Shown here: piece after piece, positions 1-64,000 of the stretch
Layout: each line of letters starts with the position of its first letter
Position numbering within the stretch: the stretch's first letter is position 1
Assembly: GCA_964016885.1 (NCBI GenBank)
Contig: OZ024740.1
Span: 334,118,001-334,182,000, forward strand
Direction of reading: 5' to 3'
DNA length: 64,000 bases
Source: Eledone cirrhosa
Lineage: Eukaryota
Notes under the pieces: generated by a model
Seen by the model: only the letters and a program-made list of their open reading frames with translations
Databases searched by the model: none
What the model was told of the DNA's origin: nothing
Translations under genes and position numbers: made by a program

Positions 1-147
1 AGTGTTTATTTTCCTGATAGTTCTCTTATAGCTATTGATAAATTAGAACATATTTATATGAGTTGATTTAAATCTTAATATTTTTAACACTCAAGTGATT
101 TTAGATTAGATATGAACAAGATTATATAATTTCGATTTATTCGGAGG

Positions 148-712
<565 letters not shown>

Positions 713-2959
713 ATCCCAAACCCATTGATTAAATTGACGACGGTTAGAAGGATCTCATACATACAGAAATACGTGGCAATAGGTTACCGTATAACGCATT
801 ATCAAATAATATAATCCAAGGATAGCAATGTTTTCTAGGGAAAATATTTTGCAATCTTTAGATAAGGTCATCTATATCCTGAGTTCAACGATGATCATGA
901 ATGCCGGTTAACTTAAGATAAATGATTTTATTTTTGTAATTCTTCTTTGAGAGGTTAGTTTGTTCGGGTTTAGAACATTCTCTTGCGGGCTCCAAAATAT
1001 AATTATATTTGATTTTCAGTAACTGACGAGGTTTGCTTGTATTACGAGAAGACGTTGTTTGAACTCACTAAATTTTTAAATATTTATCATGCAAAAGTAA
1101 AGAAACCTGTGACCGGAACCTCATAAACCAAATATTTCTGATAGTAGAACACTTGATGAAAGCTTCCCCCAGAAATTATAACAACTAGAACTGAATAACT
1201 GATATTCCTCATTAACTACCGTAATGGATATAGATTAACATTAGAGCAAACGAATATAATAATTATGAGAGACGAAAATTGAATATGAATTTCAAAAATC
1301 GTTGTGGTCATTGGATATTCCCAGATAGAAATTATTTTTACATAGATAAGATAGTAGAAAGGAAAATTAAAACCGATTAAACAGAACATGCAGAATAGAA
1401 AATGTTGTTTGAACATACGTAGAAAAGGTTGTTTGAACGGGAATAAAAATCAAGGAAAAGTAACACTGCATTACATGATTCAAGAACCAAGAACTGTATA
1501 CATACTATTGAAATGACACTCAGGCTATGGAAACAGCAATTGAAGAATGCATGTAAATTGTAAAAAATGTTGAGTGTATAATGAGAGAAAAGCGCAAAAA
1601 GTAGGTGTGTTTAATATTTTAATCTCATGATATTTCGATCTGGAACTGGTGGGATTTTACATTGAAATAGTTGAGAAAATGTGCATTTTATCCAGTCATT
1701 GAGTTGTTAGCTAAATATGAATGGAAAGCAACTGAGCTAGCATTGATTAACTGAAATAATGTGAGAAGACCCAAAGAGTGTCCCGGTTGTAGCATAAAAA
1801 GTTCGAACACTCAATTTAGAAATACTCAAATGAACCGGACTGAAAAACTATTCATAATACAGAGTGACTCATGTGTTCAGAATGATTGATAGAATGATAT
1901 AAAAGGAACCTTTGAGTGAAAACCTTAAGAAGACAAACGAGTCGTGGGAATGACTAAACTGATTAGCAGTGAGCTATAAAATGTCTGAATAACAATACAT
2001 AGTACCACTTAAATGCAAAGAAAACGAGTCTCTAGAGCCAGGTATAGCAGTCTTCTAAGGTACAATCAATGGTTCAAGCAATAGTAAGGGCTAAATTTAT
2101 AACAATTGTGATAAATTATTAATATTACGCTTATGCCGAACTATACAAATTGTGTAATGTTATTTTGGATTAATCTGTATTTTTTCTTTCCTCGGCGTTC
2201 AGTTATATAGTTAATCGAGATAACATCTTCAGTCTACAGCTAATGTCATCCAATAATCATTTACTAATTCTCTCAATATCAGTTTTATTTGGAGTGATGA
2301 ATATAATTGATGTTTTGTGAGAGAAATTATCTTTGTAAACTTTCAGGGTAATTTAGGATTGTTTAGGGATAGCAATTCTGTTATGAGAATTGTATTCAAA
2401 TCTCGCGTAAATATTTACCTTTGTGGTGGTTAATCACATTAAGTGTATACCAATTAGATTTTTGAATATTTCTTCGTGAAGAAGTTATGAATAATCGTTA
2501 TATATTGTGGGAATTATCGTTAATTTGTACATTTGATTTATCAGATGGGATAAAAGTTCTATTCAATATTTTTTGTTATGTTGAACTTCAACTGATTAAT
2601 TTTATGTATTCCTCGATGACATCCCTCTTGGTTACAATAATTGCTAGACATCAGAATTATAAGGGTTGCGATACTTTGCAGGCGCGTATGTCAACATTTT
2701 TCTCATCTATCTAGATAATGTATCACTTCTACGCAATTATTATTGATAGTGATCGTCTAATACGATAGTCACTTGCATTGGGACGATATTAGGAGTATTG
2801 TATTCTGGAGGTGCAAGGTGAAACAGTGATAGTTAAAGAAATTAGTAGCCAGTTGGTGGGAGAGAGCAGCGGGATGTACGGGCACAGTGAGGTCGACTTT
2901 AATCTGGGTAGAGCGTATTGTCAACGGGTAAAGAATCAGCCATGTAAAGAGCCTCAACG

Positions 2960-3281
2960 TCAAAGTCATGGGTCTACTGCACAAACGGTCGAGATGAAAG
3001 AATTAGGAGTAGGGGATGGATAGGAGGAGAGGAATTTGAGGTTGGCCTGGAAGCCAGTGGGTTTAAAGAAGGCGTACGCGATGAGGGAGCGATTGGAGTG
3101 GTTCATAGAAACAGAGATATCAAGGAAGTGGACGAATTTCCTTGCGATAGAGGTGGTGAAATCAAAAGGCTGTGGAAATAACTGAAGAAGGAAAGGAAGG
3201 AGTCGAGCTGTATTCGGGTGTGTGGCGTGGCGCTGATGATGTCGTCAATATCACGTCTGTATAAGACAGGAGTGGGGACGG
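2960..3281 (-). pseudogene. Old Penelope-like RT fragment
   Basis: Minus strand reads PVLYRRDIDDII (degenerate YxDD), then after a frameshift FTTSIARKFVHFLDISV...FFKPT...LKFLSSYP, matching the PLE RT/thumb pattern FLD..KPT..L.F.S.HP. Confidence 0.7.
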
Positions 3282-3445
<164 letters not shown>

Positions 3446-3500
3446 GAAGTAAGACGTCTGAACAAATCTGCCTGTGACGAAGAATCAACCAGTGCATCAT

Positions 3501-3543
<43 letters not shown>

Positions 3544-3579
3544 ATTAATAAATGGAAACTATATTTATAAAACCATATT

Positions 3580-3644
3580 TATTTCATTATATATATTTCA
3601 AGGATACCAAGTTAAATCATGGCATGCCTTCATCAGACAAAATA
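3580..3644 (-). ncRNA. Minimal type I hammerhead ribozyme
   Basis: Minus strand TATTTTGT-CTGATGA-AGGCATGCCA...TGGTATCCTT-GAAA-TATATA-TA-ATGAAATA; stems I and II pair, palindromic loop III. Confidence 0.85.
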
Positions 3645-5226
3645 CAATATATAACAGTTTTACAAATAGATAATTGACATACCCTTTCAAAAAGGTGACC
3701 GTTGTTTTTGGAGGCCATCCGGATAGTGATTTGTTTACTTTAGTAAGTCATAGCGTTAAGAGTAAGTAAAAAGATGGAGAGAGAGAGAGAAACGTGGAGA
3801 AAAGAAAGGGAAAGATAGATAAAGAAAAAGAAGAAAGCAAAAAGAAAAGAGAACAGAGGAAAAATAACGGGGAGATATCAAAACATCAGACAGAGAAAGA
3901 GCTCAAGAGAGAGATATGCATAGATAGAGAGAGTGGGGAGAGAACGAAAACCTTAAGTTATGTTATATTAAGTTGAGTTAACAATTGAGATGAAATGAAT
4001 AAATAAAATTAGAAATATTAATATTCGTGAATGGAATATAGATATATAATATGAGAAATTACACATTGTTTAATTATGATTATATATTTAGTTTAAAATT
4101 GAGATCAATATATTAAAAATTGGAATTTAAACACTACAAAATAAATATATAGCTAGAGAAATTATCTATCGTATATCACATATACACAGACAAAGGTACA
4201 TAAATATATATATATATACTCACTCACTCAGAGATACACATTATATCTACTCGCGCACACAATGTATACATACAAACATAAGTGATTTTTTATTTATTGC
4301 TATACACTCCTTGTGTTATTAATTAAAAAAATTTAGTATATATCTACAAATATATAGGATTAACTTTTCTGCATTTATAGCTGTTAAGTTATGTATATCT
4401 GCAATCAAAAACTGCATGTGTAAGCATGTATATTCACACCCATAATTCTTAGCTATACATGAATAGATATGTGTGTGCATCTTCAATTGGTATACACGCG
4501 TGACTCTGCATATATACAGACAGACATATAATCACAAAAAACCTATAACATGTATATGTATGTCAAACCACACATATAGATACATAAGCCGGACATAGAC
4601 ATAAGTATACATCAACATATAACATAGTACAATTGAGTATATAAAATACAAAAGGATTATAATTATATCAATATAACTTAAAAGGCAAACGAATTCCACA
4701 AACATCAAAATACTAAAATATCCCAAAATACTATAGAATATTTCAAGGTAAAATAATATGTTTAATATATTTAGCATAGAAATTTATCTTACGTATATTT
4801 TAATCAAGACATTGAGAGGACAAACTTTTGAAAATTATGAGAAGCTATCAGAATAAAAAAATAAATCTAATAAAAATTATGAGAAGCTATCAGAATACAA
4901 ACAAATCTAATAAAAAATAAAAAATAAAAAATAAAATGAATCTAATAAAAAAATGAATCTAATAAAAAAATGAATCTAATAAAAAAAATATAAATAAAAT
5001 GAATCTAAGCTAAAATAATATGTTTAGTATAGAAATTTATCTTACGTATATTTTATTCCAGATATTGAAAGGATAAACTTTTCTAGAATAGTTTATTATA
5101 TTTATAATTATATTTATGAAGAAAATTTATACTTGGGTACTTAACCAAAGAAAATGAAAAAGGTGAAGGAATCTAATGGTTTATCGACAGGTTTCTTATA
5201 TTTACTAAATTATTTAATTAATTAAA

Positions 5227-7370
5227 CTACATTTTAAATTTATATTTATATTTAAACGTTGAGTTCAATCTATGTCTGCAGCAACTGAATAAATTATTTA
5301 TTAAATTAAGGGAATTTTTGGTCTTTAATATAAAAAATATTTCCTCTAGACAAAGATCACAATTTTCAGAAGAGGAATTAAAAGGAGTAGCTTCTGAAAT
5401 AATATTCCAAATCAACGAATATTCAACATTATCTCGTTTTAGGTCCCATAATAGGCTAGATAGCGAAGTTGAAGATTATTTGTTTGGATCTGTAAAAGAA
5501 TGTTTATGATTATTGAAGCGGGATTTAAATTCTGTAGAGGTAGAACCGACATAGTTAATGAATTTAAATTAGTTTTAACATTACAATTATAAACTACATT
5601 TTTAGCTAAGCAGTTGTTATTTAACGTACAGTTTGATTTATTTCTACAGTTACAGTTATTCGATTGAATATTGCTTGGATTATTATTGGTATTTTGGTTA
5701 GGTTTTACATTTCTATTATTAATTCTATTAATATTTTGCGCTAAATTTTTGGTGGAAGAGTAAGTTAATTTTATAGTATGTCTATTAAAAATTGAGTAAT
5801 ATTTATGTGTTCTAGGGAATCGTTTGTCAAGAGCTTTAAAGAATAGTTTAGCAATAGGGGTTTTAATATTTAGTGAGAAAGGAGGAGCGAACCATAATAT
5901 ATTCCTAGTTCTATTTCTTTTTCGGCTTTTGGAGTTATTGTAATATTTTCTATTATAGTTGTTGAAATTGTTACCATAATTAAAGTTGTTATTATTTTGG
6001 TTATTTTGTATATTATTATTATTATCGATGTATTTAATTTTATTTCTATACCCAGCTCTACCTAACGCTTCGTTGTAATAATGCGCTTTTTCATCAAATA
6101 TATTCTTATTAGATGAAATTCTTGAGATTCGTTCTTGAACCGAGTTCACTATAGTATTTTTAACGGATCTGGGGTGATTAGAGTTAAACTTGACATAATT
6201 TAAGTTCTCATCTAGTTTGTGAAATGGATAATGAAGACATGTGTTTAGATTTAGTGTTACATCTAGAAAATTGACTATTTTATGGTTATTCCCTATTTCT
6301 ACTTTTAGATTAAGGTAATTAAAAAATTGTATAATTTGTTTTCTTTTTCTATTTAGTTCACAGCTATTATTTTCTATAAGTAAAAGCATGTCGTCACGAT
6401 ATAAGCCTCCAGTTACCCCTGGTATTTTTCTATGTAGAGAATTAATTATAAAAAGGCCCACAAGGTCCGTTACCTGAGCTGAGTCTGAAGATCCCATAGT
6501 TATGTCGAAATTATTATTTCTATCTGCCCTAGTCCAGAGTTGGTTATTAAATTCTATTAATGTTTTCCGTGCCGATAATATAATGTGCATTTCATTGCTA
6601 GTTAGGTCTGTATGTTTAAATGCGTAAGTTAGTGCCTTATTCAGTAGATTAGGAGTGATAGATGAGTAGTAGTTATCAATATCCAACTGAATAAACTTAT
6701 TATTATAGTTATATTTAATTTCTTTAAACCAATCGATAACCTCACTAGTCCCTTTCCATAATTTTAAGTAAGATAAATTAGGTAAATTCTTAATTTGTTG
6801 TATTATTCTATCTAGACTATTTTTGCTAAGTCTGCCCAGGTCAGATTTAGATGGTGCAATTAATCTGACTGGTAAATCATTTTCGAAGTTTCTTTTATGA
6901 TCCTTCATATTGATCTTATGTTTCCTTGGCATGAAAGGTTGTGTTTTATTTTCAATATCTAGTTCATGCATTATACAAGAGGTATCTGTATTCAGTTTTT
7001 CAAGTTCGTCCTTATTTGCTACTTTATATTTCTTCCTTACTTCCTTCAATATAAGGTCGTTATAAATGTCCTTTTGTATTCCGTAAAGATTATTAGTTTT
7101 GTCCGACTTGACTAGAATTTTCTCCGTTTTCTCCAAGTTTTCAATATTATCCTTAATATCTCTTAAGTAATCTTGGCCTTTGAAGTTGTTTTTGAATTTG
7201 ATGCTTTGGATGATAGATATGATATCATTTTCAAAATCCATTAGTAGTTTGTTGGCGGTGGGGGGGTAGATTTGAAGATTTTATCCAGATTTGAAACATT
7301 TTCATTTAGATTAGATTTATCGAAGTGGAAAGCACGCCACCTGATTCTTCTTATAAAGGAGTCTGATTTT
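5227..7370 (-). pseudogene. PLE-1 reverse transcriptase / GIY-YIG endonuclease ORF, frameshifted
   Basis: 600-aa ORF 7241-5439 with KSDKT, QLDIDNYY, MGS, GGLYRDD, FLDV, SNHP, WFAPP, CNCx5Cx5C, VVY; continues in other frames with YVGST...FKSRFNNH and CDLC...CRH; upstream RRIRWRAF separated by a G-run frameshift near 7262. Confidence 0.9.
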
Positions 7371-7556
7371 TCTATTAATTGAAATATAGTTTCCATTTAT
7401 TAATACTGTATATCTACTCCAAATATTTGTCGAGTGCTTTATATGAGTTATAATAATATTTGCTTGTGGTATCCCAACAATTTATATTGAACTTTTGCAT
7501 ATATATATATAGAAAGGATAAAAAGGACGATTGATTATTCCTTCATTGCATTTATT

Positions 7557-7648
7557 GATAGGTGACGCGCGTTTCGCCACTGATCAGCTCAAGGTTCGAT
7601 CTATATCGATCCTACCCGACTCAATAATCGGCAGCTCGACGGACCCTC
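7557..7648 (-). ncRNA. Hammerhead-like motif with variant core, 3' end of another PLE
   Basis: Minus strand GAGGGT-CCGTCGA-GCTGCCGATT...GATCAGTGGC-GAAA-CGCGCG-TC-ACCTAT followed by AATAAA. Confidence 0.6.
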
Positions 7649-8459
7649 TTAAAATGCTATAAGAAAATGAAATACATGCTATGTGGTAAAGTCAGAGTTT
7701 CAAGAGTTTGACAAAATGAGATGTTTTGATTGGTGAGAAGGATCAAGGCGATGTACTGGCCTGTAGTGAATATGGGGTTGGGTGTGATGGCGAGATATTG
7801 GTGACGGTCTGTGTATGAGGTGGGCTGTGGTGTGGTGGTGGTGGATTGGCCTTGGCGTGTAGATTGTGTAGGGGTGGATGTGATGATGTGGTGGTGGTGG
7901 TTAAGGTTATTTAGTGGGATGGGCTGTGGTATGAGGTTAGTGGATTGTCAGTAGACGGGTTGGCGTGTGGGTGGGGGTGTGGTAGTGGTGCCTTTGTCTA
8001 TGGTAGCGGCGTTTGTGGTGGTGTGGTGGATGTATTGGTGGCGTCAGGTCCTTACATAGATACATAGTTAGACGCCCTTCGTCTGACAGATACCTTGTAT
8101 ATACGTATACGTACACACATATATGTATATATGTGCACATATATTGTTGTATAAACACACACAACATAAAACACATACGCACATCCTTGCCCACACTAAT
8201 CGGCATACGCTCACACACAGCCATATGTATATGTACACACATGTATGTGCATGCGCGCATGCGGACACGAATATGGAGAGTGGGGGTGTATCGGTGGGGG
8301 TGGCGAACGACAGAGTTGGGGGGAAGGTGAGAGGCGATGTAGAAGGTGTTTTACATATATACATACACACACATACACATGGGTATGGGCACATGGACTA
8401 ACACTCATGTATGCAAGATATACACATACACACTCGCACACACGTATACCCACACATAT

Positions 8460-9140
8460 ATATATATACACACATATATATATACACACACATGTACCGA
8501 CAACACACACATGCACGCATATATACACATACATGCACATATATGAGCTCACCTATACATAGAGTCATATTTACCCATATACATATATGCAGACGTACAC
8601 ATATACACACATAATACACATACATATATACACACACATACACACATGCATACACATACACATATATATATATACACACATATATATACACACACATAGG
8701 CATATGCATACACATGTGTTCACATACACACACACACACAGAGATAAATTTGCGTACACGCACGCACATTTAAAACGCCCGTATGAGTAAAATACTTACA
8801 CACAGACACGCACATTATTATTGGTTGGGGAGTGGAGGTATGTTTTGTCGGTGTTGATGAAGTATGGAGTTGTGTTTTATGGTGGTGGTGGTGGATTGTG
8901 GGGGACAAAATGTGTGTATATATATGTGTGTATATATATGTATGTGTATGTGTATGCATGTGTGTATGTGTGTGTATATATGTATGTGTATGTATGTGTG
9001 TGTATGTGTACGTCTGCATATATGTATATGGGTAAATCTGACTGTATGTGTAGGTGAGCTCATATATGTGCATGTATGTGTATATATGCGTGCATGTGTG
9101 TGTTGTCGGTACATGTGTGTGTATATATATATGTGTGTGT
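8460..9140. repeat. Inverted repeat (~230-bp arms) within CA/TA-rich low-complexity DNA
   Basis: catgtaccgacaacacacac...gagctcacc...tttacccatatacatatatgcagacgtacac (8491-8600) is reverse-complementary to ~9007-9115. Confidence 0.85.
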
Positions 9141-9385
9141 ATATATATATATGTATATGTATGTGTATATATATGTATATACACATACACATACACACAC
9201 ATACACATACATGTATATGTATGTGTATATATATATATATATATATATGTATATGTATGTGTATATATATATATATATATGTGTATGTGTGTGTGTGTCT
9301 ATATGTGTGTATGTGTTTGTGTGCTTCTCTGTGTGTGTATTTATATATGTGTGTATGTGTGTATATATATATATATATATGTATA

Positions 9386-9426
<41 letters not shown>

Positions 9427-9700
9427 GTATATGTATATATGTATGTATATGTATATGTGTATATATGTGTGTGTGTATATGTAGGTGTATGTATATATGT
9501 GTGTGTGTATATATATATATGTATATGTATGTGTGTATGTGTGTACGTATATGTGTGTATATATGTGTGTATATATATATGTATGTATATATATATATGT
9601 ATATATGTATATTTATGTCTATATATATGTGTGTGTATATGTATATATATAGGTATATGTATGTTGTATATATATATATATGTATATATGTATGTGTGGG
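9140..9700. repeat. Degenerate (TA/TG)n low-complexity tract
   Basis: Visible composition. Confidence 0.95.
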
Positions 9701-10189
9701 TGTATGTGGGTGCGCGGAGTGTTTGAGTGAGTGTGTTTGTGAATGTGTCTGTTGATTTTTGGAATATAGTTGAATAGTTTAAGAGAAATTTGAAGATAAT
9801 GGTATGATATGCACTCAATATTTTGAATTGGTCTATAGAATTCTCTAGGCCTTTGTCACTTAGTAGAACCTCAAAGAATTTAGCTTTTAAAGAATCTCCC
9901 TTTTCTTTAAATCCATAAACCATGACGAACCCCAATGATCTTATAGACACCTGATATCTAGGCATTGTTAGCTTAAGAGAAACTTAAAAATAAGGAGTGG
10001 CACCCCATCCCGAACTTGTTTATAGAATTTTTTCTGCCTCTGTTACTCTAAAAATAAACTATAGCTTTGAAGAATTAGCTTTTAATGAATTCCCTTTTCT
10101 ATCAACCAATGACCTACACCCATCCCACTCCCTACCCTCTCCTACCACATGCAGAGACCTATAAATACCATACTTATTTTTTGATACCC

Positions 10190-10240
10190 AGATTCCTGAT
10201 GATATCTAAAGGATGAAACAGTTCTAGTCCTGTAGAATCG
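10190..10240 (+). ncRNA. Hammerhead-like motif (short stem II)
   Basis: GATTC-CTGATGA-TATCTAAAGGAT-GAAA-CAGTTCTAG-TC-CTGTAGAATC; two more copies at 10570-10618 (-) and 10627-10675 (+); stem I is atypical. Confidence 0.55.
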
Positions 10241-10242
10241 CA

Positions 10243-10289
<47 letters not shown>

Positions 10290-10337
10290 AGTGACTATGT
10301 TTTGAAACAGTGAGCAGGTTTGAAATTAGAAAATAGA

Positions 10338-10523
10338 ATAGCTTTCACCTAATTTTTTACTACAGGAATTTTAGCCTGATAATGGGGTTTAGAACCCTCA
10401 GATAAATGGAAAAAGTTGAGTATTGACGAGCATGTACGTCAATACTCATCTTTTTCCATTTATCTGAAGGTTCTAAACCCCATTATCAGGCTAAAATTCC
10501 TTTAGTCAAAAATACGCTGAAAG

Positions 10524-10527
<4 letters not shown>
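10338..10527. repeat. Near-perfect hairpin, ~91-bp arms, 8-nt loop
   Basis: 10338-10428 is reverse-complementary to 10437-10527; a single arm recurs at ~24098-24180. Confidence 0.93.
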
Positions 10528-10554
<27 letters not shown>

Positions 10555-10558
<4 letters not shown>

Positions 10559-10690
10559 AATATAGATGAGATTCTACAGGACTAAAACTGTTTCATTCTT
10601 GAGAAATCATCAGGAGTCTGATTCCTGATTCCTGATGATTTCTTAAGAATAAAACAGTTCTAGTCCTTCAGAATCTCATCTATATTAAAA
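10555..10690. repeat. Palindrome of two head-to-head hammerhead-like units
   Basis: ttttaatatagatgagattc...tcatcaggagtc mirrors gattcctgatga...gaatctcatctatattaaaa. Confidence 0.9.
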
Positions 10691-10720
10691 CTTTTATACT
10701 CTGCCATGTATTGAGTACCT

Positions 10721-10768
<48 letters not shown>

Positions 10769-13700
10769 TTGTGTTTGTGTGTGTTTGTGTGTGTGTGTTT
10801 GTATGGGTGTGTGTGTGTGTAATTATGTAGCTGGTGAGAGAGAAAATCAGTCTGTAACAGTTTGTTATCTCATATATTATCTTTAAACATGTATAATGTT
10901 GGTTGCGGATAAACCTATTAATTTTGCTCTTACCATAAAAGGAAATTTAAGTCGCAGTGATATGTCATCATATATAAAACTCGCTCCGCTAAGCTAGGTA
11001 ATAAAGACAACCGTGCACAAAAATGTTAATTGCAAACGAATGATCACTTATATCGAAATAAATGTAAATTTTAGTGATAATGCATCATTAAATACCACAA
11101 TCATCCTACCTAAGAAAACTTTCCTCTAATAATTGTATACACAAATTTAGCTAAGTTTCACTTATATTACAACGACGACACCTATTTACTACTTCTTTCA
11201 TGCTATTATTCAGGTGTATCGTTTTAACTTTTCATATCCTAATGTATGTAAATCCATTCCAATGTTCAGATTAATGATTTATACTAGCTCATCTCCTTAG
11301 GTATAAAATACTATTTTAAAATACTATAAATTAAATACTATAAATTAAAATACTATATAAATTAAATGTATATATTGGTTATACTTCTTATCCACATTAA
11401 GCGACTAAAATTTACTAACTTCATTCCACGTACACTTGTAGCATTTAGTTTTATTATAACCTAAATTCAATTATATATTTCCTTATTTAGAGCAATCCAT
11501 TACGGTCCAAGCCACTAATTAATCCATTGCAAATAATATTTCATGTTTGTTATCCACTTAGTTTCATCACCCCTCATAAATTATCATTGATTCCCTTTTC
11601 ACTTAAACATTGAACTAATTAGTATTTTAATTTGAACCATTTTGTAAGTATTAAATGTTAAGCATTTTATAGCTGCCAGCACTTGATGCTTAATTCGCTT
11701 TAAATACATATTAAGAATAACCCATAAAAGTCGTGAATCCTCCAAAACTTTTAGACATAGAATATAACTCACAGGACAAGAAAAATAGACTAACTCACAA
11801 TATATTCATCATTTTCGTGACAATCTCTTAACTCTACGTAACTAAGATTAACTAAATATTTAAAAACATATATACATACATTTTATCATGAACAACTCAT
11901 GTTAAACATGTGCGCACACTTTAGAAATGCAGTGGCTTTTTGTTCATTTTCTACAATATAGGCTTGTTCATAAACCATTGAATATATGTTAAAGTTTTTA
12001 ACATTTCCTACATTCATTAATTTCTAGAATTAAATTCTATTACAATCAAACTAGATAAGGTCTACCTCGACATATTTCGTACTTACTGCAAATGCAGCTG
12101 AATCTTTCCTAGAAGTCAAAGTCTGATCTAGCGTAGGTCCTTGAAAGTCTGATCTAGCGTAAAACACTTTATTTCACGTTGCTCCAGTATATTCAGCCGA
12201 AAATATGTACCAGCAATTGCTGGGTGGTTTAACCCTGCGATGGACATATGTGTGGGTGTGGATTGCGAATGCTAGTCATACACATGACCAAAATCGTGAC
12301 GATTTATCAGATTTTCATGGCATTATTACTGGTATAGAAGCTTATCTGTGCCTACTATGTTAAATTCTGTATGAATCTGCAAATAATGTAGGTAAACATT
12401 TGAAAGATACATTTCAGAAACAAATTGGATCACTATCAATAAAAAAAGGCTGTAATATCTATTAATTTGTGTTGCGTAATTTTAATTTTAATATTGTGTT
12501 AGTTAGGTTTACACTTCCGATTTTAGATTTATTTATTACTTTAGTGTATTCATTTGATTGTTTCGATTGTCTAAGTTATTCGTGTGATTAAGTATAAATT
12601 CCTTGGTTATTGTTTATTAGTTTAACCTGTTACCTCGTTTTAGTACGGATTTTTCTCAGTTACTGTGTAGCTAAGCTGTTTAATAAAGAAGTTCCTTGGC
12701 CTGTCGTTTGATCTCAATTATCTTTTAGTATATTCGATATCTCTTTGAGTTGTTAATTCACAGGAGCTGGGTTGGTTTTGATTAATCTGGATTTGATCGT
12801 TAAGCAAGTAGTTTAATAGAGTTTATTGTTTCTTGTTATGTTAGTGGTGTTTTCTTATAAAGGACTCAAGTGAAGTGTATTAGTGGTTTCTGTTTCGTTG
12901 ATGGCATATGTTTTGTAACTCATATTTAGCGGATGAGTTGAACATGTGAATGTACTATTCGAATTGCGTATCAGAATGTTGCTTATACATTAATATACAC
13001 AAAAACGCCCAGACATGCGTGTATGTAAATGTGTGTATAATTGTGTGTCCGTCAATATGTGTGTGTATGCATGTGCGTGTGTGTGTATCTGTGCATGTAC
13101 GCAAACATACCACTATTAAATATATCGTTAATAGAACAATCGTGAAGAGTAAACACTTTCGTGTGTATGTCTATTATGCTAGGGTTTGGGATGGCAAGCA
13201 TGGTATATATCATTCTTTTATGAAACCTTCATGAAAGAAGCTATCTTGTATGTCACCTTTTTCAACAGTCAATAAAGATATCAAAGCATTTCATCCCATC
13301 TTCTCGTCTCACATATATTGCGTAATTCCCTTTATCTGGTGTTCTCTATAATTCAATTATCACATTTTGTTGAAGATTTTTTTTTTCATTTCCACCGGCA
13401 TTTATGTCTAATCTCTATAGATGTTAAGCTTAGTTAATAATAATACTTTCAGATTGATTAGATTATAAATAACACTATATGACCCAGAATCGTTCGTTGG
13501 TGTATTTTACTCTTTTGGCCTATTGTTTATGGATATTCAGCAATTCGACAATGTTTCAGGATATGAATCATGATGCAATACTTAACAGTTCCAAACAGAT
13601 TTGTAAAAGCAAGTCATACACTTCAACTTGTCATCCAAATAACAAACACTTCAGATAAAATACGGTTTAAAATTTTACAGTATATTAAACAATTTTATCC

Positions 13701-13899
13701 CGATAAATATTGATTTCAATGTGAAAAAGCTCAAACTACAAACGAATATTTATCGGTAAACGGATAAACGTGTTATCGATAAGCGTTGACTCTTCTTTCG
13801 CCTCATTCTCACTCAAATTATATATGGTTTAAGCGGTTTTGACTGATAATGTTAGACGCTTCTTCCCTTTAATATTTGAAACAAAGCTGGAAATAAAGA

Positions 13900-14125
13900 A
13901 GGCAATAGATGTGATGTTGAACATTAGTGGGAATTGCTTCACCTTTGAATGGAAAAGCTACTGATGGATTATGACTGAAGTAGCCATGGTGAAGTTTGAT
14001 ACTGATTGTTGTATCATTAATGTGACAACGAGGAGAACGTACACTTGCTGATCTTCAACCAATAACGCAAAATCTAGATTCGTATAAGGAATCACCAGAG
14101 TTGATGTATTGATCACTTTCATATC
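13900..14125 (+). pseudogene. Possible highly decayed PLE-type RT remnant
   Basis: Reads NCFTFEWKSY*WIMTEVAM, resembling the N.F.F.G..Y.Q..G.AMG motif. Confidence 0.3.
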
Positions 14126-14334
14126 TGTTCAAATTTTAAGTGTCAACTCATTTGCATTTACACACACAAATCCATACACGAACACATACAAACGCACACA
14201 GGCATACATAGTAAGACATACACATACATATATGTATATATACATATTTATTTATACATATACATAAACACGGACGCTCACACACCCACTCCAAACCAAC
14301 ACACACATATATATATTTATACCTACATAAACAG

Positions 14335-14752
<418 letters not shown>

Positions 14753-15508
14753 CAAATATGTATATGAATATAAATAGTCTATTTTCCGTATATTTGAGCA
14801 ATACGATGTTTGTGGATTTGAATGAGGCACAAACGTCATATGTATGTATTATGACTCTGGACTCACTATTCATTATGACCATTTTTAACTCCTGCTCTTT
14901 AAAGTTGCCTTGGCCTAAGATATATTTTCTCTAATTGTGCGAGACATACACCTATATAGCAAAATCATTCTCCCTCCTAGGCAGCAAATTATTTCATAGT
15001 AAGAAACAGCTGTATTTACACATAAACAAGAATATCTGCTTCGCATTCATTGTACTGAAACACCTCTCCCTGAGGTACTACTTGCCCCACCCTCCACAAC
15101 AATATGCTCATCGTTTGTATTTAGCGCCAAGACATCCGTGAGAATATTTCATCGTATTCAGTTTGGGCCTGAATAAAAAAAATGTATATATGCGTACAAA
15201 GTGGCAGCACATTATAGATGGCAAAAAGCTTGTTTCACACGAGAAAGAATTTCAAATATTTCTCAGAATTATATCAACTTGTTAAGGAAAAGAAGTTTTA
15301 CCAGTTATTAAATAAACAGGTCAATACGTAAATGTACAATCATACACAATTTTAGATGGCTTATGAGAGTCATAATTTTCTCTAACAATTAACTGATCCT
15401 GTATTTCATCGACGTTTCTTTAGAAATCACCTTCACAAATAAGCTTCAGTAGAAAGCCACGTTTAGTCCCCAGTCCTCAGTGTCAGATCATACAAAAAAT
15501 GTAACATT

Positions 15509-15674
15509 ATAGGGTCGGACGCCATGCTTTCCAGCATAGTTACGTCCCTTTACGATCTGAGTTCAAATGCCACCGAGGTTGACTTTGCCTTTCATCCTTA
15601 CGGGGTCGATAAAATAAAGTACCAGTAATGCACTGGATAATTGCTGGCCTTGTGCCTAAAGTAGAAGCAATTAT
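15509..15674 (+). mobile_element. tRNA-derived SINE, 5'-truncated
   Basis: B-box-like GTTCAAAT and core GACTTTGCCTTTCATCCTTACGGGGTCGATAAAATAAAGTACCAG shared with three other copies in the window. Confidence 0.85.
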
Positions 15675-15734
15675 GTATTATATATTAGCGTGACCACATT
15701 CTCACCCCTCGCATATATATATATATATATATAA

Positions 15735-18045
15735 TTGGTTATGCACGAGTGCATTAAGGTTTTCCAGGACACAGTGTTATGTACCGTGTAGGGGAAGGTC
15801 AGCTTACAATAGAGTGGTGCTCAACGAAATGCAGAAAATAGGTGTATATTCCAGTTTAGCTACACTCCGGGGCGTGTATAAAGAATCAAAAAGAACAGAA
15901 AGATGCAGTAAAAGAGATTTATTCGGCTCTAACGTACGTTTCAATAGACATCAATTTGCCTAGATCTCACTGCATCTATAATATTATATAGTTAGTAGAG
16001 CATTCGACATCCAATGCATAATCGATTCCATATCATCAGAGATTATATTTACCGTACCAGAATGTTCAGGTTTTTATAGGAATTCATGTGAAGTTGAAGA
16101 AGAAGAAGGAGGATGTGACAAAGACGAGAGAGATAGGGGCCTTTCATGGTTGTTGATGTAAAACAGAGGGGAGGATAAAATACGATAATGAAGTCTAGAT
16201 ATGGACTAGTCCAACTGCGTGTGTGCTCGGGAGATGGTAGACGTTGATAGGTTTATGATCTATGATAGATGGAGGCAGGGGAGATTAGGCCGAGTGACTT
16301 GTAAAGTATGTAGGAGGAGATGTTGAATAGAAGGAAGATAGAGGAAAGCAGAAGTCGCAGGATCAAATCAAGCCAGGTTTGTATTTCGAGAACGTAGCCT
16401 TGAGTCTATGATTGCAATATAGAGTCCTTTCCGGTCTATTGTTGAGAAGAGTATAATTCGATTTTAGTATGTAAAATAGCTCCATATTGCATAATCGGCA
16501 GTTAGGCTTGCCTGCACGATATGCGGAAGCACAGAAAGTTTTGTCCATTTCAAAGTGTATTGCAGGTTACTTTCGCGCAACTGCCAAATTGTATTGGCTA
16601 AGGTAGTTACAGAACGGTATTTGATGTTCTTCATCGAACTACGGTGTTGGTACCAACGAGATTTAAAAGTGGTAGAGGTACAGCCGATATAGTGCCATCT
16701 CCGGTTATCCGATTCAACGGTGCATTGATACACCATATTGGATTCCATGCATTTGTTATTCAGAGGGCAACGATCAGGTAGGTTGCAGTTGCACTTATCA
16801 GCTCTTGTAGTATTATTATCTTGTACAGGTTGCGTTAGGTTTATATGTGTGTCTGCTGCAGGAAGGTTTACATTCAGTGGTTGAGAATTTGAGGAAGTGT
16901 TAATGTAGTTTGGGGTGCTTCGTGTGGATGTGCTGACTAATCGTTTTGAATGAAGTTTTTTAATAATTAGATCGAGATTGGCTGCTGTAGAATATGAAAG
17001 CTTAATGGACCTTAGATTTAGTATTTTAGCGTATCGATGTGCAGGAGGAAAATGTGTTTTGATTAAATTGAAGAAAAGTGAAGAAATTTTAGGAGATGTT
17101 GAAGGCATTGTATATTGGGTTGTACCAAAGGTAGCTACGAATCCGCTTTCTAGCTAGGTTGGATTGTGTGCTTCTATTTCGACTATGCCTGTGCGGAAAG
17201 TGTATGTTGTGTATCGTACCTATATTATTGTTTATGCTAGTGCGTTGTGAGCCCTTATTTCTATATTGGTGTGCTGGATCTATGTACTCTATGTTGCCTT
17301 GGTATCCAACCGCCTTAAGCGCGTTGTTATAGTAGTAAGCGTGCTCACTAAAGATCTGGGGGTAGATGACAGGCGTGATATTATAAGGGAGATGGCCCGA
17401 GGGATAGACCGTATAACCGAGGGTGGATGATTAGATTTATGGTCAACATACATAATATTTTCATTAGATTTATGGAATGGGCGGATTTCCCCCGTCTCTA
17501 GATTAAATGTTACATCCAAGAAATTTGTTTCAGTCAGGTTGTACTCAAAAGTAATGCTAAAACCAAGACTGTTTAAAAATTCGCTAACTTGCTTACGTAA
17601 TCTTCCTATTTTCTGGTTGTTTAGGTGTTTAGCTAAAAGGAGCGCATCGTCGCGGTAGATACCCCCTTGTAGATTGCGGAATCTTTTCTCTAGTGCTTGA
17701 GCGATGAAGATGCCCACTACGTCTGTGACTTTGGCCAAATCGTTTGAACCCATCGTGATATCAAAGAAAGATGGTCGATCTTTGCGCACCCAGTAGCTAT
17801 CATCGAACTTAATTATGGTTGATGCCTATTTCCGCGTCGGTTAGGTCAGAATTCTCTCTGGCAAATATTAGGGTCTTATGCAGGGTATCGGGTGATATGG
17901 AAGAGTAGTAGTCGTTTATGTCGAATTGGATAAATTTTGATTCATCCCTATCTTTAATATTACTAAACCAACATACCACCTCCTCAGTATTTGCCCAGAG
18001 TTTTATGCCAGTTATCCGTTTTAACTGGGGGATTACTCTATCTAA
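15735..18045 (-). mobile_element. Penelope-like element PLE-2, 5'-truncated, frameshifted
   Basis: ORF pieces 18045-17809 (QFDINDYY), 17789-17289 (GGIYRDD, FLDV, SNHP), 17108-16464 (CNCx5CPL, MVY...HYIG), 16548-16363 (CRLC, CNH); (TA)n at the 3' flank. Confidence 0.9.
15925..16043 (-). ncRNA. Type I hammerhead ribozyme with long stem II
   Basis: Minus strand TCT-CTGATGA-(~90 nt)-GAAA-CGTACG-TT-AGA, followed by AATAAA. Confidence 0.7.
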
Positions 18046-18052
18046 TATATAT

Positions 18053-20269
18053 ATAGGAACAAGTAGGACCCCGACGGCTGAGCTAAAGCCGTTTCGACGG
18101 CTAATTCTGGACAAAATGAAAATGTTTAGCTTGGTAAGTGAATAGCCGAACTTCTCAGGGGGTCATTCCATATATGGTAAAAGTGATTGTCACAAGGATT
18201 GGTCAAAAGTTTGTTGTTAAGACACATAATTCTATCATGGCATTTTGTGTAAGGTAGGGGTAGCTAAACTTGCCAGTAGAAGAAAGAGGGCGAGGGAGTG
18301 GAGGAAACCCAGTCAAGCGTTGAAAGTCAAAACTATAGCAGATTCTAATAATAGTGTATAGAAGGTCGAAAAAGTATACTAGAGAAGGTGGGGAGGGGGG
18401 TTGAAACAATAAGTAAATCTAAAGAGGAGTAAATATTAATAAATATTAAAAATGTAAAAATCAATTTCTGGTTAGTAGACCCCTTCCACAATCATCAAAT
18501 CTCTCACTGGTACTGCTAAGCTACAGAAGAGTTTAATAAGTGGGAAGGAACACTAAATACGAGATTGTAGTGAAAGAATTTTATGAGGCCATCATTACGG
18601 GGGGTCTACCACCACTACAATAGTTAGTAGTAATCGGCCAATGCTAACTTACAGTGACAGGTCAACAAGTTGAGGGCCAACACACTAAAAAAAATAAAAT
18701 AAATGATACAAAATATTAATTCAGAACCCCGAAATTAATACGAAATATTAATTCAGACTTCCGAAACGTGAATACTAATACAATATATATAGGTACTGCT
18801 ACAATACATAAATTCTAATACAATCTACATAAATACGCATACAATATATATAAAAAACTTATACAATATATATAAAAATACTGCTACAATACCTAAATTC
18901 TAATACAATCTACTCGTACAATATATATGAAAAACTAATACCAAATATTAATTCAGAATCCCCAAAAATAAATACTGATATACGAGAAACTAAAGCAAAA
19001 ATACCACTTAGAAATCTAGAAATCACGGAAATGGGGCAGCAACCAAAGAAGGGAGCAAGTATCTGGGGTCTAGCACATCTGCTATAAAAAGCGGAATCGG
19101 CCAATTCTATCATAAAATAAGGAGGGTGGGTGTACTGAGGCTACAGAGGACCGAAGGGCTGTATCGGGGTGGGCGAGAAGGTGAAAAGAAAGACGACAAA
19201 GAAGGAGATCTGGGGTGGAAGGACTAGGAAGGGATGGGGGAAGAGGAAATATAGAGGAGACGATAAAAATCTATAAATAAAGAATATATAAAAAAATAAT
19301 ATATGAGAAAGTTACGTCTACCTTTGTAAGCAGCGGCTACCCCTTACAAAGTCGGAAAGTGGGGTGTTTCAGCCCTTTTCTACCCCCCACCCCCACCCCG
19401 GTCATTATGGGGTTTGAGGGCGAGGTATGTCCTACGCAATCTGTGTTTGCATGCAGTTACCAGTTCGTCTTTCTTGTTTAGGAGTTGGTCCGTCAAAAAC
19501 AGCATTTGTAAAGTTTTCTCCGAGCATAAGATACACGGACGGCGTCCTCCCGTGTAAGAGTTGGCTCTGGACAGTAAACTTCAAGTGAGATTGTAGGTTA
19601 TATTATTATCTTGAATGTCCCAGATGTGGCCCAAAAGTGTAGTGGCATGACGCCGTGCCGGGTTTCGGAAAGTACGTCTGTGTTGGTATAGCCGGGTCTT
19701 GAAGTCACACGCGGTTAATCCTATATAAGTTTTGTTGGAGGTGTCCGTCCTCACGTCGCACTGGTAGATCACATTACGATCTCTGCATCTGTTGTCGAGG
19801 GGAAATGGATCCATCAGAACAGTTACACCTCCTGGTCGGCTCTCCAATGCTATCTAGGTTATTTCTTCCATAGGGGTTGAGTTTTTTGTTGTTAGAGGAG
19901 ACGATGTTTTGTGCAAAGTTAGGTGTAGTGCTGTAGGAGAGTTTGATGGTATTTTTGTTGATTATGTTGTGGTAGCTGTGTTGTAGTGGGAAGTGTTTTT
20001 CGATGAGCCTAAAGAAGATTTTTCCGATAGGTGTTGTCACCTCGGCATTGTGGGGAGGATTGAACCACGTTATGTTGCGTGAGCGGCGGTGTCGCCTGCT
20101 GGTTCCGCTAATGGAAGCTGGATTATAGGATATTTCCTCCCGAAAGCCACTCCGTTTGAGGGCATGGTTGTAATAAGGCGCATGTTCCTCGAATATCTGC
20201 TCATTAGCGGACAAACGTGATATGCGGAGGGAGATGTTTTTAACCAAGTTATTGGTGATGTTTCTAGGA
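18053..20269 (-). mobile_element. PLE-3 inverted arm (thumb, GIY-YIG and 3' UTR)
   Basis: Reverse complement of 21442-23567; ORFs 20247-19774 (WFNPP) and 19847-19581 (VIY...TYIG). Confidence 0.92.
18068..18163 (-). ncRNA. Hammerhead-like ribozyme, CUGAGAA core
   Basis: ACCCC-CTGAGAA-GTTCGGCTATTC...GAATTAGCCGTC-GAAA-CGGCT-TTAGCTC-AGCCG-TC-GGGGT; all three stems pair. Confidence 0.75.
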
Positions 20270-23200
20270 AAAGACTAAGATGGAGAACTTTTTTCTACGA
20301 CAGATATTGCGGCAATCAGGACTTCGATGCCAAGAAGAGATTATGATGGAATACCTACAAATCTCCCCCTCCGAGACCTATGCTCTCACTCTTCGAGAAT
20401 GGGCTTTTCCAACTGGTCAAGAGCATTTAATGCAAATCCAGACACAACAGATTGCTACAAAAACTCCGTAGCAATTTAACAGAGTATGAAAACCCCAACG
20501 ACATCATGGTGCACTCGGATAAAACTGGTAACCTCTACTTCGTCAACCCCGACATATACCACACACTGATCAGGAGCAGCCTAAACTCCACCTATAAAAA
20601 GGCTAACCACTCAAGCATCGAGGACTTAAATCGAGATGGACAACAAATTACCTCCAGCCTCGGAGTCGCCGACCGCACGGAGCCCCTAGCCGCACGGACT
20701 CCCTACTTCACACTGAAGGACCACAAATCCGACTTCCACCGTAAACCATCTATCAGGCTTATAAACCCAACGAAGTGCGACATAGGGAGAATCAGTAAAA
20801 AAAATCCTAGACTGCGTTATACCAAAAGTTAAGTAAAACGCCAGACTTAGCCTATGGGTCAACACGCAGGAAATAATCTCATGGTTCCGCAATATGGAGG
20901 ACAAACGAGACACAAAATTCATCCAGTTTGACATCGAGAATTACTATGCTTCAATTACCTTACCGCTCCTTACGGCCGCCTTGGATTTTGCCGAGACACG
21001 CGCGCCCATCACCGACCAGGAAAGAAACATCATCCTCCACGCCAGGAAGACAGTCCTACTTTTCGACAACTCCAAATGGATAAAGAGAACTCCCGATTCC
21101 CCCTTCGAAGTCAGTATGGGCGCGACTGATTCGGCTGAGGTCACAGATCTTACAGGATTATTCCTACTATTTAAACACACCGATATGTTTCCCGCATTCG
21201 GTGGAGGATTGTACCGTGATGCTGGGCTCCTTACCCTCAAAGGGTACAACCCCAGTAGTACAGACCGGTTCCGCAAACAATTAATCAGCTTCTTCCGCGA
21301 CTGGGGATTTAAAATAACCCTAGAAACGTCCCTAACCCGAGTAAACTTCCTGGAGGTTACCATTAACCTCGATAACGATCTGTACTACCCATAGAGGAAA
21401 CCAAACCACATCCTGCACTACATCCACCGCCGGTCGAACCATCCTAAAAACATCACCAATAACTTGGTTAAAAACATCTCCCTCCGCATATCTCGTTTGT
21501 CCGCTAATGAACAGATATTCGAGGAACATGCGCCTTATTACAACCAGGACCTCAAGCGGAGTGGCTTCCGGGAGGAAATATCCTATTATCTAGCTTCCAT
21601 TAGCGGAACCAGCAGGCAACACCGCCGCTCACGTAACGTAACGTAACGTGGTTCAATCCTCCCCACAATGCCGAGGTGACAACACCTATCGGGAAAATCT
21701 TCTTTAGGCTCATCGGAAAACACTTCCCACTACAACACTGCTACCACAACATAATCAACAAAAATACCATCAAACTCTCCTACAGCACCACATCTAACTT
21801 TGCACAAAACATCGTCTCCTCTAACAACAAAAAACTCAACCCCTATGGAAGAAATAACCTAGATAGCATTGGAAGCCGACCAGGAGGTGTAACTGTTCTG
21901 ATGGATCCATTTCCCCTCGACAACAGATGCAGAGATCGTAATGTGATCTACCAGTTCAACGTGAGGACGGACACCTCCAACAAAGCTTATATAGGATTAA
22001 CCACGTGTGACTTCAAGACCCAGCTATAACAACACAGACGTACTTTCCGAAACCCGGCACGGCGTCATGCCACTACACTTTCGGCCCACATCTGGGACGT
22101 TCAAGATAATAATATAACCTACAATCTCACTTGGAGTTTACTGTCGAGAGCCAACTCTTACACGGGAGGACGCCGTCTGTCTATCTTATGCTTGGAGAAA
22201 ACTTTACAAATGCTGTTTTTGACGGACCAACTCCTAAACAAGAAAGACGAACTGGTAACTGCGTGCAAACACAGACTGCGTAGGACTTACCTTGTCCTCA
22301 AACCCCATAATGACCCGGGAGGGGGGTAGACAAGGGCTGAAACATCCCACTTTCCGACTTTGTAAGGGGTAACCCCTGCTTACAAAGGTAGACATAACTT
22401 TCTTATATATAATTTTTTTATATATTCTTTTTTATATATTTTTTATCGTTAACTCTATATTTCCTTCTTCCCACCATCCCTTCCTAGTCCTTCCACCCCA
22501 GATCTCCTTCTTTGTCGGCGTTCTTTTCACCTTCTCGCCCACCCCGATGCAGCCCTTCGGTCCTCTGTAGCCTCAGTACCCCCATCCCCCTTATTTTATG
22601 ATAGAATTGGCCGATTCCGCTTTTTATAGCAGATGTGCTAGACCCCAGATACTTGCTCCCTTCTCTGGTTGCTGCTCCATTTCCGTGATTTCTAGATTTC
22701 TAAGTGGTATTTCTGCTTTAGTTTCTCGTATATCAGTATTTATTTTTGGGGATTCTGAATTAATATTTCGTATTAGTTTTTCATATATATTTTACGAGTA
22801 TTTATGTAGATTGTATTATAATTTATGTATTGTAGCAGTACTTCTATATATTGTATTAGTATTCATGTTTCGAGGGTCTGAATTAATATTTCGTATTAGT
22901 TTCGGGGTACTGAATTAATTTATCGTATCATTTATTTTTTTAATGTGTTGGCCCTCAACTTGTTGACCTGTCATTGTAAGATTGCATTGGCCGATTACTA
23001 CTAACTATTTTAGTGGTGGTAGACCCCTTGTAATGATGGCCTCATAAAATTCTTTCACTACAATCTCGTATTTAGTATTCCTTCCCACTTATTAAACTCT
23101 TCTATAGATTAGCAGTACCAGTGAGAGATTTGATGATTGTGGAAGGAGACTAGTAACCAGAAATTGTTTTTTATATTTTTTTATATATTTACTCCTCTTT

Positions 23201-23646
23201 AGATTTACTTATTGTTTCAACTCCCCCCTCCCCATCTCTAGTATACTTTTTCGCCCTTCTATACACTATCATTAGAATCTGCTGTAGATTTCACTTTCAA
23301 CGCTTGACTGGGTTTCCTCCACTCCCTCTCCCTCTTTCTTCTACTGGCAAGTTCATCTACTCATACCTTACACAAAATGCCATAATAGAAACATGTGTCT
23401 TAACAACAAACTTTTGACCAATCCTTGTGACAATCACTTTTACCATATATGGAATTACTCCCTGAGAAGTTCGGCAATTCACTTACCAGGCTAAAAATGT
23501 TCATTTAGTCCAGAATTAGCCGTCGAACCGGCTTTAGCTCAGCCGTCGGGGTCCTACTTGTTCCTATTACCCACTCTACTACCCTAAGTATTGAGTACTT
23601 TGGTGCGTTCTGGTCCATCTGGTTCCTTACCACATTTCCTTCGTTA

Positions 23647-23650
<4 letters not shown>
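20270..23650 (+). mobile_element. Penelope-like element PLE-3 (probably Nematis-type), disrupted ORF ~20270-22313
   Basis: RLRWRTFF, HSDKTGN, QFDIENYY, GGLYRDA, SNHP, WFNPP, VIY...AYIG, CKH in successive frames; 3' UTR with hammerhead; ends at (TA)n. Confidence 0.92.
23457..23552 (+). ncRNA. Hammerhead-like ribozyme, second copy (GAAA mutated to GAAC)
   Basis: ACTCC-CTGAGAA-...-GAAC-CGGCT...AGCCG-TC-GGGGT. Confidence 0.65.
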
Positions 23651-23651
<1 letters not shown>

Positions 23652-23721
<70 letters not shown>

Positions 23722-23890
23722 CTAGAACACTGGATGGTAATATCCGAAGTGATAGAGCACTCAGTCTATGAGACGAGTTACGTAGAAATGAAGTACGAGC
23801 TGAAGATTCGCTAAGGTGGAACAATTGTTCTCGATATGGTGAAGTACCTATTGTGTTACCACTTCTCTCTCCCCCCCCCCCCTCTCTCTA

Positions 23891-23975
<85 letters not shown>

Positions 23976-23994
23976 ATGATATATGTGTGTGAGT

Positions 23995-24047
<53 letters not shown>

Positions 24048-24185
24048 ACAGGTAAGTATGCTTTTGAAACAGCGAGCGAGATTGAAGAGAGAAATAGAAG
24101 CTTTCAGCGTATTTTTTACCAAAGATATTTTAGCCTGATATTGGGGTTTAGAACCCCCTAAGAAATGGAAAAAGACTAGTATTTC

Positions 24186-24272
<87 letters not shown>
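23652..24272. repeat. Microsatellite cluster (TA)n, (CT)n, (GT)n with short repeat fragments
   Basis: Visible runs; 24098-24180 matches the 10338-10428 arm. Confidence 0.9.
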
Positions 24273-24273
<1 letters not shown>

Positions 24274-24481
24274 GTTTGTCTGTATAGTAAATATATATAG
24301 TAAATAATAATACAATTCGATTCAGCCTTGTTTTTCTCTTCCAGATTGGATTTTTCAGTCAGTGATGGACTATGTCTAGAATAAAGAATATGTGAAGGGA
24401 ACAAAATCGGCCATGAAATCTTTACTGCCCGTTCCCTTGTCTTTAGATTGGAATGCCTTGGATACGTTCCCTTATTACAGA

Positions 24482-24572
24482 AATATACTGTCTGATGATA
24501 TCGAATTCCCGGTTACATGACTGAAGAATCACGTAGCCATGATCGTCATTGAAATATGTATCACTGCTGTGT
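24482..24572 (+). ncRNA. Degenerate solo hammerhead-like motif
   Basis: CTGATGA (24492-24498), inner stem GGTTACATGA/TCACGTAGCC, GAAA-TATGTA-TC (24551-24562). Confidence 0.5.
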
Positions 24573-24660
24573 TAAGAAAGGACTCATTATTGTCTAAACT
24601 GAACTTCACTTGTTCCTAAATCTCTTTCTCTCTCTCTCTCACACACACACACGCACACGC

Positions 24661-24706
<46 letters not shown>

Positions 24707-25535
24707 ACACACACACTTAGTATATATATATATACACAGGAATGTTTGGGTTAAAAGAATGTTTAGTGAGGGATGAAACCGAGAAATTCCAGAAATCATT
24801 CATTGCCAAAACGTTCAATATTTTTAACTCTTCGAAATATACCCATGAGAACATTTCGATAGCACATTTCTAGACTGTTTCGAAGTAAGACTATAATTAT
24901 CTTATTTCTTTTCCAATATAGTTGAAAATATATAAATCAATATGAAGGTTAATCATGTGAATAATATGAACGCCTATAACATATTGCAAATCATTGATAA
25001 ACGGCAATAAAATATTTAATTAATCTCAAAGGTCCTTTGATATTAAAAAATAAACATAATTCTATGGGGGTAGGAATAAAATGATAACGTTTTAAAATAT
25101 GTTACGTAGCCGAAAGAATTACACAAGAAAGTAGAGTAATAGCGTTTTTCAGTTCAATATTTGGTTAGTCTCGACCATAAATTACTTTGTATCTTTAAAA
25201 GATAAGAAATGACACCTTGTGTAATACCTGTTTATAGGCAAATGAAGTATTGAAAGCGTAGTAATTTGACGTTTTTTTATTGAGAGCAATCTCGTTACTT
25301 TCATATCATCACACATTTATGATATGGAATTAAATATATTTCAAAAGTTTTCAACATATATTTAATGTATTTCTGATATTCGAGAATATAAATTATGAAC
25401 TTATCGTAGATAGGATATTTTCGCTCTAGACGAGTATAAAAATTGAGAAAGCGACATTAATATCGAATTAATTTACATAAGTACCAATTTTATCAGGCAC
25501 AATAAACATAAATTATTCTGTTATTCGAGATATAA

Positions 25536-25549
25536 CACACACACACACA

Positions 25550-25642
<93 letters not shown>
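25536..25642. repeat. (CA)n-(TA)n microsatellite
   Basis: Visible runs. Confidence 0.96.
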
Positions 25643-25644
<2 letters not shown>

Positions 25645-26412
25645 TATATATATATATGTTATATCTCGAATGTACTCTCTATTTCGAATTTATAATCTCA
25701 AGACTTAGCCATGCGGGCTTTTATTTAATGAAAATATCATATAATAGACATCACACCATCCGGCCAGTTTTCCTCCAGTCCCTGTTCTTAACTTGTTTAC
25801 ACCTCAGTGTCTTTATTTGTCTACCCGTTAGATAACCGTCCTTACTCTCTTCTGTTTTACTCTTTCTCTCCTTTGCCTAATTATTTTTTCTTTTATTAAA
25901 CACTTTCGTACTCTATATTTAGGTAATTTTCATAAAGTCATAACTTATCTCTACCTATTTCGTTATATCACAATGTTCACTGGAATGAATGGTATGAACC
26001 CAAATAAACCGAAACCGTAATTATTTCCAAAGGATGACTAAGGCGATTGGACTGTCCATGTTTCCGGTTTTTTTTGTTTTGTTTTTTTTTGTCCATTCTC
26101 ATTGTCCTATTTTGAACATATAAGAGACGGACAATAAAATAGACATGAAATATTTTGAAAGTTTTAGTACCCACATACACTGAATCATGACACACCCAAT
26201 CTTTCATGCCAACACAATTCTATGCCAATGAAATTGTATTTTTAGAAGATAGCAATCGGATCCAGCGTTTTTTTAAAATAAAACCTTTTCCCAAAATACC
26301 AGACATACGCATGTCATTCAAACGTGAAACCGGTAAGTTATGAATAAAACATCTTAAAGACTCAAAATGTGCTTTCAACATATGTTTCGTTATAACATAT
26401 ATATATACAAAG

Positions 26413-26415
<3 letters not shown>

Positions 26416-26494
<79 letters not shown>
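26416..26494 (+). repeat. (AAT)n microsatellite, retrotransposon target
   Basis: Pure AAT run directly abutting a Dong/R4-like copy. Confidence 0.97.
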
Positions 26495-29450
26495 CCTCGA
26501 TAAGAGTGTTTAAATGTCGAACCTAAACAGTTCGAATAACGGTGAAATGGAGACTAGAACATCATGTGACAGACTCTCACCCAACAGGTGCTCCCTGGCT
26601 CAGCAGCAGGGACCTGGCTGTCAACCAAATACTGCTGGTGTCGGAGGAAGAAGAAGAAGGAAAGGGACCAGAACCAACTGGACGAAAGAATTGAATAGAA
26701 CTGTTATGCAATGTTACCTGAAAAGTAACCCCAAGGAGAGGGGCTATAGGAAACGGATGCATAACATCTGGAACGAGATTGGTCTATTTAAATTAGATGA
26801 ACAAAAATTGGCCGGGCAGGCTCGGCTAATAAGAACTAATGGGTGGATAAGCGAGCTGGAACTGGAGGAACTGAGCAGAGAGATTAGCTTGGAGATGGAG
26901 GGTGGAGTATGCCAGGCAGACGAGCCAGTGGGAAATGAAGGTGAAGTGGTCGAGAGAACGGAGGAATCACCCGAAGCAGACAATGATCTGAATACTGAGA
27001 TAAATAATACCTGGAACAGAGATACGGCCACTGAGGAGATGAATGCTGACGTGCTAGGACAAGATTTGGTTGACATCCTAAATTTAGTGGTAGATGAATT
27101 GAACAATGATAGTGGGAGACCTATGAACCTAAGATTTGTAGACAGGAAAAAGTTAAAAGAAACAACAGCTAAGGTAAACAAAGTCATCCCATACCTTGAG
27201 GCGAGGAGCCTTCACCAGTGCAACAATATCTTCAAAGCAACAGCAAATACGGTGAGGAAACTACTTGGTATAAAAGCGAGAGGAAACAACAGACAAGAAA
27301 GAGCAGAGCCTTAGTGGAAGAAACGACTGAGTGGTCAAATCAGGTAAATGAGAAATGACATTGAAAAGCTTGAGTCCCTACTGAATGGGACACTAAAAAA
27401 CATAGACACTAAAAATAGACTGGAAATAAAGTACAAAACTAGGAGGAAAAAGCTAAATATTATCATAGAGGAACTGAAGCAACGCATTGTAGCAAAGAGT
27501 GCAAAAATCAGGCGATACGAGAACAGAGTCAGTCAGTATAAACAGTCACGTGGTACAAAGGACCAGTTACTTATTGATAAGATGGTAATGGGGAATTGCA
27601 GGAGGAGACACACTGATCTTGCCATGGGATGGATAGACTACAGAAAGGCATTTGACATGGTGCCTCATTCTTGGTTCACCAAAAGCCTGGAGATCTTCAA
27701 GGTGGCAGATAACATCAGACACTTGTTGGGCAAAAGTATGAGGTCCTGGGAAACAGAGTTGACATCAACTGGAGAATCCTTGGGAAGCGTGAAGATCAAG
27801 AGAGGTATCTTCCAGGAAGATATCCTGTCCCCTCTGTTGTTTGTCCTTGCCCTGATGCCTCTGACCAGTGTACTGCGAAAAGTGAGAGCAGGATACAGGT
27901 TGGGAAAGGGAGGGCTTACCATCAATCACCTCCTCTTCATGGATGATCTTAAGCTCTTCGGGAAGAGTGAGAAGGAGTTGGATGTGCTTGTTGACACTCC
28001 GTATTTTCAGCAGTGATATATGTATGCAATTTGGTATTAGTAAGTGTGGATTCATTGTGATGAGGAGGGGTAGGTTGAGCAGCAGTAACCGAATCCAGAT
28101 ACCAACAGGTGAGATGATAAAGGAAATTGACTGTGAGGAAGGATACAAGTATTTGGGCGTTCTGGAGGCTGATGGCATAAAGAACAAAAAAATGAAGGAA
28201 TTGTTAAGAACTGAATACATTCGGAGAGTAAGGAGCGTATTGAAGTCACATCTGAACAGCAGAAATGCCATAAGTGCAGTAAATTCCCGAGCAGTGTCTA
28301 TTATTAGGTACAGTGCGGGAATTCTGAGATGGAATGTTGCTGAACAAAAAGAAATGAATAGGAAGACTAGGAAGCTATTGACTATCTACAACATGTTCCA
28401 CAAGAGGAGTGATGTCGATAGACACTACTTAAGGAGATCTGAGGGTGGAAGAGGTCTTATCAGCATAGAGGACTGTGTTCAGATGGAACAAAACAACCTA
28501 CACAAATACGTGACTGATAGTAAGGAGCCAATGCTCAGAACTGTACTGAATGAGAGGACAATAGACCAGGGGATGTCCAAGGAGGAAATAACATCAAGGA
28601 GAAATAGCAGCCTTCAGGAAAAATCCCTTCATAGTAACTTCTTTGAGAAAACTGAATTTAGAGATCCACAGACATGGAACTGGTTGAGAAGAGGAGACCT
28701 TAAAAAGGCTACAGAAGGAATGTTAATGGCTGCGCAGGAGCAGGCCCTCAAAACGAAGTGGTTGAAACACCATATTTACAAGGAGGAGGCTAGCCCACTG
28801 TGCAGGATCTGTGGAGAGAGAGAGGAGACTGTGGCTTACATTGTATCCGAGTGTAAACACCTAGCTCAGACCCACTATAAGGGCTGGAGACATGATGTGA
28901 TGGGCAGGGTGATCCACTGGCACCTGTGCAAAGTAAACAATTTACCACATTCTGAGAAATGGTATATGAGCATAAGCCAGAGGCGGTGATAGAGAACGAT
29001 CAGGTGAAGGTGCTGTGGGATTTTAGGATACAGACGGACAAGAAACTGGAACACAATAGACCTGACATGGTGGTTGTGGACAAAGAAAGAAGATCGTGCC
29101 TGATTGTGGATGCGGCCTGCCCATTCGACACGAGAGTGCAAGAAAAGGAGATGGAGAAAATTAACCGATACCAGGACTTAAAGTGGGAGGTAAAAAGGAT
29201 TTGGAACTGCCATGAAGTCAAAGTGATCCCGATTGTCATAGGCGCACTGGGGACTATCTCCAAAAGTTTCCAGGGATGGTTATAGAAAATTGTCCCCTTC
29301 ACGCTTCTTGGAACGCTTCAGAAGGAATGCTTGCTGGGAACAGCAAGAACCCTCCGATACGTCCTGAATATCTGAGGCTGCAGGTAGTGGCTTGATATTC
29401 ATTCCAACACACTTTCCAATTAACTAACATCAATGTCTGAAACTCAAGGC
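26495..29450 (+). mobile_element. Dong/R4-like RLE non-LTR retrotransposon, family A copy 1 (internal deletion, stops, frameshifts)
   Basis: WTKELNRTVMQCY N-terminus, [15 protein letters not shown], CRICx7HIVSEC, RHD, RPD...D, KINRYQDL; (AAT)n on both sides. Confidence 0.93.
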
Positions 29451-29458
29451 GTAATATC

Positions 29459-29520
<62 letters not shown>

Positions 29521-29759
29521 TTTCTTTATTAACCACAAGGGTTTACATAAAGTAGACATTAAGGACAGTGCAGGACAATACAGGATGGTACAAATGAGCA
29601 TTTCTGCGTGTAAAAAACAAAAACAGAGGATGTAACAAAAAATAACAATGAAAAATTCCCCAATAGGGGGGAGACTTCGGAGGGATATTTGTGGAGAAAG
29701 CCCAGTAAAAGGCCACAATGACCCTGACCACCAAGGCAAGTGCCCTCTCCCAGTTTTCC

Positions 29760-32700
29760 ACCTTTAATTTACAGATATATACTCAGAGTAGGCCCATTCA
29801 CTCGGGCCATTCTTGCTTCTCTCACCCATCTTTCGACAAAATGCTTGGAAGAGAGCACTTCCCTCTCTACTCTGATTTCCTTTTCAAATGAAATTTGAAA
29901 AAGTCAATCAGAGTATCACCGAAGAGGTAAGTGCTCGTCTTCAGCCCTTTCAAACGTGTCCACCATACTATCTCTTTCGCCATGGCCACCAGACAGATAA
30001 AAACTGCCTGCCATTCCCGGCTAAAGGAGGAGGGCGGTGCAATCCTCACGATGGACTCAGATGATAGCTGGATCCGTCCTAAACGCGATAGCAGGTGTTC
30101 GACATAAACCCACAAGTCAGCAATTTTCGGACACTGAACGAGTGCGTGCAGGACGGTTTCGTCGCCCTGGGCGCATCTCGGACATGCCCGGCTGACGCCA
30201 CCTCCATGCCTGTAGAGTTTATCCCGAACTGGCAAGGTTCCTCGGTAGCACTGCCAGGCCAGAGATTTCTGGAAGTTGTCCATAGGCCCTGGCCCGAAAG
30301 TTCTTCCGAAGAGATTGGCTAGTTGATTTTCGTCGACGCTCTTCCCCTCCACTAATCCTCTATAGAACGCCGAGGTGGAGTTTCCACCGATCACATTGCC
30401 CGATTGGTCGAGGGCTGTGAGCGCCTGAAGACATTCCAGTCTCCAGGCGCTCCCTCTAGGTCTTCGTTTGACCCAGGACTGCAGCTCCGTCAAGCAAACA
30501 AGCTGGGGAAATACGTGTCTAGCAAACGGCGACCACACCTGATCACCGTCGAGGAAGAGGTGGAGATGTCGTAGCCTGAGCGCGTGCCTGCGCATCATCA
30601 GCCACGGCATGCCCAGCCATCCACGTAGCGGGTGTTGACAACAGATGGACCGCCTGACCATCGGAGCTCGTCACTTCCACAAAAAGCGAAAGAGCAAACG
30701 CTCCAGCGCAGTCAGGCGAGGCTTAGGACAAGGTACGACGGTCAGGCGGTAATAGATGACAGACGCGATGTACGCGTTAGCCACCTCCGCTCGACCTTTC
30801 AGGGATAGCTTCCTCTCCGCCCATTTCTGGGTGAGAGAAGTCACCCTGCTCGTCACCTCGTCCCAGTTTTTGTCCGTCTGGGGGTCCGGACCGACCCAGA
30901 CCCCTAGCAATTTAACCGGTCCGCCGTCCAGCGTCCGACGACGCTGTTGGACGGCATGGACCTGCCTCTCCAGGTGCCGAGCTGCAGGCCCACTGACTTT
31001 TCCTGGTTGATCATTGCTCCTGTCACCGCTTCGTATTCTCTTAGTGTAGTGCCGATCGCCTCCATGTGTTTGGCGTTCGACATCACTTCGGTGACATCGT
31101 CCGCATATGCTGACACGGATCTTCCGCATCATAGTTCGCGCGGGACGCCCCTCAACGTCTCCAGTTTGTGCAGTAATGGCTCAAGAGTCAATACGTACAA
31201 GAGCGACGAGAGGGGACATCCTTGGCGGACCGAGCGCATGATGTTGAACTGTTCCGACAGGTGTCCGTTCAATCTCACCACAGAGCAGATGTCGCTGTGC
31301 ATGGCAGCGATCCAGTCTCTGAAGACGGGCCCAAAGCCAGCCGCCCTCAGGACTGCCGCTAGGTAACGATGGTCGACCCTATCGAAAGCTTTCGACTGAT
31401 CTAAATTGATCAAGGACCCACCCGTGCCAGGTTCCCTAGCTACCGTCTCTACGATGTATCGCATGAGGTGGAGGTTGTCGTGGATGGATCTGTCGGGAAT
31501 GGCGCATGTCTGCGCCTCTCCCACCAGACCACCAACGACAAGCGCCAACCTCTTTGCTAGCACCTTGGCCAAAATCTTGAACTCTGTGTTTAGCAGAGTT
31601 ATGGGCCGGAAATTATCTATGTTATTCCCCTTGTTCGGATCCTTTCTCAGCAGTGCCACCGCTCCTCGGCTCACAGAACTGGGAATTCTCCCGTTCTGTT
31701 GCCAGTTGCAGTAGACGTCCGCCAAGAGGCCTCCGAACAAGTCTGGCATCTGTACGTAAAGTTCATAGGGCAGACGATACAAACCAGGCGATTTACCCCT
31801 TGTGCAGCCAGTCATTGCCTCCCTTACTTCAGCGGCTGTTATCGGCTTTTCGCAACCCTTCGCCTCAGTGGCCGAGAGCCGCGGCAGTCCGTGGAGATAG
31901 ACACTAAAGTCCATCCCTCGACCCGGCCCACCGCTGCCCCCGAACAGCTGAGCGAAGTGTTGCTGAAAAGCTTCACACATTTGCCCGGGATCGAGTAGCA
32001 TGCGCCCGTCGTGGTCCACCAAAGACCGGATCGTGGCTTTGTTGCCACGACGCGCCTCCGCCACTCGGGCCCATTGAACGGCTTTCGTCCCCTCGTGTCT
32101 GAGAGCACGCACACTTGCTCTGACAACGCAGCCTTCGTGCTTTGCATTGAAGAATTGGTCAAGGGCCAATTTCGCCGCAAGCACGTCGGTCGCAATGCCT
32201 TTGCTAAGCGCCTCGTCTAATTTTCTAACTAGTTCTCCCTCTGCTCTATTTTTCTCTATTGCTAAAGCCTTACTAAACCTAATGGATTCTATTCTAATCG
32301 CTCTTTTCAGAGCAAACCACCACTTGTTGTTGACGATGGCCCTCGTCAACGCCTGCTCAACTAGTTCGCTAATCCGGTCTCTGTAGGCCTTGCGCGCTGG
32401 TAAGGACGCGTTTAGCTTCGAGTAGCCGGGTCCTCGTCTATGAAGCCTATCTAAGTCAAGCACACAGATCACGAATTTGTGGTCCGTGTAGCTGACTATT
32501 TTGAATTGTGGACAGCCTATGCTAGACATATCTATTTCCCTACAAAATAATCTATCTAGATATGATCTGGATGACCCTATACGATTTGTCCAAGTCTACA
32601 TTGGCACATTCGGGAAATCCAATCGGTACCTGTCAGACAGTTCAAAACGCCTGAGCAGGTTGGTGAGGCTCTTGCACCCTCCACCCCTATCCGCTAATCC

Positions 32701-33159
32701 CACACAGTCCCAGCGTGCATCTAAGATCCCGTTCCAGTCGCCCACTAACACTAAAGAGCAGGACGTTCCAAGAAACGTATCCAGACGCCGGAAGAAATCA
32801 GGCCGCCCTGCTCCTGTCGGGCCATAGACGGCCACTAGCCTGAAAGCTTGCCCGTCTCCGCTGGTCACGTCCAGCACCACCAGCTTACCCTCTGGGTCCA
32901 GGAAGATGGCCCGTATGGCGAGATCCAAACCTCTCCGAAAAAGCACAGCAACTCCGCCCCCCGATCCCGGACGGCTGGGAGATGCGTACACATCGTAGCC
33001 GCCGAAGATCGGTGCGAAGGCCCGTGCTTCGGAGATTCTGGTCTCGCTGATGGCCACTACATCTATGTTTAGTGACCTGAGGTCCTTGAGCAGGCCACCC
33101 TGCTTCCATGACGACCCCAAGCCACGCGCATTTATGCTGCCTATTCTGAGTGAGGTCAT
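29760..33159 (-). pseudogene. T1 ORF2: apurinic endonuclease, reverse transcriptase, C-terminal zinc finger
   Basis: IGSINARGL, SET, GDWN, YTDH; KSPG, FRPITLLN, LDQSKAFDRV, QGCPLS, YADD; CPRC...H...C; split over five ORFs. Confidence 0.92.
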
Positions 33160-33193
33160 GTTTAAAATAGAGTGGAAAAGATGGGAAGACCAC

Positions 33194-35337
33194 TTACCGT
33201 ACTTTTCGTAGAGGAGGGATTGTTTTTACATCCCTTTTCACTTGATCGTCTGGTGAAGGCACCGTTGAATCGTCCCTTCGGCTGGTCGTCGGATCTTCTA
33301 TGAGTATGTCCGAATATACTCTTCGATTGATAGTTCCTCCTAGGTCCCTGAAATCACCAACTGCGTTGGGGAATTTCGTTTTAATGTTTGTGTATTGTTT
33401 CTGTGCTATTTTTAGCAGTCTTATGTTAGTTGGCGTTTTGATTGGTGCTGGTATTATGTAGTCGTGTTGTGAAATGTCTGTGTGTTCAATTATGTAAGTC
33501 ATTAGTTTCTTGTTGTGTGTATTTATTGCCGTGCATTCGTTATTCTGGGGGTGGGGTGTGGTTCTGCTATTTTCTTGTCGTTGTTGCTGGGTGTGTGTGT
33601 TTTGTTGTTGTGTTTGCGATGTTGGTGCTTGTGGTGGTGGTGTTGAAGGTGTTGTTGGCAGTGGGGTTGTCGCCGGTGGTGATGGTGGTGCTAGTGTGGG
33701 TGGTGATGGTCTTGGTGGTCTTGCTGCTGTGAGTCTCTTTGCAGTAGACTTTACCCTTTTCTCATTTCTTTCCTCCCTTTTCAAAGGCGACGATGCGCTG
33801 CTTCTGCGTTTGTACCTTCTTACGACCTTTTGCCATCCCTCTCCCACCTCACACTCCATATCTGATTCTGGAAGGTCGGGGAGGGGTACCAGCTCCACTC
33901 TTTCACTTGTTGTTGTTGGTGTGTTTGCACTGGAGTCTCTGTTGCAGCTGCATTTGGTATTGCTGTTGTTGTTGTTAATATTTCCACTGCTGCTGCTGTT
34001 TTTGATTTCCGTGGCGTGGGTATGGGTGCCACAGACCTATCGTTCCTGGTTGCCGCTTGCCCTGTTGCAGGTAGCCGTGGAGCCGGTTTTGGAAGGAGGG
34101 GGGTTTTCTCCTTTCTCAGGGTCTTCTCGTTGCAGAAGGCCCTGAGGTGAGTCCTCGATCCACAGCGAAAGCATTTCGGGCGTTTGCCCTCAACACTTAT
34201 GGGCAGTTGAGTGCCGTTATCGAAGTCTATCACATCCGGGATAGCTTCGATGTACTCCTGATTGGTTTGGATTAACATCTCAATGGAGGTGCTGACCCAA
34301 TCTTCTCTTACTTTTTTCTGTACTTGCAGTACAGTTGTTTTGTCCTCGATTCCGACGAGGACAGACGCGGCCAGCCAAGAAGGGGCCATCCCGGGGGGGG
34401 GGGGGGCGTGGGTTAGTTTGACCCTCACAATTTTTTGCCCGCAGTAGGAGGGCACCAACACCATTTCCTCGCTCCTTAGGGTCACTACGGATTGAGCCTT
34501 TGCCTCCTGAGGTGTGGCAAAAAGTACGTCTACGGTGGCATATTTTTTGCCTCGGGTGATGTGCGTTTTCCGCTGCCACACAGACCCCAAGGCTTTTTGT
34601 ATTTGAGCCTCTGTGGCTCTTTCAACCCTACGAGATTTTGTACTTACTGTACGGTACGTGACCGTACAGTGCTGTTGGGTTTCGAAAAAATTTTCCGCTG
34701 CCTTGCAGATTGCTCGCTGTCAAGTCTTTGTCACCATCTTCTTCGCTTCCTCTAATTCCTCATTTGTTATGAGGATTGTTTCCAGGTTCTTCGCGATACC
34801 TGCAAACGAGATTGGTTTTTCTTTGCTGCTGTTGTTGTTGTTGTCGTCAGAGCTGCTGTTACTTTTGTTGTTGCTGCAGGTACTACGACTACTGCCTCCG
34901 CCGCTGTTGCTGTGGTTGTTATTGGTGTTGCTGCTGCTAATGCTGTTGTTGTTTATGCTGCTGGTAATGCTGTTGCGGCTGCTACTGTTGTTTTCATTGT
35001 CCCTGTTGCTGTTGTTATTACAGCTGCTACTGCTATTATTCCTGACGTCAGACGAATGAAATGGGTTTTCGTATTTCATGCACACCCGTTTCGTCGTTGT
35101 CGTCGTCGTCGTGGAGAAATCTTGCACGCTTTGCACGAGACGTTTCTTTTCTGTCGTCGCTTGCGAAAGAGAAGGGAGGGAGAGAGACACATTTAAAGAA
35201 GGGAGGGAGAGAGACAATCTTCTCTCTGCTGTAGTGATAATTGAGGAAGAAGAAGACGGAATGAGTGGGAGTGACCTACGAAAATTCTTTTTCGTAGCCA
35301 TGTTGTTTTTTTTGTTTAAAATAAATATTGGGCACAA
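33194..35337 (-). pseudogene. T1 ORF1: gag-like protein with CCHC knuckle, frameshifted
   Basis: ORFs 35337-34720, 34590-33820 (CFRCGSRTHLRAFC), 33898-33194; SFAGIAK and WQKV motifs; N/S- and P/T-rich linkers. Confidence 0.82.
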
Positions 35338-35540
35338 AACCCCAATAAGCAGTTATTTAACCCCGAAGGGCCAAATAACGGGCAGAAAGAACCCTCTCAC
35401 GAGGAGGAGGGTGTTTTTGTCTACAAGTTCGTTAAAGTTTTAAACAATTTACAATTGTTATAGCGTTCAAAATTTACAATACCTTACAGAGCCGAGCCTC
35501 CGTCAACCATAGCATTCAATAATAATAATAATAATAATAA

Positions 35541-37086
35541 GATGCTGTTTGGACAGCTTGAAGAGAAAGAAAGAGGCAACGACTTGATCCCTGCGGCGGA
35601 ACAAACTAGAACATTCTGGAGAGGAATATGGGAGCAGGATGTTAAACATAATGACCAGGCAGTGTGGATTGAGACAGTACAGAAGGAGATTAGTGAACAG
35701 GCACACCAACAAACTGATTTGAGTATCACAGTTGAAACTCTTAAGGGGCAGGCCAAAACACTAACCAACTGGAAATCACCAGGCCCAGATGGTGTGCAGG
35801 GGTATTGGATTAAAAATATAACATCCCTCCACCCGAAACTGACAACCATGTTCAATGACTGCTTGATGTCAGGTGAGGTACCAGAGTGGTTGACAAAAGG
35901 TACCACAGTTCTGATAATGAAAGACCGAATCAAGGGTAAGGATGTTACCAAATATAGACCTATCACATGTCTGTCCGTAATGTAGAAACTGTTGACAAGC
36001 ATTATGTCTTAGGAAATCTACCATCACCTCCACACAAACAACCTGTTACCGGACGAACAGAAATGATGCCGAAAGAAGTCACGTGGTACAAAGGACCAGT
36101 TACTTATTGATAAGATGGTAATGAGGAGAAAAACAACCTACACAAATTCGTGACTGGTAGTAAGGAGCCAATGCTCAGAACTGTACTGAAGGTCGGGACA
36201 ATAGACCAGGGGATGTCCAAGGAGGAAATAACAACAAGGAGAAAGAGCAGCCTTCAGGAAAAATCCCTTCATAGTAACTTCTTTGAGAAAATTGAATTCA
36301 GAGATCCACAGACATGGAACTGGTTGAAAAGAGGAGACCTTAAAAAGGCTACAGAAGGAATGCTAATGGCTGCTCAAGAGCAGGCCCTCAAAACGAAGTG
36401 GTTGAAACACCATATCTGCAAGGAGGAGGCTAGCCCACTGTGCAGGATCTGTGGAGAGAGAGAGGAGACTGTGGCTCACATTGTATCCGAGTGTAAACAC
36501 CTAGCCCAGACCCACTATAAGGGCTGGAGACATGATGTGATGGGCAGGGTGATCCACTGGCACCTGTGCAAAGTAAACAATTTACCACATTCTGAGAAGG
36601 GGTATGAGCATAAGCCACAGTCGGTGATAGAAAACGATCAGGTGAAGGTGCTGTGGAATTTTAGGATACAGACGGACAAGAAACTGGACCACAATAGACC
36701 TGACCTGGTGGTTGTGAACAAAGAAAAAAGATCGTGCCTGATTGTGGATGTGGCCTGCCCATTCGACACAAGAGTGCAAGAGAAGGAGAGGGAGAAAATT
36801 AACCGATACCAGGATTTAAAGTGGGAGGTAAAAAGGATTTGGAACTGCCATGAAGTCAAAGTGGTCCCGATTGTCATAGGCGCACTAGGTACTATCTCAA
36901 AAAGTTTCCAGGGATGGTTAAAGAAAATTGGCCCTTCACGCTTTTTGGAACGCTTCAAAAGGCAAGATTGCTGGGAACAGCAAGAACCCTCCGATACGTC
37001 CTGAATATCTGAGGCTGCAGGTAGTGGCTTGATATTCATTTCAACAAACTTTCCAGTTAACTAACATGAATGACTGAGACTCAAAG
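35541..37086 (+). mobile_element. Dong/R4-like family A copy 2, 5'-truncated, ~0.9-kb internal deletion
   Basis: Starts after (AAT)n 35518-35540; KSPGPDG, then jumps near 36127 to the C-terminal region; same 3' UTR and AAT tail. Confidence 0.92.
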
Positions 37087-37119
37087 AACAATAATAATAG
37101 TAATAATAATAATAATAAT

Positions 37120-39463
37120 GATTTCTTTATTAACCACAAGGGTTTTCATAAAGTAGACATTAAGGACAGTGCAGGACAATACAGGACGGTACAAATGGGC
37201 ATTTCTGCGTGTAAAAAACAAAAACAGAGGATGTAACAAAAAAATAACAATGAAAAATTCCCCAATAGGGGGGAGACTTCGGAGGGACATTTGTGGAGAA
37301 AGCCCAGTAAAAGGCCACAGTGACCATGACCACCAAGGCACGTGCCCTCTCCCAGTGTTCCACCTTTAATTTACAGATACGTACTCAGAGTAGGCCCATT
37401 CACTCGGGCCATTCTTGCTTCTCTCACCCATCTTTCAACAAAATGCTGGGAAGACAGCACTTCCCTCTCTACCCTGATTTCCTTTTCAAATGAAATATGA
37501 AAAAGTTAATCAGGGCATCACCGAAGAGGTAAGTGCTCGTCTTCAGCCCTTTCAAACGTGTCCACCATACTATCTCTTTCGCCATGGCCACCAGACAGAT
37601 AATAACTGCCTGCCATTCCGGGCTAAAGGAAGAGGGTGGGGAAATCCTCACGATGGGGTCAGCTGATAGCTGGATCCGTCCTACACGTGACAGCAGGTGT
37701 TCGACATAAACCCACAAGTCAGCAATACTCGGACACTGGACGAGTGCGTGCACGAGGGATTCGTCGCCCTGCCCGCATCTCGGATATGCCCGGCGAACGG
37801 CACCTCCATGCCTGTAGAGTTTATCCTGAACTGGCAAAGCTCCTCGGTAGCACTGCCAGGCCAGGGATTTCTGGAAGTTATCCATAGGCCCCGGCCCGAA
37901 AGTGTTTCCGAAGACATTGGCTAGTTGATTTTTGTCGACGCCTAGAGTTTCTCCAAGTACGTCGTCGCTCTTCCGCTCCAATAATCCTCTATAGAACGCC
38001 AAGGGGGAGTTTCGACCGATCACATTGCCCGATTAGTCGAGGGCTGTGAGCGCCTGAAGACATTCCAGTCTCCAAGCGCTCCCTCTCTGTCTTCGCTTGA
38101 CCCAGGACTGCAGCTCCGTCAAGGAGACGAGCTGGGGAAAGACGTGTCTAGCAAACGGCGACCACACCTGATCACCGTCGAGGAAGAGGTGGAGATATCG
38201 TAGCCTGAGCGCGTGTCTGCGCATCCTGAGCCACGGCATGCCCAGCCCTCCACGTAGCGGGTGTTGACAGCAGATGGACCGCCTGACCATCGGAGCGCGT
38301 CCCTCCCACAAAAAGCGAAAGAGCAAACGCTCCAGCGCAGTCAGGCGGGGCTTAGGACAAGGTACAACGGTCAGGCGGTAGTAGATGACGGACGCAATGT
38401 ACGCGTTAGCCACCTCCGCTCGACATTTCAGGGATATCTTCCGCTCCGCCCATTTCTGGGTGAGAGAAGCCACCCTGATCGTCACCTCGTCCCAGTTTTT
38501 GTCCGTCTGGTGGTCCGGACCGAACCAGACCACTAGCAATTTAACCGGTCCGTCCCTCCAGCGCCAGACGACGCTGTTGGACGGCATGGACCTGCCTCTC
38601 CAGGTGCCGAGCTGCAGGCCCATTGACTTTTCCTGGTTGATCATTGCTCCTGTCACCGCTTCGTATTCTCTTAGTGTAGTGCCGATAGCTTCGATGTGTT
38701 TGGCGTTCGACACCACTACGGTGACATCGTCCGCGTATGCTAACACGGAGCTTCCGCCACCTAGTTCGCGCGGCACCCGCCTCAACGTCTCCAGTTTGTG
38801 CAGTAATGGCTCGAGAGTCAATACGTACATGAGGGACGAGAGGAGACATCCTTGGCGGACCGAGCGCATGATGTTGAACGGTTCCGAAAGGTGACCGTTC
38901 ACTCTCACCACAGAGCAGATGTCGCTGTGCATGGCAGCGATCCAGCCTCTGAAGACGGGCCCAAAGCCAGCCGCCCTCAGGACTGCCGCTAGGTAACGAT
39001 GGTCGACCCTATCAAGAGCTTTCGACTGATCTAAATTGATCGAGGACCCACCCGTGACAGGTTCCCTAGCTACCCTCTCTACGATGTATCGCATGAGGTG
39101 GATGTTGTAGTGGATGGATCTGTCAGGAATGGCGCACGTCTGCTCCTTTCCCACCAGACCATCAACGACAAGCGCCAGTCTCTTTGCTAGCACCTTGGCC
39201 AAAATCTTGAACTCTGTGTTTAGCAGAGTTATGGGCCTGAAATTATATATGTTATCCCCCTTGTTCGGATCCTTTCTCAGCAGCGCTACAGCTTTTCGGC
39301 TCACAGAGCTGGGAATTCTCCCGTTCTGTTGCCAGTTGCAGTAGGCGTCCGCCAAGAGGCCTCTGAACAAGTCTGGCATCTGTACGTAAAGTTCATAGGG
39401 CAGACCATCCAAACCAAGCGATTTATCCCTTGTGCAGCCAGCCATTTTCTACCATACTTCAGC
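37120..39463 (-). mobile_element. Tx1/L1-like copy T2 (RT and 3' end only)
   Basis: 470-aa ORF with YADD, close to T1; same 3' UTR and (ATT)n tail. Confidence 0.92.
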
Positions 39464-39465
39464 CG

Positions 39466-39925
39466 ATAAGCCAGAGTCGGTGATAGAAAACGATCATGTG
39501 AAGGTGCTGTGGGATTTTAGGATACAGACGGACAAGAAACTGGAACACGATAGACCTGACTTGGTGGTTTTGGACAAGGAAAATAGATTGTGCCTGCCCA
39601 TTCGACACGAGAGTGCAAGAGAAGGAGAGGGAGAAAATTAATCGATACCAGGACTTAAAGTTGGAGGTAAAAAGGATTAGGAACTGCCATGAAGTCAAAG
39701 TGGTCCTTATTGTCATAGGCGCACTAGGTACTATCTCAAAAAGATTCCAGGGATGTTTAAAGAAAATTGGCCGCGCCAAGCTTTTTGGAACACTTCAAAA
39801 TTCATGCTTGCTGGGAACAGCAAGAACCCTCCGATATGTCCTGAATATCTGAGGCTGCAGGTAGTGGCTTTATATTCATTTCAACAAACTTTCCAGTTAA
39901 CTAACATCAATGACTGAAACTCAAA
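39466..39925 (+). mobile_element. Dong/R4-like family A copy 3 (RLE domain and 3' UTR only)
   Basis: WDFRIQTD, RPD, KINRYQDL, LRYVLNI*; (AAT)n 39930-39976. Confidence 0.9.
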
Positions 39926-39929
39926 AAAC

Positions 39930-39976
<47 letters not shown>

Positions 39977-40020
39977 GGGAAGAAGACGCACGAGGTGACG
40001 GAGGTCATGAAATCGCTCCC

Positions 40021-41553
40021 GTAAGTTTTGAATTTTTAACATATTTAAATCATTTGTGAAATAACAACTCTTAGTACAAATGCTACGTAAAGCACCGGGC
40101 TTGAGCCCCAAAAAAATTCGGACCCAAAATATATTGTTATAAGGCTCAAATATTCAAATATTCAACTTTGTATTGTACACTGTATATCCCAAAAAAAATG
40201 GCTATAAATGGAAGAAGAAGAACCCCCCCCCCCTCCCCTCCTCTGGCTACACTATATAGGACAGCTAAACTCACCAACACCAGAAACTAGATACACCACC
40301 CACCCCATCATCTGTGTACACTAAACACAACAGCATTTTCACCTTCACCGCCACCGCTCACTACGGCCATCATTACCACCACTATCCCATCACCGCCGCC
40401 ACCACCCCTTGACTTCTTCACTGCTGCTGCCACCGCTACAGCACCATCACTACAGTAATACGGCTCAAATATTCAAATATTCAACTTTGTATTGTACACT
40501 GTATATCCAAAAAAAAATAAAATGGCTATAAATGGAAGAAGAAGAAACCCCCCCCCCCTCCTCTCCTCTGGCTACACTATATAGGACAGCGAAACTCACC
40601 AACACCAGAAACTAGATACACCACCCACCCCATCATCTGTGTACACTAAACACAACAGCATTTTCACCTTCACCGCCACCGCTCACTACGGCCATCATTA
40701 CCACCACTATCCCATCACCGCCGCCACCACCCCTTGACTCCTTCACTGCTGCTGCCACCGCTACAGCACCATCACTACAGTAATACGGCTCAAATATTCA
40801 AATATTCAACTTTGTATTGTACACTGTATATCCAAAAAAAAAAAAAATAAAATGGCTATAAATGGAAGAAGAAGAACCCCCCCCCCTCTCCTCTGGCTAC
40901 ACTATATAGGACAGCGAAACTCACCAACACCAGAAACTAGATACACCACCCACCCCATCATCTGTGTACACTAAACACAACAGCATTTTCACCTTCACCG
41001 CCACCGCTCACTACGGCCATCATTACCACCACTATCCTATCACCGCCGCCACCACCCCTGACTCCTTCACTGCTGCTGCCAACGCTACAGCACCATCACT
41101 ACAGTAATACGGTCGCATCACCGCCACCACTGCCTCGGTACCGACATCACCACCACCACTGTCTCAGTATCGCCAACGCCGCCAGTCTCTGCTGGCTACC
41201 ACTTCCACATTATAGAATTCCTACTACTAACAAAGAGGAAGGCATCAAAATATATAGATAGACTCAAAAGAAAAAAGAAAAAACAAACAACAAAAGCAGC
41301 ACAGCAACAACAGTAAAAAACGAGAAAAACAGAGAAAAACAAAAACAAAAAAAGAAACCCCAAAAACGTAAAGAAAATAAGAATGAAGAGAGAAGCAGGC
41401 GGACGGACAGAGAAGAGGGGGGAAAAAGTAAAACTTAAAAAACAAAAACTAAGTCAGACATTCGAATACTACATTACAATGAAACTTATGCTTATTCATT
41501 TTTGGGGCCCTTTCTGCCCGTGTGTTTGTTTGTTTATGTGTGTCCGTATACAG
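40021..41553 (+). other. Putative spliceosomal intron in the leader of copy 4
   Basis: CCC|GTAAGT at 40021; CTTAT (41491), T/G-rich tract, TACAG| at 41549-41553. Confidence 0.55.
40143..41110 (+). repeat. Three tandem ~320-bp units
   Basis: Units start ggctcaaatattcaaatattc at 40143, 40462 and 40787; near-identical except homopolymer lengths. Confidence 0.95.
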
Positions 41554-41681
41554 CGTGGTGATAATGCCACACAAGGGCCAAGTGGGATGGCGGATCCACA
41601 GATGGCTATGTAAACATACATTCGCCAATCCTCGATAAGAGTGTTTAAATATCGAACATAAACAGTTCGAATAACGGTGAA

Positions 41682-44600
41682 ATGGAGACTAGAAAGTCAT
41701 GTGACAGACTCTCACCCAACAGGTGCCCCCTGGCTCAGCAGCAGGAACCTGACTGTCAACCAAATACTGCTGATGTTGGAGGAAGAAGAAGAAGGAAAGG
41801 GGCCAGAACCAACTGGACGAAAGAATTGAATAGAACTGTTATGCAATGCTACCTGAAAAGTAACCCCAAGGAGAGGGGCTACAGGAGACGGATGCATAAC
41901 ATCTGGAACGAGATTGGTTTATTTAAATTAGATGAACAAAAATTGGCCGGGCAGGCTCGGGTAATAAGAACTAATGGGTGGATAAGCGAGCTGGAACTGG
42001 AGGAACTGAGCAGAGAGAATGGCTTGGAGATGGCGGGTGTAGTATGCCAGACAAGCGAGCCGGCGGGAAATGAAGGTGAGGAGGTCCTGAGAACGGAGGA
42101 ACCACCCGAAGCAGACAATGATCTGAATACTGAGATAAATAATACCTGGAACAGAGATACGGCCACTGAGGAGATGAATGCTGACGGGCTAGGACAAGAT
42201 TCGGTTGACATCCTAAATTTAGTGGTAGATGAGTTGAACAATGATAGTGGGAGACCTATGAACCTAAGATTTGTAGACAGGAAAAAGTTAAAAGAAACAA
42301 CAGCTAAGGTAAACAAAGTCATCCCATACCTTGAGGCGAGGAGTCTTCACCAGTGCAACAATATCCTCAAAGCAACAGCAAATACGGTGAGGAAACTACT
42401 TGGTATAAAAGCGAGAGGAAACAACAGACAAGAAAGAGCAGAGCCGTGGTGGAGGAAGCGACTGAGTGGGCAAATCGGGGAAATGAGAAATGACATAGGA
42501 AAGCTTGAGTTACTACTGAATGGGACACTAAAAACATAGGCACTAAAAATAGACTGGAAATAAAATACAAAACTAGGAGTAAAAAGCTAAATATTATCAT
42601 AGAGGAATTGAAGCAACGCATTGTAGCAAAGAGTGCCAAAATCAGGCGATACGAGAACAGAGTCAGTCAGTATAAACAGAACCGCATGTTCGACAACAAC
42701 CAGAAGATGCTGTTTGGACAGCTTGAGGGGAAAGAAAGAGGCAACGACTTGATCCCTGGGGCGGAACAAGCTAAAACATTCTGGAGAGGAATATGGGAGC
42801 AGGATGTTAGACACAATGCCCAGGCAGGGTGGATTGAGACAGTACAGAGGGAGATCGGTGAGCAGGCACAGCAACAGACTGATTTGAGTATCACAGTTGA
42901 AACTCTTAAGGGGCAAGCCAAAAAACTAACCAACTGGAAATCACCAGGCCCAGATGGTGTGCAGGGGTATTGGATTAAACATTTAACATCCCTCCACCCG
43001 AAGCTGACGGCCATGTTCAATGACTGCTTGGTGTCGGGTGAGGTGCCAGAGTGGTTGACAAAAGGTACCACAGTTCTGATAATGAAAGACCGAATCAAGG
43101 GTAATGATGTTACCAACTATAGACCTATCAGATGTCTGCCCGTAATGTGGAAACTGTTGACGAGCATTGTGTCTGAGGAAATCTACCATCACCTCCACAC
43201 AAACAACTTGTTGCCGGACGAACAGAAAGGATGCCGAAAGAAGTCACGTGGTACAAAGGACCAGTTGCTTATTGATAAGATGGTAATGGGGAATTGCAGG
43301 AGGAGACACACTGATCTTGCCATGGGATGGATAGACTACAGAAAGGCATTTGACATGGTGCCTCATTCCTGGATCACCAAAAGCCTGGAGATCTTCAGGG
43401 TGGCAGATAACATCAGACAGTTGCTGGGCAGGAGTATGGGGTCCTGGGAGACAGAGTTGACATCAACTGGAGTATCCTTGCGAAGCGTGAAGATCAAGAG
43501 AGGTATCTTCCAGGGAGATAGCCTGTCCCCTCTGTTGTTTGTCCTTGCCCTGATGCCCTTGACCATTATGCTGCGAAAAGTGAGAGCAGGATACAAGTTG
43601 GGAAGGGGAGAGCTTACCATCAATCACCTCCTCTTCATGGACGATCTTAAGCTCTTCGGGAAAAGTGAGAAGGAGTTGGATGTGCTTGTTGACACTGTCC
43701 GTATTTTCAGCAGTGATATATGTATGCAGTTTGGTATTGGTAAATGTGGAGTCATTGTGATGAGGAGGGGTAGGTTGAGCAGAAGTAACGGGATCCAGAT
43801 ACCAACAGGTGAGATGATAAAGGAAATTGACTCTGAGGAAGGATACAAGTATTTGGGCGTTCTGGAGGCTGATGGCATAAAGAACAAAAAAATGAAGGAA
43901 TTGTTAAGAACTGAATACATTCGGAGAGTAAGGAGCGTATTGAAGTCACATCTGAACAGCAGAAATGCCATAAGCGCAGTAAATTCCCGAGCTGTGTCTA
44001 TTATTAGGTACAGTGCGGGAATCCTGAGATGGAATGTTGCTGAACAAAAAGAAATGGATAGGAAGACTAGGAAGCTATTGACTATCTACAACATGTTCCA
44101 CAAGAGAAGTGATGTCGATAGACTCTACCTAAGGAGATCTGAGGGTGGAAGAGGTCTTATCAGCATAGAGGACTGTGTTCAGATGGAGAAAAACAACCTA
44201 TACAAATACGTGACCTATAGTAAGGAGCCAATGCTCAGAGCTGTACTGAAGGAGGGGACAGTAGGCCAGGGGATACCCAAGGAGGAAATAACATCAAGGA
44301 GGAAGAGCAGCCTTAAGGGAAAATCCCTTCATAGTACCTTCTTTGAGAAAACTGAATTTAGAGATCCACAGACATGGAACTGGTCGAGAAGAGGAGACCT
44401 CAAAAAGGCTACAGAAGGAATGCTAATGGCTGCGCAGGAGCAGGCCCTCAAAACGAAGTGGTTGAAGCACCATATCTACAAGGAGGAGGCTAGCCCACTG
44501 TGCAGGATCTGTGGAGGGAGAGAGGAGACTGTGGCTCACATTGTGTCCGAGTGTAAACACCTAGCCCAGACCCACTATAAGGGCTGGAGACACGATGTGA

Positions 44601-45073
44601 TGGGCAGGGTGATCCACTGGCACCTGTGCAAAGTAAACAATCTACCACATTCTGAGAAATGGTATGAGCATAGGCCAGAGGCGGTGATGGAGAACAGTCA
44701 GGTGAAGGTGCTGTGGGATTTTAGGATACAGACGGACAAAAAACTGGAACACAATAGACCTGACCTGGTGGTTGTGGACAAAGAAAAAAGATCGTGCTTG
44801 ATTGTGGATGTGGCCTGCCCGTTCGACACGAGAGTGCAAGAGAAGGAGAGGGAGAAAATTAACCGATACCAGGACCTAAAGTGGGAGGTGAAAAGGATTT
44901 GGAACTGCCATGAAGTCAAAGTGATCCCGATTGTCATAGGCGCACTGGGGACTATCTCCAAAGGTTTCCAGGGATGGTTAAAGAAAATCGGCCCCTTCAC
45001 GCTTTTTGGAACGCTTCAAAAGGCATGCTTGCTTGGAACGGCAAGAACCCTCCGATACGTCCTGAATATCTGA
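41682..45073 (+). CDS. Dong/R4-like protein (N-terminal domain, RT, CCHC, restriction-like endonuclease), one frameshift near 42535
   Basis: 285-aa and 821-aa ORFs join if one A is restored in ctaaaaacatag (other copies ctaaaaaacatag); KSPGPDG, YRPI, GIFQGDSLSPLLF, FMDD, YKYLG, CCHC, RHD, PD..D, K..RY. Confidence 0.88.
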
Positions 45074-45159
45074 GGCTGCAGGTAGTGGCTTGATATTCAA
45101 TCCAACGGACTTTCCAGTTAACCAACATCAATGACTGAGATTCAAGGAATAACAATAAC

Positions 45160-45193
<34 letters not shown>

Positions 45194-45240
45194 GGGAAGA
45201 AAAACGAACATGGTGGATATATCGTTATGGAATCGCTCCC

Positions 45241-46081
45241 GTAAGTTTTTAATTTTTACATATATAAAACAACTGTGATAGAATAATTCTTATTTCAAAT
45301 GAAACATAAGATTACAGTTTTGATTCTCAGCAAGCGACAACGCATCACATTATGACATGGGTCCCAATATTTAATATTTAATTTTGGATCAGAAATGTTA
45401 TAGTCAAAGAAGAGGAAAATGGCTACGTGGACAGACAGGCAAATAATTTCACCACCAACACCACGACCGCCACTATCACCACTACCACACGAAAAAACTC
45501 TAGCCAAGTTACTCCAACTTCTATTTCTACCTCAACTTCAACACCATCACAACAGTACTACAATCACATCACCACCACCACCACTGCCTCATTATCGCTA
45601 CCGCCGCTATTCTCTCCCACTACCTCCTGCTAAGTACTACTAGCACATCATCACCACCACCACTGACTCATTATCACTACCGCCGCTATTCTCTCCCACT
45701 ACCACCTGCTAAGTAATACTATCACATCACCACCACCACCACTACGTCATTATCGCTACCGCCGCTATTTTCTCCCTCTATCTCCTGCCAAGACAGAGGG
45801 ATCGTAGTATTCCCACTAAGTGAGGAAGGTATCAAAAGAAATAAATAGACTGATTTGATGACCCGGTCAGAAAATCAAAAAATCAAAAATTAAAATCAAA
45901 ACAGCACAGCAGCAACGAAAAACGTAAAGAAAATAAAAAAGAAAATAAAAACAAAAAAAACAAGACAAACGAACAAACAAAACTAAGTCAGACATTCAAA
46001 CATTACATTACAATGAAACTTATTCTTATTTTTTTAAGTTTTTACCTATTTATTTGTTTATTTATTTATGTTCGTCTACAG
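45241..46081 (+). other. Putative spliceosomal intron in the leader of copy 5
   Basis: CCC|GTAAGT at 45241; CTTAT, T-rich tract, CTACAG| ending at 46081. Confidence 0.55.
45565..45790 (+). repeat. Three tandem ~78-bp CAC-rich units
   Basis: cacatcaccaccaccaccactgcctcattatcgctaccgccgctattctctcccact...gctaagta repeated; two copies in the homologous region 62820-62980. Confidence 0.88.
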
Positions 46082-49000
46082 CGTGATAGTGCCACGCTAA
46101 AATCACCGGGGTCATCAAATCACTGGGGGTGATGAAATCACTGGTGGTTATGTAAACATACATTCACCAATACTCGATATGAGTGTTTAAATGTCGAACC
46201 TAAACAGTTAGAATAACGGTGATGTGGAGGCTGGAATGTCATTTGACAGACTCTCACTCAGCAGGTGCTCACTGGGCCAGCAGCAGGGACCTGGCTGTCA
46301 TCCTAATACTGCTGGTGTTGGTGGAAGAAGAAAATGGAAAGGGACCAGAACCAACTGGACGAAAGAATTGAATAGAACTGTTATGCAATGTTACCTGAAG
46401 AGTAACCCCAAGGAAAAAGGCTATAGGAAACGAATGCATAGCATCTGGAACGAGATGGGTCTATTTAAATTAGATGAACAAAAATTGGCCGTGCAGGCTC
46501 GGGTAATAAGAACTAATGGGTGGATAAGGGAGCTGGAAATGGAGGAACTGATCAGAGAGATTAGATTGGAAATAGAGAGTGGAGTATGCCAGGCAAACGA
46601 GTCAGTGGGAGATGAAGGTGAAGAGGTTGAGAGAACGGAGGAAGCATCCGAAGCAGACAATGTTCTGAATGCTGAAATAAATAATACCTGGAACAAAGAT
46701 ACGGCCATTGAGCAAATGAATGCTGACGGGCTAGGACAAGATTTGATTGATATCCTAAACTTAGTGGTAGATGAAATGAACAATGATAGTGGGAAACCTA
46801 TGAACCTAAGATTTGTAGATGGGAAAAAGTTAAAAGAAAAAACAGCTAAGGTAAACATAGTCATCCCATACCTTGAGGCGAGGAAGCTTCACCAGTGCAA
46901 CAATATTCTCAAAGCAACAGCATATGCGGTGAGGAAATTACTTGGCATAAAAGCAAGAGGAAACAACAAACAAGAAAGATCAGAACCTTGGTGGAAGAAA
47001 CGACTGAATGGTCAAATCAGGGAAATGAGAAATGACATTGGAAAGCTTGAGTCCCTACTGAATGGGACACTACAGAACATAGACACTAAAAATAGACTGG
47101 AAATAAAGTACAAAACTAGGAGGAAAATCTAAATAGTGTCATAGAGGAACTGAAGCAACGCATTGTAGCAAAGAGTGCAAAGATTAGGCTATCCGAGAGC
47201 AGAGTCAGTCAGTATAGACAGAACGGCATGTTTGACAACAGCCAGAAGATGTTGTTTGGACAGCTTGAAGGGAAAGAAAGAGGCAACGACTTGATCCCTG
47301 AGGCGGAACAAACTAAGACATTCTGGAGAGGAATATGGGAGCAGGATGTTGAACATAATGATTAGGCAGTGTGGATTGAGACAGTACAAAAGAGGTTAGT
47401 GAACAGTCACACCAACAAACTGATTTGAGTATCACAGTTGAAACTCTTAAGAGGCAGGCCAGAAAACGAATCAACTAGAAATCACTAGGCCCAGATGGTG
47501 TGCAGGGGTATTGGATTAAAAATATAACATCCCTTCACCCGAAATTGACAACCATGTTCAATGACTGCTTGATGTCAGGTGAGGTACCAGACTGGTTGAC
47601 AAAAGGTACCACAGTGCTGGTAATGAAAGACCGAATCAAGGATAATGATGTTACAAACAATAGACCTATCACATGTCTGTCCGTAATGGGGAAATTGTTA
47701 ACAAGCATTGTGTCTGAGGAAATCTACCATCACTCCACATAAACAACTTGTTACCGGCTGAACAGAAAGGATGCCGAAAGAAGTTCTGTGGTACAACGGA
47801 CCAGTTACTTATTGATAAGATGGAAATGAGGAATTTCAGGAGGAGACACACTGGTCTTGCCATGGGATGGATAGACTACAAAAAGGTATTCGACATGGTA
47901 CCTCATTATTGGATAACCAAAAACCTAGAGATCTTCAGGGTGGCAGATAGCATCAGACAGTTGTTGAGCAAAAGTATGAAGTCCTGGAAAACAGAGTTAA
48001 CATTGGGCGGAGAATCCTTGGGAGGCATGAGGATCAAGAGGTATCTTACAGGGAGATAGTTTGTCCCCTCTGTTGTTTGTCCTTGCCCTAATCTCCCTGA
48101 CCATTATACTGCGAAAATTGAGAGCAGGATATAAGTTGGGAAAAGGAGAGCTTACCATCAACCACCTCTTCTTCATGGACGATCTTAAAATCTTTCGGAA
48201 GAGTGAGAAGGAGTTGGATGTACTTGTTGACACTGTCCGTATTTTCATCAATGATATATGTTTACAATTTGGTATTAATAAGTGTCCTAGTTATGAAGAT
48301 GTGTAAATTGAGCAGAAGCAACGGAATCCAGGTACCAACAGGTGAGATGATAAAGGAAATTGACACTGAAGAAAGATACAAATATTTCGGTGTTCTGGAG
48401 GCAGATGACATCAACAACAACAAATGAAGGTATTGATATGATATGAGTACATTAGGAGAGTAAGGAGCGTATTAAAATCACATCTAAATAGCAGGAATGT
48501 CATAAGTGCAGTGAATTTCCGAGCTGTGTCTATTATCAAGTACAGTGCGGGAATTCTGAAATGGAAAGTTGCTGAACAAAAAGAAATGGATAGGAAGACT
48601 AGGAAGCTATTGACTATCTACAACATGTTCTACAAGAGGAGTAATGTCGATAGACTCTACTTAAAGATATATGAAGGTGGAAGATGTCTTTTCAGCATAG
48701 AAGTCTGTGTTCAGATGGAGAAAAACAACCTGTAAAATACGTGACTGACAGTAGGGAGCCAATGCTCAGAATTGTACTGAAGGAGAGGACAATTGACCAG
48801 GGGATGTCCAGGGAGCGAATAACAGCAAGGAGGTAAAGCAGCCTTCATGAAAAATCCCTTCATAGTACCTTCTTTGAGAAAACTGAATTCAGAGATCCAC
48901 AGACATGGAACTGGTTAAAAAGGGGAGACCTTAAAAAGGCTACAGAAGGAATGCTAATGGCTGGGCAAGAGCAAGCCCTCAGAACGAAGTGGATGAAACA

Positions 49001-49095
49001 TCATATTTACAAGGAGGAGGCTAGCCCACTGTGTAGGATATGTGGATCCACTGGAACCTATGCAAAGTAAACAATTTACCGCATTCTGATACAAT

Positions 49096-51270
49096 GCATT
49101 CGAAGCAGACAATGATCTGAATGCTGAAATAAATAACATCTGGAACAAAGATAGAGTCATTGAGGAAATAAATGCTGACGGACTAGGACAAGATTTGGTT
49201 GATATCCTAAACTTAGTGGTAGATGAAATGAACAATGATAGTGGGAAACCTATGAACCTAAGATTTGTAGAGAGGAAAAAGTTAAAAGAAACAACAGCTA
49301 AAGTAAACAAAGTCATCCCATACCTTGAGGCGAGGAACCTTGAACAATGCAATAATATCCTCAAGGCAACAGCAAATGCGGTGAGGAAATTACTTAGTAT
49401 AAAAACGAGAGGAAACAACAAACAAGAAAGATCAGAACCTTGGTGGAAGAAACGACTGAGTGGTCAAATCAAGGAAATGAGAAATGACATTGGAAAGCTT
49501 GAGTTCCTACTGAATGGGACACTAAAAAACATAGAGACTAAAAATAGACCGAAAATAAAGTACAAAACTAGGGGGGAACACTAAATATCATCATAGAGGT
49601 ACTGATGCAAAGAGTGCAAAGATTATGCTGTATGAGAGCAGAGTCAGTCAGAATAGACAGAACCGCATATTCGTCAAAAACCAGAAGATGTTGTTTGGAC
49701 AGGTTGAAGAGGCAACGACTTGATCCCTGAGGCGGAACAGACAAAGACATTCTGGAGGGGAATATTGGAGGAGAATGTTGAACGGGTGAGGTTCCAGAGT
49801 GGTTGACACAATGTACCACAGTTCTAGTAATGAAAGCCAGAACCAAGGGTGATGATATTACAAACTATAGACATATCACATGTCTGTCCGTAATGTGAAA
49901 ACTGTTAACAAGCATTGTGTCGGAGGAAATCTACCATCACCTCCACATAAACAACCTGTTGCCGGACGAACAGAAAGGATGCCGAAAGATGTCCCGTGGT
50001 ACAAAAGACGAGTTACTTATTGATAAGATGGTAATGAGGAATTGCAAGAGGAGACACACTGGTATTGACATGGTATGGATAGAATACAAAAAGGCATTCG
50101 ACATGTTACCTCGTTTTGGATAACCAAAAGTCTAGAGTCTAGAGAGACAGTTGTTGAGCAAAAGTATAAAGTCCTGGGAAATAGAGTTAACATCGGGTGG
50201 AGAATCCTTGGGAGGTATTAAGATCAAGACAGGTATCTTCCAGGGGGGATAGTTTGTCCCCTCTGTTGTTTGTCCTTTCCCTGACATCCCTGACCATTAT
50301 ACTGCGAAAGGTGAGAGCAGGATACATGTTGGGAAAAGGAGAGCTTACCATCAATCACCTCTTCATGGACGATCTTAAACTCTTTGGGAAGAGTGAGAAG
50401 GAGTTGGATGTACTTGTTGACACTGTCACAATTTTCAGCAATGATATATGTATGGAATTTGGTGTTAATAAGTGTGGAGTTCTAGTGATGAAGAGGGGTA
50501 AATTGAGCAGAAGCAACGGAATCCAGGTACCAATAGGTGAGATGATATAGGAAATTGACACTGAAGAGGGGTCAAATATTTAGTTGTTCTGGAGGCAGAT
50601 GACATTAAGAACAAAAAGAGGAAGGAATTGATAAGCTGAGTACATTAGGAGAGTAAGGAGCGTATTAAAGTCACATCTAAATAGCAGGAATGACATAAGT
50701 GCAGTGAATTCCCAAGCTGTGTCTATTATTCGGTATAGTGTGGGAATTTTGAAATGGAATGTTGCTGAACAAAAAGAAATGGATAGGAAGACTAGGAAGC
50801 TATTGACTATCTACAACATGTTCTACAAGAGGAGTAATGTTGAGAGATTCTACTTAAAGAGATCTGAAGGTGGAAGAGGTCTTATCAGCATAGAGGACTG
50901 TGCTCAGATGGAGAAAAACAACCTGTACAAATACGTGACTGACAGTAGGGAGACAATGCTCAGAATTGTACTGAAGGAGAGGACATTAGACCAGGAGATT
51001 TCCAAGGAGGAAATAACAAGAAGGAAGAGCAACCTTCATGAAAAATCCCTTCATTATACCTTCTTTGAGAAAACTGAATTTAGAGATCCACAGACCTGGA
51101 ACTGGTTAAAAAGAGGAGACCTTAAAAAGGCTACAGAAGGAATTCTAATGGCTGCGCAAGAGCAGGCCCTCAGAACGAAGTGGGTGAAACACCATATTTA
51201 CTAGGAGGATGCTAGCCCACTGTGTAGGATCTGTGAAGAGAGAGAGGACACTGTGGCTCACATTGTATCA
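49096..51270 (+). mobile_element. Dong/R4-like family A copy 6, degraded, fused to copy 5
   Basis: Restarts at gcattcgaagcagacaatg (N-terminal region), runs through RT to the CCHC knuckle. Confidence 0.87.
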
Positions 51271-51507
51271 CATTGAGACTCAATGTCTGACTTAGTTTTT
51301 TTTTTGTTTGTTTTCCTTTTTGTTTTTCAAGGGCAGTAACATTGGTTAGTGGTCTTGTTGTTGCTACTGCTGCTCTTTTTGATTTTAGCTACGTGGGAAG
51401 TAGAGGTTGTTGCGTTCAAAACTTTTGAAATCTGTTTTTCTTTTGCTCTTGCGTTTGTTTTTTTCTGTGTTCTGTTCTGTAATTTTTCGTCTTGTTGCTT
51501 ATCATTG

Positions 51508-51760
51508 AATTGGCAGTATCGGTAGAGGGTTGGACGCCATGCTTTCTAACATAGTTACGTCCCTTTACGGTCTGAGTTCAAATCCCGCCAAGGTTAACTT
51601 TGCCTTTCATCCTTACGGGGTCAATAAAATAAAGTACCAGTAAAGTACTCGATCATTGCTGGCCTTGTGCCTAATGTAGAAACAATTATTATTATTATTA
51701 TTATACCAGTAATGCACTGGGTAATTGCTGGCCTTGTGCCAAAAAGTAGAAACAAATAGT
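51508..51760 (+). mobile_element. tRNA-derived SINE with (ATT)n tail and duplicated 3' end
   Basis: A-box TGGCAGTATCGG, B-box GTTCAAATC, shared core, tail at ~51685-51704. Confidence 0.87.
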
Positions 51761-51778
51761 ATTGTTATTTGACATTAC

Positions 51779-51967
51779 TGGATTGGCAGTATAAGTAGAG
51801 GGTCGGACGCCATGCTTTGCAGCAAAGAGTTACCGCCCTTTATGGTCTGCTTTCAAATCCCGCCGAGGTTAACTTTGCCTTTCATTCTTACGGGGTTGAT
51901 AAAATAAAGTCCAGTAATACACTGAGATAATTGTTGGCCTTGTGCCAAAAGTAGAAACAATTATTAT
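51779..51967 (+). mobile_element. tRNA-derived SINE
   Basis: Homologous to the other three copies. Confidence 0.85.
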
Positions 51968-52571
51968 TTGACATCGTTTAACCTAAACATTTTTAGAGAG
52001 TTTAGAGATACAACAACAATAATTATTATGGTGTTTCCGTTTGCTGTTTGACCGGGTCACTAAATCAGTCTATTTATATCTTTTGGTGACTTCCTCGTTT
52101 CCTAATCATGTGTAGTGGCACTACTAACTTCCCTCTCTTAACATGAAGTAGTGAGGGAATAGTGGTGGTAGCAATGATGCAGTAGTGACGGTAGTGATGG
52201 AATAGTGGTACTGTAGTGATGGTGTTGTTGCTGCTGTTGGTTTGTATCTAGCTAAATTTGTTGTGGTAGAGGTGGTGGTGTCGGATGGGTTTTGTCGTGA
52301 AATTATTTGGCTGTTGTTTTCTTCTATTTGTGACCATTTGTAACCATTTTCTTTTTTGACTATAAAAGACCTATGCCATAGTGTTATAAGTTGTCACTTC
52401 CTGAGAGCTAAGACTGGTGTCTTATGTCACATTTGTAATAAGAATTATTCTATCACAATTGTTTTAAATATGTAAAAATCAAAAACTTACCGGAGCGATT
52501 CCATAACACTCTATCCACCATGTGAGTATTCTTCCCTCATTATATTATTATTATTATTATTATTATTATTT

Positions 52572-52685
52572 TTATTTTCTTTCATTATTGTTTCTGAGAT
52601 ATATGCCGAGTGTCTTCCTGACACCTTGGGCAAATAAATTCACAGTGTGCTTTGGTAAGCCAGTTAATAAGACACATTGATTATA
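52572..52685 (-). mobile_element. Short 3'-terminal fragment of a non-LTR element with AAT tail
   Basis: Near-duplicate of 53556-53660; ends in (AAT)n on the minus strand. Confidence 0.65.
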
Positions 52686-52759
52686 ATTTAAAAAAAACAA
52701 TAAAAAAAACAGTATACATATATACACATGTGCATATGCATATGTAAATACAAGGAGGG

Positions 52760-53545
52760 ATATTCTTTCTTCATCATTCCCAGTCCTCCCACGATCACTG
52801 GTATTGTAACGGCCTTGAGGAGCCACATTTCCTCAATTTCAATAGGAAGATCTTTATATTTTCGTAACTTGTCAAATTCTTTTGCCGTGATATTGTGATT
52901 GCAAGGGATGCTCATATCTATCAATAAACATACCTTGTTATGTTGATCTTTTACAATGAAGCCTTCACCCTTCGCCTTTAGCCCTGAACTACGTAGCCAC
53001 TGATGGGCATGCTTTTGGTCAAAATCAGCTTGTTAGCTACGGGACAAATATTTGCCAGGCAGAGGTTTCTGCTCCCAATTTGATGCTAATTGTCCCTGCC
53101 CTTTTGCTTTTGCCAGTGATTTTATGTGCCTAGCAGCATCACTTGCAACAGTTTCTTTAGTCTGTCCAGTCTGGGTATCAAGCATGAGATCAGTAGCATA
53201 TTTTTTGCTCTCCTTCAAGATAGAATGAAGATTTTTACTTCTCTCATGCTTTTCAACAAGTTTCAGCATACAGTGGTTAGTTGTTTCAAGGTATTTGGCC
53301 AGTCCAATGATGGTGGTCTTGTAAGCAAATTCAAATTGTATCAGGCCACGGCCTCATTGAGTTCTAGGCTTTAAAGACGATCCACATCTGCTTTTGAGTG
53401 GTGCATGCTATTACAGGTCAGTAGCTTACGGACTTTGGTGTCGATTCTTTTGATTTCCCTCATATTCCAGTTCAACACACCGAAGCTATAAGTGACAACT
53501 GGGACTGCCAAGGAAATGATGGCTAGCACCTTGTTACGAGCGTTT
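52760..53545 (-). mobile_element. Dong/R4-like family C fragment
   Basis: NARNKVLAIISLAVPVVTYSFG, DVDRL, WLRSSGLK, IDMSIP, KYKDL, VIVGGLG. Confidence 0.85.
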
Positions 53546-53555
53546 ATTATTATTA

Positions 53556-53660
53556 TTGTTTTTTTTCTCCTTACATTATTGTTTCTGAGATATATGCCGA
53601 GAGTTTTCCCGACACCTAGGGCAAATAAATTCACAGCGTTCCAGTTAATACAGCACATTG
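53556..53660 (-). mobile_element. Short 3'-terminal fragment of a non-LTR element between AAT tracts
   Basis: Near-duplicate of 52572-52685; AAT runs on both sides. Confidence 0.65.
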
Positions 53661-53680
53661 TTATTATTATTATTATTATT

Positions 53681-56600
53681 ACAGTTGCATTTATCTTGCT
53701 TTATGTGCATACGAGTTATCACCAAGTCACAACCAGTGACCTCATGAAACAACAAGGTCCGCCATGTTCAAGAAAGAACATACATACAGACTTATGCATC
53801 TCTAGGTGTTTAGACTGTTGTGATGTACTTATATTGACAGAATCTTCCTTAGTATATGGGCAGTTCCCAATTAGTACTATCTTTTATATTTCTCTTATAC
53901 GCGGATTTCCTGGGATTTGCGATAAGTAATCATTAGACCCCTTAGGTATCATTGCTAGAGCGCCTACAACCACTGGTATTGTTTTAGTTCTCAATTTCCA
54001 CATTTTTCCAATTTCTATCTCCAGGTCCTTATACTTGCTCAATTTTTCAAATGTTTTTATAGATACATTCTTGTCTATTGGAACGGACATATCAATTAGC
54101 AGGCATATCCTTCTTTTAAAGTCCTTCAGTATTATATCAGGTCTATTTGCATCTATTTTTCGGTCTGTTTGGATGCTAAAGATCCACAAGATTAAGATGT
54201 AATATTTTTCAAGTGTGGGAGGTGTTGATTCTCCCACCAATTCTTTTGATGGGGCAGGTCAAAATGCTTACACATTATCCAATGTATTGTACAGCTCTGT
54301 CATGCCTGTTTAGGTATTCGGTTGGAGCTATAGGACTGCACATTGAAATTATATGGTCAATGGTCTCTGGTTGTTTTTTTACATACACGGCATAATGGGT
54401 TGCATCCATTTTTTATTATGTTGGCTTGGAATTTTTTTGTTGGCAGACACTGATCTTGTGCTGATATAATCAGTCCTTCAGTCTCCGATTTCAGTCCAGA
54501 GGATGCCAACCACTGATGGGTTAAAGTTTTGTCAACATCAGGATTGTTAGCTCTTTCTGGGTATTTTCCATACAGAGGCTTTTCTTGCCATTTCTTAGCC
54601 AGTTTCTGTAGCATTTCTTTCTTTGCAGTCACTTTTATCTGCTTTGCTTTTTCTGTGTTTGTCATTTCAGCAGTAAATGGAACTTCTGAAATGTGTAGTT
54701 CATTACTGTATCTTTGTGCATCTTTTGTAATGAAGTATGATCTTTTGATGCTTTGGTGTTTCAAAACGAGTTTGATCATCCAATCATGTGATTCCCTTAG
54801 ATATGTAGATAATCCAATTGTTGCAGTTTTCAACGCAATATCTAACTTTATTAACCCACGTCCTCCTTCTTCCGTAGGGAGATATATTCTATCTATATCT
54901 GCCTGAGGGTGATGCATTCTGTGCCTGGTTAAGAATTTTCTAATTTTTGTATCGAGCCTACGGATCTCTGTGCTTGACCAGTTGATGACATTGTAACTGT
55001 TGGTTACTTCTGGTATGGCAAGCGTGTTTATGGCATCGATCCTATTCCTTGCATTCAATTCCGTTCTTAAGATTGTTCTTACTCTGCGGTAACATTCCTT
55101 CCTTATCATTTCCCTCATTGTCGATTGCTTGATTCAGTCTCCTTCACAAACACATAGATATATCAAGATTAATGTCTGAACTTTTCAGCAGCTTTCCTCT
55201 GGTGAACCTTGCTTTGACGCATTTATCTAGTCCAAACTCCATTTTAATGTCATCACTGAACGGCTCCACATGGATAATAGCCTTTGCAATTGTTCATCAT
55301 TTTTTTGCAAATAGTTTCAGGTCATCCATGTAGAACAAGTGATTAATGGTTTTGTCATAGACTTTACATCCATGTTTTGTTTCATTGAGCATTTTACTTA
55401 ATGGTATAATTGCGATGCAGAATAAAAGCGGTGATAAAGAGTCACCCGGAAAAATTCCACAATTAATATTAACTTCTCCAGCTTCCAGTGATTTTTTTTC
55501 ACTTTTCGAAAGGAGTGTCGTTTTCCATGTCTTCATACTGAATGACAGGAACCTCTTTACAACGGGATATATGTTAAAAATCTCTAAACATTTTTCAATC
55601 CAACTGTGTGGCAAACTATCGAATGCTTTTTTATAATCTATCCAAGCAATTGATAGATGTTTGTATCTATCATGACAATCTTCCAGTATCATTTTGTAAA
55701 CCAAAAGTTCATTCTTGCAGCCATATGAGCCTCGTTTACACCCAGTCTGCTCATTGGAAAATAGATCATTTGTTATCAGGTCGTCATATGTATATTCAGT
55801 TAGGACCGATGTTAAAATTGTATACATTGTGGTGAAGCAAGTTATCTTTCTGCTCAATGGGAAATAGGTCATTTGTTATCAGGTGGTCATATGTGTATTC
55901 AGTTAGGACTGATGTTAAAATTTTATACATTGTGGTCAAGCAAGTTATCCGTCTGTAATTTTTGGTATTGTTTGTCTCATCATTCTTCGGAAGCAGGAAT
56001 GTAATGCCGTTAACTAGCCATGATGGTATATTTTCTGGCTCCTTAACTATTTCATTGTAAAGTTGGGCTAACAGCTCATGAGACTATGTGAAGGCATTTA
56101 TCCAAAAAATTTGTATTTTGTCTTTTCCTGGGGATTTCAACGTGCTGGTTTTTCTAAGAGCCAAACGCAACTGTTCAACTGTTATATTTTCCCATATTTG
56201 TTCCTCAAGGTGAGCTGTATCTTTCATTTGTCTGTCTGTCCATGGGGCATGTATATTATGAACTTTTTCTTCGGCCCAGATCTTTTCCCATAATTCTTGC
56301 ATTTCCTCCTTGTGTGGTATTGATTTAGCAGTTATTGTTGACTTGCCAATTTTTCTGTAGAAGTTTCTTTGTTTGTTTTTGAACATATTATTGTCCTTAT
56401 AGAATCTAGATCGTTTTTCAAAGCGCCTTATACGAGCAGCTTTGGCCGACACTTTTTGCTTCATTTTTTCTATCAGCATGTCTATGTCACTTGTTGATTT
56501 TATACTGTATTTTCATTTCAATTTTCTAAGTTTAGTTTGTTTAACATGGTTCCTACTTTGTAGCTTGTTAACATTTCTATGTCAGATCGGAGAAGTTTTA

Positions 56601-57715
56601 TTTGGCGATTGATGTTCTGTAACCAAGTAGATTTCTTGTGGAAATTCCTTTGTCTTTTCATTTTCACTCCACATAAATGAGTTGTGACTTTAGCCGATGT
56701 ATAATAGAGATGATTTAAATCAGTAATGTTTAGTTTGTTTGTGATGATAATGTTTTTGAGAATTATCTTAGTCTTGTGCATTATCTTTTGGTTCTATTTG
56801 GAGTTCTGGATCTTAGGCAGAGTGTCTCATCCCCCCATGTCAGATTCTTTCATTTTCATCCATTCGATCATAATTTCATCCTTCAAGTTGGCAAGTTCAT
56901 TCTCATTCATTTTTTATCATTTACGATCTCATTGTTTTCATTCTGAGTTTCATCTTGAGCATGCACTGCCTCCACTATTTCGATCCTTTCTTTAATTTGT
57001 TCTGTTGTCAGTGATTCCGCCCCAAGCCCGGGATTCGAAGTGTTACAATTTACCTCGTTTTTACTGACACATGTTTCATTTTCCCTTCGCTGACTTTGTG
57101 CTAATAGCTTGATCTGATCAATTTCTATATCAGTTAGTAACTTTTTTTTTACAATATTTCTTCGTATATTGGCTAGTTTGTTACTGTCAATATAGCCTCT
57201 GTTTTCGGGATGTTTCTTTTGCAGTTGATATATGTTTGTTCTGTATTCGATCTATTTGATGGGTAGTACATGGCAGTGTAGAAAGCCTCAAGGACTTCTT
57301 TATTATCTTCCCTTGACCATGTATCTCTCTTTTTCTTTGGATTTCTTGGTGGTGAGCATGGAGGGTCAACAGTAGGAGTATTCCGGTTATGGGAGGTCTC
57401 CAGCTCCGAAGTGATGGGAAGGTTTGAACCATTAGCTGATATTTCGACCCCAGTCTGGTTCCTCTCTGAGAGACGCGGCCCTTTTCACCCGGGTGACGGC
57501 CGATCCAGTATGAGATTTTATCATTTGACATTTACTTTATTTTGTCGCGTTTTATCCTTAACCAAGGGGTAATCATTTCATGTAAACACTTCTAGGACGA
57601 GTGTCAACCAAGACTAGAGGGGTCGTTCTCCCCTAGAGACACGGCTATTCCCCGCCGGCCGCCATCCCGGTATTTCTTCGTCACGGTGGTTTATCTTTTT
57701 TGTTGTTTTTTAAAT
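53681..57715 (-). mobile_element. Dong/R4-like family B, near full-length, degraded
   Basis: KSPGKD, IDYKKAFD, GDSLSPLLF, HLFYMDD, CRVC, RPD...D, KYKDL in successive ORFs; (AAT)n tail at 53661-53680; local duplication near 55770-55950. Confidence 0.9.
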
Positions 57716-57790
57716 TGTTATTATCATGAGTGGTTCCTTAATGTGAGCATTGCGTGGCTTAAGAATGAAATTATTATTAATAATATATGT

Positions 57791-57980
57791 GGCGGTGGAT
57801 TGGCAGTATCGGTAGAGGGTCAGACGCCATGCTTTCCAGCATAGTTACGTCCCTTTACGATCTGAGCTCAAATCCCGCCGAGGTTGACTTTGCCTTTCAT
57901 CCTTACGGGGTCGATAAAATAAAGTACCAGTAATGCACTGGGTGATTGTTGGCCTTGTGCCTAAAGTAGAAACAATTATT
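57791..57980 (+). mobile_element. tRNA-derived SINE, apparently full-length
   Basis: GGCGGTGGATTGGCAGTATCGG head, B-box-like GCTCAAATC, core resembling the MetaSINE Meta domain (from memory), ATT tail. Confidence 0.88.
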
Positions 57981-57989
57981 AATAATATA

Positions 57990-58822
57990 CTTTTTGTTGA
58001 AGTTGCCTGTTATTGTTGTTGGCTATGTAGGTGGTGGTGCTGGGGCTTTTTCTATTGTTGGTGGGGAAGGGGGGAGCCAGCAGTCCACAGTCGATGACGT
58101 TTGACCGGGTCACTAAGTCAGTCTATTTATATCTTTGTTAACCTCTCCCTTGTCTAGTGATACCTCCACCTTCCCCTTTCTTAAGTTAACAGAAGGTAAT
58201 GGGGGAATAGTGGTGGTAGCAATGAAGGAGTGGTTGCGGCAGTGATGGGATAGTGGTAGCAATCATGGAGTGGTGGCGGTGGTGACTATAGTGATGGCGT
58301 TGTCGTTACTGATTTTTGTTGAATAGACTGTAGTGGTATGCGTTTGATTGATATGTGTATCTATGCGGTTTGTCGCGTATGTTGACATATTTTCTTAATA
58401 TTTGAATTAAACATTGAGATACAATTAAACTTGAGATAAAATAATAGTAATTATTATTATTATGCTGGGATTGGTGGTGGTGGTGGTGGTGAAATTGCCG
58501 TTATCTGGCTGTTATATTTAATGTGCACAGAGGGGTGATGGGATAGGTGGTGTATCCAGTTTGTGGTGTTGGTGAAATTGTTGTTATTTGGCTGTTCTAT
58601 ATAGTGTGGTCTGAGGGAGTTTTCTTCCATTTATAACCATTTTCTTTTTTTAATATAAAATGTATAATACAAAATTGAATATTTGAGCGATATAACAGGA
58701 TATTATGGATCCGAATTTCCTGAGATCCAAGTCTGGCGCTTTATGTACTATTTGTACTACGAATTGTTATATGACAATAGTTTTAAATATGTTAAAAATT
58801 AAAAACTTACGGGAGCGATTCC

Positions 58823-58823
<1 letters not shown>
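57990..58823 (-). mobile_element. Orphan family-A-type leader (no family A ORF)
   Basis: (AAT)n-cggaatcgctccc|GTAAGT (donor 58810); one copy of the unit triplicated at 40143-41110; TATAAATAG...TGACCCGGTCA. Confidence 0.8.
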
Positions 58824-58876
<53 letters not shown>

Positions 58877-58879
<3 letters not shown>

Positions 58880-58953
58880 TGTACCATCTTGTATTGTCAT
58901 GTACTGTCCTTAATGTCTAATTTGTGTAAACCCTTGTGGTTAATAAAGAAAGC
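58877..58953 (+). mobile_element. Tx1/L1-like copy T3, terminal ~77 bp only
   Basis: Matches the 3' end of T1/T2 (ccttgtggttAATAAAgaaa); (ATT)n on both sides. Confidence 0.88.
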
Positions 58954-58977
58954 ATTATTATTATTATTATTATTATT

Positions 58978-61900
58978 GTTCTTTGAGTATGTCATTCATG
59001 TTAGTTAACTGGAAAGTTTGTTGAAATGAATATCAAGCCACTACCTGCAGCCTCAGATATTCAGGACATATCGGAGGGTTCTTGCTGTTCCCAGCAAGCA
59101 TGCCTTTTGTAGTGTTCCAAAAAGCGGGGCGCGGCCAATTTTCTTTAACCATCCCTGGAAACTTTTTGAGATAGTACCTAGTGCGGCTATGACAATCGGG
59201 ACCACTTTGACTTCATGGCAGTTCCAAATCCTTTTTACCTCCCACTTTAAGTCCTCTCCTTCTCTTGCACTTTGGTGTCGAATGGGCAGGCCACATCCAC
59301 AATCAGGCACGATCTTTTTTCCTTGTCCAAAAATACCAGGTCAGGCCTATTGTGTTCCAGTTTCTTGTCCGTCTGTATCCTAAAATCCCACAGCACCTTC
59401 ACCTGATTTGTTTTCTATCACCGACTCTGGCTTATGCACATAACACTTCTCAGAATGTGGTAAATTGTTTACTTTGCATAGGTGCCAGTGGATCACCCTG
59501 CCCATCACATCATGTCTCTAGCCTTTATAGTGAGTATGGGCTAGGTATTTACACTCGGATACAATGTGAGCCACAGTCTCCTCTCTCTCTCTCCACAGAT
59601 CCTGCACAGTGGGCTAGCCTCCTCCTTGTAAATATGGTGTTTCAAACCACTTCGTTTTGAGGGCCTGCTCTTGCGCAGCCATTAGCATTCCTACTGTAGC
59701 CGTTTTAAGGTCTCCTCTTTTCAACCAGTTCCATGTCTGTGGATCTCTGAATTCAGTTTTCTCAAAGAAGGTACTATGAAGGGATTTTTCATGAAGGCTG
59801 CGCTTTCTCCTTGTTGCTATTTCCTCCTTGGACATCCCCTGGACTATTGTCCTCTCGTTCAGTACAATTCTGAGCATTGGCTCCTTACTATCAGTCACGT
59901 ATTTGTGTATGTTGTTTTTCTCTATCTGAACACAGTCCTCTATGCTGATAAGACCTCTTCCCCCTTCAGATCTCCTTAAGTAGAGTCTATCGACATCACT
60001 CCTCTTGTGGAACATGTTGTAGATAGTCAATAGCTTCCTAGTCTTCCTATCCATTTATTTTTGTTCAGCAACATTCCATCTCAGAATTCCCGCACTGTAC
60101 CTAATAATAGACACAGCTCGGGAATTTACTGCACTTATGGCATTCCTACTGTTCAGATGTGACTTTAATACGCTCCTTACTCTCCGAATGTATTCAGATC
60201 TTATCAATTCCTTCATTTTTTTGTTCTTGATGTCATCAGCCTCCAGAAAGCCAAAATACATGTATACTTCTTCAGTGTCAATTTCCTTTATCATCTCCTC
60301 TGTTGGTACCTGGATTCCGTTGCTTCTGCTCAATTTACCCCTCTTCATCACAAGCACTCCACACTTACTAATACCAAATTGCATACATATATCATTGCTG
60401 AAAATACGGACAGTGTCAAAGAGCACATCCAACTCCTTCTCACTCTTCCCGAAGAGCTTAAGATCGTCCATGAAGAGGAGGTGATTGATGGTAAGCTCTC
60501 CCTTTCCCAACTTGTATCCTGCTCTCACTTTTCGCAGTACACTGGTCAGGGGCATCAGGGCAAGGACAAACAACAGAGGGGACAGACTATCTCCCTGGAA
60601 GATACCTCTCTTGATCTTCACCCTTCCAAAGGATTCTCCGGCTGGTGTTAACTCTCTTTTCCAGGACTTCATACTTTTGCCCAACAACTGTCTGATGTTA
60701 TCTGCCACCTTGAAGATCTCTAGGCTTTTGGTGATCCAAGAATGAGGCACCATGTCAAATGCCTTTTTGTATTCTATCCATCCCATGGCAAGACCTGTGT
60801 GTCTCCTCTTGCAATTCCTCATTACCATCTTATCAATAAGTAACTGGTCCTTTGTACCACGGGATTTCTTTCGGTATCCTTTCTGTTCATCCGGTAACAA
60901 GTTGTTTGTGTGGAGGTGATGGTAGATTTCCTCAGACATAATGCTTGTTAACAGTTTCCACATTACGGACAGACATGTGATAGGTCTATAGTTGGTAACA
61001 TCATTATCCTTGATTCGGTCTTTCATTACCAGAACTGTGGTACCTTTTGTCAACCAGTCTGGTACCTCACCTGACATCAAGCAGTCATTGAACATGGTTG
61101 TCAGCTTCGGGTGGAGGGATGTTATATTTTTAATCCAATACCCCTGCACACCATCTGGGCCTGGTGATTTCCAGTTGGTTAGTTTTTTGGCCTGCCCCTT
61201 AAGAGTTTCAACTGTGATATTCAAATCAGTTTGTTGGTGTGCCTGTTCACTAATCTCCTTTTTTACTGTCTCAATCCACACTGCCTGGTCATTATGTTTA
61301 ACATCCTGCGCCCATATTCCTCTCCAGAATGTCTTAGTTTGTTTCGCATCAGGGATCTAGTCGTTGCCTCTTTCTTTCTCATCAATCTGTCCAAACAGCA
61401 TCTTCTGGTTGTTGTCAAACATGCGGTTCTGTCTATACTGACTGACTCTGCTCTCGTATCGCCTAATGTTTGCACTCTTTTCTACAATGCGTTGCTTCAG
61501 CTCCTCTATGGTAATATTTCGCTTTTTCCTCCTAGTATTGTACATTATTTCCACTCTATTTTTAGTGTCTATGTTTTTTAGTGTCCCATTCAGTAGGGAC
61601 TCAAGCTTTCCAATGTCATTTCTCACTTCCCTGATTTGACCATTCAGTCTCTTCTTCCACCAAGGTTCTGATCTTTCTTGTTTGTTGTTTCCTCTCGCTT
61701 TTATGGCAAGTAATTTCTTCACCGCATTTGCTGTTGCTTCGAGGATATTGTTGCACTGGTGAAGGCTCCTCGCCTCAAGGTATGGGATGACTTTGTTTAC
61801 CTTAGCTGTTGTTTCTTTTAACTTTTTCCTGTCTACAAATCTTAGGTTCATAGGTTTCCCACTATCATTGTTCAATTCATCTACCACTAAGTTTAGGATG

Positions 61901-63355
61901 TCAACCAAATCTTGTCCTAGTCCGTCAGCATTCATCTCCTCAATGGCCGTATCTTTGTTCCAGGTATTATTTATTTCAGCATTCAGATCATTATCTGCTT
62001 CGGATTCTTCCTCCGTTCTCTCAACCTCTTCACCTTCATTTCCCACTGGCTCGTTTGCCTGGCATACTCCACTCTCCATTTCCAACCTAATCTCTCTGAT
62101 CAGTTCCTCCAGTTCCAGCTCACTTATCCACCCATTAGTTCTTATTACCCGAGCCTGCCCGGCCAATTTTTGTTCATCTAATTTAAATAGGCCAATCTCG
62201 TTCCAGATGTTATGCATCCGTTTCCTATAGCCTTTTTCCTCGGGGTTACTCTTCAGGTAACATTGCATAACAGTTCTATTCAATTCTTTCGTCCAGTTGG
62301 TTCTGGTCCCTTTCCTTCTTCTTCCGACACCAGCAGTATTTTTTGAGACAGCCAGGTCCCTGCTGCTGAGCCAGGGAGCACCTGCTGGGTGAGAGTCTGT
62401 CACAAGACATTCCAGTTTCCACTTCACCGTTATTCGAACTCTTTAGGTTCGACATTTGAACACTCTTATCGAGGATTGGTGAATGTATGGTTACATAACC
62501 ACCGGTGATTTCTTCGCCCCCGATGATTTTAGTATGGCACTATCACGCTGTAGGCGAACATAAATAAACAAACAAACAAATAGGTAAAAAAAAAAAAGAA
62601 TCAGCATAAGTTTCATTGTAATGTAATGTTTGAATGTTTTTTTTTTCCTTCTCTGTCTGTTTATTTTTCTTTTCCTTTTTCTTTTCTTTACGTTTTTCGT
62701 TGTTGTTGTGCGGTTTTGACTTTGATTTTTGTTTTTTTGATTTTTTTGACCGGGTCATCAAATCAGTCTATTTATATCTTTTTATGCTTTCCTCTTTTAG
62801 TGGGGACACTACGAGGCATGTCTTAGCAGGAGGTAGTGGGAGAGAATAGCGGCGGTAGCGATAATGAGGCAGTGGGTGGTGGTGGTGGTGGTGGTGGTGG
62901 TGCTGTGCTAGTAGTACTTAGCAGGAGGTAGTGGGAGAGAATAGCGGCGGTAGCGATAATGAGGGAGTGGTGGTGGTGATCTGATCGTAGTACTGTAGTG
63001 ATGGTGTTAAAGTTGAAATAGAAATAGAAGTTGAGGCAACTTGACCAGAGTTTTTGGCGTGGTAGTGGTGATGGTGGCGGTTGTGGTGTTGGCGGTGATT
63101 TTATTTGCCTGTCTGTCCACTAGCCATTTAGCCATTTTGCCATTTTCCTCTTTTTCGAATATAACATTTCTGATCCAAAATTAAATATTAAATATTGGGG
63201 CCCTATGCCGTAAAGTGATGCGTTATGGCTTGCTGAGCGTAAATAATGCAATCTTATAGAATTATTCTATCACAGTTGTTTTAAATAAGTAAAAATCAAA
63301 AACTTACGGGAGCGATTCCATAACGATATATATCCACCATGTGCGTTTTCTTATC

Positions 63356-63357
<2 letters not shown>
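58978..63357 (-). mobile_element. Dong/R4-like family A copy 7 with leader, full-length, several stops and frameshifts
   Basis: ORFs 62427-61357, 61281-60055, 60054-59614, 59310-59053; AAT tracts at both ends. Confidence 0.92.
62548..63307 (-). other. Putative spliceosomal intron in the leader of copy 7
   Basis: CCC|GTAAGT at 63307; branch-like CTGAT (62604-62600), T12 tract, CCTACAG| ending at 62548. Confidence 0.6.
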
Positions 63358-63396
<39 letters not shown>

Positions 63397-64000
63397 GGCG
63401 ACGTAAGTAGTAAATCGTATCATCGTGACTTCCGCAAAGGTTTGTTATTTTCAGTTATTTAAAATTGCCATTTATGGAAATTTTTTTATTGTTAACTGTA
63501 TATAACTGCACATACATTGATTTCTGAAAAGGACAGTCAAAAATATTGGGACCTTGAGCCCAAAATTTAAACTTTTTATAATTATCAAACAAAAAATTTT
63601 CTTTGAAAAATAATGGATGACTCAGATTCACTCCTTCCTCACAATCCAACACCTCACACCGACACCACCATTGTAAACATTGCTACGTTTGCCAACACTT
63701 GAATTGTAAGAGTAGCAATATTTTAAATTTGTCTCAGGCAGACGTTCATTTCACGCCATTACCAATGACTGCAGGTGTTAAAGCCGCCACCACCACCACC
63801 GCGACACCCCCCCCCCCACCACAGCGACAACAGAAACAAAAGAGAAAAATTAATTAACTCGTGATATCGAAATGAATTCAACCAAAATGAACTCTTCCAC
63901 ACCGAACACCACTGACGCCACCACCACCGCAACTGAAACTAAAATTAACAATAGCAAAAATAACGAAAACAACAACAGCAACAATGAAATTAAGAAAACT
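63397..64000 (+). other. Diverged leader-like sequence running off the window
   Basis: Patchy similarity to 40021-40140 (tatttaaa, ttgagcccaaaa) followed by CAC-rich then A-rich tracts in the same order. Confidence 0.4.

Follow-up and report, generated by a model that had tools for sequence, protein, structure and literature searches.

Elements of the R4 clade known as Dong, described in Bombyx mori and as DongAg and DongBg, target TAA repeats (PMC3812793, PMC1635306), and several Tx1 families are specific for a microsatellite, (TC)n for Kibi, (TTC)n for Koshi and (TTCC)n/(TTTC)n for crocodilian elements (PMC4494074). In Bombyx, the TRAS1 and SART1 families share one simple repeat, (TTAGG)n, which they enter in opposite directions; the TRAS1 nick lies between T and A (PMC7265360), and mixed TRAS1/SART1 arrays exist (PMC10088271). 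Keno (Tx1, with an AP endonuclease, APE) and Utopia (with a restriction-like endonuclease, RLE) provide a precedent for APE and RLE elements at one site, the U2 snRNA genes. TE hotspots have also been reported in octopus, a genome rich in Dong-R4 and L1-Tx1 elements (PMC13282606), where target sites are unmentioned.

The window analysed here is a stretch of 64,000 nucleotides from Eledone cirrhosa (contig OZ024740.1). Positions 26415-63395 are a stack of non-LTR retrotransposons, made of 12 Dong/R4-like pieces from three families with a restriction-like endonuclease (families A, C and D) and three Tx1-like copies with an AP endonuclease (family B). An initial annotation of this DNA had described about 37 kb of stacked elements, and elements do cover 36.3 of the 37.0 kb when the SINE copies within one 5′ leader are counted in. 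The Dong share is 75% and the Tx1 share 8.4 kb (23%) in three copies, the third being a 76-bp 3′ tip. Two stacks of opposite polarity are joined at ~51270; DNA on both sides is non-array, and the AAT repeat is interstitial. The features are the following.

26415..26492, +: (AAT)26 tract at the left boundary
26493..29458, +: A1, Dong/R4-like family A, 5′-truncated, ~560-bp internal deletion near 27545
29459..29518, +: (AAT)20 tract, A1 and B1 tail-to-tail
29519..35517, -: B1, full-length Tx1-like copy; ORF1 (ZCCHC3-like RNA-binding plus CCHC) and ORF2 (APE-RT-zf), with stops and frameshifts
35518..35538, +: (AAT)7 tract, B1 and A2 head-to-head
35539..37089, +: A2, family A, 5′-truncated, ~890-bp internal deletion at 36127
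37090..37119, +: AAT tract of 10 units (one imperfect), A2 and B2 tail-to-tail
37120..39463, -: B2, Tx1-like, 5′-truncated, 93.6% identity to B1
39466..39929, +: A3, 3′ 464 bp of family A, joined head-to-head to B2 without a tract
39930..39974, +: (AAT)15 tract, Dong-Dong head-to-tail
39975..45150, +: A4, family A, full length, with a 325-bp repeat present three times in the 5′ leader
45151..45192, +: AAT tract, Dong-Dong head-to-tail
45193..51270, +: A6 (45193-49095) and A7 (49096-51270), the family A copies with the heaviest decay, 3′ ends missing from both
51271..52542, -: family A 5′ leader containing SINE copies; its broken end is the orientation flip of the array
52570..53660, -: D1 (52570-53543) and D2 (53556-53660), truncated, a further Dong-like family
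52543-52569, 53544-53555 and 53661-53681: tracts around D1 and D2
53682..57775, -: C, third Dong-like family, decayed near-full copy with Myb-like N-terminus and RLE motif
57990..58823, -: piece of 5′-leader type akin to the leaders of family A, lying upstream of C and separated from it by a SINE
58824..58877, +: (TTA)18 tract, leader and B3, second head-to-head junction
58878..58953, +: B3, Tx1-like, 3′ tip of 76 bp, flanked by tracts
58954..58977, +: (ATT)8 tract, B3 and A5 tail-to-tail
58978..63356, -: A5, full-length family A
63357..63395, +: (TTA)13 tract at the right boundary

Dong-Dong head-to-tail junctions account for five of the 10 internal tracts. Deletions are frequent in the array (A1, A2, A6, A7 and D1).

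Family A fits the R4/Dong layout, in which a single ORF encodes RT and, at the C-terminus, CCHC and PD-(D/E)xK endonuclease. The A4 ORF, split over two frames (296 + 854 aa) by one frameshift, carries Myb-like, RT, CCHC and PD-(D/E)xK nuclease regions, and intact relatives are single ORFs of ~1130-1160 aa. The best PDB matches were R2 proteins, nuclease segment included, while no named R4-clade reference stood among the 120 family A matches listed. In the R4/Dong clade, the N-terminus bears a Myb-like domain and has neither zinc fingers nor a protease; in family A, Myb-type matches to the N-terminus reached 0.75-0.85, which is lead level only, the 296 aa gave no Pfam match and no N-terminal CCHH was seen by eye. 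Family C shares 29-44% aa identity with family A. Like family A, Bombyx Dong is an RLE-type single-ORF element with TAA repeats on the sense strand, there in the 5′ junction primer (PMC3774820). Unlike Dong, the array stacks three families together and with Tx1, has a long tandem-repeating 5′ leader and yielded no HDV-like ribozyme: one strict descriptor, run without a positive control, gave 0 matches in six 5′ regions, and an Rfam scan of 24000-64000 returned no ribozyme family, only below-threshold low-complexity matches.

Family B has the two-ORF layout of Tx1, with an RNA-binding, ZCCHC3-like ORF1 containing CCHC and an APE-RT-zinc finger ORF2 (Exo_endo_phos, RVT_1 and zf-RVT domains, L1 endonuclease matches). 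One match was named 'transposon TX1 149 kDa protein' (29% identity), the best ones being unnamed, and a relative at 32% identity is located in U1 snRNA genes. Kibi, Koshi and the crocodilian elements are likewise two-ORF APE elements within microsatellites (PMC4494074), but the target of family B is (ATT)n, common to an RLE clade. According to the same source, Tx1 insertion counts as sequence-specific when more than 20% of flanks are of one type; in family B this holds for five of six ends, from three copies at one locus only. The literature searched yielded no Tx1 that targets (ATT)n. Among Tx1 relatives at 42-43% identity (50 loci, 44 from one record set), an AAT tract stood at the element end in none and a Dong C-terminus nearby in none; these relatives form direct head-to-tail arrays, with a tract in 1/50 loci, ~3 kb from the element end. 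AAT targeting by family B is without outside support because these relatives form arrays without AAT tracts.

A junction table was compiled for all 15 pieces. AAT lies on the sense strand at 17 of 24 Dong-type ends, as expected from the TAA-repeat target of R4/Dong, with ATT at none and seven tractless; Tx1-type ends carry ATT on the sense strand in 5/6 cases and AAT in none, one being tractless. The strand rule noted earlier, (AAT)n for Dong and (ATT)n for Tx1, is therefore followed by every tract-bearing end (17/17 and 5/5), and B3 is reversed along with the flipped block. Altogether 22 of 30 element ends lie exactly on tracts, and tracts of four or more units make up 1.2% of the array. The three tail-to-tail junctions and the head-to-head junction at 35518-35538 lie where the initial annotation had placed them, but the latter is not the only one of its kind: two more had been overlooked, one tract-bearing (58824-58877) and one tractless (39463/39466).

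The four clean Dong-Tx1 tracts contain 20, 7, 10 and 8 whole units, which points to a TpA step shared by both families on opposite strands. These four junctions cannot count as independent of one another, since three Tx1 insertions produced them all, and with three insertions Tx1 strand fixity has a one-sided chance probability of 1/8. Tx1-Tx1 neighbours are absent from the array, which is the chance expectation (P=0.63). A tract forms each of the two intact Tx1 5′ flanks, (ATT)7 at the full-length B1 and (TTA)18 at the 76-bp truncated B3, for which the chance is ~1.6e-4 at the tract share above, indicating that the Tx1-like family inserts into the repeat.

These data make it probable that two unrelated target-specific non-LTR lineages converged on (AAT/ATT)n, inserting independently by target-primed reverse transcription (TPRT). 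On the TPRT model, from which we infer the nicked strand and bond, Dong/R4-like elements (RLE) would prime from the ATT strand, so that their sense strand reads AAT, and Tx1-like elements (APE) from the AAT strand, so that theirs reads ATT, both apparently using the TpA step between repeat units. A tract would be left on both sides of each insertion and remain a target, so stacks would gradually accumulate, chiefly at the outer 5′ tract. If a Tx1 entered a Dong stack, it would necessarily end tail-to-tail on one side and head-to-head on the other. Since the common target and fixed strand force this antiparallel geometry, and an enrichment of Dong-Tx1 pairing looked for within the array was not seen, the special pairing proposed earlier is not upheld. 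Fusion of the two opposite-polarity stacks at ~51270 would have involved deletion or rearrangement; its cause, like growth direction and genome-wide Tx1 sequence specificity, is what we infer from this locus. Private substitutions, counts of which vary with the number of close relatives of a copy in the window, amount to 1.4% at the outer edge and increase towards the flip, where they reach 4.8% (rho 0.94, p=0.008, n=6), supporting array growth by repeated insertion across a roughly threefold age range. The 12 tracts total ~148 units across the two stacks and may stem from long host tracts that were split, together with slippage, and not from regenerated target.

A bolder extension, which we consider unlikely, is that APE and RLE elements divide the strands of one microsatellite between them at a common TpA bond and that one break can serve both, where twin priming by two RNAs would yield tractless head-to-head fusions such as that of B2 and A3; outward-growing, polarised interstitial arrays would then fuse into large inverted repeats, dual-strand sources of small RNA for both families. 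Functional coupling, in which arrays arise or persist as convergent transcription units for mutual antisense RNA, or in which both RNAs prime at one break, appears very doubtful. B2 and A3 are two 5′-truncated copies without a tract between them, the geometry expected of two RNAs primed from both break ends, but a deletion is simpler because deletions are common in the array. Read-through into the antiparallel Tx1 is possible because neither AATAAA nor ATTAAA occurs at the 3′ end of family A (5/5 copies), and self-cleavage of Bombyx Dong at the 5′ junction (PMC3774820) fits read-through transcription. However, both ribozyme searches described above were negative, AATAAA lies 12 nt before the Tx1 end in 3/3 copies, no copy in the array has an unbroken ORF and adjacency of the two families is not enriched there. 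Mutual antisense RNA, as suggested initially, is unsupported because at least one 5′ end is incomplete in every pair: the Dong copy is 5′-truncated in pair 1 (A1-B1), both copies are truncated in pair 2 (A2-B2) and the Tx1 copy of pair 3 (B3-A5) is the 76-bp tip.

It is similarly improbable that the pairs derive from one Dong-Tx1 pair by local duplication followed by gene-conversion scrambling. One unbroken 3373-column alignment (92%) covers pairs 1 and 2, whose A-halves (94.4%) and B-halves (93.6%) diverge similarly, and the 3′ tips of B1 and B2 are identical at 74/76 positions. On the upstream 358-column segment the AU test rejected neither A1+A2 (p=0.22) nor A1+A2+A5 (p=0.17), and A2+A5 survived the test on both segments (p=0.066, 0.085). 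In contrast, the 3′ 481 columns reject A1+A2 (p=0.007) and A1+A2+A5 (p=0.002), and 15 informative sites place A1 with A4 against A2+A5, versus 2 and 2. The pairs draw on different source subfamilies, A1 being closest to A4 and A2 to A5 at both ends (5′ parts agree); truncation points and internal deletions also differ between pairs, and the groupings are discordant, (B1,B2) for B and (A2,A5) for A. Both halves show a synonymous excess (A1-A2 16/42 vs 0.24 neutral, p=0.03; B1-B2 41/106, p=0.02), pN/pS being a modest duplication test and B1-B2 codon-position counts nearly flat in the RT segment. A single duplicated ancestor, which the initial annotation had named, together with a lack of enrichment elsewhere, as what would overturn its reading, is thus rejected on the 3′ segment, the upstream one being uninformative, and the alignments support pairs that are not copies of one ancestor.

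Alternatively, family B might lack target specificity and carry an (ATT)n tail that Dong enters, forcing antiparallel tail-to-tail pairs. Known Dong targeting alone would explain all three tail-to-tail junctions, the window contains a SINE that likewise has ATT repeats at its end and B relatives show no AAT target, but a tail cannot supply the tracts at both intact B 5′ flanks, and we give this account little credence. Passive accumulation in a TE hotspot of low recombination, or misassembly of similar repeats, is highly unlikely: the rest of the window is TE-rich and several junctions are tractless, but the coincidence of ends with such scarce tracts and the unit register kept at junctions speak against both, and copies 5-13% different are too divergent for collapse. 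Two endonuclease types in opposite orientation on one microsatellite, independent pairs and repeated insertion thus stand from the initial interpretation, without its special pairing and antisense RNA.

All components of the convergent-insertion reading have precedents. TRAS1/SART1 resemble the array in having two families in opposite directions on one simple repeat, but both are telomeric R1-clade APE elements, whereas the array combines unrelated endonucleases at an interstitial repeat. A TRAS/SART-type telomeric array was rejected, as the repeat is AAT, the elements are of RLE and Tx1 types and non-array DNA lies on both sides; only the geometry is alike. Keno and Utopia have identical 3′ flanks, hence the same orientation, and their target is a single-site gene, while the repeat here stays usable after insertion. 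The locus probably adds an (ATT)n-specific Tx1 lineage, and it is a natural case of two unrelated endonucleases reading opposite strands of one trinucleotide repeat. Strand choice on a simple repeat, whether by endonuclease, DNA-binding domain or annealing of the RNA 3′ end, becomes directly testable, and a mechanism is offered for TE hotspots where Dong-R4 and L1-Tx1 abound, as in octopus. A SINE-B partnership is not claimed, because similarity between SINE and B 3′ ends is weak (304 of 20000 random windows score equally). Outside the array, the window likewise contains many TEs, among them Penelope-like ORFs and a SINE.

Self-comparison showed that 15 pieces of non-LTR retrotransposons filled 36.3 of the 37.0 kb of the array at 26415-63395, in which the Tx1-like family B (full-length B1, 5′-truncated B2 and B3, a 76-bp 3′ tip) held a 23% share. 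The Dong/R4-like family A was represented by seven coding copies (A1 to A7) and leader pieces with approximately 86-95% identity, and none of the array copies had an unbroken coding region. Its single long ORF comprised a Myb-like N-terminus (a lead-level match only), RT, a CCHC finger and a PD-(D/E)xK end; R2 proteins were its best solved relatives and a second match covered the nuclease. Families C and D presented the same layout at approximately 30-45% amino-acid identity. In family B, ORF1 resembled RNA-binding ZCCHC3-type plus CCHC proteins, ORF2 was of the APE-RT-zinc finger type and one match bore the name Tx1. The Dong/R4 and Tx1 labels, taken from architecture, target and these database matches, are putative. 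The co-occurrence of Dong-like, Tx1-like and Penelope-like elements with SINEs in the window would be consistent with a cephalopod (PMC10294476, PMC8967140, PMC13282606).

The ends followed a strand rule. Read on the sense strand of the element, 17 of 24 Dong-type ends carried AAT, none ATT and 7 no tract, while the six Tx1 ends comprised five with ATT, none with AAT and one without a tract. On the + strand, the six tracts left of ~51270 were AAT and the six to the right were ATT, and all families changed orientation at that point together with the tracts. Since both outer edges of the array were Dong 5′ ends, it consists of two separately started stacks fused at their broken ends; the flip itself (51270-51295) contained no tract and a short palindromic filler, which suggests end-joining of two opposed stacks. 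Dong-Dong head-to-tail contacts occupied 5 of the 10 internal tracts. The four Dong-Tx1 junctions listed in the initial annotation all lay where it had placed them, but it had missed a second head-to-head tract (58824-58877, between a leader and B3) and a tractless head-to-head junction (39463/39466, between B2 and A3).

The tract was present at both intact Tx1 5′ flanks, including that of the 76-bp truncated copy (chance ~1.6e-4 by tract share), indicating that Tx1 inserts into the tract and is not merely ATT-tailed. Its strand fixity came from three insertions only, with a chance of 1/8. A Tx1 entering a Dong stack necessarily acquires one tail-to-tail and one head-to-head end, and the lack of Tx1-Tx1 neighbours among 3 Tx1 in 15 pieces was expected by chance (P=0.63); Dong-Tx1 pairing beyond a shared target is thus unsupported. 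The array is real and well ordered, and independent strand-specific targeting of one microsatellite accounts for it.

We considered whether the tail-to-tail pairs A1-B1, A2-B2 and B3-A5 (pairs 1 to 3) were copied from one ancestor. This less favoured reading, which the initial annotation had raised, accords with the continuous alignment of pairs 1 and 2 at 92%, both halves being about equally diverged. Against it, approximately 940 shared columns held 15 informative sites for A1+A4 versus A2+A5 and 2 for each of the other splits. The 3′ 481 columns gave the tree (A1,A4),(A2,(A3,A5)), on which the AU test rejected constrained A1+A2 (p-AU 0.007) and A1+A2+A5 (0.002) and did not reject A2+A5 (0.066). 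The upstream 358-column segment yielded no resolved tree and rejected nothing (0.22, 0.17 and 0.085, respectively). The 5′ parts of family A again placed A1 near A4 and A2 near A5. Among the Tx1 tips, B1 and B2 were identical at 74/76 bases and B3 differed from them at 6 and 8, a grouping opposite to that of the Dong halves. Synonymous changes were in excess between A1 and A2 (16/42 differences, p=0.03) and between B1 and B2 (41/106, p=0.02), and A1- and A2-private changes were even over codon positions. Altogether, the data favour independent insertion, with the firmest case for pair 1 versus the others.

Target-primed reverse transcription, the established model, was used to assign the priming strand, which would be the ATT strand for Dong and the AAT strand for Tx1. 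In each of the four clean Dong-Tx1 tracts the number of units was whole (20, 7, 10 and 8). The boundary AAT|AAT corresponds to ATT|ATT on the complementary strand, and both families would prime at a TpA step, although added or annealed repeat units could displace the true nick from it; TRAS1 likewise nicks between T and A (PMC7265360). Because AATAAA lay 12 nt before the family B end in 3/3 copies, the B RNA may end within the tract, anneal to the primer strand and thereby fix orientation. An AATAAA-type signal was absent near the family A end in 5/5 copies. Private substitutions increased towards the fusion, where they reached 4.8% against 1.4% at the left edge (rho 0.94, p=0.008, n=6 copies; the A3 value came from 384 sites and the A4 value includes lineage changes), a gradient suggesting that growth took place at the outermost 5′ tract. 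Net target regeneration by insertion is plausible.

Published accounts describe TAA as the Dong target (PMC3812793, PMC1635306, PMC3774820), Tx1 families in microsatellites (PMC4494074), opposite insertion of TRAS1 and SART1 in one repeat (PMC7265360, PMC10088271) and convergence of APE and RLE elements on one site in Keno/Utopia (PMC4640811); PMC5753468 and PMC8869645 contributed nothing further. Neither an ATT-specific Tx1 nor antiparallel Tx1-Dong stacks were found in the literature searched; published Tx1 target lists and Repbase may already hold such a family. The array is a new combination of behaviours all known from print.

Mutual antisense RNA from the Dong-Tx1 pairs, proposed initially, is unsupported: no pair had two intact 5′ ends; one-way read-through out of Dong is possible. 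A stronger candidate dsRNA source would be the Dong-Dong inverted repeat of A4 (+, 41458-45174) and A5 (-, 58954-62637), 3.7 kb, 90% identical and ~14 kb apart, from which hairpin RNA is possible. The junction of the 5′-truncated B2 and A3 (39463-39466) contained 2 nt of filler and showed short microhomologies. Priming of two RNAs from both ends of one break (two-RNA twin priming) would give this geometry; however, deletions are frequent in the array and explain the junction more simply.

The 5′ leaders of the array shared a conserved core near the tract and were otherwise 66-89% alike, in patches, with tandem monomers of 3 x 325 bp and 3 x 79 bp.

Leaders and other repeats in the window
39975-41460, 5′ leader
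45193-45990, 5′ leader
51280-52542, 5′ leader
57990-58823, 5′ leader, family A type, upstream of the distant family C
62620-63356, 5′ leader
15508-15687, SINE-like repeat
51506-51698, SINE-like repeat
51704-51763, SINE-like repeat
51779-51968, SINE-like repeat
57796-57975, SINE-like repeat
5439-7280, 16464-17825 and 19774-21394, Penelope-like RT and GIY-YIG ORF fragments

The leader upstream of family C reflects either leader exchange or a separate element. The A1 5′ truncation (26493) met the tract via AAT microhomology directly upstream of the ORF; the stretch there showed loose conservation across families A and C, may fold and matched no known RNA family.

A contig scan for Tx1 relatives returned 50 outside loci, 44 of them (L001-L043 and L050) from one record set with eukaryote-type Tx1 elements at 42-43% identity and one partial match at 53%. 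Although titled a bacterial MAG, this set held long head-to-tail arrays of Tx1 relatives, many with full-length ORF2, and is probably co-assembled eukaryotic DNA. The arrays in the outside loci read were direct and head-to-tail (period ~6.4-6.8 kb), the Dong C-terminus was found in 0/50 loci and an AAT tract in 1/50, far from an element end; AAT targeting thus sets family B apart from the relatives seen, and it found no outside confirmation. In L045 (32% identity), which lay within U1 snRNA genes (features at 3036-3199 and 9961-10137), the 3′ flank of the relative was a U1 gene lacking its 5′ part and a whole U1 gene lay upstream, pointing to a likely U1-targeting family.

The SINE-like repeat (~180 bp) had a tRNA-like head, by eye, and an ATT-type tail. 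Its four copies within the array were all antiparallel to Dong, as was Tx1, and the copy at 57796 had an ATT-rich target duplication of ~16 bp. The 3′ motif of the repeat was found again close to the 3′ ends of the L001-L043 Tx1 relatives. Finally, one Penelope-like set lay inside a long inverted repeat (18053-20269 / 21442-23567).

Follow-up and report, generated by a model that had tools for sequence, protein, structure and literature searches.

Introduction

Long interspersed elements (LINEs) are thought to use one RNA both as message and as template, and an intron would be expected to be lost in the first round of copying. Splice signals within retroelements are already known in the form of the retained spliceosomal introns of Penelope-like elements (PMC4209133, citing Arkhipova 2003) and the 5' UTR splice sites of human L1, where an overlapping RUNX3 site is the reason for keeping the donor and about 2% of copies are spliced although most L1 RNA is unspliced (PMC5860796). 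The use of two RNAs, one as message and one as template, would be unusual for LINEs. For the Dong/R4 clade, members of which are reported to be active in Octopus (PMC9115989, PMC13282606), a literature search whose scope stopped short of Repbase entries, subscription papers and the Octopus supplements found no report of an intron; the word 'intron' is absent from the main text of the two Octopus papers, and the excerpted text of PMC9940879 has nothing on introns in LINEs. An initial annotation of the locus described here had called intron retention a trait of Penelope-like elements with no known R4/Dong example; as far as this search reached, the statement about R4/Dong holds, but human L1, the closest precedent, had been missed (PMC5860796).

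Organization of the locus

The window, by which we mean the whole 64,000-nucleotide stretch of Eledone cirrhosa DNA that was analysed, is a nest of non-LTR elements set in (AAT)n tracts within a host genome of 3.0 Gb. Its features are as follows, in window coordinates.

39930..39976 (+): (AAT)n target tract ahead of family A copy 1
39977..40020 (+): family A copy 1 (young lineage), first exon of the common leader, 44 nt
40021..41553 (+): family A copy 1, candidate GT..AG leader intron, 1533 nt, with a 325-nt unit present three times at 40139-41112
41458..41553 (+): family A copy 1, acceptor region comprising a conserved block, an AG-free T-rich tract and TACAG; foldback with an upstream purine-rich tract possible
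41554..45147 (+): family A copy 1, exon 2, RT/RLE ORF and 3' UTR, with a frameshift near 42510-42540 and a stop at 45073
45194..45240 (+): family A copy 2 (old lineage), first exon
45241..46081 (+): family A copy 2, candidate GT..AG leader intron, 841 nt
46082..49060 (+): family A copy 2, exon 2 and decayed ORF, rearranged further downstream
63308..63356 (-): family A copy 3 (old lineage), first exon
62548..63307 (-): family A copy 3, candidate GT..AG leader intron, 760 nt
58980..62547 (-): family A copy 3, exon 2, decayed ORF and 3' UTR
57758..58822 (-): family B leader, with a 5'-truncated exon 1 (58822-58811), the donor at 58810 and an interior in common with family A
57758..58822 (-): within the same leader, a B-specific part with a short inserted repeat and a weak candidate acceptor, TTCTTAAG, at 57758
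57570..57676 (-): family B 5' motif, likely the older 5' end of B, also found at the 5' end of metagenome Dong-like elements
53681..57757 (-): family B body, decayed ORF
52047..52537 (-): leader fragment without a body, with exon 1, the donor at 52490 and the interior as far as the divergence of A from B
26495..29458 (+): 5'-truncated family A copy with an internal deletion, starting CCTCG after (AAT)n, one of 15 such starts in the genome

The three family A copies with leaders had been described in the initial annotation as carrying a segment of about 45 nt, then GTAAGT, then 0.76-1.5 kb of sequence up to TACAG|CGTG, and the measured GT..AG distances (1533, 841 and 760 nt) bear this out. All three leaders end in CTTAT or CTGAT, a T-rich tract and TACAG|CGTG, the branch-point-like words CTTAT and CTGAT being short. 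Two further leaders with GTAAGT had been taken for orphans; the one with its donor at 52490 does lack a body, but the one at 58810 is the leader of a family B element.

Other residents of the window include a second type of non-LTR element on the minus strand (29520-35500 and 37120-39450), which has two ORFs and an RT match, also adjoins AAT tracts and is presumably L1/Tx1-like. A short dispersed repeat with several copies, likely a SINE, lies at 51540-51960 and 57790-57975, and a fragment of it is fixed in many family B leaders immediately ahead of the candidate acceptor.

Protein and clade assignment of family A

Family A has a single ORF of about 1141 codons, which is open over 1140-1141 codons in 4 of the 20 A copies fetched; the intact copies are L036, L037, L039, L040 and L227, the last a family B element. 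The ORF matches Pfam RVT_1 (E 7e-23), and its C-terminus carries a CCHC knuckle (C-x2-C-x8-H-x4-C) together with the RHD and PD..D..K motifs of a restriction-like endonuclease. The Pfam search of the protein returned no APE endonuclease family and no match to its N-terminal piece; at this end of Dong/R4 proteins a diverged Myb/SANT domain has been described (PMC7998251). The best PDB matches are R2 proteins (9nl3, 9dou, 9nl2 and 8gh6), and the flanks of the examined copies identify the insertion site as (TAA)n microsatellites, the reported Dong target (PMC7998251). From architecture and target, family A is classed as a Dong/R4-like LINE, the homologues found carrying no element names.

The young lineage has ATA at the first ORF ATG of the older lineages (window 41649-41684; L037:1291-1330), which would shift the start 11 codons later. 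Exon 2 varies by units of 3 and 18 nt (window 46100-46152) and holds a short open frame of Ser-Pro repeats with a constant stop and no start codon linking it to exon 1; this frame may be due to chance.

The leader as a fixed part of the element

The donor 15-mer, ATCGCTCC(C/G)GTAAGT, in which GTAAGT matches the donor consensus at 6 of 6 positions, has 2062 exact copies in the genome against 2 for a control. It occurs at five sites in the window (40012+, 45232+, 52485-, 58805- and 63302-), where chance would give 0.11 matches and none of 100 shuffles reached five, and the five GTAAGT donors named in the initial annotation are present exactly where it had placed them. The CCG|GT form seen at 52490 is a rare point variant with 7 copies genome-wide.

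An anchor directly ahead of the family A ORF has 2795 genomic copies, and the first 70 of these were examined without regard to the donor. A recognisable donor was present in 33 (GT in 33/33, GTAAGT in 28/33, the five variants all different) and a decayed one in a single copy, and the rest were 5'-truncated at scattered points, interrupted, or extended beyond the range fetched; none of the 70 was intronless. The CCTCG start after AAT, found in only 15 of the 2795 copies, is what AAT microhomology would give and was rejected as the true 5' end. Full-length copies that all begin without a leader, which the initial annotation had named as evidence against its reading, are not what these 70 copies show. 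Full A leaders, of which 47 distinct ones measuring 666-1888 nt were compared, all have the GT and AG ends of a putative U2-type spliceosomal intron; GTAAGT is present in 42/47 and TACAG|C in 46/47. The leader, with its first exon of about 44 nt and its GTAAGT, is an integral part of family A.

Contigs from four sequencing runs of unknown kind were also compared with the leader. Those of run X4 bridge donor and acceptor in unspliced form, and the 286-1196 junction is absent among the 15 joints inspected out of 16, which, since contigs drop rare forms, counts neither for nor against splicing. Contigs of run X6, labelled as another organism (C), span exon 1 with the donor, as well as a portion of the ORF, at a few percent difference, so that the leader may exist in a related species. 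At the 5' junctions of L010, L015, L253, L254 and L255, mostly family B, exon 1 is separated from (AAT)n by a (GAA)n tract, which looks like an expansion of the exon's GAAGAAGA start by slippage at integration.

Family B and exchange of the leader

Family B (57757-53681 in the window) shares 35% protein identity with family A over 1204 residues, and an open frame of 1216 aa was found in 1 of 16 copies (L227). Its copies begin with A's exon, donor and about 600 nt of interior, followed by B-specific sequence without A's acceptor; GTAAGT is present in 22 of 23 B leaders and the candidate acceptor TTCTTAAG is kept in 21 of 23. Among the first 90 donor matches, which all come from contig 1 and hence form no random sample, 63 belong to A, 18 to B and 9 are unassigned. 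The genome is estimated to hold roughly 1,450-1,600 A and 410-460 B copies.

A tree was built on the first 300 nt of the leader from 23 B rows and 27 A rows, with no A lineage contributing more than 7. On it the A and B labels require 5 changes, at least 3 of them forced by well-supported branches, which indicates that the cassette was exchanged repeatedly between the families. The two families also form head-to-tail arrays (window 39500-49060 and the donor list of contig 1), in which spacings of 4.5-5 kb between donors are common and copies of A alternate with those of B; such arrays arise because the terminal (AAT)n of every element is a target for the next one, and they would favour leader exchange.

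Family B is the likely recipient, since the motif lying 3' of its leader heads Dong-like metagenome elements and stands right after (AAT)n in L148. This B-type 5' motif (window 57570-57676, minus strand; L148:95-201, L149:241-350 and L190:68-217) matches 3 of 79 metagenome Dong-like loci, with E values of 4e-11, 6e-9 and 0.007. Across four sequences it has 18 predicted pairs, six with two-sided change, and a possible pseudoknot by eye; L130, L132 and L149 gave no Rfam match for it. It may be an undescribed ribozyme or translation element.

No match to the A leader was found in the 79 metagenome loci. Of 26 relatives inspected, most of those in which the (AAT)n boundary can be seen have a 5' UTR of about 100-300 nt. 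Other heads occur at the 5' ends of these relatives. A tRNA-like head stands right after the microsatellite in L199 (84-168) and others at the 5' ends of L151, L152, L182 and L217, ARAGORN calling 1 of the 5, which suggests that 5' promoter modules are often captured in the Dong-like clade. A different conserved head of about 60 nt follows (AAT)n in L154, L155, L171, L176, L177 and L179, with no Rfam match in the five elements tested.

Conservation of the splice signals

The five A lineages are 93-99% alike over the first 600 nt of the ORF, and the leaders of the old and young lineages are 62.5% alike over the first 344 columns, against 93% for their ORFs. Across eight leader lineages, of which five are A and three B, no invariant run exceeds 19 nt; this longest one is centred on the donor, spanning positions -10 to +9, and the runner-up measures 8. 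The simulated chance of such a run at the local rate is 0.017, with 12 of the 19 positions being part of the search pattern and only 7 free. The initial annotation had contrasted conserved splice-like ends with a variable interior, and the ends are indeed kept, but conservation also extends to the ten exonic bases 5' of the donor, which are as invariant as the donor and which U1 pairing would not need, and to a block of about 50 nt ahead of the T-tract that is as conserved as the splice signals. The unchanged AG of the A acceptor is weak evidence, as ORF divergence between the A lineages amounts to only 1-7%.

The leader might also be a piece of host pre-mRNA captured once, with splice signals that are unselected leftovers. 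Such a capture would account for perfect signals at the origin, and the Dong-like relatives have short 5' UTRs that lack a leader of this kind; it is very improbable, given that more than a third of the interior sites have changed while the donor block has not, and that this block survived at least 3-5 exchanges between families.

Of 18 copies examined for AG-free sequence ahead of the A acceptor, 16 have 68-94 such bases, and two with mutations have 0 and 9. By T content the A acceptor ranks first among the 55 and 42 AGs of the leaders scored, with 88-94 AG-free nt; the candidate acceptor of B ranks first among 44 AGs. In all complete copies the A T-tract can pair with an upstream purine tract. 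The margin of this hairpin over arm-shuffled controls is slight (z from -0.1 to -2.7 across 18 related copies), and as a specific fold it was set aside as mostly composition. Two other structures at the 5' end were likewise discarded. An exon-1 hairpin is unsupported, shuffled sequences folding as well as the 5' ends of leaders (z from -0.35 to +1.56), and a mini-exon akin to an SL RNA was rejected on the lack of a stable fold there and on an Sm-like word that, judged by the Sm-site consensus, is broken in the old lineage. Rfam searches of the A and B leaders, in which diverged ribozymes could be missed, returned only microsatellite noise and no ribozyme match.

Predicted splicing would reduce the upstream ATGs of the A leader from 11-22 to 2-5. 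The possibility that exon 1 is fused in frame with the ORF was rejected, a stop standing directly before the ORF and the spliced upstream frames being closed. AATAAA is present in many leaders, at 0-3 each. Words resembling promoter motifs, one DPE-like in exon 1 and others TATA-like in the interior, differ between lineages.

Genomic copies interrupted at the donor

The A junction GCTCCC|CGTG has no genomic copy by exact or gapped probes or by open-ended junction searches, which miss copies with a decayed exon 1 as well as acceptors that have A/C/T-T or G-(A/C/G)-A behind them, and B's own junction has no match with exact or gapped genome probes. When exon 1 followed by anything but G-T was sought, 7 genomic copies were found (the complementary pattern added none), two of which are no junctions, being a 1-nt deletion and a double substitution. 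Two others, L246 and L247, are full-length, AAT-flanked B copies missing precisely 167 nt, a stretch that starts with GT and ends with an AG further downstream, and there is no microhomology between exon end (CCC) and intron end (AAG); they carry different exon-1 variants and lie on separate, weakly supported tree branches. In L249 exon 1 is joined to the B 5' UTR at B's candidate acceptor, with the expected CC; because 9 further nucleotides are missing, this is a probable rather than an exact junction. The neighbours L244 and L245 represent one event, joined 5 nt short of the AG of L246 and L247, which may be a plain deletion.

The four independent donor junctions, two of them exact, compare with none at a control breakpoint at +6, which gave a single match (a double substitution) and, as the only control position, provides a thin background. 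Since excised genomic copies exist and the control breakpoint gave none, the leader donor is, on this genomic evidence, very likely a real splice site used by the spliceosome, with exact junctions numbering only two. All four events fall in B, although B makes up only 18 of the 81 classified donor copies (22%; P=0.002, or 0.05 for the two exact events alone), and the cryptic AG used in B is also present in 27 of 51 A copies. Spliced copies have an upper bound of about 0.2% in A, and excised copies make up about 0.5-1% of B.

These numbers bear on two further explanations, in both of which the acceptor of A is seldom or never used. In the first, the donor would be kept for U1 snRNP (as an aid to transcription, to prevent premature cleavage in the A-rich leader, or for nuclear retention), the A acceptor would be masked by a hairpin, splicing would be rare, the full-length RNA would be both mRNA and template, and the B excisions would be by-products like the SpIREs of L1. 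We regard this, the main rival of the reading preferred below, as possible, if doubtful. The lack of spliced A copies fits it, as do the retention of the donor in B (GTAAGT in 22/23) without A's acceptor, an excised share in B near the 2% of L1 (PMC5860796), the T-tract foldback in complete copies and the AATAAA words of many leaders. It has no account of a 94-nt AG-free tract ending in CAG just 5' of the ORF, and its hairpin beats arm-shuffled controls only weakly; moreover, a masked acceptor would leave the A donor open to the cryptic AG used in B, yet no such A copy was found, at a P of about 0.05-0.1 for the two exact events.

In the second, the 19-nt block would be a promoter element acting at the DNA level with an incidental donor, as with the RUNX3 site of L1, and the acceptor look-alike would be an RNA stem arm or a protein-binding signal. 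Invariance that covers ten exonic bases, a leader that moves between families like a promoter cassette, the other 5' heads of Dong-like elements, one of them tRNA-like, and the direct precedent in human L1 (PMC5860796) all speak for it. We nonetheless consider it improbable in view of the full GTAAGT at about +45, the best-scoring AG at the far end of the leader in both A and B, and the joining of L249 at B's candidate acceptor.

A proposed two-RNA model

Our preferred reading, put forward tentatively and somewhat short of probable, is that family A splices the leader for its protein mRNA and that the unspliced RNA is the template copied into (TAA)n sites. In its wider form, in which A would be a retrovirus-like LINE whose splicing divides mRNA from genomic RNA, with an intronic template signal and a promoter-plus-donor cassette traded between two families 35% alike, it is rather unlikely. 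In R2 elements, 5' RNA plays a role in integration. It is also known that the R2 protein acts in trans on a separate template RNA (PMC11331408) and that an intact donor motif blocks RNA export (PMC4380460).

In the two-RNA model, the leader would hold an internal Pol II promoter, as suggested by the sharp 5' end that it gives and its movement between families as a cassette. The A donor would be taken by the strong TACAG acceptor, yielding an exported mRNA for the single RT-endonuclease protein, and splicing would strip most upstream ATGs and free the RNA for export. Unspliced RNA would stay in the nucleus because of its intact donor, and imported protein would bind it there in trans, and/or the A protein may require the conserved block of about 50 nt within the intron; sorting of message and template by compartment would be one route for excluding the mRNA from copying. 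Family B would have acquired the 5' two thirds of the leader and not A's acceptor, so that its donor finds weak or cryptic AGs, and the resulting RNAs may occasionally be copied; the older motif of B lies 3' of its acceptor, which would fit copying of spliced B RNA. The occurrence of junctions only in B, despite the cryptic AG in A, fits an A donor captured by the A acceptor with a product that is not copied.

Several observations weigh against this two-RNA model. It needs near-perfect exclusion of spliced A RNA, and in B spliced RNA has been able to serve as a template; no spliced copy was found among the roughly 1,450-1,600 of A, against about 2% in human L1 (PMC5860796). The invariance of the donor is matched by that of the ten exonic bases, for which U1 pairing gives no explanation, 2-5 upstream ATGs remain after splicing, and the join of exon 1 to the ORF is out of frame. 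Pairing of the T-tract with the purine tract could, on the predicted fold, mask the acceptor. Family B thrives without a strong acceptor, and L1 is an example of a donor that can be retained for a promoter site although splicing remains rare (PMC5860796).

Comparison with known systems

Family A resembles the Dong/R4 clade in its single ORF with RT, CCHC knuckle and restriction-like endonuclease motifs, its (TAA)n insertion and its scattered 5' truncation (PMC7998251), and differs from known Dong/R4 elements in a leader of 0.8-2 kb with GT-AG signals. It shares with Penelope-like elements the keeping of a putative spliceosomal intron in genomic copies, whereas the GIY-YIG domain, terminal repeats and hammerheads of those elements were not found in A or B by Pfam, Rfam and PDB searches. 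As with the 5' UTR splice sites and SpIREs of human L1, the 5' region of a LINE carries a conserved donor, the bulk of copies are unspliced and few are precisely spliced (PMC5860796); unlike in L1, the donor matches the consensus in full, the acceptor of family A is preceded by a long clean tract, spliced A copies fall below about 0.2%, and the leader is common to two families 35% alike. Family A also has the same protein architecture as R2, whose protein can use a separate template RNA (PMC11331408), and differs from R2 elements with an HDV-like 5' ribozyme in that neither leader has an Rfam ribozyme match and the target is a microsatellite, not 28S.

The retention of an intron by a family with about 1,500 copies, none of them spliced, would demonstrate either template selection against its own mRNA or the use of U1 snRNP by a LINE, and the bearing of this on template choice by R2-like proteins makes it relevant to tools for RNA-templated gene insertion. 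The common leader provides a natural experiment, in which one donor is paired with a strong acceptor in family A and stands without one in family B.
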